From Bilabrum cf. latius (lineage: Eukaryota), in assembly GCA_965178125.1 (NCBI GenBank), contig OZ237749.1, positions 310,001 to 374,000 on the forward strand: a stretch of 64,000 bases of DNA, in the 5' to 3' direction. Of the stretch, positions 1 through 64,000 are shown piece after piece (within the stretch, counting starts at the first letter, position 1; every line of letters starts with the position of its first letter). The position numbers were made by a program, and so were the translations under genes. Below the pieces are notes generated by a model, which worked only from the letters and a program-made list of their open reading frames with translations, had not been told where the DNA came from and ran no database searches.

Positions 1-271
1 AACACCTTGACCATCTAATAAAAGGGCTAGAATATTAAAATATATATGGTTATCTCTATAATAAAATCCATACGATGGCTATATCCACAAATTGCGTATT
101 AGTATATGTATTATTTAGCAAAACGTGGATGGATTAGTTTTATGAAGATGATTTGATTGATAACGTATTTCTAGCCCAAAAGTTCCTTCACTTTAGAAGG
201 TTGTAATATAGCCCCTTCTGACTCCCATCATCAATATGTTAAATATTAATTTTATCATTAATATCTAATTA

Positions 272-823
272 TTATTTACCAATATGACATTTATAACAAA
301 TTGAATATTTCATATCTTTAATTCTAGACACTCCGCATTTTTTACACGCCTTTTTTCCATATTTTGTAATCGTATAACAAGACTTACAGGTTGTCCTCCA
401 ATCACCTCTAGCCATTTTACAAAGACACACATCACATCTTTTTTCATTCCTCTTTTTTTCCTCTAACTTTTTCTATTTCTTTTCTAACTCAATATGTCTT
501 ATTCCTTCACAGTGCTTATTATATCGGTCTCTTGCGACATCCTTTTTACATATTCCACACCACTAATATAAACATTTTTTACGAATTTGATTTTCTTTAT
601 CCTTTATCATCTACTTTATACAACTAGAACCCACTTTAAAAACATATCCACTAGGGGTATGCTCTATTTCGTGCTCGGTTCGTATCTCGTGCCCACAAAT
701 ACAATTACCCAATTTATCACCTTGAATAACGGTTGAGCCAATATGAATTAATTTCTTCTAAATGTCCACCCATTTTATATTACCGGTATGTTCCTATATT
801 TGTTCAATACACTTTTTACACAT
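272..823 (-). CDS. Viral multi-CxxC zinc-ribbon protein (183 aa)
   Basis: ATG 823 to TAA 272, open apart from TAGs. Contains CICGHEI...VGSSCIK and several CxxC pairs. Missing from the ORF track. Confidence 0.75.
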
Positions 824-829
824 TCTCTA

Positions 830-900
830 TATAATATCTATATAATATAATCTTTAAGTCATTTTAAACGCGTTATATTATAAAAAAGGGGCTTAAAAAT
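830..900. promoter_or_regulatory. Duplicated divergent promoter block P, copy 1
   Basis: About 70 bp identical to 1575-1644. Contains TTTAAGTCATTTTAAACGC 30 nt from the ATG at 823. Confidence 0.6.
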
Positions 901-917
901 AGACACTATAGAAATAG

Positions 918-1140
918 ATGATTATATTAATTAATATTATTAAAATATTAATTAATTAGACCGGTTAAATAGTTCTTTGGAAAGTATGAACCTACTTTGA
1001 AAAGTATGAACCAACTTCGGAAAGTATGAACCTACTTTGAAAAGTGTGAACCAACTTCGGAAAGTATGAACCTACTTTGGAAAGTATCATTCACAGGTCA
1101 TATATTTATTTAATATGTATAAATAAATAATAAAATGATT
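918..1140 (+). repeat. Direct repeat R, copy 1: hairpin, 5 x 20-bp tandem array, hairpin
   Basis: Units TTTGGAAAGTATGAACCTAC from 976 to 1075 plus a partial unit. Near-identical to 2474-2717. Confidence 0.95.
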
Positions 1141-1195
1141 ATCTAGAGACATCTATTAAATATTTGTTGAAATACGTGCCCACTATTTTATTATA

Positions 1196-1567
1196 CTACT
1201 TCAAATGATACAGATACAGCGTCTTAAATTTATTATTTGTTTGTTTTAGACTGTCAAAACAACCATTTATATAACTTAGATATCTACTGTTTTCATCTGT
1301 GTCTTTATCCAAAACACAATCAAGTAATCCCATAGTTGTTTTCACATTTTTATAAGCGTTTAGATAATTATCATAAAAGTCTAATAGGTCTTCTAGTTCA
1401 GTTATATGATAATCTTTAGATTCTTTCTTAGTGGAGAAAATAGTGCTTTCCGTTTTCTCACGCTTTATAAAAGCCTCAGTCATTTTTTCTTCTTTTTTAA
1501 AGGCAATTTTGATTTCTTTTGATACGAGTCTATAAAAATTGTTCATTGTATCATAATAATTATCCAT
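1196..1567 (-). CDS. Viral hypothetical protein (~123 aa or slightly longer)
   Basis: ORF track. Conserved motif 30 nt upstream of the ATG. The track's end codon at 1196 is TAG, so the real stop is probably a few codons further on. Confidence 0.65.
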   Translation of the reverse strand: MDNYYDTMNNFYRLVSKEIKIAFKKEEKMTEAFIKREKTESTIFSTKKESKDYHITELEDLLDFYDNYLNAYKNVKTTMGLLDCVLDKDTDENSRYLSYINGCFDSLKQTNNKFKTLYLYHLK

Positions 1568-1574
1568 TGTGTGT

Positions 1575-1644
1575 ATAATATCTATATAATATAATCTTTA
1601 AGTCATTTTAAACGCGTTATATTATAAAAAAGGGGCTTAAAAAT
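1575..1644. promoter_or_regulatory. Duplicated divergent promoter block P, copy 2
   Basis: Lies between the divergent ATGs at 1567 (-) and 1672 (+), with CTTAAA about 30 nt before each. Confidence 0.6.
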
Positions 1645-1671
1645 TAATTACTATACATATTATATATAAAT

Positions 1672-2478
1672 ATGGACAAATAGAGATTTTCATTGACCTT
1701 TGGCGATGCTGGAGAGAATCATATAGGTATGGAAATGTTAGGTGAAAGGCTCAAGGAGGGAGAAGGATTTAAAAATGAAGATTTGAAGGGGGTGATGGAG
1801 GTATGCGAGGAGAAAGGGTTTAAATGTGAAATGATAAATTTAGATGAAGATGTAGATGAAGATTTAGGGGCTAGGGTATTAATAGTAAGGGAATTTTATA
1901 AAAAGAAGAAAATTAAAAAAGTCTTTGACGAGTTGAAGGGGTTAGAGTGGGACAAAAAGTATTTTGATAGAAGGCGGGGGAGGGTGTTAAATAAAAATGC
2001 CCGTCATAATTTAGTATTTATGAGTGATAATGAATAGAAAGAAGATTATGAAAAGGGATAGGGACGAGTATATGATGTGAATAAATTGAAAATGATGAAG
2101 GGAGTAAAGAAGAGGGTAGATAAATATATAAAAATGGGAATGGATAGGGTAAAAAGTAAATCCAAAAGAGTAGATTACGTTATAGAGGGTAATAATTATT
2201 ATGATTTGTCCCGCACAATGATAGGATTTCACGGTGATAGTGAAAGAAGGCGTGTAATATGTCTATCAGTCGGTGGTTATGATGAGCCTATGGCGTGGTG
2301 GTGGTTCAAAAATAGCAAGCCGTTATGTGAGCCCCGTATTATTAAATTAAATAGTGGAGATTTATATATGATGAGTGAAAAGGCGGTTGGTAGTGATTGG
2401 AAGAAGAAGAAAGTATCCACATTAAGACACAGTTTTGGGGAAAAAGGCATATAGGCGGGATTAAAAAAATATGGATGA
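1672..2478 (+). CDS. 2OG-Fe(II) oxygenase / AlkB-like protein of the giant-virus type (268 aa)
   Basis: Track ORFs 1693-2037 and 2077-2454 join in frame over TAGs and end at TGA. Motifs TFGDAGENH, LNKNARHNL, EGNNYYD, IGFHGDSERR (HxD), MSEKAVG, TLRH. Confidence 0.82.
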
Positions 2479-2717
2479 TTATAATAATTAATATTATTAA
2501 AATATTAATTAATTAGACCGGTTAAATAGTTCTTTGGAAAGTATGAACCTACTTTGGAAAGTATGAACCTACTTTGGAAAGTATGAACCTACTTTGAAAA
2601 GTATGAACCTACTTTGAAAAGTGTGAACCTACTTCGGAAAGTGTGAACCAACTTCGGAAAGTATCATTCACAGGTCATATATTTATTTAATATGTATAAA
2701 TAAATAATAAAATGATT
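2474..2717 (+). repeat. Direct repeat R, copy 2: hairpin, 6 x 20-bp tandem array, hairpin
   Basis: Units from 2533 to 2652 plus a partial unit. Flanks match copy 1. Confidence 0.95.
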
Positions 2718-3006
2718 ATCTTGCCTTATATAATTGAATGGGTTTCTTTTCTAATAGACAAACAGCCAAATAATGAAGTACAATGTCATCATCTCTATAC
2801 TTATTCCTCGTCTATATAATACATTTATAGGTTGAATATTTGAGATATAATAGCTTCTCTCTACTGTCTTTTTTTAATTGCTTGGTGATTTCTTTTACCT
2901 AATCACTGTTTGTAAAAATTACGGTCAAAACTCCATCAATTTCTGTCTGGATATAGACATCGTGTGTAGGCGGTAGATTCTCAATAATTTTATTTAACTT
3001 TTCCAT
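2716..3006 (-). CDS. Viral hypothetical protein (96 aa)
   Basis: ATG 3006 to TAA 2716 with two TAGs. Conserved motif 29 nt upstream. Confidence 0.6.
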
Positions 3007-3093
3007 TTGATATATATTAGTTAGTTAATATATATTTAAGTCATTTTAAACGCAGTTCTATCGCTTAAAGGATTAATTATTTGATTGAATTGC

Positions 3094-4983
3094 TTAGCTT
3101 GTTGAGAGCAGGGCCTCAAGATCGTCTGTTTTCATTGCCGCACCTCCACGCATCGTAAGTTTTCCGCCAAGTTTATTCAATTCTCCTCCACTATTTCCAT
3201 ATCCATAATGTGCCGCCGCTTTGCCAAGAGCACTATTGTCTCCTGTTAGACTTTTGAGTGGTCCTATATTCCTAATGGTTTTCGCTAGGTTTTTAGCCTA
3301 ATCACTTTTTGCCCAATCTTTAACCTTGTTCCATCCGTGTTTAAAGGCTCGTCCAATCTTAGACCAGAAACGACCTTTTCCACCCATAACATTAGCATAA
3401 TTATCTAAATCCTCAAATACAGGCTAGAAACCTTTAGAACCACTCTCAGCATCACCACGTTTAGCAAGTTCAGAAAGCACTTTAGAAGGCTCAATAAGGG
3501 CGCCAGCCTCAGTATAGACACCGTTATCATTCACAAGAACATTATCATAAAACATCCATACTTTTATCTCGTATTTATCCTCATTCGCACCATCCGCATA
3601 TTTATTATAAGGGTTGAAGCACTAAAGATTAACTTTAAGATTAAATCCAGTATTTACATTAGATTGAACACCAGCAAGTGTAGCAACATCTGAAGGTTTT
3701 AAAATCATATAGCAACCAGTACCGCGGTTTCCATCACTTCCATCAATTGATGAACCATAAAAGGATGAAGGAGGAAGAGCATATCCGTTCTTTCTACTAA
3801 TTCTATATAATTCGTGTGGATTATCTACAGCCCCTAATTCCTCAGCGCTTCCATTGAGTGAGAAACCTATTCTTCTAATTGGTAAAGTTCTATTAGCCCA
3901 GTTAGGGTTATCATCACAACCAACAAGGCGGGCACATACCATAATAGCACTAGGGATACCATTCTCACGGGATAATTGATAATCAAAAGAAGTTAAAGAA
4001 TTTTCAGTTGCGGATTTAGGTACAGGGACAGGCGCCTAAGACTAAAATTTAATTGTAGGCATATTATACATACAACGAGTCGGGGGGGCGTATCCACTCT
4101 AAAATTCAACTTCATCAACAAGAAGGGTCGTATTTGTTTCTCCTATAATTGACTAACCCGTTATTTTATTAATATCTCCGTTATCTTTTGTAAAACTAGC
4201 CTTACACAGTCTTTGAATAGCATTTACGTGATAATCTAAATCAACTTGAAGGCTTCTCACACCGGTGAAATATTTAGCATTCACATCAACATCTGCTCCT
4301 TTTAGTGGTATAGCTTCTTGAAAATCAATAGTCCAATCAATTTGGTCTCTATTACCCGCAACGAAATCAGCACTTACAGTCGTAAAAGCATTCCCATATG
4401 CTCCACGATAACTAAAGCTATCACCGGCACTATATCCAACATCCTAACCCCAAGCTAAAGGATTTTTAAGGGTATCACTTACTTCACGATAATCACCAAC
4501 AGTGTCAGGGCGTCCAACGGGTGAGATTGTGGATAAGGTTTCTTCACTGTTCATAACTTCAGTAGGTTCAGCCCATTCATAAACTTTTACTGTAAAAGGC
4601 TATCCATTAATTGTTAAAACACCACCTTGAAGCATTTTAAAGGTAGGTAATGAATTAGTTCCAAACCTAGATTTAAGATAAGATTGAGCGGTAATAGCAT
4701 CACCTCCCGCAGTTTGAGCTGGTACTGCTTGCTCTAGTTGTAGCCTAACTGTCATACGATGACGAAGACGAATAAACCTTGATACGGTTTTACTAGTAGG
4801 ATTAACGGGGAAAGAAAGGGGAAGAAGAGAATTAGATTGATTAGATGATGGTCTAATTTCTCGGCGGGTATATTTTTGAACACCTAGTTCTGTTCCTAAA
4901 CTAGCATCTTCAGGGGTTATCATTTGAAGGCTTTTAGGAGCCTTAATGCTTACTGGTAAATTCTGAACCATTTTTTGAGCCAT
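3094..4983 (-). CDS. Virophage major capsid protein (629 aa)
   Basis: Single frame, about nine TAGs, ends at TAA. Size and position after the penton match virophage MCPs. C-terminal VMGG followed by a basic tail. Confidence 0.88.
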
Positions 4984-5054
4984 TTTTTTATATATACACT
5001 ATAGATATAAATTTTTTAATATCTAAACATATTTTATAATCTTCTATAATTTAT

Positions 5055-6008
5055 TTAAAAATCTAAACTTAAATTATCGGTTTGTTTTTTAAATACTTGT
5101 TTAATGTGAGCTTCACCCCCGTTAAAATTCATTACGGGATACTTTTCATTTTGTTTATCAACCCAGTAGAACGCCATTGACACGCTCTTAAAGCTTCTAT
5201 CCTTCATCATTGAATACCAGCGGTAAGGATTAGAAACATATAATATATTTTCTATTGGTGAGCTGTCATTAGGATTATACGGGTAGCTGGTTAATATAGG
5301 GGATTTATTGACGGCTATAGAGCCACCAGTAGATGATTTTGTGGTCACCAATTCTTTATTCACTGGAATATCACTTTCTACGATAATAGATTTAACAGGG
5401 CACCAAGAATTTAAATTCGTCTATCTAGCCATAAAAACATAATCACCACTAGCAGGGGAATTATTATATGAAAGTTTAGCAAATAAATCACTCGGTGTGG
5501 TTGTTATTCCTTCATATTCAAATTTATCAAATAAAGCAAAAGCTTCAAAATTAACAAATAAATAATAATTATCTCTAAAATCTTCAGTTGTTGATAAACT
5601 CCATTTATTATTTTCAAATTTAAAGACTGGTTTATCACCACTTGGAAGGCTTACCAAATCACAAATTCGGCTTAACTCTTCATTAAATTCATTTACAATA
5701 TCCTAATATGAATAATAAAATTTAGCTTTTTTACCTAGAACTATATAATCGCCTGCTCTGGCTCCTGATGTTTTATTCTCAAGAGTAAATTTTAAATAGG
5801 TTTTACCGCTGTCATCCTAATATTCAGGTTTAAACACCGGTAGCATAAATTTATTTAAATCCATCTCTTCAACAGCCGTTAAATAATTTTCACTTTGTTT
5901 TAATATTAAGCCTTCACGGGTTTCATTCACTACCGCCTATCTCGTCTAATTGTGGGGGACAGATGAACTAACTAAATTCAATCTTACAAATTCATCGCTA
6001 TAACTCAT
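5055..6008 (-). CDS. Virophage minor capsid (penton) protein (317 aa)
   Basis: N-terminal NETR..IL....Y..AV...LPVFKP and C-terminal PYRWYSM...FYWVDK patterns. Joins track ORFs 5421-5657 and 5055-5363; ends at TAA. Confidence 0.87.
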
Positions 6009-6140
6009 TTTATTTATATATTAAAGCTATACAAATAAATATTTATTAATAAACCTTATCTAATATTTCACCTTGATTTTTACCCTTCACTTTTACCAAT
6101 ATATTTAAAAATTTGATTGAATTTAGATGGATGAAAAATT

Positions 6141-6337
6141 GCCCTTCTAAAACGATGGAACTTTTCTAAATAAAAGGGCTTATATCTTCATTTCACCTTC
6201 ACAAGAGGCCCTACATCCACGTTTTGCTAGAAAACACTATAATATATACGCAATTTGTGGATATAGCCATCGTATGGATTTTATTTTAGAGATAATCATA
6301 TTTTATTATTTTATTCTAGCCCTTTTATTAGATGGTC
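6141..6337 (+). repeat. Dispersed ~200-bp non-coding viral repeat, internal copy
   Basis: Reverse complement of 9-200 and a more diverged match to 15811-15945. Confidence 0.85.
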
Positions 6338-6344
6338 GGAGTAT

Positions 6345-6920
6345 TCAATGTAGAAGCAACGCCACTAACTAATCAGGACTAAGAGCCATAATTTTGGATA
6401 TTCTAAACATTTCATTTACAAACTAATCATTTGATAAGAAAGAAAAAGCGTTTCTTAATAGAGCCCATCTTCCACACGTAGCGCTGTTGTTAGCATAACT
6501 CTAAATCGGTTTATGATTATAATCAATTTTCCAACCTTCCATTTTCTAATCAATTAAATACTTTACCAGCGTATTTTCTTCTCCTTCTCCTTGATACAAT
6601 TGGTCTCTATTAATAAATGGTTTCTATTGGTCGGGTTTTTCTCCATAGCTATCAAAGAAGTATATTATTTTGCTTGATGGTTTTCTGGTCAATGAAATGA
6701 AATGACCGTATGTGCTATTTAGTCCCGTCTTTTTATTAGGATAATAAATAATTACGCCGTCATAACCATCAAAAATATGTTCAATAGATGAGGTCTATTT
6801 AATAATATCATCGTAAATAACTATTCTAGGTTTGTAATTCAAATGTGCTACACCTAATTTTTGAATTTCTAAAGGAGATAACGGTGTTTGGACTAGTCTA
6901 TTTAAGTCGTTTATGTTCAT
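6345..6920 (-). CDS. Virophage maturation cysteine protease, adenain/Ulp1-like (191 aa)
   Basis: YGHF...YFFDSYG.KPD...YNHKPI[TAG]SYANNSATCGRW; ends at TGA. Entirely missing from the ORF track. Confidence 0.92.
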
Positions 6921-6928
6921 TTATATAT

Positions 6929-7999
6929 TCAATAGAGAAATATTTTTTTTGTGCTAACTACATAATTATTATCAACATTAATAGCAACATAACCAAAGAG
7001 AGGGAGAGAATGAAGGGTTTTTTTGATTCGTTTTCTAGTAGGAGCGTCAAAACTTAAGACTGTTTCTAAAATATATTTTAAACTTTTAGCTGTAATTGTT
7101 TTATAAATGATATGGGTTGTAATTTCGTTCATAATGGTTCGTGTCTTCATACCGTCGCTTATTTTGTGGGTGATGTCTAAAACGCTACTTGCTGTGTGCC
7201 TCCCTGTAGTGGCTAGGATTTCCAATAAAAAATAAGCCTTTGCTTTCTGGTTCCTTTTTTTAAAGCCTTCGTAATCATCCAGAATAAATAAATTAGGTTC
7301 AGCGGTCAATTTTTTAAAAAACTCAACATTTAATTTAAAACCTTTTTCTATTAAATCTTTCTCAGGTTTCAAATCCTCTATCTTTCTTTCAGCTTCAATA
7401 ACAACATCTAAAGGTTTAGATTTCATCAAAGAAGATTTTTTATATTTAAATTCTAATTTCATTTTTTTATAATAAGCCATTTTTTCCTTATATAAAGTGT
7501 TTTCATTCTCTTTAACCAAATCATCTATATCAATGAAGGTCGCGCCTTCTCTTTTATATTTAGGGTCTTGAATTGGTGATATAACATACATATTTTTATA
7601 TTTTAATCCTCTATACATCCTTATATAATGTAAAGCTAAATGACTTTTCCCGCTTCCACTCTTACCAAATAATCGCACATATTCACGCCCCTATGGAAAG
7701 AGCATAGGAAAAGGTAAATATTGACTATTATCTTTAATCGCAAATTCCTAAACTGACCGTATATATTCATCTTGTAATAGTTTATGTAATTGTTCCCTTT
7801 TCTTGTCCTTATCAACGTTATATCTTACTCGGCTTTCTCCGTAATAAGATTTTAAAACATCATCTGTTATCTCTTCCGCTTTGACGTGTTGAATATCTTT
7901 AGCGTTCGGGTCGTAATAAATAAACCGGTTCTATTGTGTTTTTTTATATTTTTGAATAGCTACAATATGGCTATTTTCCGTATATTGTAAAGATAGCAT
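6929..7999 (-). CDS. FtsK-HerA family genome-packaging ATPase (356 aa)
   Basis: Walker A GKSGSGKS, Walker B LFILDD, TGRH motif, TRTIMNE. Extends upstream of the track ORF over TAGs to ATG 7999. Confidence 0.92.
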
Positions 8000-8091
8000 T
8001 ATATATAATAATAAAATAAAATAAACCATTTATTCACACGGGTTTAAAATATTAAGTTGGTTCCTTCTTCTATCCTTCCTCACAAAAAAAG

Positions 8092-8907
8092 TTATAGAGA
8101 CATAATTATATTTTTAATTTCCGCCCGTGTTTTCCTATTTATGTATTGGTCAATCCACGATATTATCTTATTAATATTTGCTTTAGAATACTTTGAAAAT
8201 TGTTTTATTATTTCCACATTTCCTAATGCTTTTCTCATTAGTCCTTTTAGGCTTTGAAATGATTTTGACTTCTCGCTTTGATGTCCTTTTATTCTTAGCA
8301 TACTTTCTAATCGCATTCTTATGGAATATAAATATCCTAATGCTTCCCTATCAATTAAATTATTGACTCTTTTTTCATTCCTCTTCTCACCTCTTAATTT
8401 AAATAAATCCTTCAATCGTTTTAATACTTTAAAATTATTAGAACCAAAATATTTATCTACATCTCTTATTAATCCATCTTTTACCTCGTCCTAATCTATT
8501 TCATAATCACTTATATGATAAATTATGCTTATTTCATCTATAAATTTTCCATCAAAAGCCCAAAAATCAATTTTTAAGTATGGTTTATCTCCGCTAAATA
8601 TCTATTTATAAATGGTTTTAACGGGTGTAGATATGAATGCTTTTATGGTCTTGTATTTTTTATTACCAGCTTTAACCTCAATAAAATTAACCTAACTTAT
8701 AAAAACCTTTACAAATCTTATTAAACTATTTATAAATTCAGGCTCTACCCTCTAATATAAATCTATATCACTAGCAAACAAGGAATAATAAGGAATAGCA
8801 TACGAACCATTTAAAAATAAATTAGCCCCCTTCTTAAAATTCACCTCATCAAATATATCGTTCTCGTATTCATTAAAATAAGCTTGTGTCAATTCATTAA
8901 TTTTCAT
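8092..8907 (-). CDS. Nucleotidyltransferase-fold protein, resembling Sputnik V21-like virophage proteins (271 aa)
   Basis: NGSYA...ASDIDL (GS..DxD), FIEVKAG, KIDFWAF, FKVLKRL; ends at TAA. Family assignment is from recalled motifs only. Confidence 0.6.
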
Positions 8908-8964
8908 TATATATTATAAGTATGGATAAATAACAAATTATATATACCCAATATATACAATAAT

Positions 8965-9354
8965 ATGAGCGTTAAATAGAGCATAAATGATATGACAAAT
9001 AAAAGCCTTCATCATCTTGGAATAAACAGAAATGATTATAAAAAAGAAATTGATAAAATGGTTGAAGATACAGCAAACCAAATATTAAACGCAACCACAA
9101 AAGGAAAGACAAAAGGGGGAGCTTTGAACCTTCTTGGTGGATAGCCGAACGTTCTCGCTGGAGGTCCCAATTATCTTGCTGGAGGAAAAAAGAAGGGTTC
9201 AAAGAAAGCCCCTAAAGCTAAAAAGCCCCGTAGTGCTAAATAGTTAAAGAGGGATAAATTAATGAAATGGTGCCGTCAAAAGGGAATGACTATGAAAGCC
9301 AGCAATTCCTTTATAAAGAAACACGACCTTATGAATAAGGATATTTCATTTTAA
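8965..9354 (+). CDS. Basic core/DNA-condensing-like viral protein with repeated GG sites (129 aa)
   Basis: KGG, LGG, AGG, AGG followed by a Lys-rich stretch; three TAGs, TAA stop. Confidence 0.65.
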
Positions 9355-9431
9355 AAGACAGCCTACCAATTGACATATTATCTCTTAAGTTTATAAATTA
9401 TTAATTATATCATTAATAATATATATATACA

Positions 9432-11510
9432 ATGTCAAACAATACAATTAATGATTTACTGAAGGGTATTATGTAGAAACGGTCTAATCAACTTAGGATA
9501 CAAAATGACCCACAAGTTAGATTAATGATATAGCAAGAAGAAGATGAAGCAGAAGCCAGAAGAAAAACCCTAAAAGATGATGCTTTCCTTCGTGCTAATT
9601 ATGTTCCTATTGATGTTAGAATTGAAAGACAACAACAACAACAAGGAATTGAAAATATTATTAAAAATATTAAGACTATGAACGCTAAAAAAGAATTACC
9701 AATTTATCAAATAGAAAATTTACAATCATTTATAAATAGAAATCCAGATTTACCGGATAAATTAAAAAGATAGGTTGTAGATACCATTAATAATATTAAT
9801 GTAAGGTAGGTAGTAGGACCAGCAAGCGATAAGAAAAAGGTATTTGATGGAATTAAAAATATTAATATGAGATTATTTACAACCACTAAAGCACAACGGG
9901 ACGCAGTATTAGAACAATTACCAAGCGATATGAGAGGATTAAAAGCAGTTCAAATACGAAACGCTTTACGACAAGCTGGAATCACGAAAACCCCCCAAGG
10001 ATAGAATGTTTCACAATTAACAAAAGTTGATGACGCTGTTAATGCTTTATAGGATGTTTTAAATCCTCCTGAAGCCGTTCAACAATAGCAAAGAGATGAC
10101 CCGCAACCTGATAGACCTGAACCAGATAACCCGCAACCGCCACCAGAACCAAGACCAAAACCCCCTCCAACACCACAAGAAGCATTAAGCCCAGAACTAC
10201 AAGAACAAATTGAAGCACTTGAAAGAGTAGCAAACGCCAATCCTTCAAGTAGTAGAAAAGCACCAAAGAAAACCGAACTAGCAAAAATACTTAGAGAGTC
10301 AAATGTTAAAGGTGTAAAAGGACGGTCTAAAGTTGATTTTATAAAAAGTGCTTAGAAGAAATTATCAGAACTTAAACAAAAAGCACAAGAACAAGAGGCA
10401 TCACAATCATCAGGACAAGAAGAAGAAGGGGAGAACGCCAGTAGAAATTTATCAGGCTAGTTTTCAAAAGTATCACCCGCACCAGTTCCACCTAGTGGAT
10501 TCTTACAAGCATCACCAGAACCACAAGGACAATCACCAGAACAAGAACAAGGACAATCACCAGAACAACAACAAAGCACATTTGGTTCTTTAGGACAATC
10601 GGTTATGGATGGTATCAGTTATTTAACAGGAAAAACAGGCTCACAACCACAAGCACCCCCCGCAGGTCAAGACAGAGGAAAAGGTGAAGCGATGGCAGTA
10701 GATGAAGATGGAGAACCTATTACAGATGAATTTGGAAGACAACTTACAGAAGTTCAATTCAGACAAAGACAAGCACAGGCAGAACGAGATGAAGCACAAA
10801 GACAACAAGAAGAAAAAGAAAGACAAGCTAGAGAACGGAGGGGAGCCCCAGATGAAGAACCAAGAGATGGAGAAGCCGTAGAACCAGCACAACAAGCACA
10901 ACCAGCAGAACCAGCACAAGAACCAGCAGAACCACAAGAACCACAGAAAACAGATGATGAAATAGCCAAATCAATAGGACAATCAATAAATGCTAAAGGC
11001 AATAAAAATGAAATATTATCATAGTTAAAAGCAAGAGGAATAAATCCAACAGACGCCAGCCCAACAATTAACACTTTAAAATATATTATACGAAGGCTTA
11101 AAGCCGGAGTCTTACAACCTAATTTATCAACTGATGCTGTTAGGTCTTTAGTAGCTAGAGCAAATACAGAAGGAAGAGCAACCAGAAGTGATAGAACATT
11201 AGCAAAATCAAGACTAAACGATACGGGATATGAATTAAGCGGGAAGCCTCAATGGACATATTCACCACCAGCTCAAGGTTTTGGAAATAAAGACCCTTAT
11301 AATATGTTAATGAAAGCTATTAATTTAATTATTGATTAGAAAATAAAAACATAGAATAGGGGCGGTAGTTGTGGATGTGGCAAGCATAAAGGAGGACAAA
11401 TTGAACAAGAATATTTTAATATAGCCGGTGGTAAAGGTAATCATAATGTGAAGGACAAGGTAAAACAAATCTTATATCAACACTTTGAAAAACTAAGATT
11501 ATTAAAATAA
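9432..11510 (+). CDS. Large Gln/Glu/Pro-rich viral protein (692 aa)
   Basis: 2079-nt frame broken only by TAG, including CAA CAA TAG CAA at 10080-10091. C-terminal GG motifs; TAA stop. Confidence 0.8.
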
Positions 11511-11555
11511 TTAGTCTATAGGATAATAATATTTTGTTTTGTATAGATATATATA

Positions 11556-12173
11556 ATGGCAGAGTTAGTAGCAACAGCAAGCACGGTTGGTGGGGTGTTG
11601 GTTCCTCTAGGATATGCGGGATGCTTCCTTTGGAACTTATGTTCCTCACTTGCGAATCGTAAAAAATTGTGTTTAGTCCTTCCACGAAAAGGAGGTAAAA
11701 GTTCACTTAACAAAAGTTTAACGTCTATAGACCCGAATATTCTATTAGTTGATTTAGATGAAGTCCTTAAAGTTAATGCTGACACCAAACAGGTCGTACA
11801 TTTGAATGACGCCGAAGCTAGGGGCGACGTATCAACAGCCAAACTTTTAAAATTTGAGCTTATGAAAAAAAGCATTGAGAAAGTTAAATCAAATTGGTTA
11901 TAGAAAGCAGAACATAGAGCCGTCTTTCTTACTTCAGATTTTGACCTAGCAAAAGAAATATTCAAGCCCTCCAGCGTGTGTGTAGCAATACCAAGCGATA
12001 AACTATACAGCAATATCTCTAAAGATTTAGACGAGAAGGATAAAGCAGTAGCTAGACATTCACGAGCTGAATTTTTGAAGAGCTTTAACCCTAATGAATA
12101 TAGCGTATATAATACCTTTGAAGGGCTTTCATAGATGGTGATGAATGTCTATGGTCTTACATATAGGGTCTAA
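11556..12173 (+). CDS. Divergent P-loop NTPase/kinase-like viral protein (205 aa)
   Basis: LVLPRKGGKS followed by ILLVDLD; hydrophobic N-terminus; two TAGs, TAA stop. Confidence 0.55.
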
Positions 12174-12209
12174 TTATTTGAATATTATTAAATAATAAAT
12201 TAATAATAT

Positions 12210-13367
12210 TTATTTAGTCTTATTATTAAAATTATCCTTTAGGGTTTTTGATATATTTTTAGCCGGCTCCGTTGTTATCTTCCATTGAATTAAATATTCA
12301 TCTTGTCCCTCTTTATTCTTTCTTCTCTTTATTATTTTACCTATATCATTCTAATATTTTCTTTTAGTAGCCTCATCAACATATGAATCTTTCCATTTAA
12401 CCCTGTATGTATTATTTTTATTCTTTCTTATCAATTTTTCAATTATAAATATATCTTGTGCTTTATTCTCGTATGGTTTAGATGCTAATAACAACTAATC
12501 TCTATTAAAGTATGTATAGGGTATGCCCTCAATTTTATATAATGGGGGGTTATCTGGTTTTATTATTACTCTTTCAATTTTATAAGGCTTTACGCTATAT
12601 TTAATATCTCCCGCCCTAAATGCTCCGGTTTCCTTTATCCCTTCTATACTTCTAGGATAATCTAATCCTATTCTTACCATTTCGCCCTCATTTAATACAT
12701 CACATACTTCACCCTAACATCTAGGCGGTATATATGGTAGATTCTCCCTTTTCTTATTCAACATTTCCTATCTTGTTTTATAACGCTCGTTTAATATCTC
12801 CCTCAACTTTGGTATTAAATGTCTCCAGTTCGTAATAGTTGTCCCCGTTCTTATCTCCTATGAATTCAAATAATAAAATATAGCTCTCCCTATTTCCTCA
12901 TTCAATCTCTCCACCAAAGCCATCTACGATTTACGCTTCACTCTTGAAAATATATGCTCTATCTTATTCTTCTTTAGATATTCTTTAAATGATTCATTAT
13001 CAAATTCTCCCCCTTTATCTGTTCGTATCATTTTAGGTTTCATTAAATAATTTCTTTTATAGATTTTTTGAAAAGCTTTTATCACATCCTCCGCCCCTCT
13101 ATCCTTTAACTCTTCAAAATCTAACGCTAATCCGCTAGTATCTATCACAACTAATAAATATTTTGAATCGTTCTTGGTAGCGTAAGGGAGATACAATAAA
13201 TCAGCCTATTGGATAAGCCCCTCTTTAGTAGGTTTATAATATTTAACATAATTCAATCCTTTCGGTTTCTTTATCGGCTTCATTAAATCGTTCGTGATAG
13301 ACTTCGTATTAAATCCAAAACTTGATTCATTAATATCATTATCTTTTTTCTTTCCTCTCTTACTCAT
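12210..13367 (-). CDS. Retroviral-type (rve) integrase with C-terminal chromodomain-like region (385 aa)
   Basis: DDE triad: Q[TAG]ADLLYLP, IRTDKGGEF, LVERLN. C-terminal YRVKWKD and EYLIQWK..TEP; TAA stop. Confidence 0.93.
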
Positions 13368-13407
13368 TATATATATTAATTGATTTTAATATTTATAAAT
13401 TAATTAT

Positions 13408-13779
13408 TCACGAATTAAAAAGCCTATTAATAGCTTCATTCGTTTTAATGTGCTCCTTGGTGTCTCTTATCTCCTAATGGATATCAACCAGCTTTAATTT
13501 TTCTTTCTTAGTGAGTCCGTTCATCCTTCCTTTTAATGCTTTTAAAGTTTTCATATAAGGGGCTATAGCTTCTGCTTTCTTTTTGCTCACCTCTTTATAT
13601 TCCACATTAAGAGCGGTTAATTTACTATTCACTTTATTTTTTAATTCTGTCTCTTTTATTTTTAGTTGCTTTAACTTTTGTTCTAATTCACGATTGGTCT
13701 TCTTAAAGTCTTCTACAATATCAAGAAATTCATTCTTTAACTTTGAGCGGGTATTAATCACTTTTTGTAATTTATCCAT
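13408..13779 (-). CDS. Viral coiled-coil protein (123 aa)
   Basis: Track ORF extended over one TAG to TGA. Confidence 0.7.
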
Positions 13780-13789
13780 TTATATATAA

Positions 13790-14119
13790 TTACTAGATAT
13801 TTTTTTTATTTTTTTTAAACTTCATTTTAACTCTTTGTAATTCTCGTGCTATTTCTAATTCCATTAATCCCCTTATTATTCTGCCATCGTGATAATCCTA
13901 AACTGAACAATGAATCAAATCATTCTAAACTGCCGGTAAAGGTATTCTATACATCAATTCATATTTAATAATCTCAAGCGTTATTCTGCCTGTTCTCTTC
14001 TTCAAAGCTACCCCTAATAAGAGCGGTATTTGTTTATCAGAAACTCTTTTGAATGTCCCTCTAACTATTTTTAATATTCTGCTTATACTCTAATCTGTAT
14101 AAATTGCTCTAAAATCCAT
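13790..14119 (-). CDS. Viral hypothetical protein (109 aa)
   Basis: ATG 14119 to TAA 13790 with TAGs only; TATA-rich sequence upstream. Confidence 0.6.
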
Positions 14120-14222
14120 CGGTATATACTAAACCTATATTTTTTTTATTTATTTTTTAAACTATAGAATTTTATAAAACGGGTTTAATAAATTAAAATA
14201 AAATATTGGGCTACATTATAAT

Positions 14223-14639
14223 ATGTTCGTTAAGTTCCTGTTATCAAGTGTCAACGTTAAAAAGGTACTCAAGAATAAAAGCATCTCCACTTTTATGTCA
14301 ATCGTATATATTTATGTTGAGAAGCACAAACCATCAATGTTAAAGCATTTTCAACTTGATGACCTTCGTGTCCCTCCAGATTGTAATGAACGACTTAAAA
14401 AAAGAGTATTAAGTGAATTTGAAGAAATTGATTATATATCATATTTCGTTCAACCATTTAGAATAATACACAAGCTAAATGAAGAAAATGTTGAATGCCT
14501 AAGTGAAGACTTAAATGATACCGTAGCCATAGATTTATTGGTTAAAAAAGAGAAGGAAGCCATTGAGAAATCAATAAAGAAATAGAAGGATGACATCATC
14601 AAAAAGGCTATAGATGACTTTATCTTACCCAAGGATTAA
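14223..14639 (+). CDS. Viral hypothetical protein (138 aa)
   Basis: Track ORF extended over one TAG to TAA. Confidence 0.6.
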
Positions 14640-14686
14640 ACTATATATTAATAATAATAATAATAGTATTATTAAAATTCAACAAT

Positions 14687-15034
14687 TTATTCTAAAAACT
14701 CAATATCAAACCATTCATTTGAATCATCATATTCTTCAGCATACATCAAAGATAATTCTATATACTCTTCTAATTCACTATTAGTAAGGTTATCAATTTC
14801 TTCTTCTTTCAATAGTTTGAAATCGGTTCCGTTGTCATCATTAAAACTTTCAACTTGACTTTCTGCTTCCTTTTTATATTCTTCTTTCCAATTATCACTC
14901 CATACAACTCTCTTCGCTTGGTCTTTTAAAGTGTCAGTATAAAGCTTTTGTGCTTCTTCCTTATTATTAAACTTTTTAACCCAGTGTGTATGATAACATT
15001 CACTACCCCACGCTAATGATACAATATAAACCAT
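14687..15034 (-). CDS. Viral acidic hypothetical protein (115 aa)
   Basis: ORF track; TAA stop. Confidence 0.7.
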   Translation of the reverse strand: MVYIVSLAWGSECYHTHWVKKFNNKEEAQKLYTDTLKDQAKRVVWSDNWKEEYKKEAESQVESFNDDNGTDFKLLKEEEIDNLTNSELEEYIELSLMYAEEYDDSNEWFDIEFLE

Positions 15035-15075
15035 ATCTATAATAATTAAAAGTAAAATAATTATTATAATAAAAC

Positions 15076-15654
15076 TTAATTAAAATTATCCTCTATCTCG
15101 TCTCTCTCCTCGTTATCCAATACCCATTTTAATCTTGAAGGGTGCCACGCTCTAGAAATTAATTCTTCTTTATATTTTTTTGTTGTCTCAATTATCTTAT
15201 CTTTTCTATTTTTCCAATACCTGTTATCAGTTAGCGTATATATTATGTTCTCTGATATAGTCTCAAAACGTTTTACTTTCTGTTTATGGTTCTGGATTAT
15301 TGCTTTAATCTCGGGAGAACGTGAAACCCGCTCATTTATTAAACTCTGAATACTCCTCCTATTTCCATAATATCTTAAATGTTCTATTTCACTATTAGTT
15401 AATCGGTTTTCTTTTACTTTTCTCATTTTAGATATTGTATCCTATTTGATAATCCGTAATTTTATTTTCTAATACTTTTTTAATACAAGGTATAAAATCT
15501 ACTCTATAGCTTCATCCTCATTATCATATAAATCACATAGATAATTATATCGTTCCCAATGGACTCGCTCAGCTTTTCTAAGAAATGTTTTAGACGGTCT
15601 AAGCTCCTTTCTCAAACTCATAGATTTTTTGGTTAATAGTTCTAAGAAATCCAT
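15076..15654 (-). CDS. Viral hypothetical protein with a KEEL...WHPSR C-terminal motif (192 aa)
   Basis: Extends upstream over three TAGs to ATG 15654; conserved motif 29 nt upstream. Confidence 0.7.
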
Positions 15655-15810
15655 TCTGTATATACCTATAATAAATATATTTTTTAAGTCAATTTAAACG
15701 CTCTATAACAATTTAAAAATAAAAGCGTCTTTGTTCCATTTGTGAAGGTATAAGCGAGGATAAGGGGGTATAATGAAGGTAGTTTAGAAGGTTGAATAAT
15801 GGAGTCCCAT

Positions 15811-15945
15811 AAAGTGATGGAACTTTTGGCTAGAAAATGGCTAGAGTCCCATAACACCTTCACAAGAGGGCTACATCCACGTTTTGATTAGAACTTACAT
15901 ATACTAATACGCAATTTATGGATATGGTCATCGTATAGAGTTTTA
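15811..15945 (+). repeat. Dispersed viral repeat, subterminal copy
   Basis: ATGGAACTTTT...CACCTTCACAAGAGG.CTACATCCACGTTTTG...ATACGCAATTT.TGGATAT shared with 6141-6337 and, inverted, with 9-200. Confidence 0.8.
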
Positions 15946-16745
15946 TATATAATTGATTTTATATAATTAGAAGGATAAAGCAGTTATATGAAGTAGCAGT
16001 ATGAAGAGGCTCACCTTGACTTTTGGAGCGACTAGCTCCAAAAGGAGTGGAACGGACTGAAGAGCTTTAGCTCTGATGGACTGGAACTATTGATGATGTT
16101 AATCATCCTTAACCGAAGGGAATAAATTTATTTATTACCGTAGCGGGGGGGCGCGCAGATCCGATCCTCTCAGCTCTTGTCTCCTCCATCTTTTCTGTTT
16201 CTCCCCTGTGACGCGCGCAGTACGCTCACTACGACGAGTCGCGTTCTTTCAGCGATTTCCGCCCCTTCGGCGGGTGGTCGAGCCCTGCCATGAAGCAGTA
16301 CGGAGGGGACGCGACCGTCTGCGGTGCTGGCGTGGACCTGAACTGGTACCCCTGAGCAGCAGGGGAAACCAAAGAGAACGGATCGGACGGTGGTGATGGT
16401 CAAATCGGTCGGTCCTTCTTGTGTGGTTAGGCTTCACCAGGTGATGCCAGTAGGTTGGGCTGCGGTGGCCTGCTACTCGTTGGGTGGCATGCCGTCCTAT
16501 TCATCGACTTCGCTTCGCATTTTGAAAGGATCCGCAGCTGCAGAACGGTTAAGTTTACATCAAAGATTCTTGACTTAAACTGAAGGTATGCCATGATGCA
16601 ATAATCCGGTCCAAGCACCCCAGCTAGGCAGGCAGCGCCAGCAAAAACAGCACCGAACACCGAAAACTCATCTTATTAATTCAATCAAAAATTATTGGAC
16701 GAACACCCGGACTCTCCTTGCGAGGCAATCGATCCCGGCAGGCTT

Positions 16746-19229
16746 TCAGATCTCCTTGGCAGACGCCCCCTCTATCTCCTTCCTCTCCGCTTCGGTGATG
16801 CCCTTGCCGCCCAAATGGGCCGTCAGGAACGCTTCCGCGCGGGCGAGGAAATCCACCTTGTTTTCTGGGCGGGCAAACCCATGGCCCTCGTCCTCATACA
16901 GAACGTAGCGCGTCTCAATCCCGTGGCCGCGAAGCGCCTCGGCGATCTGGTCTGACTCTGCCTTCTTGACGCGCGGGTCATGCTACCCCTGCACGATCAG
17001 CAGGGGGCTCTTCATGCTACCGGCGTGGAACACTGGGCTGATCTTCTTGTTGAACTCCTCGTCGTTCTCAACGTCCCCAACGCGCAGCGCCAGCTGCTTC
17101 TTCATGGGTGCCCACCATGGAGGGATGCTCTCCAAGAGGGTCTTGGCGTGCGACGGGCCCACGATATCGACACCGCAGGCGTACAGGTCGGGCGTGAATG
17201 CCAGACCAGCCAAAACTGCGTAGCCTCCATACGAGCCCCCAAATATGCCAACTTTGCCGGCGGTTGTCACACCGGCACCCACGGCCCAGCTCACTGCGTC
17301 CGTCAGGTCGTGCTGCATCTTCCCCTGGCCCCATTCCCTGTTCCCAGCGTGCAGGAATTTCTTCCCGAAACCCGTAGATCCCCTAAAGTTCACCTGCAAT
17401 ACGTGGAACCCGCGACTGGCTAGCCACTGGCAATACGGCGAGTACCCAAATGAGTCCCGGGCCCATGGACCGCCGTGCGGCAGCAGCACCATGGGCTGCG
17501 CGGCGCCTCCCTCCGAGTCCGAGTCCAACTTGAGCGCAGCAACGGCGTCAGCATCCCCTTCCGATTCCTCGGAAATCGCCTTGTTCAGCGCCTCCTCCAG
17601 CCCGCTGCCGTGGGCAGGGGTCAGGTAAGAGGGCAAGAGAAAGCCGTCACGCGCTCGGAGCACGAGCGGCTTGGGGCTCGGCAGGGTCCACTCGGCCAAG
17701 TCCGGCCTGTCGACAAACAGCTTCTCCACCATGCATGACTCGGCCACACGCGCCTTGGCGGTATCGAAGTCGTCGGCGCCTCCCCCCGGCGCCTCCGAGG
17801 CGGCCTTTGCGGGCGCGTGGATGATGTAGTACTGGGTGGCTCCGCTGGGCGGGGCATCTGCAAGGATCCACACCCGCTGGTCCGTGGAGCGCGACACCAC
17901 GTGGGCGTCCCCTTTTGCAGTGTTCAGCACTGCCTGCCAGATGCCGGCCAGGTGGGTGTCCCCGGACAGGATCGACCACTCGGGGCGCAAGTACTCCGCG
18001 GAAACCGCTTCAACCTCCCTGGTCTCCTCGTTTAGAACGACCTGCCCCACGTCGCACTTCTCGGCCTCGAACAGCACGGCAGTGGGCTTGCCCAGCTGGC
18101 CAACGCCGTCCGGAATCGAAACCAAGCCGCCCGCTGCGGATCCGGAGCCGGAACTGGCCCCACCCTCCGCATGAACGGCTGCTCCCGCCCCATCTCCCTC
18201 GAAATCCACGCTGACCACCCGCTGCAGATCGCTGCCTACTGTTGACTCGGCGATTACGCCCTTGCCGTCTGCACGCACGGCAACGATGCCACCCTCCTCG
18301 CCGAATGGCAGCCTGCCAAAGTCCTTCCAACCCGCGGTGGGCCCCACAGGCAGACGGAGGCGGTTGCTGCCGGCGGCTGCGGCCTCTTCCTCCGTCTCCT
18401 CCGGTTCTGGGATGTCCCAGCCTACGCTGCCGATGGGGGCGGCCATCTCCGCCGGCCTCCACCTCAGGATCGTGTCGCCGCTCGCGTTGTCCATCGCAGT
18501 CGCTGCGACAACCCTGAAGTCATCCTTGGAGGCGTGCCATGCGACCACGTCGCCCGGGTTCAGGGTATCCAGCTCCAGGGCCCCCGTCTTCAGGTCGAGC
18601 CTGTACACGTCAGCGCGCTGGCGACTCCGGAGGTTCAGCCCGATCAGCGCCTCGCTCGGTTTGGCTCGGCTGAGCATGAGATTCGAGGCGCGAACGCCCT
18701 GAAATGGGGTGAGATCGCGAGCAGCCCTGGATTTTGACGGCGCATTCACATCCACGGACCATAAGTGCCACACCTCGTCACCGTTCGTGTCCTGCATGTA
18801 CAGCACGGATCGCGAGTCCTTGGCCCAGTAGTGAGCCCGGATGCCTCGCTTCTGGTCATCAGTGAGCCGTTCCTTTTTATCCCATTCCACGCCGTCTGAT
18901 CCGCGCGGTGCCATCCAGACATTCATGACATCCTTGCCGTCCCCTGTTGGCGCGAGCCAAGAGATCCATCGCCCGTTCGGACTTACCCTCGCTTGCTGCC
19001 TCTCTGGGTTTCCAAGCAAAACTTGATGCGGAATCAGGCCTGGCTTGGAGTTTAAGGGCTCACTGGCCTTGCCCTCAGCTGCTGACGCCGCCATCGCGAT
19101 CTTGCTCGTTTCAGATCTAGCAGACACGAACACGGACTCTACTGAAACTACGCCCAGCAGAGAATAACTAATACAAACAAAGGCCAAAGCAAAGCTCCAA
19201 ACCGGGGAAGCTGAACGCTTTGTATGCAT
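16746..19229 (-). CDS. S9 family (prolyl oligopeptidase/acylaminoacyl) peptidase
   Basis: HGGPW and GGSYGG. The catalytic Asp (HDPRV) and His (DEGHG) lie after the TAG at 16983; TGA stop. Start is ATG 19229 or 19094. Confidence 0.92.
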
Positions 19230-19338
19230 TCTGCACCAAGTAAGCGGCGATAAATTATCGGATTTATATTCAAGAGTATTTTCGAACGCTATAATTGTGC
19301 ACGAAACCGAAAAATTATGAAATACACAGAGCGCAGCA

Positions 19339-20208
19339 ATGGAATATCTTGTACAGGTATTAGAGCACCCTAATCCTGCGCCAATATTTGCGGTTGGGGT
19401 GCTAGTCGCTGCAGTCTCCGTAGGAGCACTCAAGGTGATGCCCATGTTGCCGTGGTTGGGCATCGATGATGACGACGAGAATGACGAGAGCACTGACGCT
19501 GCTAGCACAAACAACCCGGAGAAAAAGAATGGCGATCAAGTGAAGGTCACAGGCGGCGGACTGGATGACGACGGTAGCGACGCATCTGAGACGGCAGCGG
19601 GAGAAAAAGAATCTACTTTACAATCAGCCAATGCCGAAGTAGGCAGCCACAATGCTTCCATTGAAGATTCTTCTTAGACCAGCGAATAGGATAGTAGTAA
19701 GCTCGCAAAGAAATCGAAAGCGAAGAAGCCGGAGGACCAGACAGACAACGAAATTCTGCAAATGTCTGCCGATGACGAAGAAAAATATATCGATGCGATG
19801 CGAAGACTGATGCCGTACACGGATGAGGCGACAATACGAGCCGAGTATGCCCGCGCAAAGGCCATTAGCGCAGACTAGGCGAGGAAGCATGGGTTGGAAG
19901 GCGCGGTGAGCCAGGCCCAGTCCAGCATGCAGGGTAATTCTGCCATGGTACGAGGGGCCCTGGACACGCTCGTGATTCTGGCCGTGGCGGGTGCAGCGCT
20001 TTTCTTTTTGATGCGGGACAAGGTGGTAACCCTTGACGGCTTGCTCGACTTCGCGAAGCCCTATTTCCCTCGCGAGCTCGCTACGGTGCTCGGCAACATC
20101 GACCCGCACGGCGGGGGCGACGAGCAGGAGGGGGTTGGTGTGGGCGGTGTCGAGAGCCTTGCTGAGGTAACGGCTGTGCCTGGGATCGGCACAGGCGAAG
20201 AATTGTGA
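19339..20208 (+). CDS. Hypothetical membrane protein (289 aa)
   Basis: Track ORFs 19339-19677 and 19894-20208 join over three TAGs; two hydrophobic segments; TGA stop. Confidence 0.7.
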
Positions 20209-20763
20209 TCGGCTGCTAGTCGTCACGTTTGTTGAAGATGACGTACTGCAGTCCATTCCGCTCTTCTCGTACCATGTAGCCTAGACAGATTGTTGCCGCA
20301 CCACGCGGGTGCCAGTGCACCAGAAATGAACCAAGTTTTAAATGGAAACTATTTGACATCGCATAAAATGCATCAGAGCCGTATGCTCGCCGTTGGGAAG
20401 CTTTGGACACTTCCCGGATCGGATCAAACTAGCGATTCCGGTTTAACACCTGCGAACTTTTCCGCGTTCCCTTTCCAGCACCACTTTTTCGCCTCTGGAA
20501 GTCTAGAGGGAGCAAGCTCGCAGGCAGGCGAGTTCACTCCATCTAACACTTTTGCACTTTACAAGTTAAGGCTTGGTCCTTTGGTCGTATTTTGACCAGA
20601 AAACTACTCAGCAGACTCTTTGCTGAGAAGCGCTCGAGGCTCCTCCGGACAGGGAGGGCCCGGGCGAATAAAGCTAGGAAACTAGCTCCGTGTTTAGCGG
20701 GGCATCTCCTAATTCTACACCTCCCGCTTCCTGCTTCAAAGAAGCAGGTGCGGGTTTGGAAAG

Positions 20764-23700
20764 ATGGAGCCCACTCGTGACTGCAGCCCTAACAGGATCA
20801 TGGTGTAGTCAAATCTTCCGGCGCTAGCGTCCCCCTTTGCCCCGACTAGGTAGCAAGGGGGGCTCGCAGGGGAGACTTGGAAGTTCCCAGCCAAGCAATC
20901 GCCCGCGTAGGCATCGGGTGGACGAACCATTGTCGAGATCGGTGGCAGAAAGTTCTGGGTTTTTCACTCCTTTGGGATCAGCGACGTTGGTCCCGAAGTC
21001 AGCTCGTGCGCTTTCACAGGTGAGACGCGAGATGAAGCATTGGTTGATGCTGATGCTTTCTCTTTGGCTGCTTCGATTGTTGCTGCTTCGTCCACGACAC
21101 TGGGCCAAGACCGTTCCTCTGCCACCTGTGGACATTCCTTGACTGCCAATGGGCGAAATGATCGTTTGTTGCCTAGCAAAAGCTCACGTTGCGTGCTGCG
21201 CCCTTCTCGTGGGGCATGGCTCGGTCTGTGTGGCGGAGAACGGGCGTTCCAGCCAGGCAGAGGACCCGACCTCGGCGCCGAGACAGACATAGAGATTGAG
21301 AGAGATTTGCTGCTGCCGTTGCCTGGTTGTTCCGACTAGAGCGCGCGTGATTGCGCCGAGGTGTCAAGCGCGCGTCGTTGGATTCTGCCCGACCGTGCCA
21401 GTGCCGGCAGGTCCGATTTGTCCCAAGTTGCACACCAGAGTCGAGAGCCACGCACCACCGTCTCTCACTCCCGTCGCTTCTGGCACCCAACGCAGGTGCG
21501 GCACGCTTTTAAGGACATCGACGCCCCGGCCACGGGACCCGCTGCGGGCGTCACCAGCGGCTGTCGCAAGAGCGGCGGCTAGCGCAATCAAGGAGCCACG
21601 GGAGGGCGAGCTGCATCGTCTTCTTCTTCCTCTTTTGGCTCACAGGTCCCCAGCGATGAACTGAATGCTCATGTCGTAAAATCATACCCGTCCGTTGGTT
21701 TGCGCCTCACCGCCCAGCTTCGATTGATCGAGCCGCATGCCGGCAGGCGCGGGCTGTACCCATGCGGCGACCAGTCGTGCCAGTGCCTCGGCAACGTGTA
21801 CCTGCACATGGGTGCGGCAGGGCAGGCGCTGGAGCTCGAGATCGGCCTAGAGCAGGACGAGTCTCCAGGGAACAATGGTGGGAGAGGGGGCCTATCGGAC
21901 GACCAGGTCAGGGCCGTGGAGCGATTCCAGCGCACGCAGCCCACCGTGGATCTCTTCTACAACGGCCTCGGCTCCCAGAACTCAGAGGTGGTGGAGCTGC
22001 CGCCCGCGGCTAGGCCCACCTGGATGCCTCACGCGGCTTCCGATCGGAGCATGCCTCATCTGTCCCTGGCGCAGGGCCGCTGGGTGCTGCGGTTCACCGC
22101 CCCCAAGCCCACGAACGGAAGCCTGGCGCAATGCCGGATCCGACAGGAGAATGACGTCATTCTGACGGGCGGGTTCGATGTCCGCACCAAACCTGCTGAA
22201 TGGATCCTGGTGCACGCTGCTGGGGACAACGGGGCTCGACCGGCCGGCATGGGTGCGGGTCGGGAGGCATCGTCGGAGGCTGCTCGCAGGCTCGTGGTGC
22301 AGGCAGCCCGGGCACAGCACCGCATGGCGGGGACCACGGCCTCGCGTCGGGCGGCCCTCCGCGTGTGCATCAAGGACGTGATTGAGGCTGCGCCCGTGGG
22401 TGCATCGCACGATAGTGCACGTCCGGCGGGCGCATCGCACGGTGGTGCAGTGCCAACGATCAGCAAGGCGTCGATCAGCGACATGCCGGCGACTTTGGCC
22501 GGAAGCTCGGCTTCTTCATCTTCTTCATCGTCGTCATCATCAAGCCAGGCCGCCTCTTCGACTGCGACTGCGGCTGTGGCTGCTAGCGCACAATCGTCTA
22601 CCCCAGCATCTGGTGTCCGGGTGTTTGTCCGGCTAGGAAACCGCACTCAGGCCAACTCTGTGCTCCAGGGATTCCGAGTCCTAAGGGCCGAGGCAAATGC
22701 ATCGCACTGTGGTGCAGATGCTGCCCCCAAGACGGGGGGGAGCAAGCGCCGCAAGCGAGGCGCGGGTGCAGGCGCAGGCGACGCAGCTGCCTCACTGGAG
22801 GCCGACGCTGCGATGCTGGCGTCACAGTGCAGCGTGACGGCACTGACATCTGGCGCTACGAACAGTGAACTGGCCCGGTGGCTGCACGTGTCCTTCTTGT
22901 GTTCCCTCAACAAGGTACGGGCAGAGGAGGCGCACCTCGCCGCCGTGCCAGCTCCCGTGGATCCCCTCTTCGCCCCTGTGTTTGCGCAACGGGAGGACGG
23001 AGTGCTGGGAGGGGCAACACGAGACGAAGAAATATCGGTTGCTGCTGCTGCTGCTATCGGTGAGCATGCTACCGGTGTGACTAGTGCATCAGCTGGAGCT
23101 GTGCCCATGGAGAGTGGCGACGAGGACGGGGAGGATCAGGAGGCTGTGGGCGCTCTGCTCATGTCCAGCGGAGCGGGTGCATCGCACGATGGTGCATGGA
23201 CCCGGGCACGACAGCCAGTGCCCCAGGTCGTGGCCCGCCCTGGGATGAAGCGGTCTAGGGGGCTAGCCCTTGAAGATGACGTGCGGGTGCAGGCGGAGGC
23301 GGAGTGCACCGAAGCGGTTGCTGCCCTCGTGTCGGGAGGGTCATCCCAGGACAGGCAGATCCTCGATGCACCGGCTGCCAAGAGGGCCAGAGTGGTCGGC
23401 CCAGGGGTAGAGATCGGATTAGAGATCGGATCGCAAGTTTGTGCGATGCCACGGTCTGAGTCAGGCCTGCAGGTCGTGCTGCCGCTCGGAGGTGCAGTGC
23501 TGCAGCAGCCGCAGGAGCATCTGAGGCAACTGCTCTGTTGCGAGCAAGAGCACGCGGCGGGCGCGCAAGACCATGACGAAAGGAGTGTCCCTCTTCCGGT
23601 TTTCGAGGGATCGGGGGCCCCTTGGGGCATGCTTCTATCGACCCCAACCCCAACTGCCAGCGGCGCGGGTGCGTATGCTGCAGCTGTTCCGCGACGGATC

Positions 23701-24309
23701 AGCAGCAGTGTGGACGGTTGCAACCGCTCCACGAGTTCGTCACCCTCCACCGTGCAGCTGCCCATCGACGGGAGCATGCGCCGATTGGGCGCCGTCCGTG
23801 GATCCGGAGCCGGGTCTACGCAGGGGTGGCTGAGCGACTGCTCCGAGGCGAGCGAGTGTGACGAGTGCGACTCGCTGCCTCGTTCTCCGCGGAGGGCTGA
23901 GGAGGAGGAGCAGCAGCAAGACGGGCGTCGGCAGCCTGCGATGGCGGAGGACGTCAGAGGTGCGGGTCATAATCAGGATGAGGAGGAGGCCACGACGCCG
24001 ATCGCCGCGATTCCTGCGGGCAAGTACGGCGAAGCAGCGCAGATGCAGATGCCGTTCAGAAGCTCGTTCGGGGGGCAGCTGCTGCCCAGTCGAAGTGTGT
24101 CGAGATTCGCGTCGTTCGGCGGAGGCTGGGAGGACTACTGCCAGTAGGACATGCAGGATGAAGGCGCGGCAGGTATGCCTCCCGCAGAGGCCTTAGCCAG
24201 GCTGTCCTCATTGCAAGCGTGTGGGATGCGGCGCGACTACAGTAGTGGGAGCTTTAGCAGCGTGCTGAGTGGCGGCATGAAGCCTCGCTCTAGATTCAGC
24301 TTTGATTGA
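20764..24309 (+). CDS. Large low-complexity hypothetical protein; probable intron 21496-21645
   Basis: Phase-0 GT..AG intron with a pyrimidine tract links the 20764 frame to track ORF 21700-24147. Continues over TAG to TGA 24309. Confidence 0.6.
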
Positions 24310-24464
24310 AACGGTTGGCATGAAGCCTCTCGCTCTAGATTCAACTTTGATTGAAACGGTTGCCAGCAGTGGCATTGACACGACCCTTCTCACCGACATC
24401 AAAGTCATAGATGCAAGCGATCCTCCCCAGAGAGTACATGCCACACATAAACTCAGCGTCCACG

Positions 24465-25670
24465 TCATCCCAGATGCACCGCAGTCACGTGTGTCTTGAG
24501 ATTGCTTGCCCGCCCGAAGCTCTTCCCGCACACGCTGCACTCGTGCTTGCGCTCCCCCAGATGCACTACGGACATGTGCGTCTTCAGATTGTCTGCCCGC
24601 CCGAAGCTCTTCCCGCACACGCTGCACTCGTGCTTGCGCTCCCCACCATGCACTACGTACAAGTGCGTCTTCAGATTGCTTGCCCGCCCGAAGCTCTTCC
24701 CGCACACGCTGCACTCGTGCTTGCGCTCCCCCAGATGCACTACGGACATGTGCGTCTTCAGATTGTCTGCCCGCCCGAAGCTCTTCCCGCACACGCTGCA
24801 CTCGTGCTTGCGCTCCCCCAGATGCACTACGGACATGTGCGTCTTGAGATGGCCTGCCTGCCCGAAGCTCTTCCCGCACACGCTGCACTCGTGCTTGCGC
24901 TCCCCCAGATGCACTACGGACATGTGAGTCTTGAGATTGCCTGCCTGCCCGAAGCTCTTCCCGCACACGCTGCACTCGTGCTTGCGCTCCCCACCATGCA
25001 TTACGTACAAGTGCGTCTTCAGATTGTCTGCCCGCCCGAAGCTCTTCCCGCACACGCTGCACTCGTGCTTGCGCTCCCCCAGATGCACTACGGACATGTG
25101 AGTCTTCAGATTGTCTGCCCGCCCGAAGCTCTTCCCGCACACGCTGCACTCGTGCTTGCGCTCCCCCAGATGCACTACGGACATGTGAGTCTTGAGATGA
25201 CCTGCCCGCCCGAAGCTCTTCCCGCACACGCTGCACTCGTGCTTGCGCTCCCCCAGATGCACCACGGACATGTGAGTCTTGAGATTGCTTGCCCGCCCGA
25301 AGCTCTTCCCGCACACGCTGCACTCATGCATCTTTTTCCCAGCGCCCGCCGCTGCCTCTGCTCGCCTCCTCTTCTTGTCACTTCCACCCGATGGAGGACT
25401 GTCTGTACTCCTGCTGCGTTTCTACCCAGTCTATGAACATGCTTGGTCCTTCACTCCTTCGGCTCGCAGCTGCAGCAGAACTGGTCGTTGCGATTGGGCT
25501 CGATCCCGTTTAGCGCTTAGCTTGCTTCGAGGACGACTCGCAAATACACTACTAGATGAGGAAAAAACCGAGCCGTTACCCACATCGTGCCAGTCTTCAT
25601 CGCTGTCCCCACTCTCATTGCTGTCGCTGAGAAGATCGATCACATCGGAATCCGGCGATGCTTGCGCCAT
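24465..25670 (-). CDS. C2H2 zinc-finger protein with 10 near-identical fingers
   Basis: Ten HECSVCGKSFGxAxxLKTHxxxxHxGERK units (87 bp). The N-terminal region (VIDLL, acidic stretch, KKRRR) joins over two TAGs; TGA stop. Confidence 0.9.
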
Positions 25671-26115
25671 CACTGCAGTCAATGCTTGCACTTATTACTG
25701 TGACAGATGTATTGGATCGGTACGGACCAGCCAAGTACTCAAACGGATACGCCTGAAGGGGGTTGCGAGTTTGCGCTCTCTAAGCGCCTTGAATGTATCA
25801 CCGAGCCAAGCTGCTTGGAACGAGCCCAACCAACCAATTAATAATTCTTGCCGAACCCCACAGGTTCTTTGCGGAGTCCTGTTCAGCTCTAGAGAAAGAG
25901 AAGTACGTATCGACGATTCTCTTCTTCTTCACGAATACTCAGCTCGCAAGTAAACAAGATTCCAATCGTATCCTATCACCGTGGTACGCTATAACTTACC
26001 CACGCGCCACACGGTAATGCCAGGCTCGCAAAGCCCCGCATCAGTCAGGCGCCTCGTTTGATATCCCCATGCTGCCATCTTGCACACCACCACCAGCGTG
26101 CTCGCCAACCCCGCC

Positions 26116-28242
26116 TTAAGATACAGACCCATTTCCCCCTTCGATGGTGACCCGGGCCATGTCCTCCCTCTCATTGCCCTCCTCATGCTCCCCTACAATA
26201 AGCCCGTGATCCCCAGAGGCCAGCACCGCACCACCGCGGGCCTACTTCCGGTTTGGATCATCACATTCCCTCAAATCTGCAGCTGCTCTACGGGGCCCTG
26301 TTCCCCGGCCCTGGACCTCCCCCTATCCCGGCACAGCCCCTGAGCCTGCCATATCAGCACCTCGTGATGCATGCTCACCTGCGCCATATCCACTGTGTCC
26401 GGCGGCTCCTGCCCCCGCCCCCAATGCGTCGCCATCGTCACACTGGTCCGCACGGCGCGCAAATGCCAATGCCGATGAATCGGCGGTGCCCCGAGACCTG
26501 ATAGGCCGGTGCAGCCTGCCAGCGTCATAGTTGCCGTCATGGCCCCCCTGCTGCTTCTCATCGTCCTCGGCAGCCTCCCACGACAGGCTGTGGGGCGGAG
26601 AGGCATCGGTGCCGGGCGCTCGAATCGACCTAGGACGAGACATGTCCCCACCATGGCCACTGGAATCGGAGCCATCGCCGAGGTGTTGTTGTTCTCTGTC
26701 CCCCAAAGGATCCTCTTCTTCAGCTCGACCCTTGCGAGACTTGCCCTCACCAGCACCAGCACCAGCACCAGCACCAGCACCAGCACCAGCACCAGCACCT
26801 GCACCTGCACCTGCACCTGCACCTGCACCTACGCCCTTTAGGGGTGCAAAGCTCCCTGTCATCTCCTTCGACCCGCTGCCTGCGGAACTACGGCGCCGCG
26901 CATTCCCGCCCGACGGAGCGGTGCCGTAGGCCATCGCACCTGCGACTGCCAGCACCCCGACTGCCGCACCGCTGTTGGTCCACAGTGGGTACGACTGAAG
27001 CATGGTCGCACCTAGGTCCGAACCCGTCATGCTCGGTCCCGCCCCTGCCCCTGCCGCAGTGGCAGATGCAGCGTCCTCCGAATCGCCAGCCTCGCCTGCA
27101 CCCTCAGCCTGCCCGTCTCCTCCTCCCGCACCGTCCCCGGCCCCAGAGCCAGAGCCAGAGTCACCCCCGAACACCCCGCCGAGCGACTGGAACATACCCA
27201 TGCCCAGCACCAGCAGCGACAGCATCACAAGGAACAGCTGGGCCCTGGACTGTGCCAGCGCTCTGCCCTCGTCCACGCCGGCAGCGGCCAAGGAACCTTC
27301 ACGAACCTCGTCCTCCAGTCTATGTTTCTGGGATGCTCTCGCCCCTCTCTCTTGCCGCGGTGAGGGGAGGGGAAGCGGCATGGGTGTCGCAGCCGCCTGC
27401 TCCATTTCGTCCTCGAGCAAGTGCTCCTGCTCCTCTTCCCGCTCCTCTTCTATGCAGGCCTCCAGCAGCAGCTGCAGGGAGTCGTCCTCCGCGCGAGCTG
27501 CCCGCGGTGGGGCCTCTCTGGCATGTGCACCGGACCCGTGGCCCCAGTGCGCAACGGCTTCCCCCTCCCCTTCACCTTCCCCCTCTTCACCTTCCTCGCC
27601 GCTGCTCCTGGCAGCGCCACCATCTTCATCTTCATCGCAGCGCTCCTCCTCGAACAGCTCGATTCCACCGCCGATACCACCGGCATGGGCGCCGCTTGAC
27701 GTTCCGGCCCCGCGATGGGAGGCGCGCAGCTCGGCGGCCCGCTGCCTGGATTCGCGAGCAGCCCGAGCAGTGAGCATCTCTGGGGCATCCGCGGCGTGCT
27801 CGTTCGTCTGCTCGCCGTACATGTCTGTCAGGCTTCTGGCTGCAGCGGCGTGGTCTCGACCGGTCCGGACCTCCTGCTCGGTGCGGATTGCTCCGTCCAC
27901 CCAGCCGTCAAGCTCGCGATCCTCTACAAACTGTATCCGAACTCGAGGCCTGGGCGGATCAGCATCCTGTCCGTCCTACTCTTCGACCAACACGCCGGCT
28001 GCCTACCTGTTTCGAAGGACGGCACGACGTCTGTACGACCTAGCGAAGGGCGTCCCTTGCACAACCACCAGTCCGAGGCCCATCACTGCAGCTGACACTG
28101 CCCAAGGCTGCCGAATAGTGCTACCCGGCACTACAGCTAGTTGCGTAAGCCATCGGACAATTCGGGTGGACAAATTTTGCTCCCCGGGTGGTTGTGCTTG
28201 GCCGGATTCCCTCGGTTGCGATCGGTCTGCGCTAGGATCCAT
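26116..28242 (-). CDS. Low-complexity Gly/Ala/Glu-rich membrane protein
   Basis: Track ORFs 28003-28242 and 26323-27900 are in frame over TAGs; ends at TAA 26116; two hydrophobic segments. Confidence 0.6.
26748..26830. repeat. Hexanucleotide microsatellite (CACCAG)n(CACCTG)n encoding a Gly-Ala tract
   Basis: Directly visible in the sequence. Confidence 0.9.
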
Positions 28243-28466
28243 CTCTTGACCCCAGATTCAACTACCAAGCCTCAAAGTATGCCCCATATAAGGGAACATA
28301 TGTGTTCACTGTAAGGTAATCGATTACTTCAATGAAATACAAACTATAGTGCTACAAAGCAGCAGATTTGTAGGTCGGTACAATCAAACGTAGGGAACTC
28401 GAATCGAACGTTCGTAATTGGATCCACGCCTCGATCTACAACACGGCTTGTTTAGCCTCCCGAATC

Positions 28467-31223
28467 ATGATATTATCCTACTTGCCTGTGCTTTTCGTTG
28501 CGTGCCTTTTGAGCGTTCAATTCAACCCGGCGTCTGGATTCGAAAGCGTGGGTATTGGCGGGGGAGGCTACATTGATGGGTTGCTCGTCCCTCCTGCTTA
28601 TGTCCATGGGGGGCCAAATATGTACATCAGAACTGACGTGGGTGGCATGTACAGACTGCAAAATACATCTTCCGACCTATAGTGGGTGCCTCTGTCTGAT
28701 TCCTTCGGTTTTGAGAGCAGAAATCTGTATGGGAATCCGTCGTTTGCAGTGTCAGGATCTCAAGCGAACACGGTGTACAGGGCATCTGGGGGCTATGCAG
28801 ACGAAGGCAATGGGGTTTTGTTCTAGTCTCTTGATGCAGGAGACTCCTGGCTGCAGATCACCCCGACTGACTGGGCTGTTCCGATGTGCGGCAACTCTGC
28901 AGACATGCGTGGGTCTGGTGAGCGGCTCGTCGTGAACCAGGCCAATGACAGCATCGTACTATTTGCATCTTTCTTTGACGGCCTACAGAAAGGCATTGAA
29001 ACCTCTAAGAATGGGTGGACCTGGCGCCAGATCTCGTGCGGTTCGTTTCCATGCGCCGGCAGCGGGCGCCCCGTCCCTGGCATTGCAGACACAAACGAGT
29101 GCGATGCCGGCGCTGACATGAGCGCTCCTGCTCCCTATGGGGCCCCTGTCATGTATGCCTTTCCCCCTGATTCAATTCTCGGCGAAGGATCCTCGAACGT
29201 TCTCGTGGCCTGCGTATGGAACCGCAGCTGCCTACACTCTGTAGACTTCGGCGACACCTGGAGCACGTTCCCGCAGATCGATCTGAAATCGAACGAATTC
29301 ATCCACTCGGAGCCGTACAGCACCTCGTCGGACTTTTAGAACAAGTGGATGGGCCAGCAGACTGGGCCTCGCATCGTGAATCGCATGTCGCTGGATCTTA
29401 GCAATGGCAGGCTATGGGCAGCAGCGGAGGATGGCATCTACTACACGCAGTACAGCAGCGGCAAGTATCCCAAACGTTTGAATTCAAGCAGTTTTAGTGA
29501 CGAAGTGGGCGTGTTCCAGCCCTGGGTGAACGCCTCTGCGACCGCCCAGGGACTCGCGCCTGTGCCAGGCCTCAGGTGGCACTCGATCGACGTGAGGCAG
29601 GGGACGGGTGACATGGTCGCAATCACGCGCAGGAGTACGTTTGCGGTAGCTACGAGCCGGGACGGCGGCATTTCGTGGAATACCACGTTTTGCAAGGACT
29701 AGACATCTCTGTCCCCCCAGCCGTGGGACCAGAGATCCGGTAACCTCACGGGTGTCTGCTCTGCCTCGTCTGCCACCGTGTGGGTGCCGGATGGTGCAGG
29801 GTCGGGGCGCGCTGGCAGCCGACCTGCGCCTGGCTCGAGTGCAGCCGTAACTTAGAGTGCAACGACGCCGAGCTAGGCTTCGCTTCAGCTGCAGCAGACC
29901 TATGACTCTGGGCTTGTGGCAACAGGCAACGAGTTCTCGACTTGGTTCACGACAGGCGTGTTCAGTCCCAGACCAGTGTGGTGGACCGAGGTGAAGAATG
30001 AGGAGGAGACCTTTGTGATGTCGATCCATTCTCCAGCGTCTGGCCCTGTCCTGCTGCTCGGCACTGCGGACCTGGGCGGTTTCATCCATTACAACTACAC
30101 CACTGAGCACGAGAGGGTGGAGGGGAGCGCGCTCCGATCGTTCCCTCAATTCTCGTTCTGGGACTACACAAAGACCAACAGCTCATATGTCGGTGAGGGC
30201 CTTGGCTGGGCCAGCACCCTCAAGAAATCGAGCAGCGGCGAGTTTCCTGAGGCGATCGTCCGCGTGTCTGCAGTACCGGTGAAACCAAAGCGGACTGGCA
30301 TGGTGGCAGTTTCGACTGATGGCGGCTTCAGCTGGGACTTCCGGTCGAGTGCAGACCTGCAGCTCATCGATGTGGCGGTGGCACCCGGCGATGGCAACAT
30401 CATCGTCGTGGAGCAGGCACTCGGCTACCCGATGCGATCTATCGACGGCGGCCACACGTGGAACTCCCTCTCTGACTTGCTCCCTTACAACAGCTACCAG
30501 CGGTTCTCGGGTAACCGATACAATTAGAGCAGGCAGCTCACAGTGCTTCCCACTCTGCGCAGTTCCAAAGCAGCTTTCGTCCACGTCGACTGCAAGACTG
30601 GCACGATTCGGCTATCCAACGACGGTGCAGCGAAGGACTGGTCTGTGGTAGAGCAGGACAATTCGAAGCAAGCGCTTCCGCAGAGCGGCAGGTGCCAGGT
30701 AGTTGCAGTGGATCAACCCTCTGCTTGGTCAGTGGATGCTGCGTCAGGTGGTCTACGTGGCCGAGATGATGCGACCACCGGCCTCCTGTTTGTAGCCGCT
30801 GGCGACCGGGGCTTGTTTCGGGTTGAGTTGAGCGTACCTGCTGCCGGTAGTGGTGCTCCAACAGGGCTTGTGTCGCGAATCGATGCGTTTGAAGACGCGC
30901 ACTCGATTGGCTGGGGGCTGTGCAAGGGGTGCGTAACAGGGAAAAATGACATTTCGCTGTTCGTGCACGGCAAACAAAGCTAGCTCTAGGCTTCAACCGG
31001 TCCTAGCAATGCCAATCGTGGGCCTCAGGACGTGCATTACTTCGTTTATGCTTCGGCTGACCTTGGATCTTCATGGATACAGGCATCCAGCAGCAATCTT
31101 GCACTCGGCAACTATCCAACTACACTCTCTGGCAGCCTGCAGTACCCAGGGCTGGTTGCCATCGGGTCGATGGGTCGGGGCGCCTTCTTCGACATCGTCG
31201 ACTTCAACAAATTGAAGGCTTGA
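28467..31223 (+). CDS. Secreted GH74 xyloglucanase-like BNR-repeat glycoside hydrolase (918 aa)
   Basis: Six track ORFs in one frame separated by nine TAGs. Signal peptide, GGGGYIDGL, YIRTDVGGMY, RGSGERL, TADLGGF, SxDGGxxW repeats; TGA stop. Confidence 0.85.
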
Positions 31224-31561
31224 AGATGGGCCGCTTGAGCAGTCCAAAATTGGATTCGTGCTTGCTGGAGCATGGTACTATGGCCGTGTGCCTGGCACAG
31301 CTTGAGCTTGGAATCAACTGACTAGCGACGCGGCAGATTTTCGGTGGCTGTTTGGGTGGTATCCCATTGCTTTCTGTAATCAGAGATCATTCGTTGACGT
31401 AGTATCGTATCATTGCAATCACCTGGCAGTTGCGCAGTGCGGAGCAGGTTTCCATGCTCCAAAAGCGCATTTCAAGATTTGCAGTAGCCTAGGACGCAAG
31501 CATAGCAGGTGCTAGTTGATATCCTGCAGATCCCCATATTATCACAAAGGGTCTAGCTTTC

Positions 31562-34500
31562 TCACCCAAGCCGTATGGTTTGCTACTGCGGCTGCTGTAC
31601 GCCGCCTCGGCTGGGCGAAATTCGGATCACGTTCCCGTTTGCCAGCTGCACCACCTGGTCGGCGCCCCTGTAGGCGGCGCCACCGGACGCTTGATACCGT
31701 CCTTTCACGCCCTGTGCAGCTTGCTGCTGCTGCAAAGGGGCGCCTCTAGGCCGGTGGCCCGTGTTTCCAGCAGTTGGAGTACCTGTCGCGAAGGCTCCGC
31801 GAACCTGCACCATGGGCGAGGCCTGTGAGAAGTCCAGTCGAGCTTCAAAGGAGTCCTCAGCAGCTTCGTGCATCACTGGAAGGACGGGAGTTCTGCCTGA
31901 TGCGCGCTGCTAGCGGGGCGCGGGCGACCCAGTGGGGTATCCAGGCCGCTGGGGAGTCCCATGTTTCGAGTAATCTTGGCGTCCCATTCCATGACCACCG
32001 ATCTGCTGCTGCTGCTGCTGCTGCAGGCGCTGCTGTCGCTGGTCAAAATGCTAGCGGTCGGCAGCTCCGCGGCCTTGGCCTTCCCATACCGGCTGTCCTC
32101 CCCGATACGGCCCGTCGGGTCCCGCTCCAACGTCCACCGCCACTGACTCTGCACTGTGCCCACCGCCAGCGCCGTACCCAACGTTTGCCAATGAAGCTTG
32201 CTCAAGCCTGGACTCGGCAATGGCCTGCCTCATAGCGGTCTGCGCCTTGCTGTCGGACTAGCCCTCCCCCATAGTCGAAGACATCCCGTCCGATCTCTTG
32301 GGCAACACGCTGTAGAAGTCCTACAGGAGCTCTGGATCCTTGATCGTAGACGACACGTCGTATCCGAATTTGCGGCTGTAGACCACGGACTCGTCCAAGC
32401 AATAAGACAGCTCGTGCGTTTCCTGCATGATCTTTGCATCTGACTCGTCGTCTTCGACGAACATGCCTTCCACCTTCTCCCCATCCACCTCGGTCGAGAT
32501 GAATGAAACAGTGCTTCGTTTCCGACTCTCTACCCTTTTCTTGGTCACGACCTCCAGGGCCCGGCGAGCGTCCTCCCTTGCTTCGTCCAGGTCTGCTTGC
32601 ACAGCAGCAATATCCCTGTCTACGTGCTCCAGATCTTCGTGCATGTGTTGGAGGGTGGCAGCACCCCCAAACCCGGCGCGCTGCTCGGTCTGCATATACG
32701 CCTCGATCTGGTACCGGATGTTGGCTTGCATCTCGATTCGGCTGGTATGGTCCATTTCCAAGGACTGTGCGATTGCTTGCTTGTGGTTCATGGTTTGAAC
32801 TGCCTGCGCAAGGGTCAGGCTCTTCTCCTCCACTGCCTTGGTGCGGCGCTGCAGGGCGGCAATGAGCTTGTGCCGCATGTGGGCCCGCGGGACCTTTTCC
32901 GCCTTTGGGCCCACGTACGACAAAATGGTAGAGAGTGGGAGAGCATCGAAGTAGTTGAGCAGGTACTCTGGCTCGTACTGCTGCGAGCAGTCCTTGCCCG
33001 TGCAGCACTTTGCTAGGCCGTTGCAGCACCGTGTGATCACTGCATACAGCGTGAAGCGCAGCACCATGTACAGCAGAATCAGGAAAGCCAAGCTAACGAG
33101 CGGCACGACGTGAGTGCGCCAGAGCCTCTGTGATAGCTGCACGCCCTGGATCGTGATTCCAGCCAGCACCGACTCTGCCTCGGCACCGGCCGACTCGCTG
33201 CTCGCGGATTGCTCCACCAGCTTGCCGATAGCGTCAGTCGGCTGCACCTCTGGAAAGATGTCGTACTGAGAAAACATCCACGCGGATACTAGCAGGTGCA
33301 GAACAACTGCGTACGGTATGATTCGGCTCATGGACACCGCAACGCGGTTATCGTACTGGGGCGGAGTCTTGTAGACTCGCGTGAACATGTAAAGCTGCAT
33401 CACGTAGCAGATTCCCATAAAAATCATTGCCACTGGCATGAGCAGGGGCAAGCCCCCGCCAAAGATGAAGCACACGAACGTCGTGTTCATCGCAATAGCG
33501 TACAGCTCGTCCAGCCGCATCTTGGGCCCCATCTGCAGGTTTTCGTAGTCAACTTGCGAGGCCGATAGAGACACGCTGCGGTCACAGGAGCAGTCCCTAT
33601 CCTGGCACCGGACGAACCACCGTATGAACAGGTCGCGGATGTGGGGCACTTGAGCAGCGATGATGTTGAGGATCATGGTCAGCATGATCGAAGTGCCGAC
33701 CTCCCTGTACCAGCCCCCGGTGAAGTCACCGTACTACCCGATGGCAACCCGCCGCAGTGCCCCACTGTCGATCTATGCATTCAGCAGCACCGTGATGATT
33801 CCTGTGTTGATGAACTGGGCCACAAACAGGAACACGGTCCGGTTGTGTATTTCCTCAGTCTGTGTGGGAAGCTCCATCAGCCGCACCATGAAGTGGACGA
33901 AGAAAATCATGCCCGCATTGATGGTCACGATCAGGATGGATCCGCCGTAGGTCAGCCCAGTCACCGTCGCAAAGCTGCTCAGCCAATCCTTGCAGGTGTA
34001 CTTGTAGGTCCAGTCGTCGGGAAGGGGGTTACCGGACTCCTTCGCCGAATTGCCCGCTGATCCACCGGTGGTTTGGGACGTGGACATGTTGAACACAAGG
34101 CTCTGGTACCGCGTGGCGGCCCAGCTGCTGCCCGGCACGGGGAACGGCTCTTCATTGACATCTTTGACCTGAGTGGTGCTGTTCAGGAGCAGCTCAAAGC
34201 AGTAGCATCCCATCCGCCCTGACCGCCCGGTCCTTTGGCCGAACACGTCGTAGTACTCGTCCTTGATGGCAAGAATCTTGCTGCTGGAATCGGGCATGGT
34301 GCTGCAGTCCACGTTTGGAAACTCGGCGAGTGCGTTTTGCTTGGCGATTTCGATCCCGAGGATGGCACCTCCCGCCCCGATGACAGCGAACACGAACAGC
34401 AAGAACACGATCATGTTGATCAGCAGCGCCCCGCAGCTGCTCTGCGACTGCTGGTGCTCCCAGATGGCGTCCGAGGGCTCCTCAGCTCGGCGGCAGCGCA

Positions 34501-36601
34501 ACGGCGAGTAGACTTGGCGGCCGTCTGCCACCGTGCTCATCCATGATTCCTTGTCGCTGCAGCACAGGGTGTAGGCGTACGAGTCGGGGAAGAACTCGAG
34601 CGCCCTCAGAGCACCTTCCTCCTCCTCGAAGGTCACGTAGGCCCTGGTGGCGAACGACGATCTCTTGGCACCGTCCTGCAGGGACTGGATGTACTTGCGC
34701 CTCCGAGCCATGTCGTTGCGAAGCAGCTCGATCTTTGCTGCGATCATGTCTGTTTGCTTGTAGCACCAACCACCAAAGTACCCGCCGCACGCGCTCACCG
34801 GACAGTAGTAGTAGCCGAGATCGCCGCGGATATCTTGGGCCAGCGGAGACTGCCGGAGGTCTTTCCACTCCAAGCCAAGGGCGGTAAGCTCTGCAACGTA
34901 CTTTTGCAGCTTTTGAGCGGCCTTGCCCTGCTCCACCTTGACCGCCGTCAGGGTCTGGTCGTCAACCCCAAAATTGATGTCAGCGATCTCGACCCTGTCA
35001 TTGGGCACGTCAGTGTACACGGGCGGGCAAATGGATAAATACTCCTGTATGTGAGACTTGAGCCGCTTCTCGAGCTCTGGGATGGAGTCGTGCGGGGGCA
35101 GGTTCTCGATCACGACCGTGTAGTCGGCCGGCGTGGCCTGGGTGTAGAACATCTAAAAGGCGGTCTCGTTCGAGACCAGGGTGTACGACGCGTAGAGCAT
35201 CAGCAGGCAGACGAAGAAGTCAAAGAGCGACAGAGTCAGCGCGGCGTTGGTCCGGCTGACCTCTCCGTAGCCCGCGATGTCGAGATCCTCTGCGGCACAC
35301 CACGTCGCCAGGGCGAGCTTGTGCGAGGACGTGTCGCAGGACTGGCCGCTTGACGTGCCCAGTCCCATGTCGTTAAGCACAGTGTGTAGCGTCGTTGCGC
35401 AGATGCCCTGCACGTCAACGTCCAGTTCTTGCCTCCGCTGTGGGTTCTGCAGCGCCCACTGCCTTCCCAGCTGTCTCTAGTCCTCGGTGCAGTAGTCTGA
35501 ATCTGCGGCAGCTTCGGCGGGATCCATGCCCTCTTCATCCACCAGGCTCACAAAGGTCAGATCGATGAACGGCTGCGTCGTGTATCGTGCAGTTGAAACG
35601 GCGCATTCGTCTGTACCGATGCAGACCCTAGAGGCGATGTATTGCATGGCAGCCGAGTAATCGCACTCGCTCGCTCCCGGTACCACGCGGATATCAAGAG
35701 AGCTGAAATCGGGCTGGTTGGTGGAATCCAGCTTAGGCGCGCAGCACGGTGAGACGGACACCGTACTCCCACTGGGAAAATTTGCTCGGCGGTCTTGCTC
35801 GTAGAAGCAGTATTCGCCACTTGTGCAGGTCGTGCTGCCTCGCGGGATGATGTCTGGGCACTCGAACCCGTGTGGCACCTGGCTCGCAGGGCATTCGCAC
35901 GATCCCTACAGGTTGGCGTAGTATGTTTCAACTCTTGACACCTTGGTGCCTGCGGGACAGCTCGCTTCCAGCGTCGCATCGGAGCTCTCCGACAGCGAGC
36001 AGGCCGACGCAGCCTCACCCAGGTTGGCAGGCGTGAATCGCCACAGGCCATCCACCGCTGACTCAGCTTTCACATCATCCCAATCTGTACTCGCAGAGTA
36101 TATCAATGCGGAGGGGATACTTAGAACGCTGAGACCCAAAAACAAGAAGAACATGCAAGAAAGGTATCTGAACCACAAAACCACCCCGCTGCCGTACCCG
36201 CCGAATTCGCTTGGAATCTCGCCGCCCCCTGAGCCAGCGTCATCTTCAGAGCAGCTGCACTTGCCTCCACAGCAGCAGCAGAACTTGTGCATGCCCACTT
36301 TTGCGCAGCAGTTATGGTGAATGAGCAGCTCGCGCCCCTGCGCGTCTCGCAGCACCTTTCTTGGATGCGTTTTCTTCAGTTCCTTCCTAGTCTGCGGATA
36401 GAATAATATTTAGTGCATGAATAACACGTTTCACATGCTTCAGGTTGCAGAACCACAGAATATGAGGGCTCTCACTTTTGCCGAACTAATGTGGCATGCA
36501 TCCACTCCTGGCAAGTGAATATCAAGCTTGTACGACTACGCCCTGGGCAAAGCATTGCCTCTGCGCCTGCGATGCGAAGGTGCGCTTGCAGGTTCATGCA
36601 T
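31562..36601 (-). CDS. TMC/OSCA/anoctamin-superfamily multi-pass channel protein; probable intron 36392-36475
   Basis: Seven track ORFs share one frame. Motifs TPADYTV, RAYVTF, AEEPSDAIWE, GDFTGGWYREVG, YKTPPQYD; TGA stop. Confidence 0.82.
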
Positions 36602-36753
36602 TTCTGAGCCACGCTGGCTGCAAGAAGGTGAAGCGAGCTCGTCGTGTTTCCTGGAATTCGACCTGTAACGTGCGAATATCGCCGCGCAAATTTGGTTCCG
36701 TAAATCGAGCCGGCTCGACTAAAAAAAGTTAGCATTGCGATTACTGACCATAA

Positions 36754-37821
36754 ATGAAGCTGTCTGCCGTGATTTGTGCAACAGCATCGTTGTTCAGCGT
36801 GTCTTGCTTAGCAGAGTCCCAAAAGTAGGCTGCTAGTACTCTCAATTCCGCTGATACGAGCACACGATCACCATCGCATGCTAGCGTCCACAAGGTCGAC
36901 CCTGCATTGATTCAAGCAAGGGCAGAATCAGAGGTATCTAGTAGTTCAGATGCTGAAATGCATGCTCGCGCCCGAGCGAGGGCGGCAGCCCGTGTGCGAT
37001 GGGGGTTCAGCGGCAACTTTCAGCCTCAAGTGAGTTTTAAGTGGGTACATTGGCTTGTCCACCGCAGCTTGTATCACCGTACTAGATGATTGATACTGCA
37101 GTATCTCTGCACTCGCAGCATTATGGCGCGTGGTTAATGGACAAAGATACATGGGTGTTTGGAAATGACAAGCGGATCGAATGTGAAGGTAAGCCAGCTG
37201 TTTGGCGTGCCCTGCCCACGGTCGAGACTACGTGCACTCGTGTGCATTGTCTATCTGTGACTATCGCATTATTGTCGCCGGTCACTTGCCGATCTCGCAG
37301 TGTGCTCGTACGTTTTGTACATGTTGATAGACAGGCTCGGTGACCAGTTCTCGAAGACAACCATCGAGACTGAGGCAAAATAGATGTGCCCTCGCGTGCA
37401 GTGGGTGATGCGAAGCGGTTGCGAGTTTATCGTGGAAAAGAACCTCAAGATCATTCAGGACCTCGTCATGAGGCTGACGGAGCCCATCGACATGTGCAAG
37501 CACATCAACCTGTGCCCCCTGGAGCCTCACGATTTCATGGCACAGGGCGTCGCAGGGCCCTACGGATCCCCTGCCCATGCCCAGTACCAGTTCCACATGG
37601 CCAACAACCTGGCGGCATCCCCCCTGACCTCGCACATGAACGGCATGTACCCGCACATGTACCCGGGGATGTATGGCTCCAATGCTGCGGGGCCCATGGG
37701 CCCATTGGGCGTCCATTCGTTCTACGGGTACGACCAGAGCGGGAACCCAGTGGGGACCGGGAGTGGCGGGGCCGGGGCCAAGAAGGAGGGGGGCGAGTCT
37801 GAGGGCCAATCGGCCGAGTGA
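36754..37821 (+). CDS. Secreted saposin-B domain protein; introns 37030-37118 and 37189-37300
   Basis: Signal peptide. Spliced product gives ECEVC...MCP...GCE...MCKHINLCP six-Cys pattern; two TAGs; TGA stop. Confidence 0.75.
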
Positions 37822-38236
37822 CAGGCAATTTTTATGTGCGCCGAAACGGAAATAATTCCCATGTAGTATCAAACAGCGCTTTCTGAAGAAATTTCGATGC
37901 CTCCTTCCCAGCGTGCAACTAGGATTGAATAAAGCCAATGCGGCCCAAGTCAGCCCGCCTCACTTGACGCCGCGCATTTTTTGGTTCCGCAATGCACCGC
38001 GCGGATCCACCCGCCGGTCGAGATTTTGTCCGAGCATATCCGGTCCACAGGTCTGCGTGAGCGTTTCGAAAAGTTCTCGCTGCCATTACCAACCCCTTTT
38101 TGTATTTTCACAAGGGGTAGCCATAGGCTGCGGAGCTTCCTCAGCAAACGGGGACGACAGGGCGGCCGACGTCGACGCTCAACCGTACTCATCAGGTACG
38201 AACCAATCCACACCCACTAATCCATACTACGACGCC

Positions 38237-40244
38237 ATGGCATCAGTAGGTGGTGTGTCTGTGCCTAAGGTAGCAACGATGAATTTCTCGGAGCTGCATG
38301 GGCACGTCGTGTAGACATCTGACTTTTATGAGCGATTCGAGTGTAACCTTCGATCTCGTCCCCTTGCTTCGTGAGTACCTGTTCAATCGCGTAGATTTAT
38401 TATTTATAGTCGAAATATCAGCTGTAATTGCTGCTTTGCCCTCTGCATTGTAGAAGAACCTATCCCTTGCGCAACTTGAGTCCGTTCTTCGCAGTGGAGG
38501 CTACGCCGATGTCTTCATTGGCAAAGACAAAAAGACGGGAGAGCCAGTGGCAATTAAGAGGCTCAAGAGGTTTAACTCATCGTACCCGGGAATCTCGGAG
38601 CAGGCCGTCATGAAGGAGGTGGCAATCATCGATTTCCTGGGCAAGAAGAGCACTGCAAAGTACCTGCTGAATCTTGTGGGTGCATGGGAGTTGGTCACAC
38701 CTTCTGGGCGGAAAACCATTGCTATCGTAACCAACCTTGCGGCGGGTGGCGATCTCTTCGAGAGCATCGCGGCGATGGGACACGGGTACAACGAGAAGAG
38801 CGCTGCTCGTCTGTTCAAGGAGGCATGCCAGGGCGTCAAGGCGGTCCACGATTGCGGCCTGCTGCACCGTGATCTCAAGCCCGAAAACCTCCTGCTATCC
38901 AGCAAGAAAGAAGACGCGCACGTGATCGTGGCCGATTTCGGCCTGGCCGAGTTCTCGGGCATGCCGATGCGAAGAGTGGTCGGCACGCTGTCGTATTAGT
39001 CCCCCGAGATCGTGCACGCCCCGCCGCGCTTCGCCCCTGCAGTGGACGTGTGGGCTCTGGGAGTCATCCTGTACATCATGCTGAGCGGTTCTCCTCCTTT
39101 CTGGGCAGACCACACCCAGCCCAAGGCGGTCTACGAGGCGGCGCTGAAGGCCAACATCCAGCGCGGCAAGTTCAAGTTCTACGAACAGCTCTTCAAGGGG
39201 GTCAGCGAGGAGGTCAAGGATCTCATCACCAAGATGCTCGCCACGGTCCCGGCCAAGCGCATCACGATGGAGGAGGTCCTCACCCACCCCTGGATCGCCA
39301 AGCACACGGAAGCGTCCGACGCCCCCCTGGCAGAGGCCAGCAAGGGAATCCAGAGGATCAACGCCCGGCGCAAGTTCAAGGCGGCTGCCTTCGCCTGCCT
39401 CATCGGTGCGCACTCCAACCGCGTGAAGGAACTCGCCTCTTTGGTCCGTGCCACCGGGAAGGCTTTCACCCAGGAGGAGGTCAAGGCGATCCGGGACAGG
39501 CTCATGGCACAGGGCACGGGCGGGCGCGTGGACAAGACTCAGTTCGCTGCAGTCCTGGCGGAATGCGGCTCCGAGTTCACGGGGGCTCGGTCCGAGGCCA
39601 TCTTTGCCCTGTTCGACGAGGACGGGGACGGGGTGGTGGATTCGAGGGAATTCGTGGTGGGCCTGGCCATGCTTCGGGAGCGAGGCGAAGCAGCCATCAG
39701 GGTGTGCTTCGAGCTTCTGGACGCGGATGACAGCGGATCATTGGACAAGGACGAGCTGGGGGTGCTGATCCGGGCGGCTCACGAGGCGGCTGGGGAACAC
39801 GACGCGTCGCATCACCTCATGGCAGGCGTGCGCGTGCATGCCGACGCTCCCGGTGATGCGGCTGGCGGGGCTGCGTCTGCTGGCAGCGGCGGCAAGCCCG
39901 GTGCGCTCTCTCTCGAGCCCAGCACTCCTTCTGCGACCACTGGTGCTGCTGCCATGAAGGGCTCGGACGAAGCACCCGGCCTGTCGGAAGCAGACAAGCT
40001 GGATGTGGCCCGCTTGAGCACGTACGAGCACCTGGCCATCAGCTTCGAAACGATGGATGTGGATCACGATGGTCGCATCTCCTTTGAGGAATTCAAGGAC
40101 GGCATCAAGAGGGAGCCGCTGCTCCTGGACCTCTTCCTCAACAAGAAGCTCGATGGGCTGGCGACCCCCAAGGCGTCCGCAGCGGCTGGCTCCGTGCCTA
40201 TGACCGATGAGCCCGCGTCCAGTGGCGCTGGTGCCAGCTCGTGA
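38237..40244 (+). CDS. Calcium-dependent protein kinase (CAMK-type kinase plus EF-hands); intron 38371-38494
   Basis: VAIK, HRDLKPEN, DFG, GTLSY[TAG]SPE, DVWALG, three DxDxDG-type EF-hand loops; TGA stop. Confidence 0.93.
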
Positions 40245-42044
40245 GGGGGGGCTATAATTGATAGTAACCATGCTGGTGTGTTTTCAACTGTTGGCTCCTG
40301 CTTTGTTGGCAATCGGCCAATTCAGTTCGAGTTTTGAGTTGTGTCCGTGCACCGCAATGATCAAAAATTACCCAATCTCCGCCCCGCTCCTGAACACAGA
40401 GAGGGTATGCGCGTCATCGCAAGCAATCCGTTTGGCTTCATCAAGTTGGTCGCACCTTCCCGGTTGCAGCCGCCATCAGAACCCAACGAGACGTTCACGC
40501 GCTCCCACTCTGGCATCAACACCGAACCCCATACGGCGTTAGGATCAGCATGCACTATCATAAAGAAATACTTTTGGCGCCGACTAGTTCCGATTCCGGT
40601 TAGGGCCGCTGCGCGCGCCCGCCGGTTTGGTGTCACGGTGGGGCGTGGTGGCGGAAGCTCAGCTCCCTGACGGCGTTGGCAGCATCAGTATCGATGTGCC
40701 CATCGTCACATTCGCTCCCACGCACATGAAACAATGGGACAACTCGATGCCACTGCACTGCAGTGGCTGGGTACATGAGTCCTCCGATCCGCAGCGACTT
40801 CTCTGTTCGGAGTTTCGGTTGTTCCTGCTGGACGGTCCAGTTGGGTGTGGCTTTGTGCATTGTATCTCACCAAATCAGATTTGTCATCATCATGATCACC
40901 CGAGCCCTCCCTCCGCCCTGCCGCTGCTGAGTCCGACCGCGGGAGCGATCCAGGCTTCAGGGAGACGACGACGCACCGGCACAAGTAACTGTATCGAGCT
41001 ATTCATGATAAATTACATCGCCGCCGCCGACCGCCGACCGCCGGGAGGCGTTCTGTACCTCGTGAGCTCATATCGCGCTGACATCTGCGAACTAGCGCCT
41101 CCAGCTCCCCATCAGCAGCACCGCGTAGCACCACGGCGGCAGCCAGTTGCAGCCAACGGCTCAGATGCATATCCTAACTCTGCGTGACCTCCATCGTGGC
41201 GGGCACGCCCATAGCGCCTGACGCTCTCCTGCTTGCGACCATCGGCATCGCTGGCGCCTGGCTGCGACTCCCAGCACGCGACGTCAGCTCTCCACTCCCG
41301 CTACCCGGCCCGCCACCCACTACCATCTCCAGACCCATAGGTGGCGGGCTTAGGTCCTTTCCCTCTTGTCAGATTTATCATCATCATCATCACCCGATGC
41401 CCGGCAATGGCCGAGGCCTCAGCGTATTACCCTCACTTGGGCCACGAACCCTAGCCTCCCATGCGACCAAGCCGGTCCTGCTCGCCAGCACCTCTACCAC
41501 GACCAGGAGAGCCATCATGCTGATTTGGCATCACTGGGAGTTGTAGTCGAAGGGTCCAACACGAGAGCGCCATGGTGACCGCCACGCAGAAGGCAGCTTC
41601 AACACGCAGCGTGGGATTTGGACGTAGCTAGAACGCCGGCTGTACCCGCAGCTGCAGTAGGAACTGTGGGTGCCAAGTTGGTGTGGGCGAATGATCCGAA
41701 TGCAATCGAACGTTCAGACACGACGCACGTCAGCATGCTGCTAGCAGCGCCGCTCCTCCATTGAGGCGTGATCCAGCTGCATGCTCTGCGGCGTGAGCCT
41801 GTTGATCCGTTCGACCTATCCAGCGCGATTATCCCCCGGGGCGGTCAATGTAGTTGGGTAGTGTGTGTTTTGCTCAAAAACTCTCACCAGATTTCGAAGG
41901 TGCCACTGGATGATGATGACGATTGAGTGCCACAGTGTGACGATACGACGTCCATCACTGGACCATCAGTCACACCACCACACCAAAAACGTTCCGCTCC
42001 ATATGGATTGGGACTCCGCTAAGGACTCAACGAATCTCAGGCTT

Positions 42045-45000
42045 ATGAGAATGAGCAAAGCTGTGGTCAGCATTCGCATGAGGATCGCGATTCTGTTCGT
42101 TGCCCTGCTAATAGTTCTAGCATGTGGAGCCAATGCAAGAAGGTGAGACAGGGAATCCATTGTATCGACAGGTGAAGCACACTGTGACCTATGTGTGCAT
42201 TGAAAAGGCAATTTGGATATCCCACCGTCGCCACTTCGTGGGAGGACGAGCTGCAAACCACGGATCACTGTGGCACGCACAAGAGTGACTTCAAGTTGGG
42301 TGAAGATTTCTTATCAGTGGGAATAATCATGTGGATCGCATCGACCCACAGGTGGAATACCAGAGATCCGTTCACGATAACATTTCATTCGCATAGTCTA
42401 GCGTGCTGGTAACCGGACCGTCTTGATTTGAGACTTTTAGCGGCCCGGCCGAGCGTGCTGCACAAACGCCACAACGCTCGAAACACTCATGCCTTTGCAT
42501 CCCTTGCAGGTGCAATGCCGGTCAGGTGTACCATAAAATTGAAAGCCGTGGAGAGGAGTACTGTTTTTCTTGCAAGACCGGCCACTACCAATCGCGCAAC
42601 AATCACCAGCAGACGTTCTGTCCCGGTTGCGGTAAGGGATATTATTGCCCGAACGGAGGATCAACGAAGCAAACGCCTTGTCCGGCAGGCAGATTTACAC
42701 CGTCAAGTTCGAATTGGGTGTCCAAATGCACTGTGAGTAGACTAGATTGATACTTCCGAAGCTTAGATGAGTTTTTTGGTTGACGATTAGTGGAGATGGT
42801 CCGCAAAGGCCGCTGCGTATTGTTGGCTGACAACTGATGTGACAAGCTGCGTGTCCTCTCCGTGGTAGCGCCCTAAAACCAAGTGCTCCTACTGTCTCGT
42901 TATGCGGCCGGAAGCTGCGTGCAGCTCCGGTTGCACGAGGGAGAGCCTCCCTTCGAAACCTTTGCTTACCCCAACCAACCATCTCCTCGTCGCTCCATTC
43001 TCCCCCTGCATGTCCGATCCGCCCTCCATTGCCCTGAAGCTGCTGCCGACTGATGACCCACATGTCTCGTACTATCCGCATTTCTGGGCCCCGATGCTCC
43101 TAGAGAACATACTGGTCACGTACCTGGTCAACTGTGCGTCCGCAACTCGAGCCCTGGTATTCCCTCTTTACTTGCATGACATGGCATCGCAGGAGTGCTA
43201 CCCAGGACGCTACGCGAAGGGTACGGCCACGACCGGATCGTGTGCGCTATGCTCGGCAGGGCAGTACTAGGATAGGAGCGGGAGTACCCGATGCAAGGCA
43301 TGTCCGGCCGGCCACACCTCCACATCAGGTGCAAAGTCCTGCATCGCGCCTACTCCAAGCGCAACTTCTACCCCTACCTCGTCACCGAGCCTATCATCTA
43401 CACCTACCGCGTCACCGAGCCTATCTGCTACACCTACTGCATCACCAAGCACCGGTTACGTACCGAGCCCCAGTGCCTCACCGTCCAACCTCCCGCTCGT
43501 CAGGGCTTTCACTGAGATATCGGGCACGAAGGGCGGCTTTACCGGGCATCTTGACCTGGGTGACGATTTTGGCAGGGCTGTTGCCTCGCTGGGCGATCTG
43601 GACGGTGATGGGGTGATCGACCTGGCTGTGGGGGCGCGGTATGACGATGATGGGGGTACAGACCGCGGTTGCGTGTGGATCTTGTTCATGGATACCGACG
43701 GCACGGTGAAGTCGCACCAGAAGATATCGGACACGCAGGGCGGCTTCACTGGGACACTGGGCAATGATGATCACTTTGGCATCTCTGTAGCATCGCTGGG
43801 CGATCTAGACGGTGATGGGGTGATCGACCTGGCTGTGGGGGCACTACGAGACGATGATGGGGGTACAAACCGCGGTTGCGTGTGGATCTTGTTCATGGAT
43901 ACCGACGGCACGGTGAAGTCGCACCAGAAGATATCGGACACGCAGGGCAGCTTCACTGGGACACTGGAGAATGGAGACTACTTCGGGAGAGCCTTTGCCC
44001 TGCTGGGCGATCTCGATGGGGACGATGTTGTGGACCTTGCTGTGGGGGCGCCAGGAAACGATGGCGCAGGTAGCTAGTGGAATTCAGGAGCGTTGTGGGT
44101 AGTCTTTCTGAAAGTTGACGGCACGGTGAAGTCGCACCAGAAGATATCGGACACGAAGGGCGGCTTCACTGGGACACTGGAACTTCGCGATGAGTTCGGC
44201 GGCTCCGTAGCATCACTGGGCGATCTGGACAGTGATGGGGTGATCGACCTGGCTGTGGGGGCCTATACAGACGATGATGGGGGTACAGACCGCGGTTGCG
44301 TGTGGATCTTGTTCATGGATACCGACGGCACGGTGAAGTCGCACCAGAAGATATCGGACACGCAGGGCGGCTTTACCGGGACACTGGGCAATAGTGATCG
44401 GTTCGGCACCTCCGTAGCATCATTAGGTGACCTTGATGGTGAGGATGGGACGATCGACCTGGCTGTGATGGCGCTTGGTGATGCAGGTACAGGCCGCGGT
44501 TGCGTGTGGATCTTGTTCATGGATACTGACGGCACGGTGAAGTCGCACCAGAAGATATCGGACACGCAGGGCGGCTTCACCAGGACTTTCGGCGATGGCG
44601 ATCACTTTGGCGCCGACTTTGCACTCATTCATGCTCCCAATGAAGAAGCAGGTGCTAAACTAGGCATCGGGGCGCCAAATTCCATTGGAGGGGGCACCAA
44701 TGATGCACTATGGGTTCTGTCTTTGCAAGATCAGCGAGCTTCCCCTTCGCCCAGCTACTCATCCACGGCCAGCCCGACTAGCAGTACCACCTCCACGCCC
44801 ACAGTGTCCCCGGTGAGCGTGGGCATGATTCCTGTCGCTTGCATGCAGAGGTCGTGCGATGTTGTGGTTCCGCATCCCTTCCCAACTGTCATCCATGCCA
44901 CCTTGTCTCCCCCGCAGACGCCGTACACCACGAGCACATCCACGGCCAGCCCGACCAGCAGTACCACCTCCACGCCCACAGTGTCCCCGGTGAGCGTGGG

Positions 45001-47431
45001 CATGATTCCTGTCGCTTGCATGCAGAGGTCGTGCGATGTTGTGGTTCCGCATCCCTTCCCAACTGTCATCCATGCCACCTTGTCTCCCTTGCAGACGCCG
45101 TACACCACGAGCACATCCACGGCCAGCCCGACCAGCAGTACCACCTCCACGCCCACAGTGTCCCCGGTGAGCGTGGGCATGATTCCTGTCGCTTGCATGC
45201 AGAGGTCGTGCGATGTTGTGGTTCCGCATCCCTTCCCAACTGTCATCCATGCCACCTTGTCTCCCCCGCAGACGCCGTACACCACGAGCACATCCACGGC
45301 CAGCCCGACTAGCAGTACCACCTCCACGCCCACAGTGTCCCCGGTGAGCGTGGGCATGATTCCTGTCGCTTGCATGCAGAGGTCGTGCGATGTTGTGGTT
45401 CCGCATCCCTTCCCAACTGTCATCCATGCCACCTTGTCTCCCCCGCAGACGCCGTACACCACGAGCACATCCACGGCCAGCCCGACCAGCAGTACCACCT
45501 CCACGCCCACAGTGTCCCCGGTGAGCGTGGGCATGATTCCTGTCGCTTGCATGCAGAGGTCGTGCGATGTTGTGGTTCCGCATCCCTTCCCAACTGTCAT
45601 CCATGCCACCTTGTCTCCCCCGCAGACGCCGTACACCACGAGCACATCCACGGCCAGCCCGACTAGCAGTACCACCTCCACGCCCACAGTATCGCCCCTG
45701 TTATCAGGCGCCGCTGTCACTTCTCCTACCATTGACCCATGTCATGGGATAAATTGTGTCCATGGGCGCTGCTACAGGTAGCCCGAGTTCGAGCCTGTGT
45801 ATTTATGCCTGTGTGATGACGGGTGGATGAGGAATGGCTCTGGCGTATGTACAAAGAAAGTCGAGAGTAATCCTTGCGAAGGAGTTAGCTGTGGGTTCGG
45901 ACGGTGCATCGAAAACTCTAAAGCATCCGTAGGGTACTACTGCAAGTGTGACGCGGGGTGGAAGAGTCTGCTTGCCTCTACTCCCTGCGACATCCAGCGA
46001 GGGCCTTGCGATCCGTCACCATGCAGGAATGGTGGCGAATGCCTCACTCAAGGAGGGGATGACCGCAGTGCAGTGACATGCGATTGCATTAAAGGATTCT
46101 CTGGGAACAGATGCTAGGTTGTTGAAGACACGAGTCCGTGCCAAGAGGATCCATGCGGGAGCGGCGTGTGCCTATATGACAAGCAGAGTCAGCGCGACTA
46201 CACTTGCATATGCGACCCAGGGTATATGTTCAACGGTTCCGGTCCGTGCTAGCTAGTAGCTGGTGCAAGCGAAAGCACTCATTCTGATGAACCATCCTGC
46301 AGCGATGGGTGGCAGAGCAGCTTCGAGTCAGATGTAGACTGTGGGTGGGTGGACCTTGGATAGCCCTAGCCATGCCCTAAGTGCAATGCCGGACAGCGAT
46401 GCTTCTCCAGTTCAAACTGCGCGCCTGATCTCGTGTGTCGCAACAGGACAGGGACATGTGGACCACAAGTGAGGCCAGCTGGACTGTGGGTGGAGAGCCA
46501 GCAACTACGGCTGGTCGGTATCTCTGTGGGTCAGTTCGTTGAGGCTTTGGTTGATCTCTTCATGGCCGCTCTTCAAGCCAAACTCGGATGCATCACGGTG
46601 ATCATCGACCGAATCGCACCTTTGCAGGCTTTGGGGGCACGAAGTCTACGCGATTCGCATGCAGTTGTGGCCCCGTTGTCGAAGGCTACCTTGCACAGCG
46701 CGTCTGCTGCAGCTCGGTCCACGCAAGCCTAGGAGGCAGAACCGTTCGCGACTCATGGGATTGAAGTGGACTTGAGCCTGTAGTTTTCTCAATCCGAGGA
46801 CATTCTAGCGATGGAAACCGCAGTGAATGGGTACATCTCAAGCAAGCCCGTCGATGGCGGCAATGGGCTTCTGGAGGATATGGTGGCTGCGGTGCCATCC
46901 CTAAGCTCGAGGCTGTACATCGAAGCAGAGAGGGTAACAATGTCGTCGATAGTGCTAGCAGAGGATAGAGTAGAATCTGTGTTGAACATGCCTGCGCCGT
47001 TGGTCTCAGATGGTGGAGCAGGTGGCGCGAACGGCACTGATACACCGGATAGCGATATAGCTATTGATCGCAGTAAGGCCTGGATACTGTTTTGGGTGTT
47101 CATTAGTCTTGCTGTGCTCGGTACTGCGACCCTAGCGTACATCTATGTATGCAAGTCGAAGAGGTCGCGTGAGGTGTCTCAAGCGCCCCATTAGCGCTAG
47201 ACCATGACCATGGCGAACACAAACCCCATGCGGCGAACACCTGAAGCCCCACACACGTCAGAGAGACCCAAGGCCTTGAGCCATGTACATCCAGATCTCA
47301 ATCTTGACCCACAACAGCTTCGCACGTTTGCAGCTGCCGTGCGAATTGGCTGTGGTCCATCCGCAATGCTCAGCAAGGGGGCGTCAGACCGAAGGATGGC
47401 AAGAGGGACTACGAAGTCCCGGCGGAAGTGA
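42045..47431 (+). CDS. Type I surface protein: signal peptide, Cys-rich repeats, FG-GAP (integrin-alpha-like) repeats, Ser/Thr stalk, EGF domains, TM helix
   Basis: Introns near 42143-42509 and 42733-43192. From 43193 one frame broken only by TAG: LGDLDGDGVIDLAVGA repeats, EGF Cys patterns, AWILFWVFISLAVLGTATLAYIYV; TGA stop. Confidence 0.82.
44760..45690 (+). repeat. Tandem 177-bp repeat (>5 copies), each a 72-bp exon plus a 105-bp GT-AG intron
   Basis: GTGAGC donors at 44813, 44990, 45167, 45344, 45521; pyrimidine-rich GCAG acceptors at 44917, 45094, 45271, 45448, 45625. Confidence 0.88.
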
Positions 47432-48546
47432 GTGTCGACTAGCAGCAGGATTGGCGGGGGGAGGGTTGATCCGACGAGTGAGAGAAGGGAGAGGACCGAG
47501 AGAGTAGGAGATAGGAGGCAGGTGTCGCTGGAGGGTCATAGTCGGGATCCTCAGCTATGCATGGTCATGCTGCCGTTACAGAGGTATGCCATTCTGCCAA
47601 ACGAGGCTCCTTTAGATAGTGATGCATTCGTCGAGCACGCGCCCCCGGTCCCGTGGACCCGCTGGGCTTCACCCCGAACGACTGGTTCTTCACCGGTCCA
47701 CATGAATGCGGTATTCATCTGACACTACGAATGTAAACGCCACTTTCCCAATGCACACGACTGGCCTCGTCGCTGCATGGCTTCCTGTTCCTGTTCCCCG
47801 CCATAGGGACCGTGTGATTTTTACACCCTGCATTGCCACTTTGGCCCTATCCTCTCAGCTTGCACGCGCCGGTGCCAGGGTCCATTGGTGCTGGTGGTAG
47901 CTCGTGAGAGAATGCAGGATATTCTGGATCGTCATTGGATCCAAACTCTCTCGACTTCCAGCCTCCAGACGCGTCCACCAGCTCAGAGTGATCGAAGCCG
48001 TCGCACTCCGACACGGCTGCACGATCCCTGGATTCTTCCACAAGTCCTGCAGCTCGACCACACTTGCCATGAGAAACCTAGCCGCTGGCAGGGTTAGTGC
48101 CATGGATTGCGCTGATAGTTCTTTGCCGCTGTGGCTTGGGTTACTTGCATCTAGTCACATCAGCCTAAGGGCGTGGTCGTGGCGTTCGCTATGCTGCTTC
48201 GTCGAAGCCTAATAGCTTTGCAGAGCGTTGGAATTGGGGCTGTTCATTTTTGGATTGGAGAGTGTTTGGAATGAATTCCGTGCAGACAAAAAGCAAACAA
48301 GCGTTTTTTGCAAAGACGACAAGACTAACTTGGAGTCACGAGCCGTGCTGTTGAAAAGTTCCTGCCATTGATCATCGTGCAGCAAGAATCTCTTCACCCC
48401 GGCAGCAGGGCATGATTACAACTGCAGAGATCTCTATAGCCTAAGCATGCGGCAGTCCAATTGACGTCCAGTTGCACAGGTCGTCTGCGCACCAAACCGA
48501 CCGACACCGCAGGATATCGCATGGATCCGATCCGAATGTAAAGCCA

Positions 48547-51500
48547 TCAAATGCCTTGCTTGCGTCCTGCTGCGTGTGGTGACATTCTATGCGCAGCAAG
48601 TACCGAGGCCTCAGCCTAAGCACGGACTGGGCTAACTCTACCAGCCTCAGCGCGGGCGTGAGAGGACTTCTCGCCTCCCCTGCGACCGCGCCCGTCACCA
48701 CCGCCATGACCGCCATTGCGGCCACGAGCAGGGCCACCATGGCCGAGCTGTCGTGGCACAACGGGGAGGTTGTAGTTCGAGGGCCCGATTCGAGCTGCAA
48801 TCGCGCGCTCTCGCCCTCTGTGGTCGCTGCCAAACTCCCACCACAGCCAAGCCTCAAACAGACGCGGCAAATCACCAGTCACATCGGGCACCACAGAGCC
48901 ACCACAACACACGCAGCCGCACAGAAAGGCACGGAACAGCACCTCACAGCCCATCGACAGGCATGCCAGTGCCGCTCCAAGAGCCGTGCACATGCAATCC
49001 AGAGGAGACACGGCAGCCGCCGCAGCATGGTGCAACACCATGCGCACGTCATCATCTCGGATAACATTATCATCCAGCAGTCGTTGCACTAGATGCACGT
49101 CGTGCTGGTGCACCTCACAAAGCGGGACATCACCATCCAGTGGAGGCAGCTGTTGCAACCACATTCGCGCATCTGTCTCTTGGCTACCATTAGGATTTGT
49201 CAGTTCAGACAATCTATGCACAGCGGCCGGCACGGGGGCAGGTTCTGCCAACTGCGGCCTTCTTGGCTCAGTGCCAGGCAATGCAGGCAAATCGGCACGG
49301 CCGGGTGAGGCAATTGCAGCTGCCAACGTCTTGTCTAATGGCGCAGATCTTGCCCCTGCGCAGCGTGCGCTCTCACCGTGCATGCGTTTACTGGTGTTGG
49401 AGACTCTGCCAAGCTGCACAACTGCACTACAGACTGATGCATCACGGACGACTGGGCTGGCACCTTGCATTCTGTGGGACGGAGGAGAACCACTAGCATT
49501 CCCACGACTTGGTAGAAGCATAGAATGGCCGTGCCATGAGATTCTGTCGGCTTTGGGCCCGCCACCTGCCACATGACGACCTGTATTTGCAGCCCCATCA
49601 GCTTCAAACCCTGCATCAGCCACGGGACTAGGCCTCGAGCTGACAGTGTAGGATGGGCCGGCTGGCGAGGGCGTGGTACCCTGGGCCGATGCTGTCCTTG
49701 GCGGGCTCGCCGTGTGAACGATGGAGTTGCCCGGGGTGTCTTGCGACTGCATGGGTCGGCGATCGAATGAAACCTAGTTTGGTAGTAAAGCAACCGGGTG
49801 CTGCGGCTACTGTAAATCGGCAGCCCCGCTTGTAGGTGCGTGTGCTTCGGCATGATTACTTCTTTGCTGCCCGTGCTTTGAAGATTCTATTCGAGGCGAT
49901 AGCTACACCCTGCCCAATCCATCCGGAACTACGTCTTCCCGTGACTGCTGATTCTAGATTGAGGCTGGACGTCGACTGCCGCCATCTCGGTCCACCTCTG
50001 GCGGTCTCAGTGCGCTGCTTGGGACATTGAATGGGACCGCTCGGCCGGGGCTGGTAGGCAGATACAGAGAGGTAGACTGTCGCTTGTGGCTCTAGCCAAG
50101 GCTATGACTCTACGACCCTCGGGGGCTCTCATGCTCGGACAGCTTTGCGAGGGCGGTGTGCCGCCGCTCTAGCAGCCTGTGATGGGCTGGAAGCTGCGAT
50201 GCAGGGGACACCCTTCTTGGCACGATTGAGGAACCCGCCCTAGGGATATGTAATGTTCTCGGCTTTTGCGTGGAGCCAGGTGCGCTGCCGAAAACATTCA
50301 CGCCTCTATCGAGCCTTGACATCTCGGATGATGCCATTGAGCCAAATCTTCCGAAAGAATTGGTGAGCTGCGGGCTACGGATCTCAGAAGCATCATCATC
50401 ATCTTCGGCGTCGCATTTCAGATTCCGTACTCGAGACACCTCGATGGCTGGGTGCGAGCCGGCTTGCCCGACAGAGTTTTTGACGCCTCGTTCCGATGTC
50501 GCAAGCGGCACAGCTGGACCATTGTTGGCATTTGCTGCGCTGCTGCTGGATGGTCTTGCCTCGGCGTCGACTCCAAGCGTAGGCATATGCTGGTGAGACG
50601 CACCGACGAGCCAGCCTTGCACACCCCCGAATCTAAGCTCGCTCTCGCGAGACCAGTGCCTGCCTCCGCGGTCGCGACTCGGATCCGTGCCAGTCCGCAT
50701 TTCAGACTCTGCGGTCATCAAACGTCCAATCATGGTGCCAACCGACGATGAATTGGTCCCGAGTCCCGGCAGTATGGTGGTGATGTGGGAAGACAGGTCA
50801 CCTGATATGCCTCGAACTCTGCTTTCCTGGGGGCTCTCCTTCGAGTCAACTGCTTCGATCCCTAACTGCTCCTAGGATTCGCGCTGGCTCTGGAAAAAGC
50901 TTCCTCTTGAGCTTTCCGCAGGTGCTTCTGAACCAATAGGAGAGGGCTCTACTCTTCCGCTGTTGTGCCTGCAGCTGCACATGCAGCATGGCAATGACTA
51001 CAGACAACAGGATTTGGCTCCCGCCGCATACCACCAGACAGCGTTCCATGCGTCGGATGCAGCGTGCAAGATCAAGGAGTCACGTACAACGCAGCACTCC
51101 TGGTCGTCTGGAGCAAAGCAACCCGTAGGCTGGCGAGACCTTCGGTTGACTGGGCTGCAGCAAGACAGGTACCCTGTGCCCTGGGCTGCTCGGAGTTGCC
51201 GTCTCTCTTTCCGTGCAGGTGCATGCCTCTTCCGCAAGTCATTAATGTAAGCCTTGCGCGCATCTAGCAGATCCATGCCGTCTGAGTGCAGCAGGTACTT
51301 TCGCATTCGAACTATGGTTTGCCGTAGGTGTGCCCTTCTGCAGAAGACCGAGTTGGTACACACACATAGCAGTCTATCGTTTTTGTGCGAGCCGTCACAC
51401 ACAGTCCCGAATACAGGCTGAATGGTAGCTCTCAGCATCATGGCGAAGGCTTTGGTGTCGTAATACCATGCTCGATGCAACCGTGTGGCCGAGTCCTCGT

Positions 51501-54108
51501 GGACGAGCTTAACCTCTGCTGCAAATGAGTCAGGCAGCTAGCTCATCAGCATTCCCTCTGGCAAACGGACCTGCTAGGAGATTGAATTGGCTCGAAATTG
51601 AATAAGGTGTTCTCGGGCACCCTGTGAACTGGCCGAGCTCCCGACACGCATTCTCATGGCATCTTGCGGAGGATATACTGATCTCAGCCCCGGTAGTATC
51701 CTTGTGTTGCTCGCAGTGCCATGCTGGACCCTCTCGGGAGCCTCGGAGTGAGACCGTACGGTATCACGAGATGCATTATGGCCTGTACCTGCCTGTGATG
51801 GCGGCATGGAAGGACTGATAGCTACTTCCTAGCTGGCCTAACTACCTCCCAGCACGTCGGGTCCCGAGGATACTGCAAGCCTGGGTGGCATTGTGCCCCC
51901 CTTCAATTGTGTGCCTGGTCGCAAAAGCGCCATCCTCTGCACGATTCCAGATCCGCTACGTGATGAGGAGCCGCTTGGGCGGGGGGCAAGCCGGCTCACT
52001 CCAGGTCGTGGCTGCTCGTCATTTGCTCGCGCTTTTCGCACCATTTGCCCTGCCTGCATTCTCGCAGCAGCAGGTCTGGAATCAGACAATGCTGAGGCTG
52101 CAGCATGGCCAGCTGCATCCGATTCCGTCGTGTTGCGGCTGGAACTAGTCGAAGCGCCGCCCAGCTATCGGTGCAAAGACCTGCGAGCTGCGTCATCCTG
52201 GTCGTCCTGAGCCGAATTATCACTGCTAGAAACATGTGACGACTGGACTGCATCACCACGACGCAGCCTACCGTGTCTTGAACCAGCGTGTCTGGAAGAC
52301 CCGTGCGCGTCTGTCGAAGTCGAAAGAGTGTCGGAATTGTGCTCGACGATCTCCTCTCCGTTCAAGTTAGCAGCGCCTGCTTCAGCACCCGAGTGAAGCT
52401 CCTCTGATCCGATGATCGGCTGTTCCTCTAAAGTGGGTGAGAGTTCACCGGCCTCGCGCACATTTCGAGCCCTGGTCAGCCTTGCCTCGACCACTTGGTT
52501 GCGATCCTGGAGCGGTGACGCACTACCACGCATTGCGGCCTGGTACCCAGTGCCGCTTGCGGCACTAGTGACGCTACTACGTCTCCTTCGCGATTGTCTG
52601 CTGCGACTTGACCGCATCTGGCTTGCCTGTTGGGTACCAATGCGTGAGACCTCCCGGGACCGTAGCTGAGGCGCTGCTGCGGGTTTCCACACCCCAATGG
52701 CTGTGACGGGGCGCCACATAGCCCGCATCACTTCTTCTTTCTGCGCATCTGACTGCAGCACAGGCTATGGAAGAGGTTCGCCAGTGTCACCTTGACCACC
52801 TCCGGGGCAAATTCCGTCATCATGGTCACCGGAATGAAAGGATGCTTCCCAGAATGCCCGGTTGATGACATAGGTCCGTTTGGTGTCAAGGGACGAGGAG
52901 ACACCTTTGACGGCAGGGGGGTCGGGCCAATGGTCGGTCAGGCCCAGATGGGGGCACAACTCGCGTGTTTGTCGCATGATGTTCATGTTGTCCAGCCATG
53001 CCTGCCACTCCGGATCTGCAGCACCGTACCGAGCTGCCCTACAGTCCAGGCCGGCCACTGCAGATCGAATACGACGAAGGCTTGCATAAACTGTCAGGTC
53101 TTGTGCGCTAGCATACAACCGAATCGACTGACGCATTCCAGTTGCTTCTCTAGATTGCTCGGCAAGATGCCTCGCCTACTCAAACCTGCCGTCTGCCAGG
53201 AACTGGAGAAGCATCCTGACGGTGATGCCTTGCTCTTGCGACCCGGTCTGCTCCACCCCTTCCCCCGACATAACTGTAGGGCTTTTGCCTACTCTTCGAA
53301 CGATGGTGATGATAGGGCGCCTCGAGGCTGCTCTCGAATCTGGATCTGTGGTGCCAGGCTCGCCAGGCTCATGCTAGACGTCGTTGGTTCTGGGCTACCG
53401 CGCATGATGCGTGGCCTCCCGGCTCTAGTCCGTGAGGGAATCATCGCCTTGTAGAGGACCTTCGTGAACATGTTCTACCTATTCCTGCGGCGTATCGTCG
53501 CGATATTCAGCATCATGGCCGTCGAGGTCGCTGCAGTTTGGAGTCTCTCGCGAGGGTTGCGGACCGCCACCTGCACCACCGCCCCAAGCATGACCCTGCA
53601 AGTCTGCAGAGCCTCGCCCGTATTGCAACATGATGCCATGCTACTTGTTCCAGCGATGGCTGGGAGCGTGCGGCCTTCGCATTGCGTCCTCAGTATCCCG
53701 TGACCCCGAGGACTCCAGAGGTCCATTTCGAGCATGCACGCCGTCACCACCTTTGTGCAAGCGCAACTAGGCTTTATCATGGTGATACTCTGCTTCGATG
53801 TCAAATTCGTGGTGAAGATGCTTGCCAAATGAGGTCGTTCGGAAGCTTGAGGCCCAAGTATTGGCAGGTTGCCCAGCGACACGGTCCATTTCGACAGCTG
53901 CACCCAGCTAGCCTGGCTGTAGAACGCCTGGTCCAGATTGTTGAGAATCTGAACTATCGTAGCTTGGCTATCGAGATCTCTCACCGCTGGAGGCTGCGAA
54001 GGACGCCGGACATGCGAATCGCGGAGCGTGCCAGTTGCAAGTCAATACAGGTCGTGCACAGGTTGCATTTGGGATTAACTCCTCACCATATCCTCCCAAG
54101 CCTTCCAT
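48547..54108 (-). CDS. Large hypothetical protein (~1853 aa)
   Basis: 5562-nt frame with more than 20 TAGs and no TAA or TGA until 48547. No recognised domain. Confidence 0.7.
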
Positions 54109-54876
54109 CTAGAACTAAATGACTGCTGGTAATCAATTAAATGGTCATGGTATGCCTGCACGGTGAACAAGCACAAGATACAGAATCCTGGATTGGATCC
54201 AGTCGTGCAACGGTTGAATCACGGCTTGGCACAGCTAATCGGATTTATAGAGTCATGATTATAGTACATTTTCTGTCCAGAGCACTACATTAGCGCAATT
54301 TCATGCCACATACACGAAGACTAAACCAGCACAGGCGGGCCAACAGCGGATTGCGACTTTAGCACGTTCTTCCAACAGAATGTCCATGCTTGACAAAATC
54401 AAGGCCAAGGCATTCGTTTTGTACCCCAAAGAGCTATTGGCAGAATAAGCTCACTAATTCAGGATGCAGCAAGCTTGTTGTACATGATTTGAGCTGCTTT
54501 CTACGTGGCCGGCGTTCTTCCAGATCTAGCAAAATACACACCGCGGCGCAGGCAAACACAATACCGCTGTATCCACTATACGCAACGCCTCAAGGAATTG
54601 CAGTGAATCGAAGGCCAGATAGGGAATCGTGTCCGCGTTTTGCAACGGAATCGATTCAGCTGGCTTTTAGGTCGCATGCGGCGGTCGCTGTCGGCCCGAG
54701 TCGCACCGTGACGCATGCAGCAAGTAGCCCGGTCCCATCCCGTTCGTCTGGTACATGGTGCAGGCTTTCTTTCACGACAGAGCATTTTGCAGTCGTTTCA
54801 TATTACTAGTGTACCTTGAAAATGCTGGAGCCGAGTTGCAATGTGTCTTGCTTGCTCGTGGCCAAGTCAGCCAGCA

Positions 54877-57047
54877 TCACCGAAAATCAACGAGCTGGTA
54901 ATCCATTGCGTGCCTTGGAAGCATCACCGCACCTTGGCCCCCTTTGCTCCTCCTGGACCCGCCCGCCCCGCCTTTCCTGTGCACCGCCACGTGCGGCGTG
55001 GTCTCGTACAGCAGCACTCCGTCAGGCACTGCCACCGCCCTGTGATCCGGCCTGGCCTTCACCGCCGACATCCCCTCGGGGTCTATCAGTCGAAACACCC
55101 CATAGGCCATCCGGGGGTCGCAAGGCGCCGCCACGATTGCCATTGCCTCGGGCAGCAGCTGCTGGAACCCCACGTGAGTCCTCACATCGTACGAGCTCAT
55201 GAAACACCTCTGGCTGGGGTGCGTATGAATCCAGCCGCACTGTATCAAGTCGTGCTCTATGCAGTAGTCGAACAGGTCCTCCTCGTTCAGCATTTCCACG
55301 GAATCTGGGTGCCCTTTCTGCTTTGGTACCAGGACATGCGTGATGACCAGGTCGCCCTTGGAGGACACCCCGCCGCAAAGCACGCCGCACGTCTCGATGC
55401 CCCTGGGAGGGACCCTGTTGTTGCTATCTGCCAGTGCTACGAAGGCATCCACCAGTCCCGCGGGCACGTGTGTTCGCCTGAGCGCTGGCTCTCCCCTGCC
55501 CCTGGGTGGGGCCCCCAGGAGACCCCTGATGACCCCCCCCTGGTCCAGCCAAGGCGGCGACCCCTTCCCGCTAGGGTAGGCATCCCGCCATCCTATCACA
55601 CCGTTCGAGGGGTTTGGCACCGTGCTTGGTACCACAACTGCTGGAACGCCCTCAACAGCTCCCAGCTTGGCCCTCCGTATGACCTCCGCCGCCGTAAGGG
55701 AGCTGCTGCTGTCGTAGGTCAGCTGCTCAGCGGATGGGGCCTCGGGAAGCGACCCGTAGCTGATCCGACTCAACGCCGCCTCCGTGGTGGCTGCACTGTC
55801 GTGCATTGCACTCCCAGTTGCAACCTTATGGTAGGAAGGAAGAGCGAGGGCGCCTCCGGACTGAGGCCCGGCACCACCATGCGATGCACCCGAGCCTGGG
55901 TAAGCGATGCTGCTGCCGGGCCCGGCGTAGGCTGGCTGTGCCGGCGCTCCCCGAATCCCCGATGCAGATCCTCGCGAAAAGCCGGCGCCAGTCACACCAC
56001 CGCCCACAGCACTAGCATACGAAGGCAGACCGGCAGAGTCTCCGACGGTGCTGCTGCCGCTGCCCGCGCGGCCCTCTCCAGCCTACCTAACGGAAGCAGC
56101 CGCGAGAGCTGACCGCCAGTCTGACTCACCCCCCGTGACAGGCGCCGCGCCTGTTGCGGAACCTCCCGACGGGGGCGCGCATGCACCGGGGGTCGCCTCC
56201 CCAGTGCCACCCCCTGCGCCGCTCGACATCTTGCTCCAATCAATGTGCACGGTGCCGGCGGCAGATGGTCCTGAACCGCCTGTCGCTGCTGTAGACGATT
56301 GCGGATCTGATGCGCGAGCGCCAGAGGAGGCCGGGGGCATTGGGGTCGGAGCTGCCCACTTGTTTACTACAGGCGCGATGAGTGCCATGGGGATGGAGCC
56401 AGGTGCTGCCAGCTGCGGCACGCCATCGTCGTCGTCTTCCAGGGAGTCTAGAAGCGCCTCTGCAGATAATTTTGCGGGTTCAGAGCTTTTTCTAGAGTCT
56501 GTACTCCCTGCAACCGGCTCGGAAGGTACTGGTTTCGAATCTGCGGAGGCTGCCGCGGCATGCTTGTCAGCAACAGCGGCCTGAGGGGGTGCGTGCTTCG
56601 CCTGGATGGAAAGCCGAAATTTTTCCTTGAGCTGCTCGAGTTCTCCGACAGCTTTGTCGGCCTGTTTTGCACACCATTCCCATTTGCTCTTATTCTAAGG
56701 TAGCTGGCATCCCTTGTGTCGGTGTATCGTTCGAGTGCAGAAGCTGCGGAGGGTGGCTAGGTTGGATGGCAGCCCACAGGTATGTTGGAGCGAGAAACAG
56801 CAGTATCCCACACCAGACGTGGTAAAATCCACCCTAAAGATTCTTACGTTGCAAAGCGTAGGTAAAACACGTACGCTAATGGATAGTTCGAGGCGAGCTG
56901 ATAGTTGCGCGCCTGCAAGAACTGCTATTTGCTTATCTTGACCAGGCTAGAGAAGGGATGGTCATTCGGCTTTGATATCATGAAAGCATTAGCTTGCTTC
57001 GAAAGCCCTTTGACAAAGGTGCTAAGCTCTTTCGCCTGGTCACTCAT
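54877..57047 (-). CDS. STAMBP: AMSH/STAMBP-like JAMM deubiquitinase; intron near 56744-56847
   Basis: IETCGVL, GWIHTHPSQRCFMSSYD, LPEAMAIV. N-terminal MIT-like AYVFYLRF segment joined over TAGs; TGA stop. Confidence 0.88.
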
Positions 57048-57287
57048 TCCGACGACTTGTCCGGGAAAACACTTGCACGCAGGCTGAATTGCCCGCAGTA
57101 CTGCAACACTGCAGTGATTGAGGCGTAGAGTGTAGTACACGCGCCAAAAAACGACCTCAACTAATTCAACAACGCGGGTAGATGCAACGCAACCCCCTGG
57201 AACGGCCGCCTGAATCCCTAGTCGTACTGGCTCCGAATTCGTGGGAAAAGAGTTGAGAAGCGCACCATATCAAGCCCGTTATTGAGA

Positions 57288-58130
57288 ATGAAAAGGTGTT
57301 CAGGTCTTGCAAAGAGTCTTATCATGCACACTGGCTGGGTCGTGTTGAGACCAACGGTTGCTAATAGAGCACTGTACCAGAATCAGCTTTGTTGCTGCAG
57401 CTCTGCTGCAACGAGCAGCATCAATGAGGAGGCTGAAACGGCTGATACAGGGAGAACCGTACGAAAGGAATCCATAGACACATAGAAAATTGAATCATCG
57501 GATGGAGTAGACATGTCCAGGTACCCAAAGGTCACTCCAGAGCGATATGCGAGGCTTGCAGCTCTGTCATCACCAGCCTTTTCGTCTGACGAAGAACGAA
57601 GACGACTGGTCGATGAAATTGTGCGAATTGATCATGCTGGAGAGTACGGTGCCGTGCGAATATACGAGGGGCAGGCTTGGGGGCTGAAAGCTCGGGGTGG
57701 CGATGACCGGCACACGTCAGAGCTTTTGTAGCACATGAAAGAGCAGGAGCAGCAGCACTTGGAAGCTCTCTCTGGCCTCATTACCGATAGAAGGGCTAGA
57801 CCAACTGCTTTGCTCCCAGTTTGGCACCTAGCGGGATTTGCCCTCGGCGCGGGGACTGCCTTGATGGGCCGAGAGGCAGCGATGGCTTGCACCGTGGCAG
57901 TCGAGGAAGCGATCGGGGAGCACTACAACGACCAGATCAGGGAGCTTCTGCAGCGTGGATACGACGAAGAGGAGCTCTGCAAGGTGCTCCAGATCAACCG
58001 AGACGAGGAGCTCGAGCACCACGACACTGCGCTTGAAGAGGGGGCTGAGCGAGCCCCTGGATTCAACGTGCTCAAGCAAGCGATCAAGGCAGGGTGCAAG
58101 GTGGCGATCGAGGTCACGAAACGGGTTTGA
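57288..58130 (+). CDS. COQ7: 5-demethoxyubiquinone hydroxylase
   Basis: RIDHAGEYGAVRIYEGQ, LL[TAG]HMKEQE..H, RPTALLPVW, AMACTVAVE, HYNDQ, RDEELEH; TGA stop. Confidence 0.95.
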
Positions 58131-58333
58131 ACCACCAATCCATGTCCAGGTGTCAGGTTTTTCATCAACGCGATTGCTTTCCTCGATTGGACGACAAGCA
58201 CTGCTCCGGTTGTGCACCGGTGACCAGTGCAGGCTGCAATGCTTGCAGGCTCCCAGTCACGAGGCGGTGTTGCAGCTGTGTACAGGTACATGACTTATAG
58301 GTAAATGCACGCTTGAGAGATTAAGAATGAGGA

Positions 58334-59142
58334 TCAGTCTTTCCCCGTTCTAGTTTTTGCACGTTCCGCATCATCCTTGGCCTCGGTGCCGTCCAGCTTC
58401 ACCGCTTCAATGCTGAGCAAGTGCATCTCAAAGGGGCCTTCCTACTTGTCTGAAATTAGCAGCGCGATGGATGTGAGCTGCCCCACATCTGTCACTGGTG
58501 CTGTGTCGATAGTCCTGCCGCGAAATGTAGGTGTCATGGCTCCCAGGGGCACCACGGTTGTGATTTCCTCCCCTTTCTTACCAACATCGAGCGAATACCG
58601 CTGACGAGTTCCTCCTGGAAGACTGCCACCCCCACAGTACAGCTGGTAGCGCTTTCCATCGCCAACTGCAGTTACTCGCAATGCGTCGCAACCTGCCTCG
58701 GATGCAGTCTCTATTTCTTCCTTTGGCAAGTCATCGCACTTGATGTGCGCAAACCCTCCATAATTTTCGAGGGAACTGCGGGAGATTCTGGCCAGATCGT
58801 ACGGAAATGGGTGTTCACTGGCCCGAATGCTCAGGTGACGTGGCGCTCGTCGCCTAGACTTACACGTGCCCGTAGAATACAAGCTCTGCTTCACTTGCGA
58901 GAGCTTTGCTAGCTGATCGACCTCCCATGACAACATCATCCCTATTGTACCTGCATGAAGGACGGAATGATAGAATGCTGCGAGTGATATCCAGTGAAAG
59001 CAGGCGATCCACCTGCAGTTGCAGTTGGATGCTCTTACCACGAGCTGAAGCCTATGCCAGGCCCAAATAGAGTGATTGCAAGACTTGAAACCCGTGAAAG
59101 CTACGATACTGCTCTTCGAGATACGCATGATGCAGCAGCCAT
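58334..59142 (-). CDS. CIA30/NDUFAF1-family protein, two introns
   Basis: Spliced W..DDVVMGGRS, SLENYGGFA, GDGKRY, PTFRGR, LISDK[TAG]EGPF; TGA stop. Confidence 0.85.
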
Positions 59143-59274
59143 ACCCGATAACTCTTTACAGATGACCTTGTATTGATGTGCACTCATCACTGTTGCTTCG
59201 GACGGATCGGGAGTGCCAGTGGGAGATCCAGCTGACTAGAACCTATGAACATGCACCTTCATATCCGACACAAT

Positions 59275-62200
59275 TCAACGACCACGCTTCGTGCGAGCCT
59301 ACTTCTCGCCCCGAGCCTGCCGCGGGGAGGAGGGAACCTTGCCCTTCCGCGGCGATCCGCCCTGCACGAGCCGCTGCGCTGACGCTGCAAGCCGGCTGCG
59401 CCTGTCACCGTCTCCCCCAGACCCGCGGACCCCCCTGCGAGCCTTTCCCCCGTCGTCCCTGCCACCGATGTAACCAGCCACCTCCATCCCGCCTCCGGTT
59501 CCGCCAGTGCGGCGCCCACCCCGTGGCGAGCCGCGCGCTGCAGTGCCGTGCACCGGCCGCCCCGACCGGGGACTCGACTGCCCTGAGTACCCAGAGGCCA
59601 CGCTCCTCTGCTCATGCTGCATGACCATCCTGGGTGAGCTGGGCCCTGGCCCTGCCACGCCGCTGGACCGACCCATGGGCGATTGCATGACGCCGCTCAT
59701 GCCTCCCCCCGCCATGCCGGCGCGCATGCCGGCCGCACCCGCTGCTGACATGACGTGTCGAAGGGAGCGCCACCGGCGCTGTGCTGCACCCTAACCCGGA
59801 ACCATCCCGCCCTAGACCGGAACCATGCCTGGCTGGGTCATCACCATCTAAGGCGAGCCTACCACCATCTAGGGCGAACCCATGGGGCTGGTGGTCGGTA
59901 CCATCACGTATTGCGGCTGCGGCTGTTGCTGTTGCACGTACACGATCTGCTGCCCCGTTCTAGGGTCTATGAAGCTCTGCGTGTGCTGCAGACCGCGCGG
60001 CTGCGGCATCATCGTCATGCGAGACTGGGATCCGAACGAGGCCATACCACCAGACACGAGGGGCGACATGGTGGGACCGCTCATGCCATACGGCGCCGGC
60101 TCGCCTTCGCCCTGTCTCACCGCCTGAGACCCAAACGAGAAGGCGGGGTTCCCCTTGCTGCCCCCTCTGGTGCTCCCAGCTTCGATAGACCCAGATCCCA
60201 TCGAGCCAGCATACTGAGCTGGCCTCTGTCTCACCCGGCCGCCGTCCCGCGGAGAAGCGGTGCTTGGATCCAAGCTGACGTGCGGCCCCGACCCCTGGGG
60301 ACCCATGGGCGAGAGCACGGGCCACTAATGCTTGGGAGCGCCCCCCTGTCGCAGTGGTGAGCTGCCAGTGGCACGGCCTGCGGTGCCGGTGCTGCCGCTG
60401 CCTTGGCTCGGTGGCTTCTGGACTCTGAGCTGCTGGCGCTGCGCCTCGGCGGCGGCTCGTTGCTCCATTGCCGCTTCTTCCTTGTCAAGCTGCTTTCGGC
60501 GCGCGTCGATCAGCTATTGTTCCTTCCTATGTCTCTCTTCCCTTGCCCGTTTCATCTGGGCCAATGCAGTGGCTGACGCAGCTGCCATGTCGGCTTCCGC
60601 CGCAGTTCCGGATCTGCTCAGCGTCTCCCTTACCTCCCTTTCCTGCCTCCTCTTCTCCTCTTCTGCTCTCTTCTTCGCCTCGTCGCGCCTTCGGATGGCC
60701 AGCTGCTTCTCTCGCTCAAGCATCTCCGCGCGCTCCATGGCCTTCTTGGCAGCCGAGTCCCGGTCCATGATCGTCTCGTTGAAGACCACTTCGAACCGTA
60801 CAACACGTATGCCCGACTTGCGGGTCATCGCCTCGAGCGCCGACACCCTCTTGGGGGACACGCGAAGCTTGACCATTTCGGACGGGGCGGGAAGCATGGC
60901 GTCGGCGGCGCCCAGCGAGGCATTGGCCAGTTGGATGGCATCGAGCATGCGCCGCCCCGCCGCACCCTTCACAACCGTTAGCCCGCTGGTTCGCACCAGG
61001 TCCAGCTGCGAATTGTAACGCAGCGTGACGGCTTTCAAGCGGGCCAGCACTTCCAGGAAATCGCGGCGCAGCCCGAGCTGCCCGCCCGCCTTCTGCTCCT
61101 GCACGTAAGCGTCCACCTTGCCTGGGACCAGACCACGAGGCCTCCCGTCCGCACCCACCAGCGTGCTGCCGGCCCCTTCGATCAGCAGCCTCGACTCAAC
61201 AAGGGCATCGATTGACCTGCTCCAGCCGCCCGGCACTGCACCGCTCCCGCCGCTCAATCCTCCGTGCCCGCCGCGTCCCACACCAGAGCTCATGGGTGGG
61301 TCCACGAGAGCAACGGCGAGACTTCGATGCCCCTTGGCGTACTCGATCCGAGGTAGTTCGGATCGCTGCACGTCGATCAGCGCCGCAAAGCGAGCAGATG
61401 CATTCGCTGCATCGAAGGATGCAGTCCCTGCGATGCCGCCGCCCCGCTTGGCAGCGTTTGTTGCGTTGCGCAACCGCCGCCGCTTTCGGCTGTCTTCCAG
61501 GATTTGCCTGCGGAGCGCCGCGGCGTCTGACACCTGAGCCACTGCGGTGGCAACAGCCAGCACGAATGCGTTCAGGCCCTTTGTGGAGATAGGATCCTCC
61601 CCATCCACCTCCACAAGGTCGGCTTCGAGCTCCTTGCGCTCCGCCTCTGTTAGGCCGTCTCGCTGCAGGGCTTTTGCCGCCGCTGCCGCAGCCTCCATGT
61701 CACTGCCTCCTTTGGACCTCGCTGCATCCGCAGCGTCCATTGCGATGCTGCGACGACGACCTTTGGCGGCCTGCGAAGCCCTCCGCTTCGAAAGACGCCT
61801 CTTCTTCAAGGCGGCAGCGACCGGGTCAAAATCGTCGTCATCGTCGCTGGACCCGCCCTCTGATGCGTCAGAGTCGCTGTCTTCAAGCCCAGCCAGCAGG
61901 CCTCCCGCAGAGGATGCAAGGGCAGCCTCCACAGCTGGATCCAACTTGCCCTGACCGTCATCGCTGCCCGCGCCAGACGCGTTGCCACCGCCTTCCAACC
62001 CCCCGGTCTCGTCGGAAGCTTTCAGGGCACCACCGCCGGCGGCGCTGGGTGGAGGTTGCAGCCCCCGGCGCGTCCCAGCCTTGGCTTGCAGGGAGCCAGA
62101 GGGACTTGAAGCTGTGCCCCCACCTGTCTTGGCATCAAGCTTTCCGCTGCTACTCGCAGACCTGTCTGCCAGTCCAGCGGTGAGGCCTGCACGTAGACCG

Positions 62201-64000
62201 AAGCGGTCCTTGGACCTCGACTGTTCCAAGCGACGGCGCAGCTCCTGCTCCTGTTTCTTGGCCCTCTGCTTCTTGCCCATGCCCGGGCGGCGCACCTTGG
62301 TTCTAGCTCGCTTGGCGCTGCGCACGGCCTCGGTTGCAATCTCCATCGCAGCCTCCATGCGGCCTGCAGCTGCAGTGCCCGGCTGAAACACGTCGAACGC
62401 GTCTGCTTCCACCTCTTCCCGCACCATGTCAAGGCGCGACTCGCACTGCTCAAGACGCACGACAGCACCCTGCTCCGTCGAACGCATCGACTGGGCCTTG
62501 GAGCGAGCCCCCTCTCGCAACATCTTTAGTACCTCTGCAGAAGCCTTGCTCCACTGCTCGCAGCCTTCGGATAGCTTCCTGAGGTGCGCCACCGACTCTT
62601 GGTACTCTTGCATGCGGTTCTTCCTCTCTGTCATTGGAACGAATGCGATCACAGAGGCGCGCCTGCCACGGCGTCGCCTCGGCGGGGACGATGAGCGCGG
62701 GCCCGAGAGCGCCATGCCGCCAGCCTTGCCGAATCCATGACCCGCGCCGCCGCCGCCATTACGCTCCAATGCGTGGGCAGCGGCAGCCGCAGCACCAGGT
62801 CGGCGGCCCTCCGCCGCTAGCACTGCCACAAAGTGTGCCTCTGCCGCCGCAGCGCGTGCTCTCCTTGCCTCCGCGATGTCCTTCTGCGCCTGTGCTACGC
62901 GCTCTCTCCACTTGTCTGGAGTTGCCAGCGCCTCGCGGATCTTGCCCCTGTCGGGGGCATCGCTCATGGCGCGGCTTCTGCTGCCGCCGCTCTTGGCAGC
63001 CGCCGCGCGGCCGACCGCCTGCAAGAGGCCGGATTTTACCGCCTCCTCGAAGGCATGGGTGGCTCTCTCAGTGTCCCTGGCCGCGCGGTTGATCTTCTCT
63101 TCTGCTGTTTCCGCGTCGCTCTTCAGCCTCTGAAGCTCAAGGAACAGTTCTGCCCGTCTGCTCTCCACCTCTTCGGTGTGGGCAGTCACCGCCTCCTCCG
63201 CCTCGAAGACGTCCTCTAGCGCGCGATCGAGGGCCTGCTTCAGCCTAGCGAGTGCGTCTTTCTCGTGCGAGGTGACCGCAGGGGTGATGCTGGCCCTGGA
63301 GGCATCGTCCCCAAGCCCTACAGGCGACTCTCCGGGAGGAGGTGCGCCCAAGTGAACAGCGTTATGCTGCGTACGCTCGGCCTGCACAACGGCCTTCTCG
63401 GCCTTGTACTCTGCCTCGAGCTCCGCCTCTTGCTGTGCCTCGAGGACAGCGCGCGCCAGCTCCCTCTCAGGCATCTCTGCCGTGGTCACGCTCCGAGCCG
63501 CAGTGTTCAGCGCGGTCACGGCGGTGGCACCGGCTTCCTTCAGGCGATCGTAGCGCTGAAACTGCGTGACTAGCCTCCGCCTGCACAGCGACATGGTCTG
63601 CGCGGTGCGCAAAAGTTCTATCCTGTGCTGCAGCCTGCCGTACAACACCTCGGCCCGGGCCACTGCGTCCACGGCTGGCGGCACTGACGCCATAAATTCC
63701 TGCTGCAAGGCCCTGTCGAGAGCGCCTGCGCCAGCTAAGCCAGTCATCTTCTCGATGCTGCGGGTACGGGCGAGGCCCCCGGAGCCGGAGAGCCCGCCCG
63801 TGCTGAGCTGTCCTCCTCCTCCCGATCCACCGCTCGCCTTGCTGCTCCCGTCATCATCACCGTCCCCGCCGTTGGCAGCGACATCCCCATCGCCGAATCC
63901 AAGCCCGCCGGACCTGCCCCCAGAGATACCCACCTCTTCCTCGGCCAGCTGCACGGTGGCCATCACGAGGTCGATGTCATCGTCCTCGTCGCTCCACTCT
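59275..64000 (-). CDS. Large coiled-coil/low-complexity protein, 5' end outside the window
   Basis: Track ORFs 60514-63966, 59869-60318 and 59299-59751 are in one frame over TAGs; TGA stop at 59275. Confidence 0.75.

What the first reader, a model, noticed from the sequence alone, without database searches (positions are those of the whole stretch)
1..16151. Intact-looking endogenous virophage recoded to its host's UAG=Gln code
Seen: MCP (about nine TAGs), penton, protease, ATPase and integrase are full length only when TAG is read through, with no frameshifts and no internal TAA/TGA. TAG encodes the protease oxyanion-hole Gln (6501-03) and the Q of integrase QADL (13206-08), and sits inside a CAA run (10086-88). 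Random decay in AT-rich DNA would also produce TAA, TGA and indels. Inference: the virus is adapted to this host, could not make virions in a standard-code cell, and implies a helper giant virus that tolerates or uses the same code. That would be a host-virophage-giant virus system isolated by genetic code, which standard pipelines would call pseudogenes.
Basis: partly seen in the sequence, partly recalled or inferred. Interest (0 to 1): 0.95.

Follow-up and report, generated by a model that had tools for sequence, protein, structure and literature searches.

The report
Endogenous virophage that reads TAG as glutamine
A mavirus-like virophage sits in a GC-rich protist genome, and both virus and host read the stop codon TAG as an amino acid (glutamine in the virus), so almost every gene of the virus would be cut short in a cell that uses the standard genetic code.

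Summary
Window 1 to about 16140 is 29-38% GC and abuts 54-66% GC eukaryotic DNA. With TAG read as sense, 18 ORFs tile it: 72 in-frame TAG, stops 14 TAA and 4 TGA, and 17 of 18 ORFs need TAG read through.

Major capsid, penton and rve integrase match virophage or integrase families.

TAG means Gln. Five TAG codons lie in columns where distant homologues mostly have Q, including the protease Q (8 of 8) and three integrase Qs. Over 21 columns Q scores +11.6 bits and the next residue -10.7.

The host also reads TAG as sense.

Other copies, at about 15 times the flank's depth, differ mostly synonymously: 22 of 32 listed coding differences, P about 1e-6. A metagenomic relative also carries in-frame TAG.

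Not shown: the left end, a replication gene, excision, or any giant virus.

Endogenous viral elements using a host's variant code were already reported for Streblomastix (PMC10120064). I rate this a new variant of a known kind, interest about 0.6.

The parts
1..250 (-). Left copy of a repeat of about 230 bp, inverted relative to the other two copies. It may be the left terminal inverted repeat. The window starts here.
   Evidence: arms 9-131 match 6214-6337 at 86-91% complementarity, and arms 38-155 match 15850-15968 at 73-79%.
272..823 (-). ORF of 183 aa, Cys-rich, 5 TAG, no family match.
850..871 (-). 22-nt promoter-like motif lying about 27 nt upstream of the ATG. Further copies lie at 1594-1615, 3032-3053 and 15680-15701, each upstream of a minus-strand ORF.
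   Evidence: family D5, 86-100% identity; upstream regions.
1139..1567 (-). ORF of 142 aa, 1 TAG, unknown function.
1672..2478 (+). ORF of 268 aa, 4 TAG, with a weak match to 2OG-Fe(II) oxygenase (AlkB-like). It lies in a segment with about one third of the depth of the rest, so it is an accessory segment missing from many copies.
   Evidence: PF13532, E 7e-4, below the cut-off; phrog_21963, E 0.0036; depth in bins 1335-2668.
2716..3006 (-). ORF of 96 aa, 2 TAG, unknown function.
3094..4983 (-). Major capsid protein, 629 aa, 9 TAG.
   Evidence: PDB 6g45, E 2.8e-8, residues 92-615. (family profile against 6g45, E 3.7e-109, and 3j26 capsid protein V20, E 1e-33). (12 of 14 members match PF22031). 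(54 homologues).
5055..6008 (-). Penton (minor capsid) protein, 317 aa, 5 TAG.
   Evidence: PF21507 Sputnik V18/19, 29.2 bits against a cut-off of 27. (6g41, E 2e-34; 3j26_N, E 3.5e-12).
6110..6337 (+). Internal third copy of the repeat of about 230 bp, in the same orientation as the right copy.
6345..6920 (-). Cysteine protease, 191 aa, 6 TAG. H73, D90 and C149 lie in invariant or nearly invariant columns. TAG140 lies in a column that is Q in 8 of 8 distant homologues.
   Evidence: One search gives a weak adenain match (E 1.9). One homologue carries PF00770.
6929..8029 (-). P-loop ATPase, 366 aa, 3 TAG. I infer that it is the packaging ATPase.
   Evidence: phrog_2666 terminase large subunit, E 1.1e-6. 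(G-S-G-K-S and the D251/D252 pair invariant with L002). No Pfam match. Only weak P-loop matches in the PDB.
8092..8907 (-). ORF of 271 aa, 4 TAG, unknown function.
8965..9354 (+). ORF of 129 aa, 3 TAG, basic and Gly-rich, with a weak relative in L002.
9432..11510 (+). ORF of 692 aa, rich in Q, P and E and of low complexity, with 12 TAG and 64 CAA. TAG at 10086-10088 sits inside the run caa caa tag caa.
   Evidence: A counterpart in L002 aligns at 19% identity.
11556..12173 (+). ORF of 205 aa, 2 TAG, conserved with L002 (44% identity), unknown function.
12210..13367 (-). rve (DDE) integrase with a C-terminal chromodomain-like part, 385 aa, 7 TAG.
   Evidence: PF00665, 45.6 bits against a cut-off of 32.6; Chromo 23.2 against 25.1. 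(D56, D117 and E153 invariant in 15 sequences). (retroviral integrases in the PDB).
13408..15654 (.). Five small ORFs of unknown function: 13408-13779 (-), 13790-14119 (-), 14223-14639 (+), 14687-15034 (-) and 15076-15654 (-). They carry 1, 4, 1, 0 and 3 TAG.
15790..16000 (+). Right copy of the repeat of about 230 bp.
16104..16150 (.). Right boundary of the element, where AT-rich multi-copy DNA gives way to GC-rich DNA at the flank's depth.
   Evidence: sequence. (variants at depth 398 of 751 up to 16104; depth 34.9 at 16367)..
16746..19535 (-). Host S9 peptidase. An in-frame TAG at 16983-16985 lies inside the domain, before the D-P-R-V and E-G-H-G-F stretches.
38283..40244 (+). Host calcium-dependent protein kinase. 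An in-frame TAG at 38997-38999 lies inside the kinase domain.

Best explanation
Window 1 to about 16140 is one copy of a multi-copy, mavirus-like virophage integrated in, or at least assembled next to, a GC-rich eukaryotic chromosome.

The virus carries the capsid module (major capsid protein, penton, maturation cysteine protease, P-loop ATPase) and a retroviral-type rve integrase with a chromodomain-like tail. That integrase is the likely means of insertion.

Both the virus and the flanking cell genes use a code in which TAG is a sense codon and TAA and TGA terminate (NCBI table 15). In the virus TAG means glutamine. The virus is translated by the host's ribosomes, so it has drifted with the host's code. 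Under AT pressure TAG has largely replaced CAG as the G-ending Gln codon (CAA 124, TAG 72, CAG 9).

Shown:
- family membership of capsid, penton and integrase;
- TAG is sense in virus and host;
- TAG means Gln in the virus;
- purifying selection between copies;
- a metagenomic relative with in-frame TAG.

Inferred:
- integration by the rve integrase;
- dependence on a giant virus;
- the code acts as a barrier to other hosts.
For: 1. Composition and ORF structure.

2. Family matches:
- The MCP alone hits PDB 6g45 at E 2.8e-8.
- The MCP family profile hits 6g45 at 3.7e-109 and Sputnik V20 at 1e-33.
- The penton has a Pfam match above its cut-off. Its profile hits 6g41 at 2e-34.
- rve scores above its cut-off with D56, D117 and E153 invariant.

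3. TAG means Gln. Counts of Q among distant homologues at TAG columns:
- protease 140: 8 of 8
- protease 99: 5 of 8
- integrase 54: 11 of 12
- integrase 148: 10 of 12
- integrase 291: 12 of 12
Over 21 TAG columns Q scores +11.6 bits and the next residue, E, scores -10.7. With known codons, nine columns recover the true residue at rank 1 in 65-90% of trials.

4. Host code:
- The kinase domain is whole (profile positions 6-263 of 263) only with TAG read.
- A TAG lies inside the S9 peptidase domain.
- With TAG as sense the longest host ORFs grow from 1161, 854 and 850 aa to 1861, 1615 and 1574 aa. TAA or TGA as sense adds little.
- 9 of 10 long host ORFs end in TGA and 1 in TAA, with 85 TAG inside them.

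5. Copies:
- Contig depth over the element is about 403 against 27.7 for the flank in run X2, and 704-787 against 46.5 in run X5.
- Of 39 listed differences, 32 lie in ORFs. 22 are synonymous, 10 are not, none makes a stop and none touches a TAG. The expected synonymous share is 0.27, P about 1e-6.

6. Relative L004 (contig also fetched in part as L002; L001 is a second contig of the same MCP cluster):
- 17 ORFs tile 86% of the contig with 16 in-frame TAG. Stops are 9 TAA and 8 TGA.
- Two TAG lie inside the homologous N-terminus of the MCP, at the same places in two separate contigs.
Against: - The left end of the element is not in the window, and no genome is held. Target-site duplication, full length and true terminal repeats are therefore untested.
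- No DNA polymerase or primase-helicase was recognised in the visible part.
- A third, internal copy of the end repeat does not fit a simple genome flanked by terminal inverted repeats.
- In the MCP alone the 9 TAG columns rank T (+3.9) above Q (+2.0). In 16 of the 21 columns Q is not the commonest residue.
- The host TAGs in the kinase and the peptidase fall at variable positions (V/I, and A/L), so they show 'sense' but not 'Gln'.
- No contig was shown to bridge the junction at about 16140. Contig tables were cut: 627 pieces and 220 loose ends were not shown. Integration therefore rests on the window's own assembly.
- Only 39 of 137 differences were listed.
- Depth ratios from contigs are not a clean copy number (one search's own caveat). 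Some of the excess could be episomal DNA.
Confidence: 0.85

Rival explanations
1. A decaying, pseudogenised viral insertion. The TAGs would be disabling mutations that accumulated after integration.
For: Under the standard code every core gene is broken. Endogenous viral elements often look degraded (PMC10120064, passages read).
Against: - 72 TAG stand against no TAA or TGA in frames that cover 87% of the element at the 100-aa ORF threshold. Out of frame, TAA and TGA are commoner than TAG.
- TAG sits at invariant Gln positions.
- 22 of 32 coding differences between copies are synonymous.
- The host's own genes carry in-frame TAG.
Confidence: 0.02
2. A free or episomal virophage present in the culture, joined to host DNA by mis-assembly. 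On this reading it is not endogenous.
For: Depth is about 15 times that of the flank. The window starts inside the element, as if the assembly broke there. No bridging contig was displayed.
Against: - The depth ratio is alike in two runs (14.6, and 15-17), which fits a fixed copy number better than an infection.
- The element encodes an rve integrase.
- The multi-copy signal stops at 16104-16367, exactly where GC content jumps.
- The two runs may come from one culture, so this argument is weak.
Confidence: 0.1
3. A polinton-like or Maverick-type self-mobilising element with virophage-type capsid genes. It would spread without any giant virus.
For: It has an rve integrase with a chromodomain and many near-identical copies. 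No giant-virus sequence or promoter was found. The TCTA motif is not enriched upstream of the genes (my count).
Against: MCP and penton match the mavirus and Sputnik proteins specifically. No protein-primed polymerase was seen in the visible part. These facts concern family, not lifestyle, so the rival is not excluded.
Confidence: 0.15
4. TAG is a sense codon but encodes a residue other than Gln, such as Glu, Thr or Lys, or it is ambiguous.
For: - MCP columns alone rank T first.
- Protease column 166 is E in 7 of 8 homologues.
- UAG has been given several meanings in ciliates. I saw only the title and the start of the abstract of PMC11687900, in a search listing.
Against: Five columns are dominated by Q, three of them with 11-12 of 12 homologues or 8 of 8. 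Combined log-odds are Q +11.6 against E -10.7 and T -18.6. The depletion of CAG (9 against CAA 124) fits synonymous CAG-to-TAG drift.
Confidence: 0.03

Closest known systems
Mavirus and endogenous mavirus-like elements (EMALEs) of Cafeteria. The names are from recall. PDB 6g41-6g45 are labelled only 'major/minor capsid protein' by the tool.
   Same: - The MCP and penton are homologous.
- It has an rve integrase.
- It is AT-rich within a GC-rich host.
- It occurs in many near-identical copies.
- It has inverted end repeats.
   Different: - 17 of 18 genes need TAG read as Gln.
- No polymerase or helicase was seen in the visible 16 kb.
- There is an extra internal copy of the end repeat.
- The MCP is only about 25-30% identical to its relatives.
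Endogenous polinton-like viruses of Streblomastix strix that use the host's TAA/TAG=Gln table (Bellas et al. 2023, PMC10120064, passages read).
   Same: An integrated small DNA virus follows its host's stop-codon reassignment. The authors read this as a sign of long association.
   Different: - Here only TAG is reassigned, and TAA remains the main stop (14 of 18 genes).
- The capsid belongs to the mavirus/Sputnik virophage family rather than to the Metamonada polinton-like group.
- The meaning of the codon is tested here at catalytic positions.
- Selection between copies is measured here.
Metagenomic virophage contig L004 (an IMG/VR record; also fetched in part as L002). L001 is a second contig of the same MCP cluster.
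   Same: - It shares penton, MCP, protease, ATPase, the 205-aa protein, the long low-complexity protein and an rve integrase with a chromo part.
- It has in-frame TAG and no TAG stops.
   Different: - Its proteins are 28-44% identical to those of the window.
- It is 40% GC.
- TAG makes up 8% of its Gln codons, against 35% here.
- Its gene order is rearranged.
- It was found as a free contig, without host flanks.
Giant-virus metagenomic genomes that annotate better under variant codes (PMC13524828, passages read).
   Same: They suggest that viruses of hosts with reassigned stop codons exist. That would include the kind of helper this virophage would need.
   Different: Those are giant viruses. 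The clearest case there uses code 6. No link to this host or to this virophage is shown.

Membership tests
Virophage (mavirus/Sputnik lineage) | Major capsid protein homologous to Sputnik V20 and to the mavirus MCP | tested here: met
   (6g45, E 2.8e-8). (family profile: 3.7e-109 against 6g45, 1e-33 against 3j26 V20). (12 of 14 family members match PF22031). The window's own Pfam score is 17.2, below the cut-off of 27.
Virophage (mavirus/Sputnik lineage) | Penton (minor capsid) protein | tested here: met
   PF21507 at 29.2 bits against a cut-off of 27. The profile hits 6g41 at 2e-34 and 3j26_N at 3.5e-12.
Virophage (mavirus/Sputnik lineage) | Adenain-like cysteine protease with H, D/E, Q and C | tested here: inconclusive
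   H73 and D90 are invariant and C149 is nearly invariant. Column 140 is Q in 8 of 8 distant homologues. The adenain match is only E 1.9. There is no Pfam match for the window's protein. One homologue carries PF00770.
Virophage (mavirus/Sputnik lineage) | FtsK/HerA-type packaging ATPase | tested here: inconclusive
   The P-loop G-S-G-K-S and the acidic D251/D252 pair are conserved. phrog_2666 matches at E 1.1e-6. There is no Pfam match and no clear PDB match.
Virophage (mavirus/Sputnik lineage) | Replication depends on a co-infecting giant virus | not testable with these tools
   No giant-virus sequence lies in the window. No RNA run was listed.
Retroviral-type (rve, DDE) integrase | rve core with the D, D, E triad | tested here: met
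   PF00665 at 45.6 bits against 32.6. D56, D117 and E153 are invariant in 15 sequences. It aligns to retroviral integrase cores.
Integrated element of EMALE type | Terminal inverted repeats and a target-site duplication at both junctions | tested here: inconclusive
   The outer repeat copies are inverted (73-79% complementary). A third internal copy exists, however. The right copy ends about 140 bp before the junction. The left junction is outside the window.
Polinton/Maverick | Protein-primed family B DNA polymerase together with an rve integrase | tested here: not met
   No polymerase family matched in any of the 18 ORFs of the visible 16 kb. The unseen left part could hold one.
Genetic code with TAG=Gln and TAA/TGA as stops (NCBI table 15) | TAG is read as sense in virus and host | tested here: met
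Genetic code with TAG=Gln and TAA/TGA as stops (NCBI table 15) | The residue at TAG is glutamine | tested here: met
   Met for the virus only: Q +11.6 bits over 21 columns, and five columns dominated by Q. For the host only 'sense' is shown.
Genetic code with TAG=Gln and TAA/TGA as stops (NCBI table 15) | TAA and TGA still terminate | tested here: met
   Virus stops are 14 TAA and 4 TGA. Of 10 long host ORFs, 9 end in TGA and 1 in TAA. No TAA lies within those 11768 host codons, although 85 TAG do. TAA as sense does not lengthen the longest ORFs.
Genetic code with TAG=Gln and TAA/TGA as stops (NCBI table 15) | A tRNA-Gln with anticodon CUA and an altered release factor | not testable with these tools
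   There is no tRNA in the window or in L001, L003 and L004. No genome is held.

The most novel reading that the evidence does not exclude
This virophage and its metagenomic relatives mark a whole virus-host system that works only under a TAG=Gln code. The system would comprise a little-known lineage of GC-rich protists, virophages that have become dependent on the code (35% of Gln codons are TAG), and a still unseen giant virus that must at least avoid TAG stops. The code would then be a barrier that confines these viruses to one host lineage. In-frame TAG in virophage capsid genes could serve as a marker to find such hosts and their giant viruses in metagenomes.
Probability: 0.4. Interest if true: 0.8.

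Novelty: new variant of a known kind. Interest (0 to 1): 0.62.

Why it matters
The finding shows that a virophage can become fully dependent on a rare nuclear code in which TAG alone is reassigned. It also gives residue-level proof of what the codon means.

Standard pipelines break such genes. One public prediction of the relative's capsid starts after its second TAG. Recoded virophages are therefore likely under-counted.

The element also predicts that giant viruses compatible with TAG=Gln exist. It offers a simple search marker for them and for their hosts.

Tried and rejected
Searches that found nothing:
- Word-based homology search with the MCP.
- tblastn of the MCP against phage records.
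- Scans of IMG/VR with the MCP alone and with P0002.

Searches that needed a second attempt:
- The 14-sequence MCP alignment was too loose to give search patterns.
- A 4-sequence MCP alignment then gave 3 loci in metagenomes.
- The ATPase alignment gave only L004, which is the same contig as L002.

Tests with little or no power:
- Host tandem repeats as a test of TAG against CAG. All repeat copies use CAG, so there is no information.
- MCP columns alone do not fix the residue. T ranks first and Q second.
- Pairwise MAFFT of the window's protease with L002's places TAG140 one column off the Q. The 11-sequence alignment resolves this.

Negative or empty results:
- TCTA upstream motif. I counted about 4-5 genes with it within 40 nt. 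My rough estimate for such AT-rich sequence is about the same, so I make no claim.
- No RNA holder was listed for the element, so expression is untested.
- No tRNA and no Rfam family in the window. No tRNA in L001, L003 or L004.
- The 616-aa ORF of L004 that looks polymerase-like to my eye has no Pfam match, so I do not name it.

Tools not available:
- No whole genome is held for this window.
- Host lineage was not determined. The protein-atlas search did not accept the query and I left the question open.

Literature: searches for a TAG-recoded virophage found none. Supplements of papers were not seen and may hold per-genome code assignments.

Full report
**Observation**

The first 16 kb of the window are 28.5-38.1% GC. 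Everything beyond is 54-66% GC. The switch lies at about 16140-16150, where AT-rich sequence runs into a G/C-rich stretch.

Under the standard code the region holds only short ORFs. With TAG read as sense, 18 ORFs tile it. I counted 72 in-frame TAG in 4551 codons, and 17 of the 18 ORFs have at least one. Terminal stops are 14 TAA and 4 TGA.

The ORFs were defined by TAA and TGA, so I used a control that does not depend on that definition. ORFs of 200 aa or more cover these shares of the element:

| Code | Coverage |
|---|---|
| TAG as sense | 63% |
| Standard | 8.6% |
| TAA as sense | 24% |
| TGA as sense | 17% |

Out of frame, TAA (499) and TGA (350) are commoner than TAG (224). Random decay would therefore not give TAG alone.

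**What the genes are**

- **Penton.** It passes Pfam's cut-off for the Sputnik V18/19 penton (29.2 bits against 27). A two-sequence profile hits PDB 6g41 at 2e-34 and the Sputnik minor virion protein at 3.5e-12.
- **Major capsid protein.** With X at every TAG, the MCP alone hits PDB 6g45 at 2.8e-8 over residues 92-615. An exhaustive phmmer search found 54 relatives. A 14-member profile hits 6g45 at 3.7e-109 and Sputnik V20 at 1e-33. 12 of the 14 members match PF22031. That 6g41-6g45 are the mavirus proteins is my recall, because the tool gives only 'major/minor capsid protein'.
- **Integrase.** It passes the rve cut-off (45.6 bits against 32.6). It has a chromodomain-like tail just under its cut-off. 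D56, D117 and E153 are invariant in 15 sequences.
- **Protease.** H73 and D90 are invariant and C149 is nearly invariant. It has a weak adenain match (E 1.9).
- **ATPase.** It has a P-loop and a PHROG terminase-like match (1.1e-6), but no Pfam match.
- **Missing.** No polymerase or primase-helicase was recognised in any of the 18 ORFs.

**Meaning of TAG**

I searched with X at the TAG positions, so that the query could not favour Q.

In the protease alignment I excluded the two close relatives. Column 140 is then Q in 8 of 8 homologues and column 99 is Q in 5 of 8. Column 166 is E in 7 of 8. Column 140 is the Gln just before the catalytic Cys. I recall it as the oxyanion-hole Gln of adenain-like proteases.

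In the integrase alignment I also excluded the two close relatives. Column 54 (the position two before the first catalytic Asp) is Q in 11 of 12. Column 148 is Q in 10 of 12. Column 291 is Q in 12 of 12. Columns 170, 218 and 339 are not Q.

The nine MCP columns are uninformative on their own, with T at +3.9 and Q at +2.0. Summed over 21 columns, Q scores +11.6 bits, E -10.7 and T -18.6. The method recovers the true residue at rank 1 in 65-90% of random nine-column samples of known codons.

Codon usage agrees with this. The counts are CAA 124, TAG 72 and CAG 9. That is what AT pressure would give if CAG-to-TAG changes were synonymous.

**The host**

The flank holds cell-type genes.

- A calcium-dependent protein kinase has a domain that is whole (profile positions 6-263 of 263) only if the TAG at 38997-38999 is read. 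Under the standard code only positions 165-263 are covered. The alignment runs across that codon.
- An S9 peptidase has a TAG at 16983-16985 inside the domain. The codon lies upstream of the D-P-R-V and E-G-H-G-F stretches.
- With TAG as sense the longest host ORFs grow from 1161, 854 and 850 aa to 1861, 1615 and 1574 aa. TAA or TGA as sense changes little.
- In ten long host ORFs there are 85 TAG, 345 CAG and 121 CAA, and no TAA in 11768 codons. Nine end in TGA and one in TAA.

The host therefore also uses TAG as sense, with TAA and TGA as stops. The two host TAGs that I could align fall at variable positions. For the host the residue is therefore inferred, not shown.

**Other copies and selection**

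Six public runs from two studies hold the element. Logan contigs of runs X2 and X5 cover it at depths of about 403 and 704-787. The single-copy flank has 27.7 and 46.5, a ratio of about 15. The tool warns that such depths are no clean copy number.

The segment 1335-2668 has about one third of that depth. It is flanked by direct repeats, so it is probably an accessory cassette that many copies lack.

Of the 137 places that differ, 39 were listed. Of these, 32 lie in ORFs. 22 are synonymous in the TAG=Q frames and 10 are not. None creates a stop and none touches a TAG. With the observed ratio of transitions to transversions, the expected synonymous share is 0.27, giving P about 1e-6. The copies therefore diverged under selection on these reading frames.

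Near-identical proteins are in public collections with Q at the TAG sites: P0001 (MCP residues 305-629, 99% identical) and P0072 (integrase, 98%). A second lineage, 74-82% identical, also exists: P0073 and P0064.

**Relatives in metagenomes**

L001 and L002/L004 share the following with the window, at 28-44% identity:
- penton, MCP, protease and ATPase;
- the 205-aa protein and the long low-complexity protein;
- an rve integrase with a chromo part.

In L004, 17 ORFs tile 86% of the contig with 16 in-frame TAG. Stops are 9 TAA and 8 TGA. Two TAG lie inside the homologous N-terminus of the MCP at the same places in two separate contigs. The public prediction P0004 starts only after them.

The closest non-self MCP is 42% identical. 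It is split into two predicted proteins (P0012 and P0002) that are each recorded on a JGI contig of the same length, 6899 bp. I could not read that contig.

**Open points**

- The window starts in the element, so the left junction is unknown.
- A repeat of about 230 bp occurs three times. The copy at 1-250 is inverted. The copies at 6110-6337 and 15790-16000 are direct. The outer two could be terminal inverted repeats. The inner one is unexplained. L004 shows a comparable pattern, with a palindrome at 2445-2522.
- Integration rests on the window's assembly, the GC step and the depth step. No bridging contig was displayed.
- Nothing bears on a giant virus.

**Prior work**

Bellas et al. 2023 (PMC10120064, passages read) reported that endogenous viral elements of Streblomastix strix use the host's TAA/TAG=Gln table.

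Paez-Espino et al. 2019 (PMC6905037, passages read) noted an ochre-suppressor tRNA in one virophage clade as a possible sign of reassignment in hosts.

A 2026 catalogue (PMC13524828, passages read) found giant-virus genomes that annotate better under variant codes.

Seven literature searches found no report of a virophage that uses TAG as a sense codon. Supplements were not available.

**Verdict**

It overreaches on 'intact' and on the giant virus. I rate this a new variant of a known kind.

Noticed in passing
window 16151-64000: The flanking eukaryotic genome itself reads TAG as sense, with TGA (9 of 10 long ORFs) and TAA as stops. Its ORFs are very long, up to 1861 aa, and mostly uninterrupted. 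A nuclear code with TAG alone reassigned is rare, and I did not determine the host lineage.
   Followed up: partly
window 1-250, 6110-6337, 15790-16000: There are three copies of a repeat of about 230 bp. The left copy is inverted and is closest to the internal copy (86-91%). The right copy is more diverged (73-79%). The internal copy sits between the penton and protease genes.
   Followed up: partly
window 850-871, 1594-1615, 3032-3053, 15680-15701: A conserved 22-nt motif lies about 27 nt upstream of four minus-strand ORFs. It is possibly a promoter class distinct from the TATATA-rich stretch just before most start codons.
   Followed up: partly
window 816-2741: Direct repeats (816-900 matches 1560-1644 at 94%; arrays with 20-nt spacing lie at 955-1164 and 2512-2741) flank a cassette with a weak 2OG-Fe(II) oxygenase-like gene. 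The depth of this cassette is about one third of the rest of the element.
   Followed up: partly
L004 1-98, 2358-2596, 16347-16376: The metagenomic relative has a 39+39-nt palindrome at 2445-2522. Copies of the flanking sequence lie at both contig ends, as if two units bounded by terminal inverted repeats, or a circular permutation, had been assembled. Its integrase lies in the small unit.
   Followed up: no
window 42737-47431 (+): This host ORF of 1564 aa has FG-GAP repeats, five near-identical tandem units of 59 aa, EGF-like Cys patterns and a transmembrane tail. It carries 15 in-frame TAG, none of them inside the tandem units.
   Followed up: partly
proteins P0064, P0068, P0073 (Logan and ENA contigs): Two Logan contigs hold a second virophage lineage, 74-82% identical in protease and integrase. 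An ENA fragment (P0068) is 70% identical in the protease. The contigs could not be read.
   Followed up: no
window 9432-11510 (+): This 692-aa protein is rich in Q, P and E. It has 64 CAA and 12 TAG and a strong AT skew (0.31), and it lies in the least AT-rich part of the element (38% GC). A counterpart in L002 also carries in-frame TAGs, two of them at aligned positions, though the alignment is only 19% identical.
   Followed up: partly

What the first reader, a model, noticed from the sequence alone, without database searches (positions are those of the whole stretch)
16746..64000. Host nuclear genome uses an uncoupled code: UAG = sense (probably Gln), UAA/UGA = stop
Seen: every host gene I could reconstruct has in-frame TAGs and no internal TAA or TGA; genes end at TGA, and one at TAA (26116). 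The S9 peptidase would lose its catalytic Asp and His, COQ7 its diiron ligands, and the CDPK its C-lobe if TAG stopped. Known: TAG sits where homologs have Gln in CIA30 SDKQEGPF (58442-44), COQ7 I/L-Q-x-M (57729-31) and the GxYQD cysteine-rich repeat (43268-70). UAA and UAG nearly always change together in nuclear codes; separate reassignment is known from few lineages (Iotanema, one rhizarian, some ciliates). Inference: a GC-rich, virophage-bearing, stramenopile-like host with this code may be an unreported case.
Basis: partly seen in the sequence, partly recalled or inferred. Interest (0 to 1): 0.95.

Follow-up and report, generated by a model that had tools for sequence, protein, structure and literature searches.

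The report
Protist genome reads UAG as glutamine
This stretch of a microbial eukaryote's nuclear DNA, and the virophage inserted in it, use the stop codon UAG as a glutamine codon while UAA and UGA still end genes, a rare kind of genetic-code change apparently not yet reported for this lineage.

Summary
In 13 host reading-frame segments (11,703 codons) there are 75 in-frame TAG, 0 TAA and 0 TGA, against about 29 TAA and 230 TGA expected from the other frames. Pfam domains (S9 peptidase, kinase, COQ7, CIA30) run across the TAGs.

Spliced contigs from three other public runs carry 40 of these TAGs unchanged. So they are not assembly errors, not edited and, apart from four, not intronic.

The meaning is glutamine. 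In 8 comparisons with close relatives where 10 or more of 12 flanking residues agree, the partner is Gln 7 times and Arg once. Human COQ7 also has Gln at that place.

The relatives, known only from metagenomes, have in-frame TAGs too, some at the same sites, so a whole clade shares the code.

The adjacent 16-kb mavirus-like virophage also uses TAG as sense: 72 in-frame TAG, 0 TAA, 0 TGA in 4,554 codons, and 14 of 18 frames end in TAA.

The tRNA, eRF1 and the taxon could not be examined. The closest named homologue is from Cafeteria, at 32% identity.

This is a new member of the known UAG-only-to-Gln type of code.

The parts
16746..19535 (-). S9 (prolyl-oligopeptidase family) peptidase gene. 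One in-frame TAG at 16983, just before the catalytic Asp/His region. Ends at TGA 16746.
   Evidence: Pfam PF00326 at 3.9e-41 across the TAG. PDB alignment 5l8s. The ortholog in metagenome locus L001 (75% aa identity) has TAG at the same codon and ends at TGA at the same C-terminus.
28320..31223 (+). GH74-like (xyloglucanase-like, Asp-box) secreted protein gene. Nine in-frame TAGs in the part 28470-31220.
   Evidence: PDB 1sqj and 4lgn. 662 homologues found. Relative P0004 has Gln at our TAG 30525 with 10 of 12 flanking residues identical. Fragment P0005 ends exactly before our TAG 30981.
31562..36409 (-). CSC1/OSCA-like membrane protein gene with ten in-frame TAGs.
   Evidence: Homologues carry PF14703; the best named one is from Cafeteria roenbergensis, 32% identity. 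Relatives at 92-96% identity have Gln at TAGs 35906, 33773, 33734 and 32321, and Glu at 35477. Their called proteins break at our TAGs 35153 and 32051 and at our CAG codon 1005.
38283..40244 (+). CDPK/CaMK-like kinase with EF-hands. In-frame TAG at 38997 in the activation segment.
   Evidence: Pfam Pkinase 2.2e-51 plus EF-hand families. PDB alignments. The TAG is kept in a contig piece of runs X5, X6 and X7 with 0 other letters.
43193..47431 (+). Main exon of an FG-GAP / EGF-like repeat protein gene with 11 in-frame TAGs. The intron 42733-43192 precedes it.
   Evidence: Pfam FG-GAP and Ephrin_rec_like. GT..AG joint 42732>43193 in X5 and X7. TAG positions.
48547..53993 (-). Large exon of an unknown 1,800-codon gene with 24 in-frame TAGs.
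   Evidence: Frame open only with TAG as sense. X5 contig piece 48287-53993 has 0 other letters. Introns at 53994-54086 and 54155-54453. No Pfam family.
54843..57170 (-). JAB/MPN (AMSH-like) deubiquitinase gene, intron 56744-56847. In-frame TAGs at 56695 and 56083.
   Evidence: Pfam PF01398. Spliced contigs in X5, X6 and X7.
57288..58130 (+). COQ7 (5-demethoxyubiquinone hydroxylase) gene. In-frame TAGs at 57483 and 57729. Ends at TGA.
   Evidence: Pfam PF03232 7.1e-63. Human COQ7 (7ssp) has Gln opposite TAG 57729, and the alignment runs to the C-terminus. X5 piece 57280-58775 has 0 other letters.
58334..59155 (-). CIA30 (complex I assembly factor) gene, intron 58776-58863. In-frame TAG at 58442.
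   Evidence: Pfam PF08547 across the TAG. Joint and contig piece.
59275..63999 (-). Unknown large gene that runs off the window, with seven in-frame TAGs in a Gln/Pro/Met-rich tail.
   Evidence: No Pfam family.
20713..28257 (.). Three further frames with in-frame TAG: 21700-24309 (+, 1 TAG); a C2H2 zinc-finger array 24465-25691 (-, 2 TAGs); 26116-28257 (-, 4 TAGs, the only host frame ending in TAA).
   Evidence: The ortholog of 26116-28257 lies in L001.
1..16140 (.). Integrated mavirus-like virophage element at 29% GC. Its 18 frames also use TAG as sense. They include MCP 3094-5073, penton 5055-6020, putative protease 6345-6920, putative ATPase 6929-8029 and rve-chromo integrase 12210-13385.
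   Evidence: Composition. 72 in-frame TAG, 0 TAA, 0 TGA in 4,554 codons. 14 TAA and 4 TGA terminators. Penton matches mavirus 6g41 at 2.4e-24 and PF21507. MCP matches mavirus 6g45 at 2.8e-8. rve PF00665. Inverted repeats 38-155 / 15850-15968.

Best explanation
The GC-rich part of the window is nuclear DNA of a microbial eukaryote whose cytoplasmic translation reads UAG as glutamine and keeps UAA and UGA as the only stop codons. This is the pattern of NCBI table 15.

TAG makes up about 14% of the Gln codons in host genes. It exchanges with CAG between close relatives by single C/T changes.

The code is shared by a clade of relatives seen only in metagenomes, so it is old and fixed.

The integrated mavirus-like virophage is translated under the same code. 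Being AT-rich, it has shifted its G-ending Gln codon from CAG (4% of its Gln codons) to TAG (35%).

Shown here: TAG is in frame, is kept in spliced mRNA-derived contigs, corresponds to Gln, and is never a terminator in the frames examined.

Inferred from the literature, not shown here: decoding by a tRNA-Gln with anticodon CUA, one base away from CUG, together with an eRF1 that has lost UAG recognition but keeps UAA and UGA.
For: 1. Frames. There are 75 in-frame TAG, 0 TAA and 0 TGA in 11,703 host codons, against 80, 29 and 230 expected from the off-frames. Pfam domains span the TAGs.

2. Not an artefact and not editing.
- Contigs of X1 cover the region unspliced and identical.
- Contigs of X5, X6 and X7 (two other studies) lack five or six GT..AG introns.
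- X5 pieces with 0 other letters contain 40 of the in-frame TAGs.

3. Gln.
- Relatives at 92-96% identity have Q at our TAGs 168, 879, 892 and 1363 of the CSC1-like protein (10-12 of 12 flanking residues identical).
- A relative at about 60% identity has Q at GH74 TAG 686 (10/12).
- In the S9 ortholog of L001, two TAGs face our CAG (11/12 each).
- Together that is 7 of 8 strong-context pairs; the eighth is Arg.
- Called proteins of two relatives stop exactly where we have CAG (codon 1005).
- Human COQ7 has Q at the COQ7 site.
- More distant homologues show E,E,E / R,R,Y / K,R, which are all neighbours of Gln and not of Leu.

4. Stops.
- All 31 frames end in TGA or TAA.
- The S9 and COQ7 C-termini coincide with those of homologues at TGA.
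- In the AT-rich virophage, where A-ending codons dominate (CAA/CAG = 13.8), TAA is never in frame (0 against 250 expected) and ends 14 of 18 frames.

5. Shared TAG sites in relatives: S9 codon 851, one site in the 19321-20208 frame, and fragment ends at our TAGs GH74-838, TM-419 and TM-1453.
Against: - No tRNA gene was found in the window or in L001. No whole genome is held. So neither a tRNA-Gln(CUA) nor eRF1 was seen.
- There is no peptide evidence.
- At poorly conserved sites the partners of TAG are varied: A, G, S, K, V, E, N, M and I. Kinase homologues have I or V at the kinase TAG. The two best-populated GH74 columns favour K/R, with Q at 4 of 141 and 0 of 142.
- Comparison of the virophage capsid proteins with mavirus is too distant to say anything.
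- TAA as a host terminator rests on one host gene plus the virophage.
- The runs with spliced contigs are not on record as RNA. The tool's own guess for X5 is 'probably DNA'. That they derive from RNA is my inference from the splice joints.
- The frames were chosen because they are open under this code, so the zero counts of TAA and TGA are partly by construction.
Confidence: 0.86

Rival explanations
1. TAG is a sense codon but encodes an amino acid other than Gln. Candidates are Leu, as in the rhizarian exLh; Glu or Lys, as in one ciliate; or Arg.
For: Kinase homologues have I or V at the TAG site. GH74 columns 71 and 119 are dominated by R and K. Single Arg and Glu partners occur in close relatives. 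UAG=Leu and UAG=Glu are known elsewhere (PMC5304391 and PMC11687900, passages).
Against: 7 of 8 strong-context comparisons give Gln. Leu, Lys and Glu never appear among those eight, and Arg appears once. The TAG/CAG codon exchange was seen directly twice. Human COQ7 has Q. The virophage has almost no CAG (9) but 72 TAG, as expected if TAG replaces CAG under AT pressure.
Confidence: 0.05
2. The code is ambiguous. TAG is usually read through as Gln but also terminates some genes, depending on context, as in Condylostoma or karyorelict ciliates, or by leaky near-cognate readthrough without a dedicated tRNA.
For: Three frames have a TAG within the last 8 codons: 59299, 31583 and 13793. These could be the true ends. 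Neither tRNA nor eRF1 was seen. Only 31 gene ends were examined, and they were defined by TAA/TGA by construction.
Against: TAG occurs at the off-frame rate throughout long genes (75 observed, 80 expected), up to 24 times in one exon, which leaky readthrough could not sustain. About 3 near-terminal TAGs are expected by chance (310 codons at about 0.9%; my arithmetic). The S9 and COQ7 ends match homologues at TGA.
Confidence: 0.07
3. The in-frame TAGs are not translated. They would be assembly or C-to-T errors, sites edited in the mRNA, intronic, or marks of pseudogenes. Alternatively, the GC-rich DNA belongs to a giant virus rather than a nucleus.
For: Four TAGs of one frame do lie in an intron. 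The runs with spliced contigs are not on record as RNA.
Against: Identical sequence occurs in runs of three studies. Forty TAGs lie inside spliced contig pieces with 0 other letters. TAGs are conserved in relatives from other samples. Pseudogenes would also accumulate TAA and TGA, yet there are 0 where 259 are expected. The gene content is cellular: COQ7, CIA30, and a CSC1-like channel with a Cafeteria nuclear ortholog, with GT-AG introns.
Confidence: 0.02

Closest known systems
Iotanema spirale (fornicate) nuclear code: UAG = Gln, UAA and UGA stop (Panek et al. 2017, PMC5304391; passages read)
   Same: Same codon, same amino acid, same retained stops. It was inferred in the same way, from in-frame UAG in conserved genes. 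The same mechanism was proposed: tRNA-Gln(CUA) arising from the CUG anticodon, plus an eRF1 change.
   Different: A different eukaryotic lineage: here a GC-rich, aerobic organism (COQ7 and a complex I assembly factor are present), with Cafeteria as the closest named relative. Here genomic DNA, introns and an integrated virus are also seen. The Iotanema eRF1 change described there (T32G) could not be looked for here.
UAG-only to Gln in ciliates: Protocruzia tuzeti and two phyllopharyngean lineages (McGowan et al. 2024, PMC11687900; passages read); NCBI table 15
   Same: The same uncoupling of UAG from UAA, with Gln as the meaning.
   Different: The gene content and the best homologues give no sign of a ciliate. 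The genome is GC-rich with long, intron-poor genes. I ran no ciliate-specific test.
Rhizarian exLh: UAG = Leu, UAA and UGA stop (PMC5304391; passages read)
   Same: Only UAG is reassigned, and the organism is a non-ciliate protist known from stray sequence data.
   Different: The amino acid differs. Leu never appears opposite TAG among the 8 strong-context comparisons here.
Mavirus and endogenous mavirus-like elements of Cafeteria (mavirus capsid structures 6g41 and 6g45; host biology recalled, not from a call)
   Same: Penton and MCP homologous to those of mavirus. An rve integrase, low GC inside a GC-rich host, and terminal inverted repeats.
   Different: Every gene carries in-frame TAG (72 in 4,554 codons). 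No protein-primed polymerase was found among the 10 of 18 frames scanned with Pfam. No close relative in the viral contig collection, and no homologue in the 5.8-billion-protein set by word search.
TAG-recoded bacteriophages, code 15 (e.g. crAss-like phages, PMC9523058; abstract seen)
   Same: A virus whose genes need TAG read as Gln.
   Different: Going by that abstract, those phages use a code different from that of their host bacteria. Here the element matches its host's own code.

Membership tests
Nuclear code with UAG = Gln and UAA/UGA = stop (table 15 type) | In-frame UAG inside conserved protein-coding genes | tested here: met
   Pfam domains span the TAGs in S9, kinase, COQ7 and CIA30. 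75 TAG in 11,703 codons.
Nuclear code with UAG = Gln and UAA/UGA = stop (table 15 type) | UAG is present in the mature mRNA (not edited, not spliced out) | tested here: met
   40 in-frame TAGs lie in X5 contig pieces that have 0 other letters and lack the GT..AG introns. That these contigs come from RNA is inferred from the splicing; the runs are not recorded as RNA.
Nuclear code with UAG = Gln and UAA/UGA = stop (table 15 type) | UAG positions correspond to Gln in orthologs | tested here: met
   7 of 8 strong-context pairs with close relatives are Gln and 1 is Arg. Human COQ7 has Q. Weak-context pairs are mixed.
Nuclear code with UAG = Gln and UAA/UGA = stop (table 15 type) | UAA is never in frame and is used as a terminator | tested here: met
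   Host: 0 in frame against 29 expected, and 1 terminator. Virophage: 0 in frame against 250 expected, and 14 of 18 terminators.
Nuclear code with UAG = Gln and UAA/UGA = stop (table 15 type) | UGA is never in frame and is used as a terminator | tested here: met
   Host: 0 in frame against 230 expected, and 12 of 13 terminators. The S9 and COQ7 ends match homologues.
Nuclear code with UAG = Gln and UAA/UGA = stop (table 15 type) | A tRNA-Gln with anticodon CUA | not testable with these tools
   No tRNA in the window or in L001. No genome is held.
Nuclear code with UAG = Gln and UAA/UGA = stop (table 15 type) | eRF1 N-domain altered so that UAG is not recognised | not testable with these tools
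   eRF1 is not in the window, and no genome is held.
Nuclear code with UAG = Gln and UAA/UGA = stop (table 15 type) | Peptides with Gln at UAG | not testable with these tools
   No proteomic data available.
Mavirus-like virophage, endogenous element | Virophage major and minor capsid proteins | tested here: met
   Penton: 6g41 at 2.4e-24, and PF21507 at 29.1 bits against a cut-off of 27. MCP: 6g45 at 2.8e-8; PF22031 only 17.2 bits, below its cut-off.
Mavirus-like virophage, endogenous element | Retroviral-type (rve) integrase and terminal inverted repeats | tested here: met
   PF00665 at 45.6 bits against a cut-off of 32.6, plus a weak chromodomain match. Inverted repeats 38-155 / 15850-15968, 73-79% complementary.
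Mavirus-like virophage, endogenous element | Packaging ATPase and cysteine protease | tested here: inconclusive
   No Pfam family for 6929-8029 or 6345-6920. A Walker-A-like GKSGSGKS and the gene order next to the capsid genes are seen in the translations.
Mavirus-like virophage, endogenous element | Protein-primed DNA polymerase / helicase module | tested here: not met
   None of the 10 frames scanned (of 18) matched such a family. The other 8 short frames were not scanned.

The most novel reading that the evidence does not exclude
A whole, so far undescribed clade of Cafeteria-related (stramenopile-like) protists reassigned UAG alone to glutamine, independently of ciliates and fornicates. 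At least three levels of divergence are visible in metagenomes.

Its virus world has followed. The endogenous mavirus-type virophage now writes a third of its glutamines as TAG. This implies that it, and the giant virus it depends on, can only replicate in hosts with this code. The result would be a code-matched triad of host, giant virus and virophage, and a natural test of whether code change acts as a barrier to viruses.
Probability: 0.45. Interest if true: 0.85.

Novelty: new member of a known kind. Interest (0 to 1): 0.7.

Why it matters
Nuclear codes in which UAG and UAA have different meanings are very few. A 2024 paper lists a rhizarian, Iotanema, Scotinosphaera and some ciliates (passages read). 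Each new independent case tests why the two codons are normally coupled.

This case comes with three useful things. There is genomic DNA. There are relatives at graded distances that share some TAG sites. And there is an integrated virophage whose codon usage has adapted to the code.

It therefore offers material for three questions: dating the change, finding the tRNA and eRF1 changes behind it, and asking whether a code change shapes which viruses can infect a host.

There is also a practical consequence. Standard gene callers cut this clade's genes at TAG. The public protein sets searched here hold its proteins only as fragments that break at our TAG positions.

Tried and rejected
- No whole genome is held for the window, so there was no genome-wide codon inference and no search for tRNA, eRF1 or 18S.
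- ARAGORN found no tRNA in the window or in L001.
- Rfam found nothing in the window or L001 at gathering scores, and nothing in 16100-16750 at E up to 1.
- The virophage MCP had no relative in viral contigs. It also had no hit in the 5.8-billion-protein word search.
- The integrase, penton and MCP alignments to solved structures were too distant to inform the meaning of TAG.
- Alignment A2 had no stretch conserved enough for a metagenome scan. A narrower alignment, A3, was used instead. Of its 12 loci only L001 is a close relative; L002-L012 (34-35% identity) were not used.
- No RNA holder is listed for the stretch.
- Parts of the laid stretch without contig cover in X5-X7 were not interpreted.
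- I considered and rejected Leu (the exLh type) after the close-relative comparisons.
- I considered and rejected a giant-virus origin for the GC-rich DNA, on gene content.
- Taxon: only one named homologue was obtained (Cafeteria, 32% identity). No tree was built, because no taxon-labelled set was available.
- Supplementary files of the papers were closed. The eRF1 alignment of PMC5304391 (Additional file 6) could not be seen.


Full report
**What the window is.** Bases 1 to about 16,140 have 29% GC; the rest has 54-66% GC. Under the standard code the GC-rich part is broken into moderate ORFs. Read with TAG as sense, it opens frames of 929, 967, 1,615, 1,564, 1,861 and more than 1,574 codons. 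Everything below therefore rests on the window, on public protein and metagenome collections, and on public runs.

**Check of the observation.**
- I listed every TAG in 13 host and 18 viral stop-to-stop frames.
- After trimming to exons and likely coding parts, 11,703 host codons hold 75 TAG, 0 TAA and 0 TGA. The two other frames of the same DNA predict 80, 29 and 230. TAG is used as freely as chance allows, and the other two stops are excluded. The frames were picked because they are open, so the zeros are partly by construction.
- Independent of that choice, Pfam domains run straight across the TAGs: Peptidase_S9 (3.9e-41), Pkinase (2.2e-51), COQ7 (7.1e-63) and CIA30 (3.1e-14).
- Alignments to solved structures show that the S9 Asp/His region, the kinase C-lobe and most of COQ7 lie downstream of a TAG.

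**Artefact, editing or introns?**
- One search found runs that hold 54200-59300. I laid four of them on 38900-58899.
- Contigs of X1 cover the stretch collinearly; one piece spans 48049-58899 with 0 other letters.
- Contigs of X5, X6 and X7, which come from two other studies, skip 42733-43192 (GT..AG), 56744-56847, 53994-54086, 54155-54453 and 58776-58863 (CT..AC, that is GT..AG on the gene's strand). X7 also skips 42141-42507. Their pieces stop near gene ends.
- These runs are not recorded as RNA, and the tool guesses 'probably DNA' for X5. I nevertheless read clean removal of canonical introns, on the correct strand, in three runs, as a sign of transcript origin.
- X5 pieces with 0 other letters contain 40 of the in-frame TAGs: kinase 1, FG-GAP gene 10, the 48.5-54 kb gene 24, JAB 2, COQ7 2 and CIA30 1 (positions).
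- TAG therefore stands in the spliced message. Only the first four TAGs of the 42737 frame turned out to be intronic.

**Which amino acid?** Distant homologues gave a mixed picture:

| Site | Residues in distant homologues |
|---|---|
| COQ7 | Q (human COQ7) |
| S9 | A, L, L, L, Q (the last two L from near-identical PDB entries) |
| Kinase | I, V |
| Integrase | S |
| CSC1-like protein, first site | R, R, Y |
| CSC1-like protein, second site | E, E, E |
| GH74-like, column 71 | mostly R (Q in 4 of 141) |
| GH74-like, column 119 | mostly K, then R (Q in 0 of 142) |

Because UAG = Leu is known in a rhizarian (PMC5304391, passages), I looked for close relatives.

The protein collections hold them only as fragments.
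- For the CSC1-like protein, fragments of 92-96% identity show Q at our TAGs 168, 879, 892 and 1363, with 10-12 of 12 flanking residues identical. They show E at 311 (8/12) and an ambiguous I/Q next to a gap at 1384.
- A 71% relative shows R at 879 and Q at 892.
- A relative of the GH74-like protein at about 60% identity reads RFSGNRYNQSRQL where ours reads RFSGNRYN-TAG-SRQL.
- The fragments also end exactly before our TAGs (GH74-838, TM-419, TM-1453). So the relatives have a 'stop' there too.
- Two fragments end exactly before our codon 1005, which is CAG.

A metagenome scan gave locus L001 (7.7 kb). It carries orthologs of four window genes and has its own in-frame TAGs.
- In the S9 ortholog (75% identity), two of its TAGs face our CAG (11/12 flanks each).
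- One TAG is shared with ours (12/12).

Taking only pairs with at least 10 of 12 identical flanks and no gap, 7 of 8 are Gln and 1 is Arg. Leu, Lys and Glu do not occur among those eight. Weak-context pairs are scattered (A, G, S, K, V, E, N, M), as expected for unconstrained sites.

**The stops.**
- TGA ends S9 and COQ7 at the same C-terminal residues as their homologues.
- TAA ends only one host frame.
- The AT-rich insert supplies the stronger test of TAA. In 4,554 codons, where A-ending codons dominate (CAA/CAG 13.8, AAA/AAG 2.8), TAA is never in frame (250 expected). It ends 14 of 18 frames.
- If TAA shared the meaning of TAG, about 25 in-frame TAA would be expected in the host set from the CAA:CAG ratio.

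**The insert.**
- Its penton matches the mavirus minor capsid protein (6g41, 2.4e-24) and Pfam V18-19.
- Its MCP matches the mavirus MCP (6g45, 2.8e-8).
- It has an rve integrase with a weak chromodomain match, and inverted repeats near both ends.
- All but one of its 18 frames carry in-frame TAG. Its Gln codons are 60% CAA, 35% TAG and 4% CAG. This fits TAG having taken over from CAG under AT pressure and is itself an argument for Gln.
- No polymerase module was found among the 10 frames scanned.

**Who is the host?**
- The only named homologue obtained is a Cafeteria roenbergensis/burkhardae CSC1/OSCA-like protein, at 32% identity over 98% of an 801-residue region.
- The virophage is mavirus-like. 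That mavirus infects Cafeteria is recalled knowledge, not from a call.
- COQ7 and CIA30 indicate an aerobic mitochondrion.
- This fits a bicosoecid-related stramenopile but does not prove it.

**Mechanism.** By analogy with the cases in PMC5304391 (passages), the simplest route has two steps. First, a duplicated tRNA-Gln(CUG) mutates to anticodon CUA, which pairs with UAG but not UAA. Second, eRF1 changes so that it spares UAG. Neither molecule could be examined here.

**Known or new?**
- The code type is known. UAG-only to Gln is reported for Iotanema, Protocruzia tuzeti and two phyllopharyngean ciliate lineages (PMC11687900, passages).
- Six full-text searches found no report of it in a stramenopile, bicosoecid or Bigyra. 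They found no paper linking virophages with recoded stops either. I saw the listings and abstracts for these, and read passages only from the two papers named above.
- The runs date from 2025, so a description may be in preparation.

**Verdict.** This is a new lineage, with its virophage, for a known and rare kind of code.

Noticed in passing
window 1-16140: The AT-rich element is a mavirus-like virophage whose genes use TAG as sense. Its Gln codons are 60% CAA, 35% TAG and only 4% CAG. No polymerase module was seen among the 10 of 18 frames scanned.
   Followed up: partly
window 16216-16356 (+) and L001 5522-5662 (-): A 142-nt block is 84% identical between the window and the relative's contig, with changes at every third base. 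It reads as the last exon of a small gene (...QYAHYDES...[12 protein letters not shown], ending in TGA). In the window the virophage lies directly upstream of it, so the insertion may sit in or just before this gene. There was no Rfam match.
   Followed up: partly
window 40234-40900 and 47571-48237: Contig depth in all four runs jumps in these intergenic stretches: about 1,070 and 670 in X1, against about 14 nearby. There are many loose ends and variant letters. They are probably dispersed repeats or mobile elements of the host.
   Followed up: no
window 816-900 and 1560-1644; 955-1164 and 2512-2741: Inside the virophage, an 85-nt block is repeated at 94% identity upstream of two leftward frames. 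There are also arrays with a 20-nt period. An internal copy of the terminal inverted repeat lies at 6214-6337.
   Followed up: no
L001 versus window 16.7-31 kb: Gene order differs between the relatives. In L001, the orthologs of 26116-28257, 19321-20208, S9 and the GH74-like gene lie within 7.7 kb. L001 lacks the 20.7-24.3 kb frame, the zinc-finger array and the virophage.
   Followed up: partly
window 44700-45740: Six near-identical tandem copies of a unit of about 59 codons (Ser/Thr/Pro-rich plus a Cys-containing block) lie inside the FG-GAP/EGF gene. Contigs of the runs join across different numbers of copies.
   Followed up: no
public protein collections (P0004, P0005, P0013, P0015, P0159-P0162, P0170, P0171): Proteins of this clade are present in the public sets only as pieces cut at TAG by standard-code gene calling. 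Several samples and sources (JGI, ENA, Logan) hold them.
   Followed up: partly
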